A stretch of DNA of 61,691 nt, filler included, from Perkinsus chesapeaki ATCC PRA-425 (GCA_013115145.1; 9 parts of 9 records of this genome joined end to end with filler, not necessarily neighbours in it); one strand, 5' to 3'; positions 1 through 61,691 are shown, counted from the whole stretch's first letter. Translations and numbers: made by a program. Notes: generated by a model not told the origin, from the letters alone.

Positions 1-1080
1 ACCCTCGAACTGACGCGTTAGCATCTCTTTAGCGTGGGCCCAGGATACCGGGCATGTTTCCGCAGTGCCCCGAAGTCCGCCCATTTTTGCTAACCAGTCC
101 GCTTGCGCATTCTGTAGATGTCCCCTATGCGCCTTCACCCATCTTAGCTTCACCTCTCCTCCGATACTACCAATCACCTCCTTCAGTTGTCTAACTTCGA
201 GGCGAGCCTCCTTAGCTTTGCTCGCTTCCTTATTTAGCTGCCCTCCAGCTGCCTTCAGAGCCGTCATGTTGTCAGCGCAAATCTCAACCTTGCCATTCCA
301 GCCCCGCAGTCCCTCCTCCGAGTTTATCCGTATCCTTGCCAGCTTACAAGCCGCGATTATTCCCGTCAGTTCGCTCTGGTATACCGTCGCCCAGCTAGGT
401 AGTTTTAGCATTTGCGTGCGCCTCGTTCTACCGTTGGGGTCGACTTCGATTACCCCACAGCCAGTGTGGTTTGTCAGAAGTGTCCTGCCTCCCTTTGGCC
501 GAAGTGGCACCCCCCCGAATTTACTGCCATCTGTGAAGTATTGTAGGGAACCTTCTCCGACCTCTGGTGAGCCCTGAGTGTCTACCGCCTCAGGGTCCAC
601 AACCTCTCTTGCTACTTCCCGCTCCGGCTTTCCTTTCAGATTGATGAGCTTTCGCGCCGCCTGCGAGTCCCTCGGCCTGCCCTCCCCTCGAAAAAGATTG
701 CTTCTCACATATCTCTCTATTATGACCTGATCCAGCTGTTTCCAGGAGCTTATCCGTATCATCAAGGCCGAAGGGGTTGACCTCAATGCTCGCCAGGCCC
801 ATCTTAGAACCCTCGCCAAGAGCTGGGATGCTTTGCCTGCGAACCACTTATATGCCGCCATATGACCCCATATTTCACATGCATAGGTCACTCTCGGGAT
901 CACTAGCTTATGCCATACTGCCTCGATCACCTCCGATTTGAGGCCACATGATCTCCTGCATATGGATACTAGCTTGCTCAGCTGCGATTCCACTTTCCCT
1001 AAGGCCTCCTTCGCTTGTTTGTTCCAGTTAAACCTTTTGTCAGGGAAATGTAGCCAAACCCCTAGCCATTTGACCTCGTG
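1..1080 (-). mobile_element. Non-LTR retrotransposon (LINE) fragment: RT thumb plus RNase H, 5'-truncated at 1080, continuing off the left edge
   Basis: Manual translation of the minus frame 1080->1 has no stop (missed by the ORF track): HEVKWLGVW...IPRVTYACEIWG (RT thumb), then YFTDGSK...YQSELTGI...ICADN...LRWVKAHRGHLQNAQADWLAK (RNase H). GC-rich against the AT-rich flank. Confidence 0.92.
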
Positions 1081-1110
1081 GTAGTAGTAGTAGTAGTAGT
1101 AGTAGTAGTA
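1081..1110. repeat. (GTA)10 microsatellite at the LINE junction
   Basis: gtagtagta... directly abuts the truncated LINE end. Confidence 0.95.
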
Positions 1111-1148
1111 TTAATAATAATATTGTATTTATTATTATTAAGTATTAG

Positions 1149-1861
1149 GTGAACTACGTGATGTTATGTCACAGTATGGTAGTATTATTGATTGTATTAT
1201 AATGACAGATCGTATGACTGGTAGATCAAGAGGATTTGCTTATTGTACATATAGTAACCCTGAGGAGGCACAAAATGCATGTAATGGTGGTAGTAATAAT
1301 TCTATTGAGGGACATTGGGTAATATTCCCCCCATAAAACAACAACAACACTTATTCTTATCATCAGCTTGATGTTAAACCAGCTACTCGTGATCCAGCCA
1401 TCTGTGGCATCCATCATACTAATAGTAGTAGATCATCATCATCAAGAGGAGGAGGAGGAGGAAGAGGAGGAGGAGGAATGCAAGGTTCTATGAATAACAA
1501 CCCTTACGATTCTATTCCATTCGGGTAATAGTAATAATAGTAGTAATAATAATAATTATATCAGATATACTACTACACCACCAAGACCATTTAATATTGG
1601 CAACAACAACATGACCACATCACCAACATCTACTTCTCCTTATAATAGATTATCAGCCTCTAGGTAATATATTGGTATATACAGTGTATTGATTATTATT
1701 ATAGGTATCCTATATTACCTAATACCCCTACAATGGGATATAGAGGGAGGCAGCTGGGCGGTGGAGGAGGAGGGGCAATGCTACCTCCTTCTTCAAGTGC
1801 TACACAACAACAACAACAACAGCAGCAGCCAGCAGCACAGTATAGAGCATCACCTTATTGA
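1149..1861 (+). CDS. RRM RNA-binding protein (hnRNP/Musashi-like), multi-exon, first exon absent from the window
   Basis: Exon 1149-1318 reads ELRDVMSQYGSIIDCIIMTDRMTGRSRGFAYCTYSNPEEAQNAC (RNP1 RGFAYCTY); after a GT-AG intron, LDVKPATRD and an RGG/Gly-rich tail; probable end QYRASPY* at 1861. Confidence 0.8.
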
Positions 1862-2039
1862 TAATGTTGATGATTATTATTATGGATACACGTCATTATT
1901 ACTCTTCTTCTTCTCCTTATTGTTATTAACTCTATGTAGTGCTGGTTTCTATGGTAACATTATTATTTATTATATTATTGTATTATTAATTATACATAAT
2001 ATAATTGTTTTTATTAGGTATTTAATTAATTATTATTAA

Positions 2040-3602
2040 ATGAGCCCTCAACCACCATCTAGAGATACCCATCCAGCATCAGTGGTATGGACAGCAACAA
2101 CAACAACAGCAGCAACCACTACTACTAAACCATCAAATAGTCATCAACCATCAACATCATCATCAACAAGAAGCAATAGGTTATTCAACATAAAAGGTGA
2201 TACCATGTATGAATTGGGTTATAACCTATCTAATAGTGTTGGTAATAGAAGTAAGAAGGCATTTGAAGATGATTTAGAAGTATGGACATCTGTTGGTCTA
2301 ATTGATAAATGGAAGTCTATTGCATTATCAGCATCATTAGCTACAAAACGTCTATCAGCAGAGCTATATAACTTCTTTATTGGTATGGATGATTCTCTTA
2401 ATAATAATATCAACTTAGGTGGTTCAGTATGGCAATTATTAAGTATGTATGAAATGGATATGTATGTATATCGTTATGCTGCTAAATGTTATAAGTGTGG
2501 TAGTAGTATATTAGATATACCACGTAATAAATGTATGTGTAAAACATGGTGTAATAAATGTTATAAATTGGATAAAAAACCTACATTCTGTGATATATGT
2601 AAATTTGCTATTATACAAGTACATAAAATAGAGCCTAATACAGATTATTCTACACTAATACCTACCGCTAATACCAACAACCACATAAACAACAATACCT
2701 CCTTCTCCTCCTCCTCCTCCTCTCCACGTGCTCTAAAAGGTAGATGTACTGGTTTTGCGTCACCTACTAGTGGTATATGTGCTCAAACTGTTGATATGAG
2801 TTGTGATACTTATAATCATGGTAGAGATGATGCATGTTATTTTATTAATATACCTAATAATAACAATACAACAATAGCAAAGGAATGGACACTTGTATAT
2901 GATGTTGGATGTATAGCAAGTCCATTAGGTATTAATAGTAAAGGTGTTGGTATGGGATTATATAATATATATAATACTAGTGGTAATGGTTATGAGCAAA
3001 ATGTATTAGAAAATGGTATATTACCAATAGCTGTATTACAGTGGGGTATATTATTAGGTTATATGGGTGATAATATATATGATATAAATAATAAGTTAAA
3101 GGATATTGTTAATAATATAGGTTTATTTACTTCGGCAGCATTACTTATTACTTGTAATAATAACCCCGGTAAAGTATTAGAAGTGGAAATGAGTGGTAAT
3201 GATATATGGAGTAGAGTTATTAGTGATAGTAGTATGGTAACTAGAGCTAACCATTCACAGTGTATGTCATCATTAATAACAACTGAAGATATACCTAATG
3301 ATGTTAAAGAATCATCACATGATAGGCTTAATAAATTAAATAGTCTAGTAATACAAGCCAGACAAGAAGAAGAGGAGAATGATGAGGAGGAGAGGGTAGA
3401 TGAGGTAGCAGATAATATCATGGCGCGTGAAATATTATCACATGAACCTATACAAGAGGATGATACATTAGCTACAGTAATATTAATGCCAAAGGAGAGT
3501 AGAATAGATATACGGTTTAAAGTTGGTACTAGAATTAAGGTTACTATTAAGAGAGGTAAATGGTTACAGTTTAACGGTAATGATATCGCTACTAATCTAT
3601 AA
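2040..3602 (+). CDS. C45-family (acyl-CoA:6-APA acyltransferase-like) Ntn-hydrolase, intronless, with a Cys-rich insert
   Basis: 520-aa ORF; GRCTGF autocleavage-like motif followed by AQTVDM, GINSKGVGMGLYN and RANHS, typical of the C45/AAT family. Confidence 0.72.
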   Translation: MSPQPPSRDTHPASVVWTATTTTAATTTTKPSNSHQPSTSSSTRSNRLFNIKGDTMYELGYNLSNSVGNRSKKAFEDDLEVWTSVGLIDKWKSIALSASLATKRLSAELYNFFIGMDDSLNNNINLGGSVWQLLSMYEMDMYVYRYAAKCYKCGSSILDIPRNKCMCKTWCNKCYKLDKKPTFCDICKFAIIQVHKIEPNTDYSTLIPTANTNNHINNNTSFSSSSSSPRALKGRCTGFASPTSGICAQTVDMSCDTYNHGRDDACYFINIPNNNNTTIAKEWTLVYDVGCIASPLGINSKGVGMGLYNIYNTSGNGYEQNVLENGILPIAVLQWGILLGYMGDNIYDINNKLKDIVNNIGLFTSAALLITCNNNPGKVLEVEMSGNDIWSRVISDSSMVTRANHSQCMSSLITTEDIPNDVKESSHDRLNKLNSLVIQARQEEEENDEEERVDEVADNIMAREILSHEPIQEDDTLATVILMPKESRIDIRFKVGTRIKVTIKRGKWLQFNGNDIATNL

Positions 3603-3715
3603 TAATATTACGTTTTATTATTTACTATTACTTGCTGTATTATTATTAATATGTTATTGTCTGGTATTGTTGTGTTATTGATGATATTTATTATTAGGTA
3701 TATAATGTTATTATA

Positions 3716-5663
3716 ATGTCATATAATCCATATGCTAACATACCATCACCATCACCACCACCACAATCCCAAACAATAACAACAATAACTCAACAGCAAC
3801 AACAAGCAATGTTTGGGTCACCACCACCTCCTCCTCCTCTTCCACAACAGCAGATAGGCGTAGTTTCTGGTGGCAGTGTCAGTGGTGGTGGACTTAATAT
3901 ACAGCATATGGTTCCTCCATCCAGTCAGCAGCAGCAGCAGCCGATAATGCTACTACCATCACCATCATCATACCCTCCTCATACACCCTATATCAATACT
4001 GTGCCAATGGTAAGACGTGGACCATCTTTATTACCTAATACTGGTATACTATATCATCATACAGCATCAACATATCAACAACAACAACAAGGTAGTACTA
4101 CTGCAGGAGTAGGAGGAGGAGGTGGTCGTCGTAGATAATGTTAGTATTCCTAGGTGTAATGGGTATCACCACAGATAGGCCTCCCACCACTTTCGGTGGT
4201 AGTAATATGATGACCATTCAACAACAACAGCAGCAGCAATTAGCAACAACGACTGGTAGACCAATGGTAATATGGTGTATACTAATCATAACCATTGACA
4301 TCTCACCTCAGCAGACACCACCATTCATACTACCAGGAGGAGGAGGAGGGCAGTTGAATGGAGTTGGTGGTGGTATGGTGGTAGGAGGACAACAAAATAT
4401 CATACCAACAACACAACAACAGATGTATACGGAGGGAAATAATAATATACCCAATAATGGTATGTTGGTAAATCGTGTTAAAAGTGATGATAATAATATT
4501 AATGAAGAATATACCTCACCACCACTAGGCAGTAGCAGTGATATTATTAAAAGTGTAGAAAAGTGAGTTAGAGTAAATGAGGAAGACGCTATAATATATA
4601 TTTATAGTAGGAATCATGTGAAGGTTGATGAAGAGACGACAGAAAGGCCTTTAACAACGACAACAACTAATAATAACAACAACAACATGGAGAGAATAGT
4701 GAAAAAGGAAGATAACATGGATAAAGGAGAGAGAGGATTCAAGGAGCTTACTCTTGATGATTTAGTGGCACCACCTGGGTAGTAAAGCTGCTGCTTTAAT
4801 AATATAAATAATAGTAATATATAATATTATAGGCCAGCATGTGCATTAGATGATCCTAAATTAAAAGCTGCATATGATTATTGTGATACAACAACTGCTG
4901 CTGTTATTGATGTAGCCATAAGGTAAGAAGTATAATAACATATCACATTGTGATTACTATGCAGGCAAGCGAGTGGTCTTTGTGAACATGGTATTGAGGA
5001 TCAGTTCAAGGTTATCGAAGCCCAACTGGCTGTTGCTATGATAGAAGCTGAAATGGAAGCTTACAAGTAACAATTAAAATATTTAAAGTGTCGTTTAAAC
5101 ATCATCATATTCAGAGATGCAATGAAGGCATCGGGTGACCCAAATGATATGGAAAATAAACGTAGAAGAGTTGCAATGTACGTAGTTGCAATTAACTATG
5201 TATTATAGTCAAAGATGTTAATAATAATATTAGATATGGAGGAACACTATCACCCACCCAGACTCCTACTAATCGTGATGTAAGTGAAGGGACCACAGTA
5301 AGAGGAGGAGGATCACCAGAGAGCTCACCGGATGGTATCTGGAATGGTGGTGGTGGAATTAATAACTCCGCAGGAGTAGGAGGTAACAACATTGCACGTG
5401 AAGGCGATAGTCCAGATATGGTAAGGAATCATTATGGATGCTATAAGATTATATTATCATCACAGAGCGTTGTTACTGTAAAGAATGAGAATACAACTAC
5501 TCCCAAGCCAGCGGGTCGGCTACCACCACGTTTTGGTGGTGGTGTACGGCATCATAGAAGGACACATCCATCTAGTAATGCTACTGTATGTACTCCTGAT
5601 AATGGTAACCAATCTGGTGCATCTCCACCCCCTAGTAGCACTGATAGCTCTCCTGCTGAGTAA
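3716..5663 (+). CDS. Hypothetical low-complexity (P/Q/G-rich) multi-exon protein
   Basis: ATG at 3716, several GT-AG-bounded exons (e.g. GLCEHGIEDQFKVIEAQLAVAMIEAEMEAYK, DAMKASGDPNDMENKRRRV), stop at 5663; exon structure approximate. Confidence 0.55.
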
Positions 5664-5779
5664 CCATACGTTGTAACATTTTATAATATTATTATAATAT
5701 TATGCTCCCTTATTATTATTCACATTTCCTTACATATTCAAGGTTGAGTTATTTATATAGTAGTAAAACACATGAAACA

Positions 5780-6745
5780 TAACGATACAAGTTACCTGTT
5801 GACTACATAGTATCTTCGAGCATTCAACTTGTATTTTGCTGGCAAGATATATTAGATGTATAATTATTCACACTCCACTTATAGAGCATATCTACCGCCG
5901 TTGTATATTGAACACATGAGTCCATAATATCATCAACTTATTGGCCATCATTAATAACCTCGAGCTACTCCTCGAAGGTCATTGTTCGAGCACTTTCTGA
6001 TGTATTTACTCATTTTCACTTTCAACACCCTTGCTTTATACTGTATTCTTTTGTACAATACTGCATTACAAAGGCTACCCTGGCAATTGTAATGAGTGTG
6101 TATTTTGTATGATGCTTACAACTGCTTTGAGTGATGTTCAATATTATCCTTGGATGACATCATCATATACTAATAAGGTGCTGCCAGATACTAATGGTAT
6201 TATTTAGCTACGAGAGAAGCCTATACATATCATGCAACTCCTCTACAATATAGCCATGATTTGTTTATATTTTCCCCATTGATAGCTTTACTGTGTACGT
6301 TACCAACATTCAACATCACTAACTTGCATCAAGTCCAATACTAATACACGTGTAATTCCTCTGCATCATTAATATCACGTATTAATGCCTATATCATATT
6401 TGTGTGGTAGTGACATCACTTCTCTGTCATTTTTCGTATTATTCAATACTCTCTCATCTCTCCTGATTAAAGGACTCTTCGCAACAAATGCCGTTAGCAA
6501 TCATCGATTCAGTTAATAAGATGCGTCAACATCATTACTACTGGTGTTATGATCCGCTTCGTTACTTTAACCATTTCACCATTTGCTCTCAAGTAGAGTA
6601 TCCCTACTTATATATGAAAGCTGTATGTATTTCGGTGTAGGCTTACTAATGACTTGGTTATTATCCTGCTGCTCGGGAGTATATTTATTCGAACCACTAT
6701 CCAACAACACGACACATCATCAGCATCTTCGTATAAAGTACACTA
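5780..6745 (-). CDS. Hypothetical multi-exon gene, boundaries approximate
   Basis: Short exon-like segments (e.g. ALIRDINDAEELH, KIQVECSKILCSQQ) separated by short introns; no motif recognised. Confidence 0.35.
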
Positions 6746-6890
6746 GATAGAAACTTAGTATAAGAGAATCAGGAGGGAGGTTATCATCATTAATATCATC
6801 ACACAGCACTGTCAACAGTCATCGATATCGCTGTATGAATATGATATATAAATATCATTAATAATAACAATAACTTATTATCCGGTACAT

Positions 6891-8248
6891 TTATTCATTA
6901 ACGCCAATGATGTTATTAATAACACGTTGAACTTCCTCGTTACATTGTTCAAGTGTAGGATAACGATCATGTATCATTCCACTATTATTATGTGCTCTTT
7001 TGCCTGCTGATTCATTACATGTACATGAAGGTTCACCTCTAGATCTACTAGGACATCCAAATACAGCTTGTGTTGCAACAGTCATTGATAATTCACAAAG
7101 TCTAAAGACAACAATAGTGAATGATTAGGCAATGGGGATTACTTTCTAGGATCCTTTTCTCCAGCAGCTATCATTGCAGCCATACTACCAACCATACAAT
7201 CACCAGCACCAACTGTAGATGTACAATACTTATCTTTATCATCTGGAGGATTAGGACATACTAATGCATCACTCGTGCCATCAATACAAGCATATGCACA
7301 ACCAGCTCCACCAAGACTAACTACACATAACCATTTAGCACCAGATGTCTTCAATAATCTCCTTGCTAGCTCAGCTGCTGCTTTAGGATCCTTAGTTACA
7401 TCCTCTGGTGAATCATCAACACCATTAAATAGATTATCAAGTGCTGATGCTTCCTCCTCATTAACTACTAATATATCAACCATCTTAAATGCATCTCTAG
7501 GAAGTTGTTGACCAGGTACAACTGGTGCTGGGGCGGCATTTAATAATGATAAAGTATTGGGTGATTCTGATGCAACCTTTAATGCATCTACTACAGCATC
7601 TACAGGAACTTCACATTGTAAAACTAACACCTACTATAATGGTATATCCTCCGCCTTAAGCCTCCTTTATTACCTTTGAATCCTTAATAGCTTTAGTTAC
7701 CTTACCATTACCACTAATCTAATAATAACAATAATTAATGTATGTATTATTATATTATTATTACCATATTAGGAGTTAGCATACCATTAGTACCAGGTAC
7801 AACTACAATACAATTCTCAGCATCAACAGCACCAGATACAACTATACCAGCAACACCAGTACCTAATATATCGTTATATATTATATATAATAATATTATT
7901 ATTACTTGCATTTGGTATAAGATATAGATTATCAACATTAACACCACATTGTGTTAAATGATCCCTATAAGATGTACCAAGACCATCATCAGCACTAACA
8001 CATCCTATCATTTCAACATGATGATCACTATTATTATTTATATTATGTTTTCCACTTAATAATATACCAGCAGCTACTGCTTGATTAGCTCCTTTACCAC
8101 CCCAACTTTGTGTAAACTTATCACCAGATACAGTTTCACCTGGCTTGGGTAATCTAGGTAATCGGCAATGAAATGTAAAATCAGCGCTTAATGATCCAAC
8201 AACAGTTACTAATGGTGTTGAGGTGCTGCTGCTGCTAGCGGTAGACAT
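6891..8248 (-). CDS. rbsK: Ribokinase (pfkB family), multi-exon
   Basis: VVGSLSAD...PKPGETV...GGKGANQAVAA, LQCEVP, LLNAAPAP, VVNEEEA, STVGAGDCMVG (anion-hole motif). Confidence 0.93.
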
Positions 8249-8438
8249 TTGATAATAAGGGGTTATTAATAATAAACTAAGTACAAATAATAAAACAATG
8301 GAATATCCACCATTATATGCTATAAGCTGATGATGCGGCGGCCGACATTCGACACAATACACCACCATCGCTCCGCGGCCACCGCCGCTATTCTAATAAT
8401 GAGCTCAACTTTGATTAGTAGTTGCTTATCATCATACA

Positions 8439-9683
8439 ATGAGTCGTGACACAACACTACATACTACAAATAGAACAGACCAGTGTATAGAAGAAGGGCA
8501 GGATGTGACAGCATCAGCAGCAGCATTAGATGAAAGGAGGACTACTAACCAACAACAAACACCACTTCCACCACTTGGTGGTGCTGCTAGAGTTAAATGG
8601 ATAAAGAATACAGCTATTGATGAGGATACTGGATTATCGTAATAATAATATAGGTAGTATTGGTCATATAATATATAGATACCATACTGATCATTATGGT
8701 GGGGTTGCTGTTGATAGTTTCCCTAATAATATGAAAGATAATACTAGTTGTATTGATGCATTATCTAAATTATGTATTAAATGTAAAAAGGATGGTATAT
8801 TAACTGGGGCATTATGGGTTAGAATTGAGGAGGATAGATATCCATTAGTATGTATTAAATAGTAGTAATACTTTATTATATAATAATTATTATTAGTTAC
8901 CATTATTATTAAAAGAACAACCAATATCAAATGGATTACCACACTTTCATTTTCATCATGCTGATCCAACATATGCTGAAATAGTTGGATGGACTAACCC
9001 TAATAGAGAGGATCGTATACCACGTCAAGCTAGTCATACAGTTGGTATTGGTGCTGTTGTTATTGATCATAATAGTAATATAAATAATATGTAATTATTA
9101 CATGTGTTATAATATATCTTTTTAGATAGAGTATTATTGGTACAAGAAGCTACTGGCCCTGCTGCTACTATCAAGTTATGGAAACTTGTTACTGGTTTAG
9201 TAGAGGCTGGTGAAGAAATAGAAGATGCAGCTATACGAGAGGTACATGAAGAGACTGGCATAACAGCCAATTTTGAAAGGGTTCTTGCTATAAGACATTC
9301 ACATAATGGTACTATAGAACTTGGTAATAGATCAGATCTATTCTGGGTATGTATATTAAGAGTTGATGAGGATAATAAGGCTAATAATGCTGTAATGGAT
9401 ACTCCTAATGGAGAACTACCATCAAACTATCTTCAAGCAAGTGAAATTAAGGAGGCACGTTTTTACCCTTATACCAAGTTACATGAGATAACAGGTAATA
9501 TAATAATGGGATGATGGTAATACTACTACTATTAATTTAATATTAGGAGTACCAAAAGGTAGTGTAATGTGGTGTATATATAAAGAAGTACAACATTATA
9601 TAGAGACTGGGAAGGGAGGCCTTAAAAGTGTTCTTGTTCCTTCTGGAAATCTTGGGCCTCAACTTACTCATATATATTATTAA
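8439..9683 (+). CDS. Nudix hydrolase with N-terminal extension (NUDT6/plant NUDT2-8-like), multi-exon
   Basis: DHYGGV...LWVRI, FHHADPTY, ASHTVGIGAVV, VLLVQE, Nudix box GLVEAGEEIEDAAIREVHEETG; stop at 9681-9683. Confidence 0.9.
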
Positions 9684-10041
9684 ATGAATAACCACCGCTG
9701 ATGTTGTTCTATTATGCATTTCCTTTAATAAGTCCATTTGGATAATTCCTATTTATTGAGTAGTAATGTCAATGATATATGTTTAGATGTTCGTAAAGGT
9801 GGTACTATGTGGTGGGTATATGAGCATATAATAAGATATATAGATACAAAAGAGGGTGGTATTGAATACATGTCACTTGATGGTAGAATGTCAGATATTC
9901 AAACATTATACTACACTTCCACCACCAATACTATCAATTAGTTATTATATAATATTCATATTGTGTTTTATTATATAACACTGATCCGATAAAATTAACA
10001 AGATGTTAAATGATGGCATTATTATAACATGTAATATAATA

Positions 10042-10636
10042 TCATTGAAGCAATGCTCCTGTTAAAGGCACGAAATCATAGTATACAACACATTCACCTC
10101 CGATCACACCACAGTCCTGAATATAACCATAACAACAACTACAACTCTTTATTATTCAATAAAGAAGGATACTATTATTACCTCTAGAGTCTCATCAGGT
10201 TTAACAATCTCCTCTGGATGGAATCTATGATGATGATGATAGTAAAGTGTATAATGACAATACTAAATATACCTATTAATACATACTGATAATTCCCTTA
10301 TACTTCCACCATGTCTTTTAATTATTAAATCTATTATTTGTGATATTTTAGCAGACTAATAATAATAACATTAATAATGTTGCTATAGTAATATTATTAT
10401 TACTGGTGGTAATGTAGTAGTAAATTCAAGTAAGGTGCATACTGGTGCAGCTAATTTAATTGTAGCAGTAACTATACGAGAGTCTATCCTTGATGGTTTG
10501 ATATCGGGGTGAGAGAATCTGTCGAAAACAGTAGTACCTTGTTGTCTATCGAGAATTAACATTACTTTGATGGCTCTGGTTCAGCTGTAGCAGACCCTCC
10601 TGTACCTTTCTTTTTACCTCCTGCCTTTTTACCCAT
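10042..10636 (-). CDS. Small conserved-looking hypothetical protein, multi-exon
   Basis: MGKKAGGKKKG...VTATIKLAAPVCTLLEF...IIKRHGGSIRELSV...RFHPEEIVKPDETLE...VYYDFVPLTGALLQ*. Confidence 0.6.
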
Positions 10637-10784
10637 ACCAGTATACTCAACTGTTATTAATGTTTATTATTTATAATTCAACAAGTTTACGTCGTTTAGA
10701 GAATGAACCTATAACGAATAACATTATTTAGAGTTATTAGCACTGCCATCAATATGGCTGCTACAATAAATGAAAAACTCAAAC

Positions 10785-11598
10785 TCATGACAATTCTTCA
10801 CCATCTGCTCTCTTTCTTAATATAGATACTCCATCACAAATACATAACATACAATTCTCCACACGTTCATCAGTAAGTATCTTTTTATTTAATGCATCAA
10901 TAGCTTTACCCTTTTCATCTGTTTCATCAAGAACACTTCCACCAAAGAATGTATTATCAATCGCTATAATACCAGTCCCTGGTTTCGCTAATTTTAATGC
11001 CCATTCATAATATGCATCATAATGAGGTTTATGAGCATCAATGAATATAAAATCAAATGTATTACCAGCATTATCAATACCTTCATATAATTCCCTCATA
11101 CTATCAACTGCATCACCTACTCTTATTTCAATACGATCAGCTATACCCATATCAGCCCAATACTGTTCACCATTAACCTCATCAAGATAATCCTTATTAA
11201 TATCAAGTCCAATAACTTTACCACCTTTACCAACACCTTGAGCCAGATATGCTGTAGTAGAGCCACGGAATACCCCAACCTATAATAATGATAAGAATGA
11301 CCATATATAATCATAATCATTAACCTCTACCTCGAGGGCTTTCTTAGCTCCAATAGAGTGCATTAATAACTTGAAGAATTGTGCTTCATCAGACCCACCT
11401 ACCATTACTGATTCATCCTTTTCAGCAATAGTATCATAAAACGCACGTTGAGTAGCGGACATCCTGACACAGTGTAATGAAGGCAGCAAGATTATGTACT
11501 ACTTACCTGACTGAGTTGTCATAGTAATATTTACTAAGTTGCGGTACATTAGCGATAGTTGGAGGTGCCCCAGATTTGAAATGGGTAGGAGAAGGCAT
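10785..11598 (-). CDS. Class I SAM-dependent O-methyltransferase (caffeoyl-CoA OMT/COMT-like), 3 exons
   Basis: GAKKALE|VGVFRGST, VIGLDI, GDAVDSM, FDFIFIDAHKPHYDAYYE, IAIDNTFFGG. Confidence 0.93.
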
Positions 11599-11679
11599 GA
11601 ACGATAATAAAGATAAGATATGATAAAATATATTATATAACAACACAATAAATTATGTATGATAATACATCTTGTTCGA

Positions 11680-13174
11680 CATGGACATCAACATCACGAT
11701 TCGCAAATTATCAATACGATAACCATTACTTACCCACGGCTTCTATGATGGTATTTCTTCATATGTTTCCTGCATTTACGGCATAGTATAACTTCACTAT
11801 GCTTTATAATATTCAATGTATCATTATTAGTAGGCTGGGCGGGGTACCCTTCTGTTATCCCAGGCATATCCTCGATAACAGCTGCCGCATCCTTATTATT
11901 TTGTTCTTCCATCTGCTTTAACTGATGCTGTTGTTGTTGTCTTATTCTTTTGGATGATATATGAGGGCAACACTCATCATGAGTTTTAAGGGGCACCTGT
12001 ATTATATAATTAAGTAATATAACATAGTTAAATGCTGCTGCTACTACCAACACTTACCTTTCCAGCTGATAACATCTTATAACTACCCAGTAATAAAGGT
12101 TTATGTTGATTTATATCATTATTATATAACATATCTGGTAAGCTTGTATGACGTCGGATAGGTCGGCGGTAAACAGCATCGAAATCATGCTTAAACTCAG
12201 TCTCACACCCAAGAGGAGGAGATGATGGCCCATCAGCTAGAGTGACATTATTAGCCATATCGGAGTCCCTGATTAATACATAATACCAGTAAAGAGGGTT
12301 GTTATCATTAATGAGGCAATGAGGAGTCCACTTACTGTAAGATCCTATTCATATTCTTCAGATCCCCTGTACTAGCTGTTGTTGGATTTCCAGATGCGAG
12401 AAGTCGTGCTTTAGCTTTACCCTTTTTCTGAGCATAATTCTCGCAACATCCAGCGAGAGGATGACCATCAAATTTGGTAACAAGATTGTTGCATAAGTTA
12501 ACTGTAGAGCCTCGGCTTATAGTACTAATACCAGATACAGATCTTGGCCCACCCTGCCCTCTATTGCTTCCTGACTTACGGAATATCTAATCAAAAATAA
12601 TAACAATAGTAACCCTTCATAGTATCTCCCTGAGCTTTTTCCTGTCAATTGTTAATTTGTTACGTACAATAGTATTTCTAATAACCGATGATAATTCCAG
12701 CTGATGTTCTCGTCGAGTTGAGGTATTACCGTGTATTGCTCGCCTGGTAATCCCATGAAACATCGCGCTAAGGCTGCCTTCCGCGTAGAACCTCCTATTG
12801 GCCAACCACAGAATCTAGGCTTCCATAGACCACCTTGGCCAACCACCTCATCCCTACAATGAGTTTAGCGGAAGACGATATCAACAACACTACCTTTCAG
12901 CAAGATCATTGAAGTTGACCGAGTTCAGAGGCTCATGCCCATCAGTTAATGATCCACCAAAGTTAGAGGCGCTCAGCTGAAGTTGCAAAGACTTGCGATA
13001 AGCCATTGTCAGTGATGCTGATGAGGACGATGCACAATTACGACATCGATCGGAATGGCGAGCTCTCATACTATGCGCTGTGCGGATCCCTTGAAAACGC
13101 CAACTATCCCAACTCGTTATAAACCGGTAATACAGTCCTCCAAATAAACTTAGAATATTTTGAAATAATATCAT
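11680..13174 (-). CDS. Hypothetical multi-exon protein with Cys/His clusters, 5' end possibly beyond the contig
   Basis: Exon-like segments HGHPLAGCCENY, GCETEFKHDFDAVY, HDECCPH, LCRKCRKH; structure uncertain. Confidence 0.4.
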
Positions 13175-13201
13175 TACTTCACAACGGGAACGAGTTTAGT
13201 G

Positions 13202-13301
13202 NNNNNNNNNNNNNNNNNNNNNNNNNNNNNNNNNNNNNNNNNNNNTTAATTAATTAANNNNNNNNNNNNNNNNNNNNNNNNNNNNNNNNNNNNNNNNNNN
13301 N
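13202..13301. other. Artificial contig linker (44N-TTAATTAATTAA-44N)
   Basis: Identical 100-nt design at all eight gaps; stop codons in all six frames. Confidence 0.98.
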
Positions 13302-16300
13302 GTCATCCAGTGATATGTCAATTGTGACTGCGGATAGCAGGAGAGAGCCGATTTCGCCTCTGAACCTTGAACATTGTTCCCGTCTTGTAGATCCGTCGAA
13401 CAGAATGTTTCATGAAGATCGTCGCTTCTTAGTGACGGTAGCTGCTATGACTTGTGCGAGTGTTCCTCATGGATGCAATGACCCTCAATGAGGCTGCGTT
13501 GCTAGACACTATCAGAGACACTATCGGGGGGTATCTCCCGATATGCACCCGCGTGCTCATAGCTAACGTCGATCCGGCTCAGATCCATCCCGCGCAGGAC
13601 GACCAATGTCGATCACCCCCCTACATGCCCCTCCCTCAAGATCGTGATCGCTTGTGGACTTGGGCCTATAGTGCTAGACCGGACCGAAAACTCTTCCTCA
13701 TATGGGAATTAGAAAGCATGGGTGAAAGAGTCGAGGCTTGAGCGACGGGTCCTAGCATTTATTCCCAGCCTAGAAATATCGGGCTGGGGGACTGCTGGCT
13801 AGTAGCCAGTGGATACTATCAGAGAGCACTTCATCAGTTGACGGCCTCCTAACAGTTACAAGTTGACTGTCGATAGCGTGAAACTATTGCTATCATACGA
13901 ACACCACGTCAGCGTGTTCCGTAGAGCACTGGCGCGCGAAATTGAGATTTCGGGAGTGCCACGACGAATATCTTAAATATGTGATGCTTGTTTTGTATTG
14001 TCTTTTGATTGAAGGCATGAACATAACACCAATAACTGCAGAAAAAAGTGACGATTGGCGACTCGCCAATGGCGAGATAGAAAAGGGCAATGAGTATCTT
14101 AACGAGTGCATCTGCACTGCAATGAGCATATCTATTGAACTACTCGTAGATAAGAAACTAGCCGAACTACTCGAAGTAGTTGCGAAGCATCGTCAACAGA
14201 ACTGTGGACTATAGTCAATAGTACAGTTACTCATTGGGATAAACGCATATTCGGTTTAGGCGATCATTGAACTTACAGGTCATACCCGAAGGACAAAATG
14301 ATATCTAAAAAGAGGAAATATTTCGGGCCGGGTCATACCCTCAAAGGGTCTCAAAGGGGATTTCTCCCCTTTGGGAAGAAATCTGAGGGTCACCCTCAAG
14401 TTGGAACTTCCGACTTAGAAGTCAGAAGTCCACCCTTCAGGCTTACCCAGCATTGTAGCATACACGTTCCTCGGTCACAGTATGGCTTGGCAGAGCTCCC
14501 TCTAGCCCAGGGGCAGTCCGCATCCACTTTGCACTCAGGGCTACAAACACATCTCTTCCATTTCCTAGTACGAAAGTAGGAAGTCTAAGAAAGACGGTGC
14601 AGCTTCAACCGAACGCTTGCAGTTTACTCACCCAGCAATTTAGAGCTAAACCATTGGGGCAGGTGCAATTAGTACCTCGGAGGGGCTCGAGATACAAACA
14701 CTTCCTCTCGGGCTTGACATAGTTTTCCGTGTCTGATAATGATAGTGCGGGCTCCAGAGTTTGTGTTATATACAGGAAAGCGAAGTCCACGTCGTGGACT
14801 CCACGAGCATGCACTTACCCGCTTGGAGGGCTCTTGACGTAGAATCTAGCGGGTTGCTGCCAGAGAGCGAGATTATGGCTCTAAAAAAGTCAAGTTACAA
14901 ATCATTCACAACCACAACGCTCTTACTCAGTCATGGGGCCGTCATCGCGGCATGGAGCAATAGGGGTGATCCAACCCAGCAGGATACACAGAACTAGGCG
15001 TGAAACTGTGTACGAGGTCATTCTCACTAATCAAGTGGGATAGAGTCGATCTTGCCGCAAGTTTCTTGCGTGTCACCAACGTTCTTTCTAGTAATGGCGT
15101 CTCTGTGACGCAATTCATGGTGATATGCTAAATGCAATGGAGTTGCACCCGTGCGGTGCAGAGCACCGGTGCAGTGCACATTGGAGATGCAGCCACATTG
15201 CGTGCACTACAGCAATCATGCAGTGGAAAGCGCGAACTGCGCGAGGTGCGGTACTTATACTGCGCTCCGCGCATTTGCACGAGTGCAAATCGCTCTTGCG
15301 CGCACTGCGCGAAATGCGGAGTGCGTTACTCGTTCTTCGGAATACAACGGCATCGTAACGGTGCTCCTGACGCTCCAAGTATCAGCCAGGCTTGTACTAT
15401 GATGTCCAAGCAGGTCAGTAGCTGAGCCTCAGTGAATAGTTCCAGCACGCAGGAGTTTAAGCGTCGTTAGTGGCCGAGCAACGCGTACAAGATGCGAGGG
15501 TATTACGGTTCCATACTTCCACACCTACTGTGATAGGTGAATTTAAAAGTAGAAAAATAAGGTTACGCTTAACGAGGGAAAGATAGTGAAGTCGCGGTTC
15601 CGCGAATATTTCATGAGGTTCGCAAAATACACGGAGGCAAAGTTTGGAAGCTGTACACTAAGGCCCGTATTCCCTTACACAGGTAGCTCAGCTGCCGTAG
15701 CTCAAGTCTGATTTTCCACAGAAAAAAAAGCGGACCCACTCGAAACAGGGCAGTGGGTAATTCAGCCAGACTAACAACTAGGTTCGAACGCGTTACTTCC
15801 GAGTCTTAGATTAGTTATCTTACCACGCAATTCAACTGAGCCACAATATGAGCAGCTCGAAGCCTTCCCATCTACCTTGAGGATGTCGACGCAACTTGTC
15901 CTTGAAGACTTGAAGCTTTGTGGCCATCAGCAAACTGCCTAGTTCCTGTTCTTGGCAAGAACAAGGAGTAGGACTTCTTGTAGCGAATATCAGATCTGTG
16001 ACGAATCATCAGTAGTGATGGGTTATGGGTGATTTAGGGAAGCCTGTAGCCTCTACATTCGATGTGGCCATTGCGCCCACTTGAGACCACCCCAAAAGGT
16101 CTTGAAGCCATAATACTGGTCCCTCTTAAAATGCTTCGAGTTCGAGTCGTATGTGTCGCACATGATGTCTGTCATGTGTCAAGGGATGTCCTCTCCGTGA
16201 AAGGATGCCGCGTCTTTTTGCCGGTCATTGTAGAAGGATAGCTTCTATGACTCGTTATTCTGTGACTTGCAAATATGGAATGTGTATACCGCTGCTGTTT

Positions 16301-16444
16301 TACGTCGCGTGTGTGCATCTCCAGTGTACTACTAGATAACTCAACAACTCCGCTAATCTCAACATCTATTTAATGTTACAGGCTTCATTTGAATGTTATC
16401 GAGTACGCGACTGATCCATGTTATTAAACTGTGCCACGTATGGC

Positions 16445-19400
16445 TTAGGAGCTTTTCAACAAGTCAGCTCGAGTAAGATAACCTTTTCGACCTCTATCAA
16501 GTCTAAAGAATATATCGGTAAGTGTTTCAGAGCAAAGGCCAAGCTGGCCGGAGAACATCTGCAGCTCATGTAGACAAACTTTCCCAGTTGTGTTGAAGTC
16601 GAGTCGCCGAAAACCGGCCTCGATCGTTCCAAAAGCGAGGACTAGTTTGTCGAGAAATTTCTGGCGCAGGCAATCTGAGCTCGTCGAGCGATTCTTGATA
16701 GACTTCGCACTACTAGCTCGAACACGTATAACATCGTCCGGTGGGGAGAGGTTCTGCTCATCTGAGGCAAGAAGCCGCTCAAGCTGCTCGGATCGAGCTT
16801 CTTCGTATGCCAGCCGCCTGAAAAACAATTGTAAACGGAAAAAATATCACCAGTAAGTGAAGAACTGTTATAGAAGAATACTGAAGTACAAAACATAAAT
16901 CGATTAACCGTTTCCTGCACAGTGCAAACCAACTTACTGAATCATTGCCTGCATTGCTTGCTCCATTCTCGTCATTTTCCCGTCCATTTCCTCATTCGCG
17001 TTTTTCAAGCTCTCCAGCCCACCGAACCCGGAATCAATCGCCCGCCAAATCGCCCCGCCTTCGTCCAGGTCGTCACTGCTCTCGAAGATTCTCACATCCA
17101 CCAAACCCTTAACGGACAGTTTTTCAAGATATCTCCCGACTAAAGCAAGAAGCCTGCGTATTCGCCGCACCTGCGCGACATCGTTTTGACTTTGCTCATA
17201 GAGGAATTCAACTTCGCTCATCAAAATCCTCAAATTCTGCGGCAGCAATTCCTGCGTCCACCGAACTCTCTCTCGACCCAACTCAGCTCGGACTTTCTTC
17301 AGCTCGCTTTCGGTGACTGACCGTAGTGCTAGAATCTTGGACTCGTTCTCGCACTTCTGTCTTTTGCAAAACTGCAGCTCGGCTTCTAGGTCTTTTTTGC
17401 TCTCCAGCAGTTCGTTGTAATCAGCATCGAGATTCTTGTATTCCGCCATCGATTCGGCAAGTCTGCCCTCAAATTTACGCGTCAGATCGCGCTCTTTCCT
17501 CAAAAAGGCTTGTTTTAGATCCTGCGAAAGTGTAATAGGATATATCTTATAAAAACGAGTAAATACAGATGGTATATTATAAGATATGAATGTGTATATT
17601 ACTCAATTAGAATCTGAAGTTTACATTCTATAACTAGATCATAAACATAGACTACAAAAGTCAACATATTTTTCGAAAGATTCGTATATGTCGACTTTCG
17701 TAGTCTATATGTCTTATGTTTCGTAACGAAGCAAGAGTTCTATAGAGTTTGGATTTCTCAATTCATCATAAAATTTCAACTTCACGTGAGAGAAAGATGA
17801 TGAAGTAGGTCCGCATCTTCCTGTCACCAACTTCCATCACGGACTTCATGAGACTCGATAAAATCTCCTCGATGTTATTTTCGTGAAAACGTATTAACAC
17901 TATAATACTGACCCGTGCGTGTCGGCTCCACTGAGCCTCGAGCTCTCCGGTTCGGCCATGTGCACGAGTTCGAGCTTCTTCCAACTTCTCATTCAACATT
18001 TCCATGCTGGAAGGAAGTCTCCGTCATTGAAATCTTTTTCTCACTTACTCTTTCTCGAGTCGCCTTACAACAGCTTCCATGTCGTTCGCTGCTTTCTGAC
18101 TATGTGCAATAGCCGTCTCATGCCTGCAGAGAGAATCCATGCTTGAAGCGTGCAAGATGCGAAATATGTGGGCTACTCTTTCTGTTTTCGCCTCAGCATT
18201 TCTTCATGTTCCATGGCTCTCCGAGCGATTTCCTCTTGATGCCTGCTCACTATGAATATCAACATTCCTCACTCCAGCCAGCTCACTCGCGCTCTTTCAT
18301 CTCCAGCATCCTGGCGTGCTCCAATTCCTGCTGATTGAGCCCATTTTCGTGCCTGATAACTCCGTCATACTTCAGATTCTTCCGAAAATCCATCTCACCT
18401 CTCCTCCCATTCTCCCTTCATAGTCGCTAACTCTCCTCTATGTGTCTCCCGTAAACTATTGACATATTCCGCATGCCTGACGAAGCACGACCGTATGACC
18501 TCCCACAGTCGAGCGCATGCTACTGTCGATCCTTCGTCTCTAATAGTTCCTGATGGCCTCTGAGCCTGTCCTTCAGCTCCCGTATGTGCCTGATTGTTCC
18601 GAAATTTCAATCTTCACATTTTTCTCTCTCCTACTTTTCATGTTCTCTCGCGGCTTTCTCATGATTCTCAGTGTGATCTTCCAGTGCCGAACGATGTCTG
18701 AATGAAGTCCCACGTTGGCCTTGTGAATGAAAATCTCTTACGCATCCTGCCACTCCCGGCTGGCTTGCTCCAGCTGTTGCCGATGAGTCTCTCGAAGACT
18801 CCGCAATACCTCTTCATGCCTATAAATTAAGCTAAGACTAGCCACGCGGGCACCCGGCCTACTGAGTCTTCTTTTTCCTCAAAGCAGTTTCGTGTTTCCT
18901 TTGCCACTCCTCTAGTTTCCTCTGGTAACTGAAATCCAACAAATGTTCCCAATTTTTTCCCAGATTTCCCGAAATTTTCCAAATTTTCCAAATTTTTCCG
19001 AATTTTCCCAATTTTTTCCAGATTTTCCGAAGTTTTCCAAATTTTCCAAAATTTTCCCAATTTTTCCCAAAATTTCCCCAATTTTTTCCAGTTTTTTTTA
19101 TTATCTTCGGCTAACAGTCACTCACTTTTCCTGAATCTCTCTCAGAGACCCTTCCCGTTCCGCAGCATGTGACGCCGAGAGATTTCGCAAGGTGGACTCA
19201 TGCCTGAAAATGAAGATTCGAAATATCTGACTTCCGGCCGATTACTCCTCCTCTCTTCGCAGTATCTCCGCCTCCAACAGAGCCTTGTGCGATGCCGTAA
19301 TTCGGTCCAACCTAGTCGACCGTTCCATCACCGGCCAGCACGCGACTCACTCTTCATCCTTTTCCGTTCTATGCCGATTGTGTGCATCACGCAACTTGTC

Positions 19401-22400
19401 CATTTCCGAGCGGTGACTAGGAAATGACGTTCCACACGGCACCAGTCCAATGCCTACCTTGACGCGATCTCGTCGATTTCTCTAACCTTCTCGTTCAGAC
19501 GCGAACGTGACTCGGACAGCTGGCAATAGGGAATTTCTCGCGCGCCAGGAAACCAAGGAAACTGACTTCTCGTGCCAGATCTCCTCGCTCCCTCTCGTGC
19601 TTCTCGCTCATCATCTTAATTGTCATCGTCAACTCGTTGCATTTGTTCGACCACTCCGCCGCCCCCTATGAAATGTTCCAACCAGGGATCGAACCCAGGG
19701 TCTACTTCCTCCCGTAGCAGCTGTGCTTTCTGTCTCTCCGATTCCAGTCGAGCTTTGTAGTCATTTTCCAAAGCGCCCTAAGTCAGGAACTCTGTTAGTC
19801 TTTCCCAGTTGGGCTTTGAAACTCTCAATTCCTCATAGAGCGAGGGTGAACCAGAATTTCATGCAAAAATATCACATTTTTTTGTGGAATTTCCGGAAAA
19901 TTTCTTTCCTCGCCAACAGATCAGGGAGACCCCTTTCACCACTGACATTGAGACCTGTCATTTACGAGTGATCATCCGAGTTTTCTCCTTCCCATCCGCT
20001 TCGTTGGTATAACTAAACCATTTCTATGACAGTGCCGCGATTCTGTTGCTTCGGTATACGCGGTATTGGAGATGGAGAGTCACCACTCATCCTTCCATCA
20101 CAGTGTCCAATGGAGACGGTGATGAGACGTGTATAAGTTGGTATCCTTGATTGTGTGCACGCTGTCTACTTTCTTGGCCAACAATTACTATTTTAAATAC
20201 CACTACTTTACCAGAACCACCCAAAGTGGTTCTTGTTGAGTTGGTTAACCTGTAGCGAGCTCCAGAGGAGTGCCGAATTCTCCCAGAGCTTCTGGGCCAG
20301 TAGGAAATTATTTGCTGTCAAAAATCCTTCTAGGTTAGCTATCCATAAGCTTGAACTTAATTTAATCTAGACGCTTACAAAATCTCCGGCGGACTTACCA
20401 GCTCTTCCAGTTGAAGCTCGAGATTCTTAATTTTCCTAGCAAGCGCATCAGGATCACCGTGCCGACTCTGAAAGGGAGAATGTCACCACCTGCCAGGTCT
20501 CGTATGGGCTAATTTTTCATTAGCGTTTCTGATAAATCTGTAAACCGGATCATGCCCTTAAGTTCAAGACGTGAAATAACATCATCGTTCGATCGCGAGT
20601 CATCTACCGCCTTCTCAAGCCCCCTAAAAGTAAGTTGACATGCCCGCTATGACGACTTAGTCGTCACGACTAGGATAGACTACGGTCAAAGGGGCCGCAA
20701 CAGGAACTACGGGAAGCCTAACAAGCTTCATGGTGTAAACGTAAGCGGCTCGAACAGCTCGACCAGCTACTCATATTTATTTTACGATCAACTCGGTCGT
20801 CGTATCATTAATGGAATTATTCAAAGGTACTAGTTTACCATTCTTTCTAGCTCATCTTCGAGCTCTCTAGTGTGTTTCTCGAGTTCACGTATCTTCCGTT
20901 TCATGTCAGCTGGATCACCGTATTGTGTCTGAGATGACCACAGACAACTGCCTTCCACCACACGATACAAGCCGCTCGAGTTCAGCACAGTCAAAAAGAT
21001 TTATTTGCGCTTCTCCCATAGCTCGAAATTTCATGTCAAGCTGGGATTGGGTTCCAGCAATCTTACCGCTTCTGCTAGTCTCCCCTCGAGATCGCGTATT
21101 TTCCGCCAAAGCTCGGCTGGATCACCGCTGTCGTTCTGAAACAGTACAGCTATCTGCGCCGCCGCATGGGACAAATCCAGCTTCTTTAAAGAGTGATAAT
21201 TGTGTTCTGTTGTCCCTTATTCAAGTTGTGTCATGTCCCATGGCCACCAAAGTACAGGAACAATTCACAGGTGTGCCCAGGAGAATATATGTTCCTCCCG
21301 AAACTGTTGCATGGCTATAACTGCTTAAGTTAGCAATCGAATGCCTATTGCCGGGATTGGGCTAGCCAGTCGGCCGGGCAGTGCCCTACTGGTTAATGTG
21401 CACGTGACGGCATTTCAAAAACAGCATTGGTTTAATCAGTTTGGGCAACCAGCACAGGATAGAATCACAGTGCAGTAAAAAATTACACTGCTGATCTCAA
21501 AGAGAGCTTACCTTCCGCGAGAGCTCATCTTCGAGCTGCTTTATTCGCCTGCTCATCATCTCAGGATCGCCGTATTGTCTCTACAGAGAACAATTCCAAT
21601 ATAATATTTAATCCATATTATTATATTATTCCGAATAATACACTTTATCAGGCTCATGTCAATAACGTTGAAATTACGGCGACTACAAAGCGGGATTATT
21701 ACTGCTCCCTAACAGTAAACAATTTTATATAAATTTTGAAAAGCATATTCATTATAGTTTTAATAAAGTAATTTACAATTTAACACAACTGCTACAATAC
21801 CACCCAATTACCATTCAATCTCTATCTTATGCTCACAGTCTCCATATAAGGAAAATTGACGACAACGAAAGTTTTTACGCAACCGAATGTGAAGTATATT
21901 GTCGAAGTGTAGGGTTGAACGCGGAAATTCTGACGTTTTCGGAATGGAGGTACTTTTTGCGATACAGTGTTTAATATTTTGAAATGCGAGATAAATTATT
22001 TTGTTCCCCTGATCTGATAATTCTCACCAGACGAGAGATATCGTCCTGGAGCTCCTTGTTCTGTCTACTAAGTGATTTCGGATCGCCATACTGCCTCTGG
22101 AATGACAGCAAACAAGACCAGTTGATGAGTCTGTGGTTGATTCGATGTGTGCGACCTACCAAACTAGCCAGCTCCTTTTCCAGCTCCTCAATACGGCGTC
22201 GCGAGGATTCTAGTTCGATCTGATCAAGGGCCGAGACCGGTTATTCTACCAGCTTCTGGCGCAGAAGAAGTATTCGCATCGGACGTTGGAATTGGCGACT
22301 TGGACTCCATGATCAGAGCCATTTGCGTATAACGTCGATACTCCTTGTGAGAAATTCCTCTTATTAATTGTACTTAAGGTTATTGCTTTATTGGTAAAAC

Positions 22401-23454
22401 AATTTTTCACTGTGGATCCTGCGAAACAGTCTCGCTTGTCAAAGTGGAAGATTGGTCACAAATGCACAAAAAAATCCTCACAAACTTGGACGAATGCAGT
22501 TTGATCAGATGAATCATAATCACAAGTCTTTCCTAGACGGACCAAGTCCGTCCGATTATCTGCTGGAAAACCTACCTGCATTTTGGCGCTCCCCGATTTC
22601 GGCTCTTCCACGCGCTTCTGATGGTGATGATGGTGGGACTGTTGCTGCTGAGTGCCGCTAGTTTCGTGCATCCGCGAGTACATGTCGAAGCGGTGGACCC
22701 AAAATCTGAAATCGTGTCGTATCGATTTGCAGGTCTTGGCATTCGTCTCGTCCAATCATGAAATGAACAACCGAAATTTCTGCGGAATTCTCTTCCACTT
22801 ATTCACATTTTTAGGGCAGGAAATTTTTCGAGTTCGTTCCGTAATTGTGGACAGATTGCAGCCTTCGCTTTCCGGACCAATTCGCATTTTTGCCATGTCG
22901 CGTTGTAGCGGTTACCTGTTAAATTCAGATTTGAATTCGACAAATGCAATGTGACCGCCGTGATTCCGGTCTAGAAGATTTTCCACTTCATCGATGAAGC
23001 TACTCGGTAATGCTTCTTTGACGCTGTCTTTCTTTCGGATGTTGTCGAGTAACTGCAAGCATGAATAACCGAATTACCGGAAATTCCGACTTGGAATGAA
23101 CGACTTTAAGTTTTTGTGACTATGAAAACGATATTATTTAATTTGATAAATAATATTTACTTTATCAATAATAGAAACTGATACTACTTTATTAAATTAC
23201 CTATATTTCCAGAATTTTCCCAGATTTTCCGGAAATTTTTGTGTTTTTTCCGACCAATAAGCGTCATTCTCCGTTCGGTCTTTACGAGCTTTCCGCCTAT
23301 AAAATGAAATATCCATAATTTCGTAATCAGTTCTTCTCCCGCTGACTTTGCTACCCTCGGCGGCGCCACCACCCCGGCGACACTTTCCGCGCCACAGTTG
23401 AATATGCAATGCGGAACGAAAGCCCGAAAGAAGCGTCATTGTTGTCCCTGGCAA
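16445..23454 (-). CDS. Large multi-exon coiled-coil protein with C-terminal EF-hand pair; 5' end uncertain
   Basis: Many E/K/R/L-rich exons; last exon GTIEAGFRRLDFNTTGKVCLHELQ...FFRLDRGRKGYLTRADLL; repeated YGDP exons. Confidence 0.75.
18951..19100. repeat. Phased T-tract array (about 10-nt period, TTTTCCAAA-like) in an intron
   Basis: aattttttcc cagatttccc gaaattttcc aaattttcca aatttttccg... Confidence 0.85.
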
Positions 23455-25197
23455 TCCGGAGCTACCAAAATGAGTTCCGAATTGAAGGTCACTTCCTAGA
23501 ATTAAAACTAAACCAATTGTTTAACGACTGAACTTCATGTGTTTTGAAGTTATAAGGCATAGTAGCCGAACCTATTTTTAACCCGAATATCTTAGCTTGG
23601 TTCAAGCCTTAGTTGTCTATAGGTTTTCATCCATGATAGTACCGATTATCCACTTCGCGACAAATTATAACAATTATAAATCATTATAAGGATTATAAAG
23701 AGATATCACTTTATAAATCATTTACTACCGCAAAGTACAGCTATATAAATAACTTAATAAGATTTAGTTTTCGATCGGGGAACTATCATTCTCCATTCTG
23801 TATCTATTGTTCATTATTGCAGCAGATGATACGTCTGCCGCTCCTCGTCTGCCTATCTATGGTTGGCATCATCACCCTTTGCTGTTCAGTAGGGGGGCTT
23901 TCGTTTTCGTTCGAGCTCGGTATCATTTGACTTCCCTGTTGCTCTTATTTAAAACTTTATTCTATCAGCGTTTAGCAAGGACGTGTATATTACGACTTGA
24001 ATTTCGTGGCGCGCAGTAATTGCCTTACATTTTCGAGTTCAATTCTGCTGATAACACCATTTTTGTCTTTGTCGTAGTACTTCCATAAAGCTGTGAGATC
24101 GGCTTCTTCCAGCGGTGCGACACCCGACATATCTTTAGGTCAACTTGCAGCCATCCGAAGATCACAAAGATTCCGATCAAATGTTACAACGAATAATGAT
24201 TTCTAGAATCGAGTAACAGGCGAAATAAGCGACACTGAACTGACTGGCAGCAGATGGGACAGAATCCTTACATACAAGAGAGAGGGTGAAATCCTCGATT
24301 TAAAGTCAGCGCTGTTTTGGCAGATATTGTTGCTGTTATACAAGAGAAGCGGCGGTAGTTCCACAACCCAGCCAACGTAGTCGTGAATTACTCATCCTAT
24401 ACACCTGCCGATTAAAGGAATCCGATTTGTGCAATAATCGATTAGAAGGGCGAGCGCGATAATTCTGCGCCGCAGCCGTCGTAAACTATCGTAACTATCC
24501 CAATAGAGGAGGATTATGCTGTATTAACCAACCAATTAACAGAAACAAATTATGTAGTGGAAACTCCTTACGAACCTTTACATACCGATATAGGCTTTGG
24601 TTCATCAACGGGACAGCGGACACAATAGTTCTATCAGCTCCTCTAATTCATACGGTTGTCTGACTTCTCACTCGTTATTGATGTTTAGAGAGCTCGGTTA
24701 GTACATAATATATCATCATGAGGAATATTGATACGCGTATATCTACAACGGTCGTTTCTGCGAGTACTGTATCGTTTAACTTTATTGACAAAGTGGAAAA
24801 AAATTCAAAGCTGATGTTGTAAATCCAGAACTCCTTTATAAGTTGATCGAGAAAAGCTTTTATTTAGTCGGGAAAAGGTGTTTTTCATAACTTTTTATTA
24901 ATTAATTTACCAGCTCTATATAATATTGGCTTAGGTTCTCGAACGTTTGTAGCTTAGTGTAGAATGGTCTGATTGGGCGTTTGTTGCTCAGAATAGGTAT
25001 CATAGCTTGAAGCTGGGAAGATAGGTCAATTGATGGTTCCTTGTCAGTTTGTTTATTTTTTATCACACAATAGTGGAGGCCACTGCTGCTGAAAGTTCTC
25101 AGAGCTCTGGAATGCAGAGGGAGGTTAGCTTTAGGAATACCTTTTTGCACTTCCATCTCAGCGCATCGAGCCTTAATAAGGTAATAATAGGGGGATG

Positions 25198-25334
25198 TGT
25201 TACTAGTCGTACGGAGGGGGAGATATAATAGAAAGGAGTTTGATAGGAAATATGTTACTAATGATACGGAGGAGGAGATATAATAGAAAGGAGTTTGATA
25301 GGAAATATGTTACTAGTGATACGGAGGAGGAGAT
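25198..25334. repeat. 55-bp tandem repeat, about 2.5 copies, truncated by the contig end
   Basis: tacta...acggagg(a/g)ggagatataatagaaaggagtttgataggaaatatgt starts at 25201, 25256 and 25311. Confidence 0.92.
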
Positions 25335-25434
25335 NNNNNNNNNNNNNNNNNNNNNNNNNNNNNNNNNNNNNNNNNNNNTTAATTAATTAANNNNNNNNNN
25401 NNNNNNNNNNNNNNNNNNNNNNNNNNNNNNNNNN
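25335..25434. other. Artificial contig linker
   Basis: 44N-TTAATTAATTAA-44N. Confidence 0.98.
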
Positions 25435-25436
25435 CT

Positions 25437-26568
25437 GAAACTGATAAGCAGAAGACCAATAGTGATCATCAGAAAGAACTAGAAGTAAAACCACCGAGAC
25501 CGCTCAAACCAACGACTTCTATTGATGTATTGAAGGTAGCTAAACGAGCTCGTCAGATATCTAACTTGGAGGGCGGAGCCTTCCAAGGAACTGGTGATCC
25601 TCGTGGGTTTATTGCTATGCGTCGTGAGGTCTTGTCTAAACCGGAGTTTGTGTATGCTACTACTAACGGAGAAGAAGGAGCCGCTATTGAGTACTTTTAT
25701 GTAATGAACAATATCAGCCCAGCCTTACAGCAACAGGTAGCTACTAAATGTACGGTGGATGAGTGCGATAGCTTTGAAGACCGTGTATCTACTATGTGGG
25801 ACTGCTTACGTATCAGTTCCGACTTGAATGACCAGCTCAGCCTCATTCGTAGATGGGAGACTTTACGATGCGCATCGGGTAACAACATTGAGGACTACAT
25901 ATCTCAGATTGAAGGTTTACGTGAACAACTACAAGAACTCCGTAAGATGCCACTAAGCGATGCTGAACTTAGATCCCGGCTATATACCGGCCTTCCTGAT
26001 AGTGGCCGACAGTTCCTCGACTCCTTACCGACTACTGCCGTGGACACTTATAAACATATGCTCTTCGAAGCTCGTAGATGGGCTCAGCTTCATGCACGCT
26101 ACTCTGCGGCCTCACCTACTACTAGCCCGAATAAAACCTTCCGGTCTCAACCACAGTCGACAAGGTCACCACCAACTACTCGAGGAGCAGCACGACGTCA
26201 AGGTAACGTGGCCGAGCTCTTCTATAGCGACATTGATAATACTTATAATCCGGATGCTAAATGTGTATTTGTTAGTGGTATTCCAAGAGAGTGGGACTTT
26301 CGACAAGTCAAAAGCCTTGTCCAAGATCTTCTTGGTGATGAGGTTTCGGCCTATGTGACGATGCTTCCTAGACGCGGTTGTGTATCCTTACGTTTTCAAG
26401 AGCATGCTGATGCACAGAAGTTTATTGAAACTTCGAATGGTGTTCGGTTTAGTGGACGTTTGCTTCGTAGTCGCTTTGATAAGTATGAACGGCCCTCCCC
26501 GTCATCAACTACTCCTGAAACGGGGGAGCCTGTGGTTCTTACTATGGAGACTACTTTCGCTACATCTC
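25437..26568 (+). mobile_element. Retrotransposon gag-like ORF with a C-terminal RRM; open across the whole contig
   Basis: No stop from 25437 to the contig end; LIRRWETLRCASGNNIEDYISQIEGLREQL...LSDAELRSRLYTGLP resembles the gag capsid C-terminal region; CVFVSGI and RGCVSLRF are RNP2/RNP1-like. Confidence 0.72.
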
Positions 26569-26668
26569 NNNNNNNNNNNNNNNNNNNNNNNNNNNNNNNN
26601 NNNNNNNNNNNNTTAATTAATTAANNNNNNNNNNNNNNNNNNNNNNNNNNNNNNNNNNNNNNNNNNNN
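26569..26668. other. Artificial contig linker
   Basis: 44N-TTAATTAATTAA-44N. Confidence 0.98.
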
Positions 26669-26741
26669 ATTACACTTAATCAGTTCCTACTGTTCCGAAC
26701 TTACACAGTTCAGATCAATACGATAGATTTCAGTTCCTTAG

Positions 26742-27019
26742 TGTGATGTTATTAGTGACTCCCGGGGGGTTAACGCGACTCATAGGTGCCATTTGGACTC
26801 AAAAGGGGAAAAACTAACTCATACGATCTCTTATATAAACTTGATCCACATCCATCATAGATAAGACGTCGTGAAAATGGGCCGTTCAGCCGCAGATAGC
26901 GAGATCGATAAGACGCATGCGTGCTTGGGCACGCGTGCCGCACAGAAATTGGCTCCACTCGACAGAACCAGTAGTAAAACCGGGAAACTTAAGGCAATCA
27001 TCCATCCTTTCAATCTACA
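26742..27019 (-). repeat. 3' LTR (278 bp)
   Basis: Direct repeat of 32599-32876 with 2 mismatches by eye; on the minus strand it is preceded by the PPT GGGGGGCA. Confidence 0.97.
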
Positions 27020-27122
27020 TGCCCCCCGGATGGAGGATTGCAAGGACGGACATTTGCATAGTGGGTCTCCTTGAACATATCGGGAGAGACTTGGGCAGCC
27101 GGCACAGCCGCATCAACCAGTC

Positions 27123-30100
27123 TCAGAACGAGTCGTTCTGAACGACGCCACGAACAATTTCGTGGACTCTGTAGATCTTTGCGCCATACCGCCCTCCCCG
27201 ACCCAAAGTGTCAGGATCGAAGAGGACAACTTCGGACCCTACTGGAGGAGGACCGCGTCGGCGCAGCCCGCGGGAATCCGATAGCTGTTGAGCGCGTGCG
27301 TCAATGGCAGCCTGTACCAAACGCGTGACTTCGTCACGGAGTCCAGAGTTATCAGGTTCAGCATGCCCACCGGGATTATCATCCACCAAAGAGTTCTCGG
27401 GCCCGAGACGAAGCGGGCGGCAGAAAAAGATCTCAAAGGGAGACATGTCTGTGTCCATGAAGGGCTTGCAGTTGAGTCGTCGCACAACCTTGCCCAGCGT
27501 AGATGGCCACGACCGCTTGTCGCCCAACTGACGGGTCAGAAACTTGACGCTCGCGATCGCACGCTCTGCAAGGCCGTTGGAAAAAGGAGAGTAGGGTGAT
27601 AGGATCCTATGCTGGACAGCTCGGGTCTCGAGGAAGTCGCGCAGCGCTTTTCCCCGAAAACAGGGACCACCGTCAGTCCGAAGGAGAACCGGGCAGCCAA
27701 GGAGGTCAAAGATGCGAGACATCTCGCTGGCAACGGTTAAACTCTTCTGGTCTCGGAGAGGAGCGACTACACAGAAGCCACTAAAATGGCAGGTCATCAG
27801 AAGAACCGCGCAAAAGCGGCGCTTCCTGTCCCAGCACATCTCGGCCAGATCAGCGGACACCGTCGACCAGCATTCCTTGACGCCGGACCGAAGAGACCTG
27901 GCAGAGTCCACAGTCGTGTAAAATCTTCTGTTGGAGGCCAGGCGACACCCCTCGCAGGATCGGCAGATCTTATCCACCAGCGGCCTGAGTCCGGGGATAC
28001 TGAAACATCTGGAAGTCATCCATCTAATGTAGCGGTTGTTAAGACAGCCCGACTCCTTGTGGTATGCCTCCACCAAAGACTGGGCATAATCCCGACCCTC
28101 CGCCGTGTCAGTAGGGACGTAGTAGCAGAGCCGTTTTGAAGAAATGCCATTAACCTTGCCTGTTTGGACCTCTTTCATCAGGAGGCCATCCTCAGCCAGA
28201 GAGAAGCAGTGGAGCTCTTCACCAAGCCCCGGAGCCGGTGAAGGCGAAGGCATATCGATATCTGGTGGGGGTGAGCCGCCAAGAGCCCGGAGAATCGTGC
28301 TGCCTAGCGGGGAAAGCCATTGAATCTGGATCAACCGAGCCCTCGCAGGCTTTCCGTGACCAACTTGGAGACCATTGGGTCCTTGAGAGAGTGCTCCACT
28401 CTCAGAAACGATCCTCAAATATTCCTCATCCGCGGAAAACCGTTGGGAGTCCAGGGAGGATGGAAGGACAGGGACCAGAGGTTCTCCACCAGCCAGAGGG
28501 GCTTCACAGGCCGCGTTCGGCACTCCGCGACCCTCATAGATTACTTCATCAGGAATCCCCCAAGCGGAAGCAAGTCGGCTCAGTGCATCCGACTCCGCGT
28601 TCAACTCCGCCGGGATGTGCAATAGCTGCGGGATAATATGATGCTTCCGTCTCCATGCTTCTCGAACATCGGCGATAGCATCACATAGGCGCGAGATGGC
28701 AATGCGCTCGATAGACTTGCATGTTAGGCGAGACCCACCTCTCAGCCATGAGAGGGCCGTCTTGGAGTCCGAAAGGAAGTGCAGTGGGAGCTCTTGCAAG
28801 AAGGGAACCAACGTGTCAATAAAAACGTGAGCCGCCGCGAGGCCGTAGGTCTCCTTCCTGTTTTGATGCCAGTTCAACATTGGACCCCTAAAGCTCCGAG
28901 CCTTTTTGGCCAGCGGTACCTTGCGACCGTCGCTTGAGAAGTAGACGGAGAACCCCATCCCGAAAGGGCTGGAATCACACGCCACCTCAAGAGCGTCCGC
29001 GGAGAAACAAACTTCATGGTCACATTCGGCTGCGCGGCCACTCAGGACTGACAGTGCAATAGTCAGGGTCTTCGCCTCGACGTTGTTGACCGACACTTCT
29101 TGGTCCCAGCCGACCTTCCAACGGCCGGATATACGACGAACATAGTCGGCTGCCAAGCATCGCTCGGCATGTAGGCACAGCGGATCGAAGGCGGCACCGG
29201 CGGCGCGAAACAATGATCGCTTGGTGACCTTCTGACCTTCGCGGAACGTTTGCTGGGATGGATCCGATCCAGTGACACAGCGAAGGACTAGGGACCCGTG
29301 CTCCGATGTTTTTATGCCGTTGAAGACGAACTTCACACCGAGATGACAGAAGTCGGGGAAACAACTCACTCGCCCGTCATGCATGAAGTCGAAAGAGTGG
29401 GATTTGTGGGGGCTGAATTCGAACCCCCAGGAGGCCCCCAGACGGATAATCTCTGCCTGCAGGTCTCGGACGGCGTTACGGGGACCCAATAGGGAAATAT
29501 CATCCACATATTCCCAGTGCAAAGGAGTGATTGCAGCGGAGCCCTTGGCAGTACGAGCGATAGCCGTCCCAATCAGCGCCGACAGGGCCTCCCGCAGGAC
29601 CGCCGGGCCGCACCGGAGGCCGAAGACCAAGCGGCGGGCCGCAAAGCGGCGGCCCAGGGATCTGATGATGGCCGTCCTGTCGTGCAACCTCACACGGTAG
29701 AAGGCAGTGGCTGCATCAAGGGTGGCGAATGTAAGAGGCTCCCCCCTCGCACCACAATCGCGGGCTTTACGAGAAATCGCGGCCATAGCGACCCTGATCT
29801 GGGCCAGAATGGTTGCACAGGACTCCCCCGGATACGAACTCGGAGGGGAAGCGGCGTTCCCACGCCTCAGGTCAACGCAGGGTCGGACCTTTTGCCCTTG
29901 AACCACAGGGAAGGCAATGGCCTCCGGCAGGGCGACCTCGGTGTCCCTTCTCTCGCCGTCGCCTACGATGGGTTCCCACCAGCCACGATCCTGGAACCGT
30001 TCCAGCTCCTGGTCATACGCTTGCTGCTGATCGACTGTCAACCCGGCATACAGGTTTTGGGAGTAGTCATGAACAAGGCCAGGCCGCGCCAGCGGCGAGG

Positions 30101-31430
30101 ATGACCAACGCACTTCGACCGTGTGGGTCTGCTCGGGACAGTCCTTGGTCTCGTCGGCACGCAAAGGGCGGAGCCGGACGGAGTACTCCGGGGCAGCTCT
30201 CACTGGCCGCCAGTTCTCGTCCATCCTCGCCGTGCCTTCCTGGCACGAAGGCTCAGGAGACTCAACGTAGAGAAGTTCGTCCATGCTGTACTCACAGCGC
30301 AATACCAGAACGTCGGGTTCCTGGATGACAGTCACCGGAAGGTCCTCCTCCTGTAGCTCAACATAATGAAGGCCTCCTTCTGCTGCTAGAGATGGAAACG
30401 AAGCGTCAGATCCAGATGAGTTGAGGGTACGAACCGTGACGCGTCGATCGTCGCCTTGCTCGTCGAAACACAGAGAGACCCTCATCTGACACATCGTACG
30501 CACCCCTAGGATGCATGATGAACCATCAACGCCGTTCTTGGGACCATCCCCAGGGAGAACAAAGAACCGGATCGAGAACTCCCTGCCGCTATGGCGAACT
30601 GGCACATCCACGGTGCCGTTGAGCTTGACAACGGCCCCATTGGCGAGCTTCGCCGAGGTGGAGCACGGGGTCAGTTTCCACTTCCGTTCAGTGGCCAGGT
30701 CATGTCCGACATAGTTCCTCACAGCTCCAGAGTCGAGGAGTGCTCGGATGGGGGCCTGCCCCCCTGTTGGGTACAGCATAAGGGTAGGACCGGACTGCAG
30801 GAGCGGTCCGCCGCCCACGGCGGGGCCATCGCGCACCGCCCACAACATCTGAACCTGTTCTGAGGCGTCGTCAGGAGCCTCAGGCTCCTGATCGTCGGGA
30901 TCGGCATCTTCATGCGAGGCAATGGCTCTGACGTTGCTGGCCGGGGACTGTTGGGCTCGCGAGGGAGCAGTTGTAGCGCGCTCCCCCCGGTCCTCATGGC
31001 GATCATGGCTGAATTTGCAGTCTCTGCCGAATCGGCACCGACCATCGGCAGCCCACTGCCGGCACTCTGTCGCAGCAATGTGGCGAAATTGACAGCGATC
31101 GCCTCGGAGGCACCTGCCTCGAAGTGCGTTTCTGCAGAGTTCGGTTTTTGACGTCGGCCTCTGTGACACAACTGCAGGCTTGTCGGGGACCACCCCTGAA
31201 GAGCGCTGAGCCCGGGCCTCACTGCTGCTGGTCGACCGGTCGGCGACAACACGAGCGGCCCGAGTAAGGGCTTTTGATCGGAACCTCGACCACGTACCAG
31301 GATACTCGTAGGAGGCTTCTTTGCAGTTCTCATCCTTCACGCCGTCCCTGAAGGCTCGGATAATATGGGCGTCGGCCAATGGTGTCCCGGCCAAGGCACA
31401 GCGCCTTGCCCATTCATCGAGTCGACTCAC
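27123..31430 (-). CDS. Gag C-terminus (2x CCCH) + protease + RT + RNase H + integrase polyprotein
   Basis: LLDSGA (PR); VRPCVDLR, LDAATAFY, LVFGL, YVDD (RT); ACDSS (RH); H...C..C, VSADL, TDGGPCF, SNGLAER (IN). The C-terminus is cut short by a 14-nt insertion. Confidence 0.95.
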   Translation of the reverse strand: MSRLDEWARRCALAGTPLADAHIIRAFRDGVKDENCKEASYEYPGTWSRFRSKALTRAARVVADRSTSSSEARAQRSSGVVPDKPAVVSQRPTSKTELCRNALRGRCLRGDRCQFRHIAATECRQWAADGRCRFGRDCKFSHDRHEDRGERATTAPSRAQQSPASNVRAIASHEDADPDDQEPEAPDDASEQVQMLWAVRDGPAVGGGPLLQSGPTLMLYPTGGQAPIRALLDSGAVRNYVGHDLATERKWKLTPCSTSAKLANGAVVKLNGTVDVPVRHSGREFSIRFFVLPGDGPKNGVDGSSCILGVRTMCQMRVSLCFDEQGDDRRVTVRTLNSSGSDASFPSLAAEGGLHYVELQEEDLPVTVIQEPDVLVLRCEYSMDELLYVESPEPSCQEGTARMDENWRPVRAAPEYSVRLRPLRADETKDCPEQTHTVEVRWSSSPLARPGLVHDYSQNLYAGLTVDQQQAYDQELERFQDRGWWEPIVGDGERRDTEVALPEAIAFPVVQGQKVRPCVDLRRGNAASPPSSYPGESCATILAQIRVAMAAISRKARDCGARGEPLTFATLDAATAFYRVRLHDRTAIIRSLGRRFAARRLVFGLRCGPAVLREALSALIGTAIARTAKGSAAITPLHWEYVDDISLLGPRNAVRDLQAEIIRLGASWGFEFSPHKSHSFDFMHDGRVSCFPDFCHLGVKFVFNGIKTSEHGSLVLRCVTGSDPSQQTFREGQKVTKRSLFRAAGAAFDPLCLHAERCLAADYVRRISGRWKVGWDQEVSVNNVEAKTLTIALSVLSGRAAECDHEVCFSADALEVACDSSPFGMGFSVYFSSDGRKVPLAKKARSFRGPMLNWHQNRKETYGLAAAHVFIDTLVPFLQELPLHFLSDSKTALSWLRGGSRLTCKSIERIAISRLCDAIADVREAWRRKHHIIPQLLHIPAELNAESDALSRLASAWGIPDEVIYEGRGVPNAACEAPLAGGEPLVPVLPSSLDSQRFSADEEYLRIVSESGALSQGPNGLQVGHGKPARARLIQIQWLSPLGSTILRALGGSPPPDIDMPSPSPAPGLGEELHCFSLAEDGLLMKEVQTGKVNGISSKRLCYYVPTDTAEGRDYAQSLVEAYHKESGCLNNRYIRWMTSRCFSIPGLRPLVDKICRSCEGCRLASNRRFYTTVDSARSLRSGVKECWSTVSADLAEMCWDRKRRFCAVLLMTCHFSGFCVVAPLRDQKSLTVASEMSRIFDLLGCPVLLRTDGGPCFRGKALRDFLETRAVQHRILSPYSPFSNGLAERAIASVKFLTRQLGDKRSWPSTLGKVVRRLNCKPFMDTDMSPFEIFFCRPLRLGPENSLVDDNPGGHAEPDNSGLRDEVTRLVQAAIDARAQQLSDSRGLRRRGPPPVGSEVVLFDPDTLGRGGRYGAKIYRVHEIVRGVVQNDSF

Positions 31431-31438
31431 ATATTTGG

Positions 31439-32649
31439 TTAGAGGCTCACATCGGCACGGGCAGTAGGCTCAGCCAGCAGCATTTCGGCCTGGAAATGGC
31501 CTCCACACTCCTCCGAAAGGCAATCATGGATAGCGTCGACGGCTTGAGAGAATTCCAACATCGTGACCGGATTCCGACCATTGGTTGCTTCCTCCAAGAT
31601 ATACTCGTCCACGAGGTTGGTCAAGAGAAAGTAGTGCTCCGGCCCGCCGGACTCCCAGCCGCGACGCAGAGCCACGCTCTCAACCCTTCGCCAGAAACCA
31701 GCCAGACCACGTTCATCCGCCACTCCTTGGAAGGGACCACCCTTGAAGGCAGAGGCAGCTTTCTCGGCATCCTTAGAAGCGGTCCTTCTCTGCTCCTGTC
31801 CCACTACGCCTGGATTTGGACGCAGGCTAACGCGGCTCTCACGCGCCGTTGTGAAGGCGTCCGTCATGACAGAGCCTCTGCCAGAGTCACGGGCAAGCGA
31901 CGTTCGGGGCCCTCCCCGGAAGCTCAGCGGAGCATAGCTTGCAGGCTCGGTCACAAGGTCACGTACCGCGCCAGCGGTGTCGTGGAAGGTCGCATGACGA
32001 TCCACTGCCTCCGGGCCTCCGGCGTTCTGAGCGAAGCTCTGCCGTGTGCGTTGAAGAAATCGAGCCTGCCATCCGACGCTGAAGAGGCTCGCCTCAGCGT
32101 TTTCAGCTCGAGGAGCGAGGATAGGTTCTTGCGACGGGCAAGCGCAAGAGTAGTAGCCGTTGCGTTGAAGCGGTTGAGGGCCTCCGACTGCAAGGCGGAA
32201 TAGGTGACCATGGGCGGGAGATGCCTGACCATAATCTGGGTCATGTCGTCAGGTAGTATCTCCGCTGCTGCTTTACAACAGGCCAGCTTGATGTACATCT
32301 CGACGAACTGGGAAAGATCATCGGGGGCCACATCCTCAAGGTAGAGCCTGACGGCTTCGGGAATCGACTCTACGAGAGAGACCACAACCTCCCGTGCAAG
32401 TCGCTTCACGAGGGTGTCTAAATTTGGAGGCTCCCTCGCGGTGATGGCCTCCTCGATAACTTCTAAGACCGCGTCAGCCAGCAACTCGACTTTCGGCTTG
32501 GCTGACAGAGCATCCAATAGCTGCGGCTCGTTGGCAGAGGTCTCCTCCATAGTGAAGATGTCAGAAAGGGGTGGGAGTGTCCCGGCATCGGAGCCAGATG
32601 TGATGTTATTAGTGACTCCCGGGGGGTTAACGCGACTCATAGGTGCCAT
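31439..32649 (-). CDS. Gag N-terminal part, split into two overlapping frames (31951-32649 and 31439-~32245)
   Basis: Helical ORF after the PBS, then FQGVADERGLAGFWRRVESVALRRGW capsid-like region; each downstream frame is -1 relative to the previous one. Confidence 0.75.
32580..32596 (-). promoter_or_regulatory. Primer-binding site complementary to a tRNA 3' end (Glu/Asp-like ...TCCCGGCATCGGAG-CCA)
   Basis: Minus-strand TGGCTCCGATGCCGGGA, 2 nt after the 5' LTR. Confidence 0.8.
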
Positions 32650-32876
32650 TTGGACTCAAAAGGGGAAAAACTAACTCATACGATCTCTTATATAAACTTG
32701 ATCCACATCCATCATAGATAAGACGTCGTAAAAATGGGCCGTTCAGCCGCAGATAGCGAGATCGATAAGACGCATGCGTGCTTGGGCACGCGTGCCGCAC
32801 AGAAATTGGCTCCACTCGACAGAACCAGTAGTAAAACCGGGAAACTCAAGGCAATCATCCATCCTTTCAATCTACA
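32599..32876 (-). repeat. 5' LTR (278 bp)
   Basis: See 3' LTR; TG...CA ends. Confidence 0.97.
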
Positions 32877-32949
32877 CTTAGAACCTTAATCGAAAACCGA
32901 TCGAAACAAATCGCTCGAATCTGCTCGAATCTGATCCGTACAACCTGTA

Positions 32950-33049
32950 NNNNNNNNNNNNNNNNNNNNNNNNNNNNNNNNNNNNNNNNNNNNTTAATTA
33001 ATTAANNNNNNNNNNNNNNNNNNNNNNNNNNNNNNNNNNNNNNNNNNNN
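32950..33049. other. Artificial contig linker
   Basis: 44N-TTAATTAATTAA-44N. Confidence 0.98.
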
Positions 33050-33234
33050 GGAAGGGAAGAGAGGATGAGGTTGAAGAAAGGAGAGATGAAGATGATGAAG
33101 ATGATGATTGGGGTGGACTGAGGAAAATTGAAGTTGAGGAACTATTAAAATAAACTAAATTGATGTTTATAATAATGTTTCGTTTGACTGTATTATTTAT
33201 ATAATAGTTTACTTTAAACTAAATGTTGAAATAT

Positions 33235-33821
33235 ATGTCATTCATTATCGTCTTACTCATCCTCATCACCGATGCAGTGAAGGTAAGGATAACTCTGAAA
33301 TTATTAATAAGATATATTCATTCAGGTTGAAGATATCAAAGGTGACAAGAAGGGATGTGTTGTGAAAGCCAAACCACTCGAAGCCCAATTCTCCTGGGAA
33401 GAGGGTGACCTCATCTTAAAGTCACTTATTTGCCCAAGTGGAGATTCCTCCGTGACCGACGATAAGAAAGGCAAGAAGAAGAAGAACAAGAAGGTAGCCG
33501 CAAAGGATGCATTAAAAATGTAAGAGCATATCAATTGATGGACTTGATTTATAAGGAATCTTTAGGGATGTATCTGTTAAAGAGCAGTATGAAGTTTACA
33601 AACCGGATAGTAAGACGATTGAGAAGGGGAAAACCGACTCTGCTAAATGCAAGGCCGCTGTGGGGGAGCTGGGGAAAGCAACTGTCCCTAAGAAGAAGGG
33701 CTTGGCGAAGCTTATTAAGTCAGGAAATGATGAAATGATAAAATACTTATGCGATAACAAAGGAAGTCACCAAGAGGTTGGGGATAACGGAGATGATGAT
33801 GACAAAGAGGAAGACGAGTAA
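33235..33821 (+). CDS. Small Lys-rich secreted-type protein, 3 exons
   Basis: MSFIIVLLILITDAVK|gtaag signal-peptide-like exon; VEDIKGDKKGCVVKAKP...; ends DDDDKEEDE*. Confidence 0.6.
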
Positions 33822-34851
33822 AAATGACGATTAATGAATGTCATTATGTGAAATGAGTTTTAAATATGCTTATTGATGTCGATATCATTTGCTGTTTTGT
33901 TCAAGATATTTAATATCACTTTACCGGAACGGCAACTCACTTGACTAAATCGAAGGTTCGCGTTTTCGGCGGTTATCATCTCCGAAGCACGCCTTTATAA
34001 ATGCTTCTCAACAATGTCTTTCATTCTAACACTTGTTGATAGATCTGAGGCAGGCTTATATCAATTAAAAAGATCCTTCGAGGTAACTTACCTTGTTCAA
34101 TTTCATAGCAGCGAGGAGGAAAGGGCGTTAATAGAGTACCGCCAAACGAAACGATAAAAGTAGGGGAGAGTCCAGAATAAAGGAGTATAAAGCAAGTATG
34201 AGAACCTTGATGAGTTTATAGTGTACATTGGTTATATAGAAAACCCTCAACCGTGGGGAGAATTGCCATGAGGATAATTCTGGTAAGCGTGGTTATGCTG
34301 AATTCGTCCCTTCGAGCGAAGGCCGAGGTTTTGTGACTACCGCATGACAAGCTGGGGCAATTGGGAGACTTAATTGAACGAAGGTGGATATCATTAATAC
34401 ACATTAAGTAGAGATACTGCTTGAAACCTTTCAGAGGACTTGTTATTATAAATAATTCTTCTTTCGACACTAATCAATACGCCCTTTACTCATACCTGGT
34501 CTTTACTTATACGCATTGTAAGGGATCCTCTCAGGGGATATGGTACAAGTAATAGCATAACGAAAGATAATTCACTCATTAGAATTGAATGTAAAAAGGT
34601 AAAGGTGATACACATTGATATGTTAACTGTTATAATGATAATGCATTACTATGGCGTCTAAGGGGGCGGCGGCCTATTGTTGAGCTCAGTAAGAGTATCG
34701 GTGTTAAGCAACTACTATAACACAAGATATAATAACATTTGATAAACACACGAGCAAACAACATGGTAATTACAATCACCATCATGCAGTGTATTTCACT
34801 CACTTCCCGGAGGCGGCCTCCTTATCTGAGATAGATAGCAAATGATAATGA

Positions 34852-35127
34852 TCAACAATGTTGATTCAACATACTTCCCTTATCATCATCATCACTAAGG
34901 CTCACATCAGCTTCGGGAATTGGCACATTTGGTGACTTCGGTGGGTCATCGAACATCCCACGATATCTTCTACCGTATTGCGGAGCGGTGTCATCCTCCA
35001 CACCTTCAGATGGTTGTTTTTCCTTCTTATCTTTCTTATCTTTCTTTTTCAGAGTTCTCAAGGCTTCTGTCGGGTTGCCTAGTAGACCAACAACAGCAAT
35101 GATGGCTAAACCGTGAACAAGACGCAT
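34852..35127 (-). CDS. Small secreted-type protein (signal peptide, basic then acidic tail)
   Basis: MRLVHGLAIIAVVGLLGNPTEA-LRTLKKKDKK... Confidence 0.55.
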   Translation of the reverse strand: MRLVHGLAIIAVVGLLGNPTEALRTLKKKDKKDKKEKQPSEGVEDDTAPQYGRRYRGMFDDPPKSPNVPIPEADVSLSDDDDKGSMLNQHC

Positions 35128-35273
35128 TTCAATAAAGGACAGAACGGGGAGACGAGGAGGGGGGAAATAAATCGCTCAAATGGTGGTGGTGGAGCACGCC
35201 CGAATAACGTAATATGCAAGAAAGGCAGTACAACATATTCCACACAAAATGATGCGTTGAAGTTGTCAGAGAT

Positions 35274-37560
35274 TCAGTTAGGCATAGAGACCGTAGTGGA
35301 CGGTGGCGGCTGCGGCAGAGTAGTGGACCATGGTCCCTTATTAGAATTAACAACACTTCTGGGGGAGTCCGTTGATGATGGTGTTATTGCTGTTCCAGAT
35401 CGGATCCATTGAGCCATGGCGAGTGGAACTCAGAACGGAGCATTATTATAACAAGGATGTTAAACATGATTCGAGTAGATGACATAATGACAACACTTTT
35501 ATCATCATCATGCAGCCACATCGGATGTGTATGGATTAGTTCTTCTTGTGAACTTATCTCGAAAGTTGTACCTTTTTATGATCAAAAGGTCTCGAGATCG
35601 AATCTCAGTAAAGACATCCTGATCTCACCAATAAGTATCCAGTTGATCGTCACGGAATGCCACCCAAACTCCTCCTTCCGCGGCCTCTCGAGCCTTACTA
35701 ATAATTCGTTGACTTTCTTCAGGAAGGAGCTGGATTAAACACATATCGCCAACAGGAATGGAACCCGCGACCTTCCGATTGATAGACTTACCTTCACACC
35801 GCCACGCCACATTTCCCCTTTATCATCAATGATGAGTTGGACATGACCACTTCGACGGCCTTTGCTGTGAATCTCAATAAAACACTGAAATAATTCCCAC
35901 TTAGCGCACTGTGAAGAATCAAGATACTCCGCACTTCTGGGCAAAACATATCCAAACAATCTTCACAAATAATAGTTGCTTTTTTACCCTAAAGACAAAA
36001 TCGATCAGCTGATCGATTTCACCTCACCTACATTATCTCCCATCGATATAGCACCACGAACCACTCGTTGCCTGTCAGACAAATCACATTCAAAACATTT
36101 GAAACCTTTAAGAATCTTTTTTGGTAATTTCTTCAATTCTGGGTTTTCCCCCAAACTCACGGTATAACAGCCATCGCAGAAATACCTGTCACAGTGACTG
36201 GGATCATCAGCAGCAGCAGCGTGTGCATGCGTGCATACCGCTCTTCAGGTGTCCCCGCAGCGACAAGACTATCGGCAACTCGCTTGCGGCATTCACCACA
36301 GATACGCTGATCAAGCTCTGAGGAAGGGATAATCGAAAAATGAAATGACTCGACAAATTGATGATATAAAGGAATAATATTATGGAATCGATAACTATGA
36401 TATCTAAAAACATTCCCTTGGAAGAAAAGACCTTACACGCCACCACGGTGGTGACGTGACGACCGGTTTACGACATTTTTAACATCATAACGCAGGAGGA
36501 TGAGGAGAAGGACACATGCCTGAGGGGTTGGATTTTTGGACTCAACAAGATAAAGGCACTGTTGGGCAGCAGCAGTTAGAGAAGTCTACTGTTATTCACT
36601 ACTAAGGCCACCACCACCACGACAACAACGACAACAGCAGGCCTCGAGTGGCGATAATATCTCGACATTTATTATCAGGTAGAGATTTATAGGACCTTTC
36701 CGAAAAAAACAACTTGCGGAATTGCTAGCTCTTTGTGAAGCGCATAAATCGACGGCCTGGGAATCGAACTTGCGTGGTCGTCGTCGCCTTACCAATTGTG
36801 ATATGCTTCTTCCTCTTCCCCGTTGCATGTGTTTTACCAAAACATTCTCGACAAAAGAAATCCTTACAAGGATCGCACTTAAGAGTGGCAGCGAGATCTT
36901 CACACTCTAACAATAAGAAATAAATAAAATCTTTCGAGTGCGCAGGTCCGGCAGCGGCGGCGGCGTATCTTACCCTGACACATAACAACATCCTCATGCT
37001 TCTCTGTTACTTCTCGTCGAATCTGATAATCATTATAAAAGATACCCATGATATATTCATTCCAACCTGTCGTACAATATACTTTCCTTACCTGTTCCCG
37101 TCTAATAAGCCTCACGAACTCAACTGGTGAGCATGGACAATCCACTAGACTGGTCAATGCATATTGCCTCTCGACAAACCTGATGATGATGATGCCAAAC
37201 AAAGCAAACGAACGAGCCAAATGGCCCCACTTACTCATCAAGAGCATGCTTAACACTTCCAGCAAGATGATAATCGACAACTGAATCAATATTAAGGAGG
37301 ATACACAGAGATTCGACAATCTCAGGTGTTGCTGGCGGCACTTCACTAAAAATGCAACATGCCGGGATCGAACCTATGCTGTCATCACCGATGAGCTCGA
37401 TTTAAAGACTCCCCCAAAATAGTTGACACTTGACCAAGCATCTTATCCTCTGCCATTTGACCAGTCGGCCTACTTCTGAGATGATTCAATCTGATGTTCC
37501 TATAGACAACTCAATGCCAAATGGAACGAAGTGAACAAGTCTTAAACAAGTTCAACTTAA
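35274..37560 (-). CDS. Multi-exon B-box-type zinc-finger protein, 5' end beyond the contig
   Basis: CEDLAATLKCDPCKDFFCRECFGKTHATGKRKKH; in-frame splices checked at 37346-37388 and 35730-35791. Confidence 0.68.
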
Positions 37561-37563
37561 TAA

Positions 37564-37663
37564 NNNNNNNNNNNNNNNNNNNNNNNNNNNNNNNNNNNNN
37601 NNNNNNNTTAATTAATTAANNNNNNNNNNNNNNNNNNNNNNNNNNNNNNNNNNNNNNNNNNNN
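37564..37663. other. Artificial contig linker
   Basis: 44N-TTAATTAATTAA-44N. Confidence 0.98.
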
Positions 37664-40600
37664 GCACTGAAAACCAACTCACACTGGAACACGCAACTTC
37701 TACCACTGGCGGACACCAACCGCTATCAAAATTTGAGATCGTAGTCCATGCTCAGAGTAGTACTCAAATGAATACCTGCAACGCAATACAGGGGGATAAT
37801 GCAAAGGAGAGGTTATTCAGGCACACTCCAATGGGATAATCGAAAGGGCAAGGGTGACACTAGCTGATCTGCTTGTGACCAAACCACTGCATCACCATGA
37901 TTTTTTCTGCTGGCAGTTTTCCCTTCACAACAGCAATTCTCCGCATATTTGGTTCTCTGCCGAGTCGCAGCAATGCCCTCTCCGCTGTATCTGCCCGGCA
38001 GATTCTGCCTTCCGAACGCACGGTGCAGCTTGGCATATCGGATATTGTTGCTTGTGGTTCGCTCATAGGGATGAACTCAAGGCGGGGCAAGAATCAGCAA
38101 AGGCTTATTCTGTGCTCTTCGGCTTTTGGGGGAGCTTCAGCTATACAATAACCGATTAACCGCGCAGAGGGAGCGGCAGCAACAGATATCCGATATCCTA
38201 TACTATAGATGTTAATGGTAGATTTTTAGACTCCAAACTTGAAGAGAGGTCTCAGAAGCCTGGGCAAAATCGGCAACGGCTTGTGAGCCCACGACCTAGA
38301 GTGAGCACGCTGCGAATTTATGCCGCCAAGCGAGCTGGTTAGTTGTCACGGTCACCGTGTTCGCCAGATTCTTGAGCAGATGATGTATCAGCGGACTTCT
38401 CACAGGAGGCATGAGTGATCACCAAAAAGACTCTCATTCTAGAGTGGGCCCGAAGCGCAGAGTACTCGTGGGAATAGCTTGGATAGGTGTAGCTTAAGCG
38501 TAGCTCGCGACCACCCAGGATGTGGCGCGTGCTACAACTACGGCCACGGATATAGACTAGCATAGGACGGATGAACATTCGTTGATAGACAGAGATTCCG
38601 CAGCTCAGTCGCAATAGAGCCAGGAAGTCTCGGCATTTTCCGTCTAGGACCCAGGCTACCCGAAAAATCCTGATGCCGATACGCAACGGGTACTACGCAC
38701 AGCAGAGCTATTAGATAGCGGAATGTCGAGCAAATCCGCTCCAATTGGGGAGTCTTGGCTATTCTTAACATCTGCTGATCGCAGATATATGAGCTGCCCG
38801 CATCTGCCATACGTGAACGATCGAGTAGGCATTAGACCGACTATGCATATATGGAAGCTTTAATCGCAGCGAAGGAGAACTCGCTATGAGAAGTCAAGCG
38901 TCTTACTAGAGAACCTATTTAGGTTGTAGGGCACTACGTGGTGTTGTGAGCCTGTTCTACGCATGTAGTTCAAAACCCTATACTGAGGGTTTTGTCAACG
39001 CTGATAACCGAGAACACATCCTTGTCGATATTATCGTGCCCTTCGCCCGAGCTATGAGATGCGGAGTATGCATATTAAACACTCCGCTCTGTACGTGTCC
39101 GTGTGTGTGCGACGCGGATCTCCTCCCCTCCTCTCTCCTGATAGCAGTTATACTTTTCTTTAGTCCGGTACTTCGGTGCTTTCCCTTAGATTGATCGCTG
39201 CTGGGAAGCAGTCACCCACTGCGCCCCTATGACGTGAGCACTTGGATAAAGCAATTCCTGCAGGACGATTCTTCGCTGAAATAGTACCACACATAAAGGC
39301 TTTGCGTAGGTTTGTGGGCTGACCAATACGTTGATTAATATTATTGGTTGATGATTGGTCACAAGTGGCTTAATCCCGCTACAGCCACAAATTACACTAA
39401 TATACACTTGAGTTATTTCCTGCATCATTGGGGGATTGTGTGGCGCAACTTGAAGACGGCCAGAGATTAGTGCAATACTGGCTGCAAGTGCACCCGTTAC
39501 CAACCGTTCCCGTCAGTGCACATATGCTACATAACTTAGGATCCGTGATTAACACTCATGTTACATTTGCTTCCATATCGGGACAGCATACGCAAGGTGC
39601 GCGAAGCGTATCAAGTATCACGTCTCGGATCGAAACTTGATATGGGCTATCAATTGAACCGGAGCCCACTAAGTTTCTTTTCTCGATCTCACGCTGAGAC
39701 ACTTCAGGTGGATTATTATACCACTATGATCATGCTGGTAATCCCCCAGGATGACTTATGGAAATGGCGGAGTACGCGACAAGTCTCACTCTCTCAACGT
39801 GGATGACGCTGGGGAGCGTTGGGTCCTATTAAATGTTATACTCCCTTTCCATCAACTGCATAGAGCCAATCAGAATATGCAAGTCATTTTGAGGAGTGAT
39901 ATTTCGCAGCCTGAGGTGCGGGCACTGTTCCTGGCTGAACTTTGCTCAGCCTTTGATCTTGAATGTAAGCCAAGCTCTATTCTGCAAGTTTGACGATTTA
40001 ATATCGAAAATGTCTGCGCTCGACGCTACTAGAACTACCGTCCGACATTTTGTGAGGGGCGAACGGGAATAACAGTTAAAGGAAATGCATTATGGCAGTT
40101 ACGTTATTTACTGGATGTAGTTTATGACAAGTTGTGAACTAAAGGTGACAATGTCTCGTTGGCTGCACTGTGTAGTCCAGCTACAACGCTGCCAACTGGA
40201 CCTGCGACATACTAAGGTTAATGGTAGCTCGAGTCACTTGAACATGCTCACTGCCCCAGTCATACTAGAGTAACTTAACCTTGCTCCTTGGCGTGCAAGG
40301 ATAAGACTAATTAAGGTAAGGTCTCCCTATTGATCTCCCTATTCGCGGAAATGATTTCCTCGTTCGCGAAATTGGTGGCCTTCTCCGCGAAATATATTTC
40401 TGAAAGGAATAGAGCAGGTAACAGGGACACGATACTGTGTAGCCTGACAAGAACTCTGGCCAAACTGAATCTGCTACATACGAAGGTTAATGGTAGCTCA
40501 AGTAACTTCAACTCACTTAGTGCCATAGTGGTGTTAGTGCAACTTTGCCCTATCTCCTCGGCACGTACGCTATGGAGCCTTGACTATTACGCAACCTCAC

Positions 40601-40886
40601 AAAGGCGAAGATACTTGTATTCAATATAGCAATGTGACGATTACAGCTATAACCCAAGTCGTATTGGAATGAATATTAAATCGACTGTCGAACAACATGA
40701 CCCTTATTAGGTAATGTGATCCTGAATGTAGCTCGGCTTCTAGTGATCTTCCTTGACCGATACGCTATTTATGTATACACCCACAATACGGAGTGTCGGC
40801 ATTGCTGGGATCCTCGAAAATAGAGAAGGCGGATTGGTACGAGACCAGACGACAGTTATTAAGCCAGTCTGCCCAATCCCAATATT

Positions 40887-40986
40887 NNNNNNNNNNNNNN
40901 NNNNNNNNNNNNNNNNNNNNNNNNNNNNNNTTAATTAATTAANNNNNNNNNNNNNNNNNNNNNNNNNNNNNNNNNNNNNNNNNNNN
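40887..40986. other. Artificial contig linker
   Basis: 44N-TTAATTAATTAA-44N. Confidence 0.98.
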
Positions 40987-42868
40987 ACACAGCATGTTTT
41001 ATCTCTATAATGTATTATAATAATTATTAATGTGCTGTACATTACTATTATATTTATTATTAGTACAGCACTCTATTTATTTATATATTAATATTAGGTA
41101 TTCTTATCACTATTTATAATATTATATACTGCATGCTATATATTATATATTAATAGTACATATTATTAACTAGTGCATGCAGTATAATATAAATATTAAT
41201 ATAATATATCTCATTACTATTAATAACATATGGTATAGTATTATATATAATTATTATATCTATTGGTATATATTATCTTATTTATTCATATATTTATTGT
41301 TAAATTATATATAGTAAAGTATATTATATTATATAATTCTTTATATTAAATATTAACTAGAGATAACTAATAAGTATATATATCTGATATTAGAATATAA
41401 TATAATAGCTAGAATGCACCCATATTATATATTTATATTAATATACCATATATAGTTTATCTTATATTATCTATAGTTATAAGTATATATTAATAATGGT
41501 ATTGAGATAAATCTATGGGATATACTATATTTTATATTAATTTATAACCTATTATATTATATCTAATAAATATAGTCTATTTTATCTATAAATTATTATA
41601 TAATATATTCTATTAATACCTTATATATTATTATAAGTATATCTATATCATGTTATAACTAGTTCTATATGTCTATTATATATATATTACCTTAGATATG
41701 TTAATAATACTATTAGTTAATCTTATATTAAGATAGATAATTAATAATAATGATCACTATTACTTTATATATATTAGTAAATATACTATATTCTATCTGT
41801 ATTATAATTACTTTATATAGTTTATAATTATTATATCATATTCAGATAATTATAGATTTATAACTTAATATATATCCTGTATAGTATACTAAATATAATA
41901 AATTTATATATTAATTGTATACAGATCTATATATTAATAATAATATAGCCCCAGCCCTCTTAATTATATATATTTATAACTAGTCTATTTTATATAATTA
42001 TAGTTTATAGATTAATAAGATTATAATAGATATAATAACAAGATATCATATATTTTATACTATAATATTACTAATGATAATAATACATATATTATATTAA
42101 ATTATTATAGATTATACAGTATATTAAATATAAATAAATGATAATATAATATCATAGCTATTCTCTATTAATATATCTAATTATAATATATCCTATAGGT
42201 ATTTATATCTAGTAATATCAGTATATTATAGCAATAGAGATATATTAAATCTATTAATACTTAGATATCTTATTCTATTATATATTGATATATGGTATTT
42301 ATCCCTAGATTTTATTATAATTAACTAGTTTATATACATATATTATTAATAGAAATATCATATATTTATCATATTTATTTATAATATATTTATTTCTATA
42401 TCGATATAATATGTAATATTATGAGCTATAAGTAATGAGATTAATATGATAAATTGTATAATAATAATATAATGTATAAATATTCTATAATTAGATATAA
42501 GGATATAATTAAATATAAAGTAAATATAATAGTAAATTATAGTATATATTAGTAATGTATAATAAATAATAAGGTAACAGAAATATTCTATTAATAATGA
42601 TATATGGCCCACTATTAATTATATAATTATACACATATGCTATATATTGATATAATATCATTAGTTTATATATATTTATAATATAGATTAATATTTATGT
42701 ATTATATTACTATAGATCATATCAACTATATAATATTTATACCAGAAATAGACTATTAATAAAGATTATAATGTAATAATGTATAAATATATAGTAATAA
42801 ATATAATATAAGCTATTATAAATATATTAAGATCACTATTAGTATTATAACTATAGATTATGGCCAGC
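40987..42868. other. Extremely AT-rich contig, candidate mitochondrial DNA (apparently non-coding)
   Basis: Roughly 85% A+T by eye, no long ORF, GC-containing stems inside AT-only loops. Confidence 0.5.
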
Positions 42869-42968
42869 NNNNNNNNNNNNNNNNNNNNNNNNNNNNNNNN
42901 NNNNNNNNNNNNTTAATTAATTAANNNNNNNNNNNNNNNNNNNNNNNNNNNNNNNNNNNNNNNNNNNN
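42869..42968. other. Artificial contig linker
   Basis: 44N-TTAATTAATTAA-44N. Confidence 0.98.
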
Positions 42969-45006
42969 GGGTGATGCGAAAAAAAGGGCCCATGCCTCAT
43001 ATTTTTTTGGCGCGTGAGAGTTACGAGTGAAGTAAGGTACCCACTTGAAGCTCTTGGTGAACTCTCTCTAATGCCTCATGAACCATTGTGATATTCGAAC
43101 TAGGCTCTGAGTAGTGGTTGAACAAAAAAATCGTTACATAGAGAAATGTGCTATAGTAAGAATTTCATTGAATTATAATAACCGTTATTATAATTCAATG
43201 AAATTCTTACTATAGTAGATCGGGATCATGTGGTAGAACCCGTGTACCTCGGTTCGTTCGTCCATTAAATGGACTCCATTTTTGTTTCTAAAAGACCGTG
43301 AGAGATAAACGAAGTCGTTTTTCCACTGAAGACTCACGATTCACGAGACTCCGTGACTGACCAGGTCAGGTTGTTCACCGGTGGTCCAGACCTGCGCAAG
43401 TTTGGTTCCCAAAGGGAGCAATAAAGTCTTACTGGCTAAGTGCACAATCTTTAGGATGAAATTCAACTGGAGCAATCAATGTATGAAAGGTTGTGTACGA
43501 ATCGCGAATGTACGAACCGAGCACAAACTCAGCGAAATTGCAAGAAAAGATGAAACGCACATGTATAAGAAAGAGTAGCCCGAATAGGACGTGTACTAAA
43601 ACAATTTGGACGAAACAATCAAAAATTATTATAGTGTCATTAAGATAATTTCCGATGAAGCACAATATGCATGTAACGACCGTGTACGAAGATCGGTACA
43701 CGGTGAACCGCGGTGGAAGTTTTGTGAGTGTACGGTGTGGTTCAACCGTGGAACCAAGGGTCCCATTTGAGAGTGTCCAATACTCAGTATGTGAGCAATA
43801 CTATTGGTGTTAACGTGTAATACACATTCTGTGATACACAATAATATTGTGTTATGCTGTATAACTTACGCGGCATGACCAAGTTTTGATTATAGGCACA
43901 ACTTAGTAAGTTGTGCGTATAATCAAACTGCTTGATCTAAACATAAGTTGAACTTATAAATCTCTATAAATCCCTATAAATCTCCACAGTTCACCTGAAA
44001 TGCTCTGGTTGAACATTGTGAGAGGTTCACAATGTGAAGCGTACAGAATAACATCGGCCTGCTCACTGTGCGAGGCCGCTACACAGTTCATCCGAGTTCT
44101 CTGTGACAGCTGAAGTCAGCTATACCTCGCTGAAAGACGATGCCGTGCAACAGCAGCTGTCAATATCGGTGATCGAAAGTTAGCTTCGCTTTTCGTCTCA
44201 TCACGAGAACCCGACCTTGATTGACCGATGTACTGTAAAGAAGTTTCATCCTAACTTATTTTTCTCAACGAATCCATCATTCGCATCATCGGATAATCTG
44301 ATTCGGATTAGCAATGCTAATCCGAATCAGATTAACATGGCATGTATCCTTTAGAAGGCATCATGAATCATGATTCATGATATAACGCCAGCAATCTCGA
44401 CCTCAATGTAAGCGGTATATATACATCATGTATAATACATGTGGACCACATGTATTATACATGTGGACCACACGATGTGCTTGTCATTCATTATTCTTCT
44501 TACAGACCTTCTAAGAGTGTTCATAGCTCAAAGCTGGAGGTTGGAGGCTTCAACCGTCAAGCGCATCCGCGGCGGATGATCCGCCCTCCGATACACTGTG
44601 TTGGGAAGGAGATCGATGGTGCGAGGGGCTTCGACAAAAAGGTTGGACGTGGATGACACACTATATACTGGAACACGTACAATAACGTACAGGATTGGAT
44701 GCCGAAATTATTGGGCTGGGAGATAATCAAGCGGGGACAAGAGTTTAACACATTCGGCATTGATGTAGGAGAATCTTGCTATCTTACGATCCTTTTATAC
44801 CACTAGATTCTCTTTTATCATTAAGCTATCGTGCTAAAGTAACTTTAGTGCAAGCTCAATCGGAGTCAACAAGGTCAATCGAAGAGGGACATTGCTGACA
44901 CGATTGGGCGGTCAAAACTCGACACAACTGGGTGATGGCGCGCAAGCCTAAGTAATCCGTGTTAAGCCAAATCTCGAAATCTTGCTTTCTCATTATTCTT
45001 AAATAG

Positions 45007-45488
45007 TGTTGTGTGAATTGTCTTGCTTATAGTGCTAGAAGATCGAGAGTATTTTCCACGTCCTCGACGTCGACCTGCAGTTGGTAGCAGTGTACAGATG
45101 TATCGTGAAGATAAAGTGGGTGAATCCCACTATGGGGACACCAAATACAATGTTGTGAACTATGATGGGATGACTGCAACTTTAAGACCCATTGATGGTG
45201 GAGAATCTCCACTGGAGATGAGAAGTTCGAGCATTTCCGCAATCTACGAGTTTGCTATTAATTATCATTGATACTTTTATTTTCTGTATTTTGTATCCTG
45301 GTGAGCAGCTGACAGGGGGGCATGTTGTGTGAATTGTGTCATCTTGTCACGTTTGTGTGCTAAGCTCTGTCTCCCTAGCTCACGCTACTCAGAAAGTACT
45401 ATAAAGTTGTATTAAAGCTTTTATATATTTTAAATGACTCCTGATAACCTTGCGTTAACTCAGGGAACGGCTACTAGCAGTTCTAACA
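45007..45488 (+). mobile_element. Internally deleted LTR retrotransposon: 15-nt 5' LTR stub, integrase C-terminus, PPT, 166-bp 3' LTR, TSD AATAG
   Basis: TGTTGTGTGAATTGT at 45007 and 45323; GGGGGGCA before 45323; LTR ends ...TAACA at 45488; AATAG at 45002-45006 and 45489-45493. Confidence 0.82.
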
Positions 45489-48109
45489 AATAGATTATAG
45501 CTAATAGATCATAGCTGACATAGCAGAATTTCTGAATCTTATTCTGTTCTGTATACACCAATCATCAGCAGCCGTACTGGTATCTTGCGTTTATCCAAAT
45601 TCGTTAACATCCGCGCAAGCAGCACGCACGCGCATAGCTATTGAATAACCGTTATTGAATAACCCACGCCACAGCGCTAGCTGCTAACTCGCAGCTGTCA
45701 AGGTGCCCAGGAGGCACAGGACGGAGACACTAGTCCCGCCCCCTGTGGCCGTAGCCACGGGCTCAGTTCTTCAAAACCCATCCTCACTACCGGAAATCAC
45801 GCACACGAAACCAGGTGCACTCGGCCATGTGACATGGTTCATGTAGGTCGCAGGCCAGTTTGGGTGCATCTGGCCCCATGTGCGTGGACTATCGACTGAG
45901 GTGCACCGACCGAAACCGTGAATTAACACGCAAGAGCCGTCGCCGACGGCCCATCGCGGCACAGCATCACAGGTCGACTCAACCTAGTTGAGTTCATGCT
46001 GGGGGGAGCTCAGAATCCGAGACTCAGATCCTTTTTGCCCGTCTTGGTGCCTCCGGGAAATAGGGGAAACATTGGAATACATGGCAGCGCGAGCCGCCAA
46101 TAGTGAACCGGAAACGCACGAGCGCGAATCTCTCGTGTCCCCTGGAGGGAGCCTCCCTCAGGGAGGGGGTAGGCAAATAGGTGGTCACGAGTCGTGAATA
46201 ACGACCTAGTCGTGCAACAGCGCTAGCTCACATCTCGGACACACGAGGATGATCGCGGAAGAATTCGTGACCGCGGTTGAACTAGGAAACCCGAACACGA
46301 CATGCAAGAAAACTTAACCCCATCCAAGCGGACTCGTGAATACTCCCTCATCAATGTTTCCCAATGATGAGTATTCTCGGTTGCAGCTCGAGTTTTATCA
46401 AGCTACATAAGGTGGTACTACCACCGTGGTAGGTTTCCTATATATTCTTTTCTTTATAGTTGATTTCACCACTCGTACTGTACATTGTCCATTCTCTCCC
46501 ATTTATTCCATATTAGTGGAGTTTGGTTTCCATTAAGTGGGATATATTGGAAAGGTTCACATGACACCATGAAGCACGAGTTCAACATGGTTGGTAATCC
46601 TACATCAACTCAATGCTTATCCCGCTTTGTGATTTGCGAATGATTTTGAATCTAATTTGTTGATGGACAATTATTTGGTATAACTTACCCGTGTATTCTC
46701 CACTGTAAATCACACACTTGAAGCGGAAGAAACCAAAGCACCGCCTGATCACCCGAGCTGTCGAAAGAGGTGCCTCCGAATATTCAGACTTGAAGCATGC
46801 CCTCCGAACAATCTCAGAAGATGCATGTTGCCAAGTTGAAGTTGTCCTGGTTCGCAAGCCGCTGAAGCCGCTCAGCGCGGTTACGGTAGAGAAGCTGGTT
46901 CCGCGTCACCAAGTAGCGGTGCAGCAAACGTCAGCAAGTTTGACAGTGGGCGACTGAATACCGTTTCTTGTCGTACTATACAAGTGCTATGAGCGCCGGA
47001 GCTAAGCGACTCCTAGAAGAGGGCCACAAGCTTGTTGATTGAGACGGGCCCCGACGACTATTGAAAGCCTCGTGAAGAGTATCACGCCGGACTCGGGCGT
47101 GATACTCTCGTTACTCGGGCGGCCCGAGTGCGGACCTATCCCTCCATACCCGACGAGAAAGACTTTCTCAGAAAGTCCTGATGCCCTCAGGTTGAGGGTA
47201 CTGAGTAAGTCCAACAGTAGCAACATTGATCTAAAACTGCTGGCGTATAGTAGTACTACTGTAGTACAGAGAGTAGCGGCTTCGTACAACTACAACCGGG
47301 AAGGTGGTTGAGGTCGTCGACGATGAAAACGAATTTCATGACCAAGATCGCAGTTATCATTATGGAGGTCAGTACGAAGAAAAAGGCGCCTTCAACAAAT
47401 GGTCGGCACAGTTGAGGTCCTTTTGGCTGCCTCCGCATCCTACCTCTAGGGCAAGGGCTGGGCAGATGCCCTCACGTTTTGAGGTGCTATTTGATTGCTT
47501 CACGTTCCACGCTAGCCTAGCGTCGTAATGGTTCAAGCATTTCGCTTGGCTTCGCCACTAGCGATTGGCAAGTGCTTATCTCACTGGGAAATTCTCCAAT
47601 GAACTGACGCGCAGTGAATACTGAAGAGGCGGAACTCAGGAGTTTTGGGGTGAAACCACTGATTGTGACACGATCATTGTGTCAGTCTGTCACTGTAAGA
47701 CGTGGCACGTCCTGGTGTTTCCCGCAGCCGTATCAAGCGGCCCGCATGAGCTCAAATCAAGACTTCGCAGGAAATAAAATGACGATAAACAGTTAGAAGA
47801 ATAGCAAATGTCTCAGGTATAGTAACAGAGACAAGACAATGTTCAAGACAGTAGCTTTCGTATACATTTGGTAATGATAATATCATTCCAAAAGTCATAG
47901 TTGATGTCGCTATGATATCAACTACGGACTCCCCACCACCGTACATCATCAGCTGCTAAGACGGCGCATATATACCATCCATTTGCATCTCTTAACATCA
48001 CGCCTTGGAGGACATTTATGACAGTCCAGGACATGGAAGCGTCAGTGTCCGTAACCGTGGGGAACAGTACACATATAGAGAGCAGAGTCATACGAAGTAC
48101 CTTCATCAA

Positions 48110-48928
48110 TTACGGCTTCACATTGAAGATTAGATCAACAAAGGGGTAGGATGCATAAGCTGGTTCGAAGTCCAGAAGCTGCGCAGAAGCGCGTAGACCA
48201 GCGAATGCATGCCAAGCAAAAAGGTCATTATCAACTGTGCCTAAGCTCGCATCGAAGGCCATATTTCCCCTATATATGCCTCTCCTTTCTATGTGGCTTC
48301 CGACAGAAACGCTCAAACCCATGTCGAAATCAACGCCCGAATGATACTGACCATGCAAGGTGTAATTGTCGTTAAGTAGATCATGACCAAAACCACGCAC
48401 TGTCACATTGGTCGAGATCGTTGATGGTATGGTGTACTGCTTAGTTGCTGGATCATACTTCCCTCTGCCACCGCCTGACATACAGGCACGAACGATACCG
48501 CGTATGCTACCATAGGACAACGTCTGATCGAACAAGTCGGCACAACCATAGGAATAACCGGTCATATTGATTGTGTCAGCGTTACTGAACCTGCTGGTAA
48601 TTCCCAGAAGAACTGTCTTAGTGTTGTCATTCACATCGTAGAGGTACAAGTCGAGACTGATACTGACTGTATCACTGATGGTGTAAGCACCGACCACACA
48701 AAACGGTTCGACAAGGCTTCTCTTGGTTGGGTGACAATCCGTCGGGTAAGTCCAGGAAGTGGAGTTCCCCAAAGTTGATGATATCATGGGATTATGTTCC
48801 AGGGAGACGTCGACCACTCTTGTATTTTCTGTAATTGTGGCTGATGATATGTACTTATTAATGTCAGATGATTCACCAATCGCGCGCACGGTGATAACCA
48901 ATAAGAAAACATCGAGGAATTGATGCAT
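48110..48928 (-). CDS. Intronless secreted beta-rich protein, paralog 1 (probable start MHQFLDVFLLV at 48928)
   Basis: Signal-peptide-like N-terminus; aligns end to end with 54287-55117; ends AYASYPFVDLIFNVKP*. Confidence 0.85.
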   Translation of the reverse strand: MHQFLDVFLLVITVRAIGESSDINKYISSATITENTRVVDVSLEHNPMISSTLGNSTSWTYPTDCHPTKRSLVEPFCVVGAYTISDTVSISLDLYLYDVNDNTKTVLLGITSRFSNADTINMTGYSYGCADLFDQTLSYGSIRGIVRACMSGGGRGKYDPATKQYTIPSTISTNVTVRGFGHDLLNDNYTLHGQYHSGVDFDMGLSVSVGSHIERRGIYRGNMAFDASLGTVDNDLFAWHAFAGLRASAQLLDFEPAYASYPFVDLIFNVKP

Positions 48929-50649
48929 TATAGGGGACAAGACTCTTCTGAAATCAATGAAAGAGAGCAAGTGCACTGCAGAAAAATAATTACAGATTCC
49001 GGATTTGCTGGAAGGTAAATGAGCAGATGAAGTTGAGCCCAATCCATGGAAGGCCTCTAAGATCGTTCCTCTTCGATAAATCGTGGACCCGATCACCAAA
49101 CCACGCTAATCGTAGTACGACAGCAACAAAAGATATTTTAATAGGAGACGTAGCAAAAGAAAGGACTAATTTAATAGTACCTAACGTTATTCACGACTCG
49201 TCAGAGCAATCGTAATGACGAGCTACGTGTCGTACTGTACGACTTGTGCGTTAGCATCTAGTTACTAGATCTTAGTATGAATCTTGAGTGAGCCAGCCAA
49301 CTTCGATTTACCATTGAACTTGATGTCAAGGATACTAACGTACCGTTCACAAAATCGACGGATGAGGCCAGCTTTATTCAACCTGCCACTGTTTGGCAGA
49401 CAGCTAGAATCTCTGAGGTGCAAGTCTCGGTTACATCATAGATGACGAATCTGATCAAACCTCGGTTGCTGATGTATAGCCTCTTCTCCTAACTATCATA
49501 GGAGTAGGTTCTCATCACATCACCCCAGCAAACGTACCCAACGCTACGTCGTCGGAGCCTCTACATCAAATAAGTCAAAGACAATCGCCCGAGGTATAGC
49601 TCCCATAGACATACCTAAGCCTTTGAAAAATGTCTTTGAGCCTCCCTGGCTGCTCTGCCACATCGAAGGTCGTCCGGAGTTAAGGCCTACGTCAAATATT
49701 GCCACCCTGGGCCCACCTAACTAATCAGTAATGCAGATTGGTGATAATCAAGACTACCCGGCCAGGTGAACCGACTGGTAAAGCGAGCTGGGTCGATCCG
49801 TGAGATCTTCATTGACAACTGATTCTAATAGCTAAGCAATCCCAGTGGCAATTGAAAATCACTTTGGAAACCGGTCACGGTGACAGTCTCACCATGCTTG
49901 TACGCACACTAGACAAGGGTCTGTGCACCGATAACTTTGACAGCAAGTGGGAGGGGGTGATATTACTGGGGTTTATGAAGTGTTAAAAAGATAACTCACC
50001 GGTAGCCCTGGTATTCACAAATAGCAAGTCACTATTTTATCTGATCAGAAGAATAAACATGCTTTCGTAGCCGGTTTCGTAATTGCTCTTTTTAATGGCC
50101 GAGACTGTCCAAGACTGTTGGTTTTGCATCACGAACTTCCTTCCCTCAACGAGGGTATGCAATTTCCAGGGCGTTTACGCTTCGAGGCCCTCTCGGTAGA
50201 TCTTCCGAAGATCTACTCGAGGCCCACGAAGATCATCTTCATAAAATACCCCTCAAATCATCCAGGACAAGTTCCCACATATGCTTTCAGATCTATTGAC
50301 TATACTCGGTTCTTGCCGTAAAGATGTACGATAACTCGTCGTCGGCGTTGGGTCTCACTAGACCCGCGGTGATTAGCAATGTTATGCAGCTGTTATTGTA
50401 TACATCTGTTACAGTGTTATACATCGCTGGTTCACTAATTGAGTCAACTTATAGCTAGGCAGGATATAATGACTTTGACAGAGCCTCTGAGCCCTGCTCA
50501 GGACGAGAGGCATCTCTAATCGTAAGGCTTGTTCAAAGTTGCGCCTTATATGTATTTGTAGGATGCGTACACTTCGTTCGATGGACTGATCAACTCAACC
50601 CACTGTGCTATGAAACTGTCGCGTTAATTTTTCGGTTCTGATACCTACA

Positions 50650-52169
50650 GAAAGGAAGCTGTCGATCATAAAGTTATCCGCACACCTACAGCGATCGAAT
50701 CTCCTCCACGACAGGCAAAAGCACGTCGTCCAAATCTGAATGAAAATTTCTCGAGAGGCGATTTGCGAGTTGCACCTTTTCCAAAGCTTCCTGTCCCCCC
50801 TCTAATCATTCCCTCAGCCACCGCGAAAATTTCCTTCAAGGCATTCTCAGCTTCGCGCTCGTACTCCTCGAAAGTAAGACCGAATTCGCTTGCGCCCGAA
50901 GACGAAGACGGTGTGGAATGGTAGCCACGGACTGGGCTACTGGCCCGCGACGATCGTGGTGATCCCGGGGATGTTTGAACCATTTCAGCAACGATGAGTC
51001 TATCACAAAAGTTATATGTAACTTTAAGAACCCAACTGTAGTGGTCGATATGGAAAATCGTGTACTTGCATTAAACAAGGTTTTAGTAACGCGCGCTTGA
51101 GACATAGGGTGTCCCAAACTGGAGGGAGGACGGCACCTATGCTGGGCGACTCGGAGAATCTCCAATAGACTGCCTCGATGCCGCTTGATCACCCTCATCT
51201 GAAACAGAAACCGTCACGAACAAACGCGAAACACAACAACGGGTTCGGTGAACCGAACTTATGAATTGCAAGGACAATCGAATGGCCTAACTCATCAATG
51301 TAACGGCTCCATGTGCGGCCCCACTCGACTGCATCACACCTCCGAACAAACACAGCACGGTAATGCCGTTTACCATCGGGTTGATCATGTCGATGATCTC
51401 TGCCGGATGAGGAAGTACGGATGAGCCTTCCTTCCCCCACGACCGAAACTTCTTCTCGAGTGTGTTGCTCTGAAGGTGATTGCATCCCACAATTTGTCAG
51501 ATATATCTCCACACAATCCATTTCCTTCTCATTTCATCACACAAACGGTGAAAATGAAGTTAGGCTCTTCATTAGAATGAGCACTGGACTAACACGCAGA
51601 GGAACACCGACGGTGGTACTATATCTGCTTTCTTCTGTCAGACACTGATATTTGCCTGCCTCGGAAAACTAACTTCAGCGACAAAAGGTGAATACATCCG
51701 TCGGCACTTCGTTCAGAATTCCTCCGAAGTTTCTACTCTCGCCCACACACACAAGAGACCTACACTCCGACACTCGCCTACAGAGGAGCTCAATGCTACG
51801 AGAGCCTCTTGTAGGATAGACTATTCGAAGTACATGAACATAGCTAACCTGTCTCCGAAGTTTCAAGAGCACCCTCATGCTGATCATGACCATCAAATTC
51901 CTCCAAGCCTTGCCGTATCTTAGCTCTTTCCTTCGGCCTGCAACTAGGCTATGACCAAGAAGCTCATTTAGCACCTACCTGATGAAGTGACATACTGTAA
52001 GCTCATCCGCCTCGTTATACATCATCGTCACAGCATTGGCCACTCTGTGGACGAAGAACATTATATTAACCAAAGACACGCTGTAACATCTCAGTAGCGT
52101 CATATCACAGCAGAATGGTGGCCGCCCGACATAGCTCTTCCCAGCTATCATGCTCCCCCGCCGTCTCAC
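50650..52169 (-). CDS. Hypothetical multi-exon gene with hydrophobic segments, boundaries approximate
   Basis: Exon-like pieces EIIDMINPMVNGITVLCLFGGVMQ, VAEMVQTSPGSPRSSRASSP...EEYEREAENALKEIF. Confidence 0.4.
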
Positions 52170-52806
52170 AAGCTATACCCCACTCAGTGCCTACTGAGTA
52201 CTGCGAGTCCCTCCCTCCTGATTGGTTGATTCAGTGACCAAGCCACTGAAGGCCCTTTGAGAAGTTACCGGATATTCAAGGTGTTCCTACCAGCGGGAGT
52301 ATAAGATTTTCCGACATCGTTCCTGCCCGTTTCACTCATCTATTCCCTCGCGGCATGAATACGCTTGTCGGCCACTTGCGCGCCCATTCTTCAGGTGCCG
52401 TCTCCCACCTTGCTCACCTTGCAGTCTCCCAGCAGTACCCGTCTCCTCTTCCAGCAAGTTCCGTGCTCGTCTCCCTATCTCCGAGGGCACTTTCCTACAT
52501 TCCTCTCCCACGCATTGATGACATCTTGAACGCGCCCTAACTATTCGTTAACTATTTGCGTTTTCGGATACGAAATCAACGAAGCTCTTATAGGCCTTGA
52601 TAAGTTGAACCGCTACTGCAGTATTCTCCAGGGTAAAACGATATTTTGAATTCCTTTGAGGTTTACTGTATTATAGTTTACATTTGAAGTGGTCGAAACA
52701 TTCTCCATAAAACCCAAGTGTGTTTGCGTAAGTGACGGCCCACATTTCTTCTCAGGGGTCTTGGAGTTTCCAATCATCGCTCAGTTGTTGTGCGTTTCCT
52801 ACTGTA

Positions 52807-53603
52807 ATGGTCGCCCTTCACAGAATGCTCCTTATCTATTCATCAACTTTGGGTATGGCAATTGCCTCGCAAGGCATTAAAAGACCAGGCGGCCTTGACA
52901 ATGACCACGCGGCCAAACTCGCCAAATTCGCGCGCACAGCTTTTTCATCATGGAGGGGCGATCGTGCAAACAGTGTGGAAATGGTATCCGACGACTCGGA
53001 ACATTCAGATGATGAGATGGCTGGTAGTGGCTCCGAAGCCGAGCAGAATGTGAGTGACTCTCTCTGCGTGACACCGATGTCTCCATTTCAGGAGCCCCTA
53101 GAACTGGAAGTGTACTCTGAAGGCGCCGAGGGTCTTTGCGCACTTCGTCATGGTGAATTCTTCTGGAACTTCTGGGTCGGAAATAACCAAGTGGCAACCA
53201 GCTACATACACTGCGTTCAATTGAACTCGCCTCAGCGGCTTGGATTGGCCTTGTAAGTAATGTCGCCTCCTACCAAGTGCCCCACCAAAACGCATCGATT
53301 CATGGCACTCATTTCAGCTATAAAGATAACCACACAATGCCTTACGTGAAGGATGGTTCAGCAGCCTACATAAGAGACCCACTTGCAGTCCTGCCGATAT
53401 CGGTATCATCACCACACACCCCCGAGGAATCTTGCCGTAACGCCGCCGATGCTGTCAAAAGCTTCCTCGTCAATCGAGATAAATTGAGGCCTGACACTCC
53501 TATTGATACGATGCTTTGTTCGCTGTATAAGAAGGATGTATACGAGAAGATGTATCCATCGAGCGAGGCCTTACCCCACAAGTTTTCAAGTCTGCGGGTG
53601 TGA
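52807..53603 (+). CDS. Hypothetical secreted-type protein, 2 exons
   Basis: MVALHRMLLIYSSTLGMAIASQG, acidic linker, gtaag donor near 53253, second exon ending FSSLRV*. Confidence 0.65.
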
Positions 53604-54286
53604 AGCTCAACTACCCATGGCAATGATCTTGTTGTTGATGTGAGACCTTCCGCGTTACCAGTTCGGTATAATACAGCACCTCCAAACTAACTTAGAACAT
53701 CACGTTTTTGTGACCATTCTCTGCCAGATTTGCGACTCTGCGCCCCAAACTCAGAGAGCCTCGTTCTAATATGGGTTCCAAAATACCACCGAAGTTTCAG
53801 CGTCTAACACCTACTGGTTATATATAGACATATAGCACATATGGACATATAGCCTCAGAGGCTATATGTCTCCTGAATGCACTCGCCTACATGTAACTCA
53901 ACAGAAGAAGAGGAGAAGCTGATGTGACATCGGCCCTACGAAATTGACGAAGAATCATATTCAACAAAGCAGGAGTTATTCGCGCGGAATGGAGCAAATA
54001 CGAGGCGCGTCAATCGTCAAATCGAATACGAAATACGTCACAATTGCCTCTAAGTTGCAAGTATTCGGAGGGTGGGGCTCAGTCGTTTGGCTGACGATCA
54101 ACCAAGTATAACACATAAAATGTCAAGACTAATGATAAGCCTCATTGAAGGCTTCGTTCATAGCAATCTGTTCTAGAACGGGGTTGTGATGCAGCACCCC
54201 ACAACAAAGCATTTACATTCTCATATGAGCCTCTTCGGGCCTGGGATTGATGTGACCGTAGAGAGTATCAGGCATTCGTTGGCTGA

Positions 54287-55117
54287 TTAGGGCTTCACAT
54301 TCAATATAACGTCGACAAATGGGTAGGATGCGTAAGCCGGCCTGAAGTCCAAAAGCTGCGCGGAAGAGCTTACACCAGCGAATGTATGCCAAGCAAAGAG
54401 GTTATTAGCAACTGTACTAAAGCTCGCACCAAAGTTGAGGTTACCAGCATAAAGACCCTCTTTCTTCATTTGGCTCCCGACGGAGGCGTTCATTCCCAAA
54501 CCGAAGTCACCTCCGGAGTAATAATATCCCGTCACTGTGTACTTATCATTTAATAGATCGCGACCGAAGCCACGAAGTATCACATTTGTCGAAATGTTTG
54601 ATAGTATGGTGAACTGCTTAGTTACCGGATTATATTTCCCTGTGCCACCGCCTGACATACAGGCATGAACAATAGCACGTAGGCTACCATAGGACAACGT
54701 CTGATCGACCAAGTCAGCACAGCCACTGGCACGGCTGCTCAAAGCGGCTGCACTACCATCCTTGAACCAAGCGGTGATTCCGAGAAGAACAGTTTTAGTG
54801 TTGTCGTTCGCATCGTAAATGTACAAGTCGAGGTCGATGCTAACAGAACCACTGGTGGTGTAGGTGCCGACTACACAATACTGCTCCAGGAACCTCCTTC
54901 GAGTTGGTGAACAACCCACCGGGTAAGTGAAGGATGTCGCATTCCCCGAGGACGACTGGAGTCTGCGGTTATGCTTCATTGTGATGTCGACCACTTTCGT
55001 GTGCTCTGTGATCGTGAACAATGATTTATACTTGCCAATGTCGAAAGGCTCATCAACCATACCCGCGGAGATAACCGTGAAGCAGATGGGGAAGAGAAAC
55101 ACCATGACGAACATCAT
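54287..55117 (-). CDS. Intronless secreted beta-rich protein, paralog 2
   Basis: MMFVMVFLFPICFTVISA signal-peptide-like start; shares GCADL.DQTLSYGS, ACMSGGG.GKY.P and FAWH.FAG with paralog 1. Confidence 0.87.
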   Translation of the reverse strand: MMFVMVFLFPICFTVISAGMVDEPFDIGKYKSLFTITEHTKVVDITMKHNRRLQSSSGNATSFTYPVGCSPTRRRFLEQYCVVGTYTTSGSVSIDLDLYIYDANDNTKTVLLGITAWFKDGSAAALSSRASGCADLVDQTLSYGSLRAIVHACMSGGGTGKYNPVTKQFTILSNISTNVILRGFGRDLLNDKYTVTGYYYSGGDFGLGMNASVGSQMKKEGLYAGNLNFGASFSTVANNLFAWHTFAGVSSSAQLLDFRPAYASYPFVDVILNVKP

Positions 55118-56731
55118 GGCGAATGATGTTGGACTGAGCTTACAAAGGTTAAGAGAAGCTCCCTAGGCTTCCTACACTGGAATAAGCCAAGCCTTGGCTG
55201 CCAAGGCATACGAGACTAGTCAAGACTAACTCCTGAGAGTCTCTCAGGAGAGCTACGTCAGTGAACATCCCTGAGAGCTCAGCAGGACTCACTATATACT
55301 GAGGCAATGGGTCAATACAAACTGGAGGAGGTTTGTAAATGCTCAAAATCAGTACAATTTATTGTGCTACCATGTTGCGCATGCGTGCACATGTTGCACC
55401 GCGAAGGCGTAGAACTGTCTACATCTTACGTTTGATGGATGTGAACCATCTGAGATTAACATTCACATAGACCATAAATCAATCATTGCTTACAAATCTT
55501 TATACGAACAGTTATTGTCCTAACAGCAATCTTATTCAGAGTTTATAACGACAGTATCCAACAAACTCGCGAAAGTTTGTGCCATCGCTTTCCAGAGGAG
55601 CGTTGACGCGACGCGCCCTGTGGGGCGAGGTTTCCGAAGTTGTTGCTTGCTCTTCGTTCACAAGGACAAATGCAAGGTGAGAAGGGTGTCAACAGATGCT
55701 TCTTATAACTCACGTTTCGCTCGCAAGAGAATTAGGTGTGTACGCATGTACAGTGGAGCGGGGGCGCATAACGACTTGTTGTTATTCGATGACAAAAACT
55801 GACAACCTTACCTTTCGAGTGGACCCACGTTGTGGCCTCGGCAAGGGTTATTTGATCGTCTTACCACTTGTGTAGGGCTGCTGACGCCAAGGGAAACATC
55901 TTTAAAAGAGATGATTCTCTGCGAAGGCCTCGCAGGGGAGCTAGGGCAAATACCTGACAAGCCTTTGACTCTGCGAAGTTCATAGTTCACATGGGTAGCC
56001 AAACCTGAGCGGCTCAGGCTCAGGCTGAGCCCCCAGCCCAACTCATTTCATGTCCAGCCTGGACAGTCCAGGTTTAGAGACCATGGATCAGTACGCCGCG
56101 TACTGTTACAGTACTACTGTACGCGTTGAACTCAACGCAGACTGAGAAATACTGGAAGACATAAATAATGAAGTCGCCTATGCACAGGAGAATGGGAAAT
56201 GGGAAACAGTTAACCCGAAGCCCGGACACGGTCCAGAGGTTGAACTGTTCCCGAGTTTGGGGCTACCCAAGCCCAGGATTAGGAATATTTTGACACATTC
56301 GCAATAATCAGGAAGTAAGCGAACAATAGAGAATCGCCATTAGCTATTAGCTATATACTCCCAGGTCAAGAGAGCAGGGCTCGTGGCAAGAGCCTCTTGC
56401 TATCTAGCGAATTCCAAACATTCCTAACTCTTGGGTAAAGTAGGTTCAAACTCCTCTAGGAGGAGTCCTCCTCCTCCTAATGAGTTTCGCGAGTGTAGCG
56501 GCTGTGAAATCCCATAAGAGTTTTGGGAGTTGCGCACACGGACTATTGATAACACAAAATCTGTACAAGTGGAGACAAGAATTGTGTAACGCTGAAGCGC
56601 TCAAACTTAGCTTATACTAACACACCTGGAGTGTTTGATAAAATTACCGATGGGTACGGCTCGTAACCGAGCTGAGCCTTAGGAAATTAGTCACAAATGG
56701 AGACATAGGTATCATATGATATGATTCATAT

Positions 56732-56804
56732 CAGTGGCGTAGCTGGGGGGGCGCGGGGGGGGGGTGGGGGGGCCCGGGGGGGGGGGGGGGCCCCCCCGGG
56801 GGCC

Positions 56805-56842
<38 letters not shown>

Positions 56843-56863
56843 GGGGGGGGGTGTTTGGGCGTG
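56732..56863 (+). mobile_element. Possible DNA-transposon/MITE terminus (CAGTGGCGTAGCT + G-rich), truncated by the contig end
   Basis: CAGTGGCG followed by G/C runs resembles termini of hAT-type non-autonomous elements; the poly-G part is probably low-quality sequence. Confidence 0.4.
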
Positions 56864-56963
56864 NNNNNNNNNNNNNNNNNNNNNNNNNNNNNNNNNNNNN
56901 NNNNNNNTTAATTAATTAANNNNNNNNNNNNNNNNNNNNNNNNNNNNNNNNNNNNNNNNNNNN
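56864..56963. other. Artificial contig linker
   Basis: 44N-TTAATTAATTAA-44N. Confidence 0.98.
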
Positions 56964-57018
56964 AATACATAGCTACTCACGCGCGCTCGCCAGTCACCGC
57001 GCTACGATAGAGCCCTCA

Positions 57019-59082
57019 TCACATCTTCCTGCAACAAACGTTGATGCGCCTTTTCAGCTGGCCAACCCTTCCTTCCGCGGTTCCATTACTCTGTGGGCTC
57101 CAGGCCGGCGTCGTCAAGTAAGAGACCCCACACTCGAGCAGGTGCTTGCGGAAAACGGACGAGTCGACGGCATTGTCGGAAACAACCGTTAGCGGTAGAC
57201 CGAACAGGGATATCCACCGATCCCACAGAGCCATTATAGTGTGCTCCCCAGAAGTAGATGCCACCGGCACTGCCACACAGAATCCAGTAGCCAAGTCGGT
57301 AACCACCAGGAAGGCTTTGTGGCTCGGATCCCTAGCGCTCATCCAGTCCGGGTCAGGGAAGGCGTGATCAATACAGACATGTTTGAGCCTCTGGTCGGGA
57401 TCCACTAAGCCTCTCGGAACCCTGGGGGCGGTTAGACTTGCCAGCCGGCCCGCACGACGGTTCTCCATACAGACATCACACCTCTGGATCCACTCCTTAC
57501 GGTCACGCCCGATACCGGGCCACCACACGGACCTGTCCATGGCTCCCTTCATAGACGGGGTACCCTGGTGCACCGCAAGTTCATGGAAGGTGAAGAGAAA
57601 CCATGTACGCAGATCCCAGTCCGCGTCGCAATTGATGGACACCACTTCCCCGAAGGCGTCGAGTTTTCCCTGGGGAACCGCGGGAACCGCTACGCCACCG
57701 TTCTCATCCACGTCACCGAACACGCATACACATCCACCCACTAGAGCGACCAGTCCCAGTTTGTACGCCTCCGCAGCCGGACCAGCTAGAACCCCGTCTG
57801 GCCGTTGAGCCTTCAGGGCTGACACCCACTTTGCCAAGGGGAGTCCATGTAAGATAGTCGAGGAATCAACTCCTTGTAGCTCCAGGAGCCGTTGCCGTAC
57901 CTCTTCGTTCTCGAGAAACGTCTGGGGGCTGAACTGGCTGGATCCATCTCCCCTGGGTTCATTCCGCGGGTCAAAGGCCGAACCTCGGGTCACCCAAAGG
58001 ACCACAGGTGAATCACGTCCTTCAGGAAGGTACTTCCTGCCTCCGTCCAGCAAGCGACTCAGCGCGTCAGCGAAACCATTCTGCTTGCCACCCACGTGCT
58101 TGAACGTGATGTCCGCGTCACCGAACTCGTACAACCATGTCAGCCAGGTGAGCCACCGCTTACTCTGTCTCGCGTCCGGCGCGAAGCGTGTCACCTCGAA
58201 CCGGCCTATTAGTTTGCCGAGCGAGGAGGTACTATCGGTCAACAGGAGAATCCTGCCGACGTTTCCACTCCCCTTGTAGACAACCTTGTCGTCGGAGTCG
58301 GTGTAGTCATCCAAAAGCCGGGCGTATGTGGTGGTCGAGAGGATCAGCTGTCGCCACTCCTTGAGACCGTGGCATGCCGCATAGAGCTCCTTGTCAGCGA
58401 TGTCGTACCTTCGCTCGTGACGGCTCCACTTGTGAGTCCACACCGCGATGAGGCGACCATTATCGGATACCCAATCCGCTCCCAACTGGACACCTTCCTC
58501 CATGGCAGCGAGTAAGGTGCTCCTTTGCAGCCGAAAGAGTACCGCGGCCCCAGCGTGCGGTGACGCATCAACCATGAGCAAGAACTGAAGGTCCCGAAAC
58601 TCGTCTTCTGGCCTGTGGAAGTGCATCACCCCGCTTCCCATAGAATCGAGGAGCTCCTTCCAGGAGCGGGCGTGCTCGGCCGTCCAATTGATCTTGTAGT
58701 TACCTCTCGCGCCCTTCGCCACGCACTCACCAATGAGATCAGTAAAAGGGGCCAGCCGATGACTTAGAGTGTTAGCTGCCTGTTGCCCGCCTAGCTCCGG
58801 GTTCCACAGGGACTTGCAAAACTGTAGGACCCCAATCTTAGACCTCAGGCCTCTCAGAGTCGTGGGCGGAGAACCAAGTGCCTCTCGGGCGGCCGATACA
58901 CTCTTCGGTGAGACGGAGTAGACGCCCTGCCGTAGCTGGAACCCTAGGAAGTCTATCTCCTTGGAAGGGCCCTTACGTTTTCTCTCCGGGGCCTGAGCAC
59001 CAACGAGTTCCAGTGCGAAGGTTATCCGGTCCATCATCTCCTTCACCTCCTCGGGAGTGCGGGCCGCACTGTGCGGCCCCAA
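57019..59082 (-). CDS. Gypsy RT C-terminus + RNase H + integrase (downstream frame after the insertion)
   Basis: RTPEEVKE...IDFLGF, VDASPH, KELYAACHGL, GKQNGFADALSR, SNGTAEGRVGQLK. Confidence 0.9.
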   Translation of the reverse strand: MGPHSAARTPEEVKEMMDRITFALELVGAQAPERKRKGPSKEIDFLGFQLRQGVYSVSPKSVSAAREALGSPPTTLRGLRSKIGVLQFCKSLWNPELGGQQAANTLSHRLAPFTDLIGECVAKGARGNYKINWTAEHARSWKELLDSMGSGVMHFHRPEDEFRDLQFLLMVDASPHAGAAVLFRLQRSTLLAAMEEGVQLGADWVSDNGRLIAVWTHKWSRHERRYDIADKELYAACHGLKEWRQLILSTTTYARLLDDYTDSDDKVVYKGSGNVGRILLLTDSTSSLGKLIGRFEVTRFAPDARQSKRWLTWLTWLYEFGDADITFKHVGGKQNGFADALSRLLDGGRKYLPEGRDSPVVLWVTRGSAFDPRNEPRGDGSSQFSPQTFLENEEVRQRLLELQGVDSSTILHGLPLAKWVSALKAQRPDGVLAGPAAEAYKLGLVALVGGCVCVFGDVDENGGVAVPAVPQGKLDAFGEVVSINCDADWDLRTWFLFTFHELAVHQGTPSMKGAMDRSVWWPGIGRDRKEWIQRCDVCMENRRAGRLASLTAPRVPRGLVDPDQRLKHVCIDHAFPDPDWMSARDPSHKAFLVVTDLATGFCVAVPVASTSGEHTIMALWDRWISLFGLPLTVVSDNAVDSSVFRKHLLECGVSYLTTPAWSPQSNGTAEGRVGQLKRRINVCCRKM

Positions 59083-61691
59083 ACGAGAACGTCATCCATA
59101 TACCAACTCACCCTCCTTTGGTCCAGTAGCTCACTCATCGACGTCATGAAGAGAGAGTGTATAGCATAACACCACCAGGAAGCGCTCCCTACCCATCCCA
59201 TAGTCAGCCTCGTGTGTTTAACCATACGAGCTCGCCCCTCCCGGTCGCGGAAGCAAAACCCAAAGAGCCGTTGAGAACTCGCCTCGTACTCCAGATTATA
59301 GTAGGCGTTCTTGATGTCCAACGACCCATAGAAAACCGACCCGGAAGAGGGGATAACCGCCAGAACTTGCGGAATCGTTGACTGGTAGGTATCCCATGAC
59401 CGCGGAAGCTCCTTGGTGACCTCATTCACGGGTCGTTCGTCGATAACCAACCGGTAGTAGTTCGACACATTCTCCGAGTCCAAGCCCTCGGCCTCAGGGA
59501 GCTCCTCGTCTGGAACCTTACCGACCACGAAGCAGGATACCACCCAAAGGTCGTCTCTCACCACCGCGTCGTCGTCGACGAACTCGGCGATACCGTCCCT
59601 TACCATGAGATCGACCAATAGTCCTGTGGCCTTCTGCTCGCGCTCGTCGGTCCGGTAGGGCAGCCGAGGTTTCGGGCGTATGGCATTCGGCTTGAGGTCG
59701 ACGTGGACCTTCGGCCATTCCCACGTACCGAGGCGTTGCCGGATCTCCTCCCGAGAAGGAAGCTCCAACACGCCCTCTTCTCGGGGATGGCTCTCTGAGG
59801 CCTCGAGCCGGAACAATGGTCGCCCGCCCGTATATCCTGGCAAAGGCACGAGTTCCCACTCCGCTCCGAGCGCCTCAGAGTAAAAGATGCCTCTCTGTAG
59901 GCAGAGCTTAGCGCCCATACGACGCATCGAACCCATGCCCAAGAGGAAAGCGTAGGGTGGTATAACCTCGCTCAAGTCGTCGGAGACGTAGAGGTCCAAG
60001 ATAAAACGGGTGACAGACTCACCCCGCCCTGGAACGCATAAGGTTGTTGTTGCCTTGGAGTAAGCCTTGATTGTCTCCCCCTGCTTGGCAGTCGATAATA
60101 CCACCGGCTCGTCCAACCTTTCCGTTACCAAACCAAGTCGGCGGACGCCAGCCGACGAGATGAGATTTAGGTCGGCCCCTGTGTCGATCGCCATCAGGAC
60201 CTCGCCCCCTGGAGTCTGGCCACTCGCAGGGACCTGAGCAACCACGCCTTGTACACTCTCGCAGCCGACCATGAAAGTCCTCGGTGCCCCTCTGGAGGTA
60301 TCATCGCCCCTCCCAGACCGGGCCTTCTGTTTGTCCTTATACCACTGGGGCACCTTAGACTCGTTCTTGGGGTTCTTCCAGCACTCCTCGTCTGAGTGTT
60401 TCCAGCCACCTCGCAGACCTTTCTCGGCGCAGTAAGAGCATCTCTGCTTTTGGGTAGCCGTGGAGGGTGTCGCCGACCCTACTGCGGCCTGGGTCTGCCC
60501 TTTCTGAGCGTCTGGCCGAGGTTTACCGGGGCGAGGCGGAGCCCCGGAAACCGTCCTCAGACGGGACTCTTGGTAAATGGCGGCGTCCCTTATCTCCTCC
60601 AGTCCCATCTGTAGAAGACGATGACCACAAGACTGCTCCAGTCCATGCTTTATAGGCGAACGGAAACCAGCCACGAACTTCGCTGTCACCAAGGGCTCCG
60701 ACAAGCCCACGTTGGTGACCTTGCGGAAAAGAGTCGCCTCCGTACGCAAGCGAGCGTAATACTTGAGAACATCCTCGTCGTCCTTCTGCTTTGTGTTCTC
60801 CCACCGGCAGGCTGCAGTCTGTGCATTGTCCAACCCCCCATATTTAGAGTCCAGACATCTCCATACATCTTCAACCGTAGCTTTCTCACTGTCGAGGCCG
60901 GCCGCCACTTCCAGACGCAATGACGCCCCCAAGTGCCGAACGAGATAGACCAGCGCTGCTCTTCCCTTCAATCCATAGAACAGTAGGGATATCTGTAAGT
61001 TGCACTTGAAGGCGGTGTAGGTCAGCTTCTCATCCGGGCCGTCGAAAACGTCTCCCTCCTGGACACTGGGAAGCTTGCTCTCATCTACCTTCGCGTAACC
61101 GTGGCCAGGGCTAGAGGTCTCTGGCTCTACGTGAAGACTCGTAGCTTGCCTGGAGCTCGCGTTGAAGCCTCCCACGAACGAGTTGAGGAAGGTCTTTTCG
61201 TTGCCCAGAGACGCCAAGCGCGCCAGACGGTAGGCCCTTTTGGTAGCCTGGCCGGCGAGGTAGGCGGCGAGTGGACACAGCCATACCGGCGAGGCCCCGT
61301 GGATACCCCCCGCATAGACCATGAGCACGAAAACGAGACGACCATACTCGTCCTTGGGGCTGAAGTGCTCGGCTTGTTCGCTGGGGGAGGCACCCTGTGA
61401 AGACTCCTTGGGAGGTAGATACCTAGCAATCTCCTTAGCCCATGGGCCGAGGAGAGGCACGGCGTCGGCCCCTTTCCTCGCCTCTTCTTCCAACCACAAA
61501 AGCTTGTCCAGTTGCTCGTCGATGATGTTGGGGTCGAAACCGGGAAGAGGGACCGAAAAGTCGAGGAAGGCATAACAAGTATTCTGCACTTCCTCAGTAG
61601 AAAGCCATTTTCTGATCTCTGTAGCCATAGCGGGATCAAGCCACTCGTTTTCTGGTGCAAACCCAACAGTCGGGACATTAGACGAAGAAGG
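59043..61691 (-). CDS. Gypsy gag-PR-RT ORF, open to the window edge, terminated by a 14-nt insertion just after YMDD
   Basis: ORF track 59043..61628; manual translation shows the frame also open from 61691 to 61628. Confidence 0.9.
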   Translation of the reverse strand, partial: PSSSNVPTVGFAPENEWLDPAMATEIRKWLSTEEVQNTCYAFLDFSVPLPGFDPNIIDEQLDKLLWLEEEARKGADAVPLLGPWAKEIARYLPPKESSQGASPSEQAEHFSPKDEYGRLVFVLMVYAGGIHGASPVWLCPLAAYLAGQATKRAYRLARLASLGNEKTFLNSFVGGFNASSRQATSLHVEPETSSPGHGYAKVDESKLPSVQEGDVFDGPDEKLTYTAFKCNLQISLLFYGLKGRAALVYLVRHLGASLRLEVAAGLDSEKATVEDVWRCLDSKYGGLDNAQTAACRWENTKQKDDEDVLKYYARLRTEATLFRKVTNVGLSEPLVTAKFVAGFRSPIKHGLEQSCGHRLLQMGLEEIRDAAIYQESRLRTVSGAPPRPGKPRPDAQKGQTQAAVGSATPSTATQKQRCSYCAEKGLRGGWKHSDEECWKNPKNESKVPQWYKDKQKARSGRGDDTSRGAPRTFMVGCESVQGVVAQVPASGQTPGGEVLMAIDTGADLNLISSAGVRRLGLVTERLDEPVVLSTAKQGETIKAYSKATTTLCVPGRGESVTRFILDLYVSDDLSEVIPPYAFLLGMGSMRRMGAKLCLQRGIFYSEALGAEWELVPLPGYTGGRPLFRLEASESHPREEGVLELPSREEIRQRLGTWEWPKVHVDLKPNAIRPKPRLPYRTDEREQKATGLLVDLMVRDGIAEFVDDDAVVRDDLWVVSCFVVGKVPDEELPEAEGLDSENVSNYYRLVIDERPVNEVTKELPRSWDTYQSTIPQVLAVIPSSGSVFYGSLDIKNAYYNLEYEASSQRLFGFCFRDREGRARMVKHTRLTMGWVGSASWWCYAIHSLFMTSMSELLDQRRVSWYMDDVLVWGRTVRPALPRR

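Follow-up and report, generated by a model that had tools for sequence, protein, structure and literature searches.

The window analysed here, a stretch of 61,691 nucleotides from the shellfish parasite Perkinsus chesapeaki ATCC PRA-425 (GCA_013115145.1), consists of nine contigs joined with N44-TTAATTAATTAA-N44 spacers. It holds a Ty3/gypsy LTR retrotransposon on the minus strand (26742..32876), whose 278-nt LTRs differ at 2 positions, a Ty3/gypsy gag-pol, also on the minus strand (57022..61649), and, on the plus strand (56732..56863), what may be the left end of an element with terminal inverted repeats. Six of the nine contigs also carry short sequences of a stereotyped build, termed scars below, to which no strand is assigned. 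Each reads X1-7/revcomp(X1-8)/X2-8, where X is an 8-mer, and is 22 nt long. An N-skipping scan finds 18 exact copies, and shuffled sequence gives 0.0.

Scars in the Window

Eleven exact scars had been listed in a first-pass annotation, and all eleven hold: 14785..14806 (X = GTCCACGA), 20651..20672 (GACGACTA), 27125..27146 (AGAACGAC), 43260..43281 (GTCCATTT), 44360..44381 (ATCATGAT), 46411..46432 (GGTGGTAG), 55185..55206 (AGCCAAGG), 56051..56072 (TGTCCAGG), 56100..56121 (GTACTGTA), 56711..56732 (ATCATATC), and 59056..59077 (AGTGCGGC). Seven are new: 14055..14076 (TTGGCGAG), 34851..34872 (ATCAACAT), 44420..44441 (TATACATG), which a later complex event at 44435-44481 overlaps, 44564..44585 (CATCCGCC), 45198..45219 (GTGGAGAT), 46145..46166 (GAGGGAGG), and 47155..47176 (GAGAAAGT). 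As had been claimed, X has no shared sequence among the sites compared.

The length and offset of the pattern are sharply defined. With one base trimmed from each side of the X copies, there are no exact sites at n = 7, 18 at n = 8, and none at n = 9-12, so that the peak at n = 8 set beforehand as a check is present within the window. At n = 6 with the same trims there is 1 exact site against 0.37 expected. The other 15 trim combinations at n = 8 yield 0-2 sites each, those located for trims 1/2 and 2/2 all lying inside a poly-G tract, and the untrimmed pattern is absent from the window at both n = 8 and n = 5. An excess of X1-7/X2-8 without filler (42 against 16) consists of simple tandem repeats and was set aside. 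The short Ac-type footprint (X1-7, 2 nt, X2-8) is not enriched, with 1 site against 0.9 expected, and the remaining short p,q footprint classes are at or near background, simple tandem 6-mers excepted. Ac/Ds-type classical end joining, with short and heterogeneous P insertions of 1-3 nt as its main products, was rejected on these classes. No exact scar occurs in 17 unrelated metagenome loci (51 kb).

The exact scars are accompanied by a series of imperfect ones. A simple mismatch scan (N skipped) gives 5 sites with one mismatch, 1 of which sits in a poly-G end, and 16 with two, including 2 in AT-rich introns; after local shuffling (30 rounds), 0.0, 0.2, and 1.1 sites remain with 0, 1, and 2 mismatches. 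Parsimony scoring over the three copies of X, applied to the 45.7 kb of the seven contigs that are not AT-rich, finds 18, 7, 17, and 33 sites with 0, 1, 2, and 3 substitutions against 0, 0, 0.17, and 6.5 in shuffles, an excess of 7, 17, and about 26 sites with 1, 2, and 3 changes, although some imperfect matches arise when a nearby scar is read out of register. The 24 sites with 1-2 substitutions thus stand against 0.17 expected. Those with one substitution (0 expected), 22 nt each, begin at 13795, 15049, 37989, 44288, 47661, 56379, and 56451. The 17 candidates with two begin at 14400, 15682, 20282, 44460, 45643, 45936, 45971, 46008, 46184, 47177, 47246, 47679, 47727, 49256, 49872, 56004, and 56704, the last being a shifted reading of the exact scar at 56711. 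Five of six near matches noted previously carry the 1-2 mismatches ascribed to them; the sixth, at 15682, differs from the middle copy at 3 positions and counts 2 substitutions by parsimony.

None of the 18 exact scars lies in a 13.2-kb gene-dense contig (P = 0.01), and contig 8 contains a 5.3-kb stretch free of exact scars (P = 0.0001). That the scars form a decay series and avoid gene-dense DNA shows that the process has been running in vivo for a long time.

Ancestral Alleles and Palindrome Geometry

Two scars are frameshifts in Ty3/gypsy pol genes and allow the ancestral allele to be read. The scar at 27125, in the LTR element of contig 4, lies near the 3' end of pol, where 92 nt separate protein anchors that are 78 nt apart in the P. 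marinus homologue P0037. The scar at 59056 is the sole frameshift in a 4.6-kb gag-pol stretch and follows directly on the reverse transcriptase motif YMDD; the anchors are 128 nt apart here and 114 nt apart in P0008 and P0009, both of them P. marinus homologues. The 14 additional nucleotides are thus seen against three P. marinus proteins, and a P. olseni protein also has matching residues across the site. Because both scars add exactly 14 nt relative to the homologues, the ancestral allele is the plain 8-mer at both testable sites, as had been predicted. Both pol genes are annotated with a false intron over the scar (P0007, P0036). The window contains no paralogous stretches that span a scar. 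A palindrome at 30881, in the pol frame, falls on the margin of the alignment with the homologue.

Palindromes with a one-base loop and arms of at least 7 nt number 66 against 3.3 expected, those with no loop 4 against 2.5, and those with a two-base loop 7 against 3.3. P-insertions of Ac/Ds have at their centre the complement of the element-adjacent base (PMC5873905), and the one-base apex of the scar palindromes is this hairpin footprint geometry.

About five variants, parsed by eye, carry P arms of 16-21 nt. Two are one-sided. In 43879..43927, with a 21-nt arm and a one-base apex at 43906, the partner X1-7 (1 mismatch) lies 20 nt leftward and the join has 3-4 nt of homology. In 44294..44338, with a 20-nt arm and its apex at 44314, the partner X2-8 (1 mismatch) lies 18 nt rightward and is joined at TTA; this arm copies the older, already substituted scar at 44288. 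Two others are two-sided. The variant at 47076..47128 has a full revcomp(X1-8) on both ends, a left arm of 16-17 nt, and a 4-5-nt filler, and that at 50196..50241 has revcomp(X1-8) on both ends and a 10-nt filler (50217-50226) that repeats 9 nt from just upstream (50182-50190). A perfect palindrome with a 32-nt arm and a one-base apex (43151..43215) and a palindrome with a 13-nt arm (53844-53870) have no partner half that could be found.

Element End and Transposase Search

The candidate element end begins with CAGTGGCGTAGC, continues in G/C runs, and is cut off by the end of its contig. It adjoins the scar at 56711, the last base of the scar being the first base of the element end, and is preceded by the 8-mer ATTCATAT. 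No second end accompanies it before the contig breaks off; it starts with CAG, which we take to be hAT-like. The same 19-nt end motif borders elements of 115-239 bp (MITEs) in 5 of 17 metagenome loci, where a partner end and an 8-bp duplication (0-1 mismatch) mark three distinct insertions. Among the remaining loci, L005 has a partner end without a duplication, the match in L003 lies inside coding sequence and is probably chance, and the rest have no good partner.

Within the window, AT-rich DNA apart, no element is complete in having both its ends and a duplication of 8 bp, and the pairs of inverted repeats and duplications that do occur were dismissed as AT-rich chance pairs. No transposase domain is present in 215 window ORFs, which comprise 28 of 42 long ORFs and 189 of 191 ORFs of 62 or more amino acids from five contigs, the two sets overlapping; coverage of contigs 1, 4, 7, and 9 was limited to long ORFs or, in contig 7, to six reading frames. 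Likewise, 89 ORFs from 16 motif-bearing metagenome loci contain no transposase. The end motif has no match in viral contigs, its 12-nt form has none in the literature, and a literature search found no paper on Perkinsus hATs. A preference for T2/A7, the target preference of Ac/hobo/Hermes types, is weak in the scars (14 of 36 half-sites, P = 0.07).

Proposed Mechanism and Alternatives

The 22-mers represent 14-base insertions in a plain 8-base site. We consider it probable that they are scars of excision by a hAT-type cut-and-paste transposon, formed when far-opened hairpins anneal through the duplicated 8-mer. An 8-bp target duplication is deduced from the scars themselves, through the peak confined to n = 8 and the 14 nt gained over the plain 8-mer. 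Insertion would duplicate X, in keeping with the observed peak. Excision would then cut one base into the flank and seal each flank as a hairpin, as is known for hAT elements, with X1-7 folded on its complement and a tip that on the left is the complement of X8 and on the right that of X1; the one-base apex of this step is observed in the palindromes. Each hairpin would be opened at least 8 bases off its apex, with the nick in whichever strand yields a 3' tail, a step supported by the variants with arms of 16-21 nt and by the two sites with the full 8 bases on both ends. With revcomp(X1-8) in the left tail and X1-8 in the right one, the two would always pair over 8 bp whatever the sequence of X, after which longer flaps would be trimmed, gaps filled, and the strands ligated. 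The product is X1-7/revcomp(X)/X2-8 regardless of nick position, so the scar has a fixed length. Pairing in the alternative register, through the 6 bp of X2-7, would give back plain X and hence be invisible. Owing to its length, the 8-bp register is the more stable at 18 of 18 sites, by a mean of 2.6 kcal/mol.

Hairpin annealing after hAT excision had been proposed in the first-pass annotation, and it agrees with the n = 8 peak, the ancestral X, the apex, the rarity of short footprints, the long-P variants, and the adjacent end motif. Its putative annealing step predicts the product exactly. The accompanying phrase, "rather than classical NHEJ", is not supported if it meant loss of that pathway, since the relative P. 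marinus is scored with Ku70, Ku80, and Lig4 in Table S1 of PMC6635534, a coarse table that scores Toxoplasma Ku80 as absent where the paper's text says it is retained. Loss of core NHEJ is therefore not the explanation, and loss of these three genes, the mark of microhomology-mediated joining in NHEJ-lacking parasites, was rejected for P. marinus from this table. The off-tip opening would instead probably stem from a weak or missing tip nuclease of the Artemis/Pso2 type, with Ku and ligase IV not lost; longer P additions are described in Artemis-deficient cells (PMC2193825). Tentatively, and at somewhat less than even confidence, Perkinsus may repair hairpin-capped breaks by a distinct route that retains Ku and ligase IV but never clips a hairpin at its tip, so that in every excision the ends pair through the inverted duplication to leave one +14 scar.

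The same 22-mer would result from the same excision if the hairpins were not opened beforehand and a replication or repair polymerase rounded the left tip, copied revcomp(X1-8), and used the 8-base homology to switch template to the right end. A switch that came late or failed would give the long-arm variants, and such copying fits the partnerless palindromes as well as the templated-looking filler at 50217-50226; the two-sided variants at 47076-47128 and 50196-50241 are more simply read as two opened tails. We regard polymerase switching as unlikely, and sequence alone cannot separate it from opened tails. The excising enzyme itself could belong to a DDE transposon of some other group that makes 8-bp duplications (a MULE, Merlin, or an unnamed group), its sites being repaired as in the favoured reading. 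The lack of a hAT gene among the window ORFs agrees with this, as do the flank hairpins left by the MULE Muta1 and MULE duplications of 8-10 bp (PMC5499845), Merlin-related ORFs of P. marinus from a family with duplications of 8-9 bp (PMC8101967), and P. marinus Dada elements, kin of hAT/MuDR (PMC3706591). The strict n = 8, with no site at n = 7, 9, or 10, speaks against such a source, as does the CAG start of the window's lone element end, presumably hAT-like. As regards MULEs, no scars occur at n = 9 or 10, and precise excision is invisible in a single genome; Muta1 excision in yeast is more than 90% precise (PMC5499845). Merlin ends are GG, and the P. marinus copies were found without inverted repeats or target duplications. 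Dada duplicates 6-7 bp at RNA genes, and its geometry was rejected on apex and length, as was that of the P element. Altogether, a DDE source other than hAT seems distinctly improbable.

Apex geometry and length also reject a hairpin of the RAG/Transib kind, where the nick falls exactly at the border and the apex has no unpaired base; untrimmed patterns are absent and loop-free palindromes are at background. Short-range template switching during replication, independent of any transposon, can in principle write an inverted copy of this pattern by copying, switching strand, and switching back, and it fits the absence of transposases from the ORFs searched. It offers no reason for a single length and offset (18 sites at n = 8 with trims 1/1, none at n = 7 or 9-12), the one-base apex excess looks like chemistry, and X has no shared sequence, which makes it very improbable. 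An artefact of library or assembly, such as tagmentation or fold-back chimeras, might be suspected in an assembly fragmented into short contigs. The substitution series, a later palindrome that copies an already substituted scar (44288/44314), and the scar-free gene-dense contig and 5.3-kb gap leave it hardly any credence.

Relation to Known Systems and Significance

The closest parallels are systems that form hairpins on the flanks. Ac/Ds, studied in plants, S. cerevisiae, and Candida albicans, shares the 8-bp duplication, the flank hairpins, and palindromic P insertions, with arms of up to 20 nt in S. cerevisiae; microhomology is involved in 85 to almost 100% of its Arabidopsis joints and in 88-89% of those from S. 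cerevisiae (PMC5873905, PMC1978519). The hAT footprints known so far vary in kind, and most of them are short (PMC5873905); in C. albicans, 128 clones gave 28 types with a longest P of 3 nt (PMC5873905, PMC1978519). In the window, by contrast, one sequence-independent +14 product accounts for almost all detectable scars, precise excisions and deletions being invisible. In Artemis-deficient V(D)J coding joints, opening off the apex likewise gives long P additions, carried on flanks of full length, but these joints vary, with P of 1-7 nt, because RAG coding ends share no duplicated 8-mer (PMC2193825); in the scars the duplication would supply a fixed annealing register. Muta1 also leaves flank hairpins and uses the target duplication as repair homology, but its repair in yeast keeps one copy of the duplication, (PMC5499845), whereas the scars keep the inverted register. 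The title of a paper on Ascot-1 of Ascobolus (Colot et al. 1998) reports that footprints of this hAT element are not random and have parallels in V(D)J. A search of the literature on Perkinsus transposable elements, NHEJ, and palindromes and on footprints found no report of the scar, and the exact 22-mer product may already have been published among the minor classes.

As a rule, the footprints of excision vary too much to be counted across a genome. A scar of fixed form that does not depend on sequence needs no more than a one-line rule to locate, shows where each past insertion landed, and yields a date when its three copies are compared. Even with no element surviving, it thus becomes possible to measure how transposons turn over, which targets they choose, and how strongly their insertions are selected against. 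Its +14 frameshifts mislead gene callers. If the route through kept Ku and ligase IV is true, the scars would form a countable, datable ledger of transposon visits, about one per 0.5 kb in contig 8; recorded visits would far outnumber resident elements, and the process would act as a one-way ratchet, adding palindromic DNA and throwing retrotransposons out of frame. The scar suggests that hairpins are repaired without being opened at the tip, in an alveolate whose core NHEJ genes are apparently retained. It bears on the handling of hairpin ends outside Artemis/Pso2 systems and gives a simple prediction for hAT assays.

Scar structure and counts

Each scar is a 22-mer in which bases one to seven of an 8-mer target, X, are followed by the reverse complement of all eight and then by bases two to eight (X1-7/revcomp(X1-8)/X2-8). 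The 11 copies listed in the first-pass annotation are all exact on re-check, and the observation is confirmed and extended: a scan of the window with N skipped gives 18 exact scars, 5 with one mismatch, and 16 with two, where 30 local shuffles give expectations of 0.0, 0.2, and 1.1. The predicted peak at a target length (n) of 8 is found, with exact counts in the window of 0, 18, 0, 0, 0, and 0 for n = 7, 8, 9, 10, 11, and 12 when one base is trimmed from each side. The remaining trims at n = 8 never give more than two exact matches, and those stray matches of other trims that were located lie in AT-rich or poly-G DNA. X is unlike at all sites, as had been claimed, and its G+C content is about that of its flanks.

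Parsimony scoring over the three copies of X in 45.7 kb yields 18, 7, 17, and 33 sites with 0, 1, 2, and 3 substitutions, for which shuffles give 0, 0, 0.17, and 6.5. The resulting series of 18, 7, 17, and ~26 in excess, small numbers all, perhaps reflects a recent burst atop an older wave.

Palindrome geometry

One-base-loop palindromes with arms of at least 7 number 66 versus 3.3 expected, while those with no loop (4 versus 2.5) and a two-base loop (7 versus 3.3) are far fewer. Loops of 3 and 5 are raised too, these being the same palindromes with inner pairs skipped. The transposases of hAT, Transib, RAG, and MULE systems leave hairpins on the flanks that host enzymes open (PMC5499845). For Ac/Ds, the palindromic (P) insertions from opened hairpins are centered on the complement of the base adjoining the element (PMC5873905), and transposase cleavage has been placed at the flanking nucleotide (PMC1978519). 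The scar divides exactly into a left hairpin, X1-7 with revcomp(X1-8), and a right hairpin, revcomp(X1-8) with X2-8, and revcomp(X) is common to both. One copy of the classic short footprint, in which two P bases separate X1-7 from X2-8, is present in the window versus 0.9 expected, and other short footprint classes are at or near background there.

Twelve one-base-loop palindromes scoring at least 9 were parsed by eye, and 2 of the 12 are exact scars. Those at 43906, 44314, and 44445 have arms of 18–21 nt with the partner half, at one mismatch, at the arm end. Two-sided variants at 47092 and 50206 carry the full revcomp(X1-8) on both ends and are joined further out through filler, which at 50206 repeats 9 nt from directly upstream. 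The site at 55240 reads as a scar minus one base, 44456 is part of the 44445 tangle, and the palindromes at 43183, 53857, and 30881 lack a partner half. As parsed by eye, these variants show that P arms can be much longer than 8 nt. The older scar at 44288 had already acquired its substitution when the arm at 44314 copied it, which places the two events in order in vivo.

Ancestral allele

Two of the scars lie within pol genes of Ty3/gypsy elements, one starting at 59056 in contig 9 and one at 27125 in contig 4. For contig 9, the alignment with two Perkinsus marinus polyproteins stays in one frame as far as 59070-59079 and continues in another from 59064-59037, a switch that falls within the scar and is the sole break in 4.6 kb. 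The stretch running from the YMDD tyrosine to the KGP lysine measures 128 nt in the window versus 114 in both homologues. The alignment of the contig 4 gene with its P. marinus homologue shifts frame at 27141/27132, and the anchors HEIVRG and KETHY span 92 nt versus 78 in the homologue. One copy of X, translated together with its neighbouring residues, gives GVVLRLV; this is also the P. marinus sequence, and P. olseni has GVVLKLV. At both testable sites, therefore, the scar adds 14 nt to a plain 8-mer, the ancestral state predicted beforehand. The contig 4 scar lies in a young Ty3/gypsy element (26742-32876) in which CCCH zinc fingers precede the protease and the TG...CA LTRs are 99.3% identical. 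These LTRs differ at 2 of 278 positions, so scars were formed recently and also long ago.

The annotated protein of this element has further frame changes near 31966/31882 and 31451/31334, away from 22-mer scars. A 377-aa open frame (25437-26567) fills a 1.1-kb contig and has a weak likeness to the element's gag region and a weak RRM match. At the start of contig 1 (1-1070), minus-strand frames resemble, by eye, the end of a non-LTR retrotransposon.

Proposed repair route

The product is +14 over plain X, with n = 8, a one-base apex, long-arm variants, and short footprints at background. It is best read as a hAT-type excision in which both hairpins would be opened at least 8 bases from the tip. 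For any X, the resulting 3′ tails would pair without mismatch in a single 8-bp register, revcomp(X) with X, and trimming and fill-in would yield the 22-mer wherever the nick fell. A competing 6-bp register, weaker than the 8-bp register by a mean of 2.6 kcal/mol, would restore plain X and hence be invisible. The main rival for the opening step is a polymerase that rounds the unopened hairpin and then switches template, giving an identical 22-mer.

For opening away from the tip, our guess is a weak or missing tip nuclease, because P additions are long in Artemis-deficient cells (PMC2193825) and Pso2 mutants of yeast show altered Ds repair (as cited in PMC5873905). Loss of core NHEJ is a cause that the first reading's annealing "rather than classical NHEJ" could imply. 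In that sense it is not supported: PMC6635534 Table S1 gives Ku70, Ku80, Lig4, Mre11, Rad50, and XPF as present in P. marinus, with Rad52 as absent. The table is coarse, P. marinus is not the species of the window, and Artemis is not among the listed genes. Overall, the earlier interpretation was largely right in geometry and ancestral allele.

Distribution of scars

Proteins that match window ORFs at 99.6–100% identity carry the name Perkinsus chesapeaki. Scars are present in 6 of the nine contigs. The gene-dense first contig (13.2 kb) has none of the 18 exact scars (P = 0.01 if uniform). Contig 8 has 25 scars with at most two mismatches in 13.8 kb, together with a 5.3-kb gap (P = 0.0001), within which lies one of a pair of intact DUF6740 genes. 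These paralogues (48113-49105 and 54290-55162), ~60% identical, belong to an expanded P. chesapeaki family; scars are dense around both and absent inside them. Scar-poor gene regions are expected from selection and from target choice alike, and not easily from artefact. The final bases of some earlier scars have been caught up in later events (44288-44481 and 56704-56863), and a candidate element end sits in one of them; scars may be attractors for reinsertion.

An array of ~10-nt TTTTCCAAAT-like units (18936-19111) lies within a coiled-coil gene region. The 1.9-kb contig at 40987-42868 has very low G+C, is perhaps organellar, and gave a Pfam match in none of six frames (table 4). Contigs are joined at 8 places, the first at 13202-13301, by a 100-nt spacer, N44-TTAATTAATTAA-N44. 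The TTAATTAATTAA core has stops in all frames, and adjacency across spacers is meaningless.

Candidate transposon

Neither a transposase domain in the window ORFs examined nor a complete element in the window was found. The candidate element end at 56732 reads CAGTGGCGTAGC and then G/C runs into a contig break, and its first base is the last base of scar 56711. Its 19-nt motif was found in 17 metagenome loci. In 5 of them (L001, L002, L008, L010, and L016), it is paired with a second end and the duplication is 8 bp long with 0–1 mismatch; other duplication lengths fit these loci worse. They are MITEs of 115–239 bp with CAGTGGCGTAGC ends, in eukaryotic DNA of metagenomes, and represent three distinct insertions. 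No hAT gene was found in 89 ORFs of 16 motif-bearing loci. CAG ends are hAT-like. The end at 56732 is probably that of an element with an 8-bp target duplication, for which hAT membership is a candidate assignment only. MULEs, which also leave flank hairpins, are a possible agent. P. marinus is recorded as having Dada elements (6–7 bp duplication, RNA genes) and Merlin-related genes, a family with duplications of 8–9 bp, for which no ends were found.

No report of such a scar was found in the literature on Perkinsus or on footprints, a search that left key older papers uncovered. In their chemistry the scars match hAT footprints, and yeast and Arabidopsis already provide examples of long P arms and microhomology (PMC5873905). 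The scars of this window, whose density reaches one in 0.5 kb of natural DNA, differ in that a single sequence-independent product makes up nearly all visible scars.
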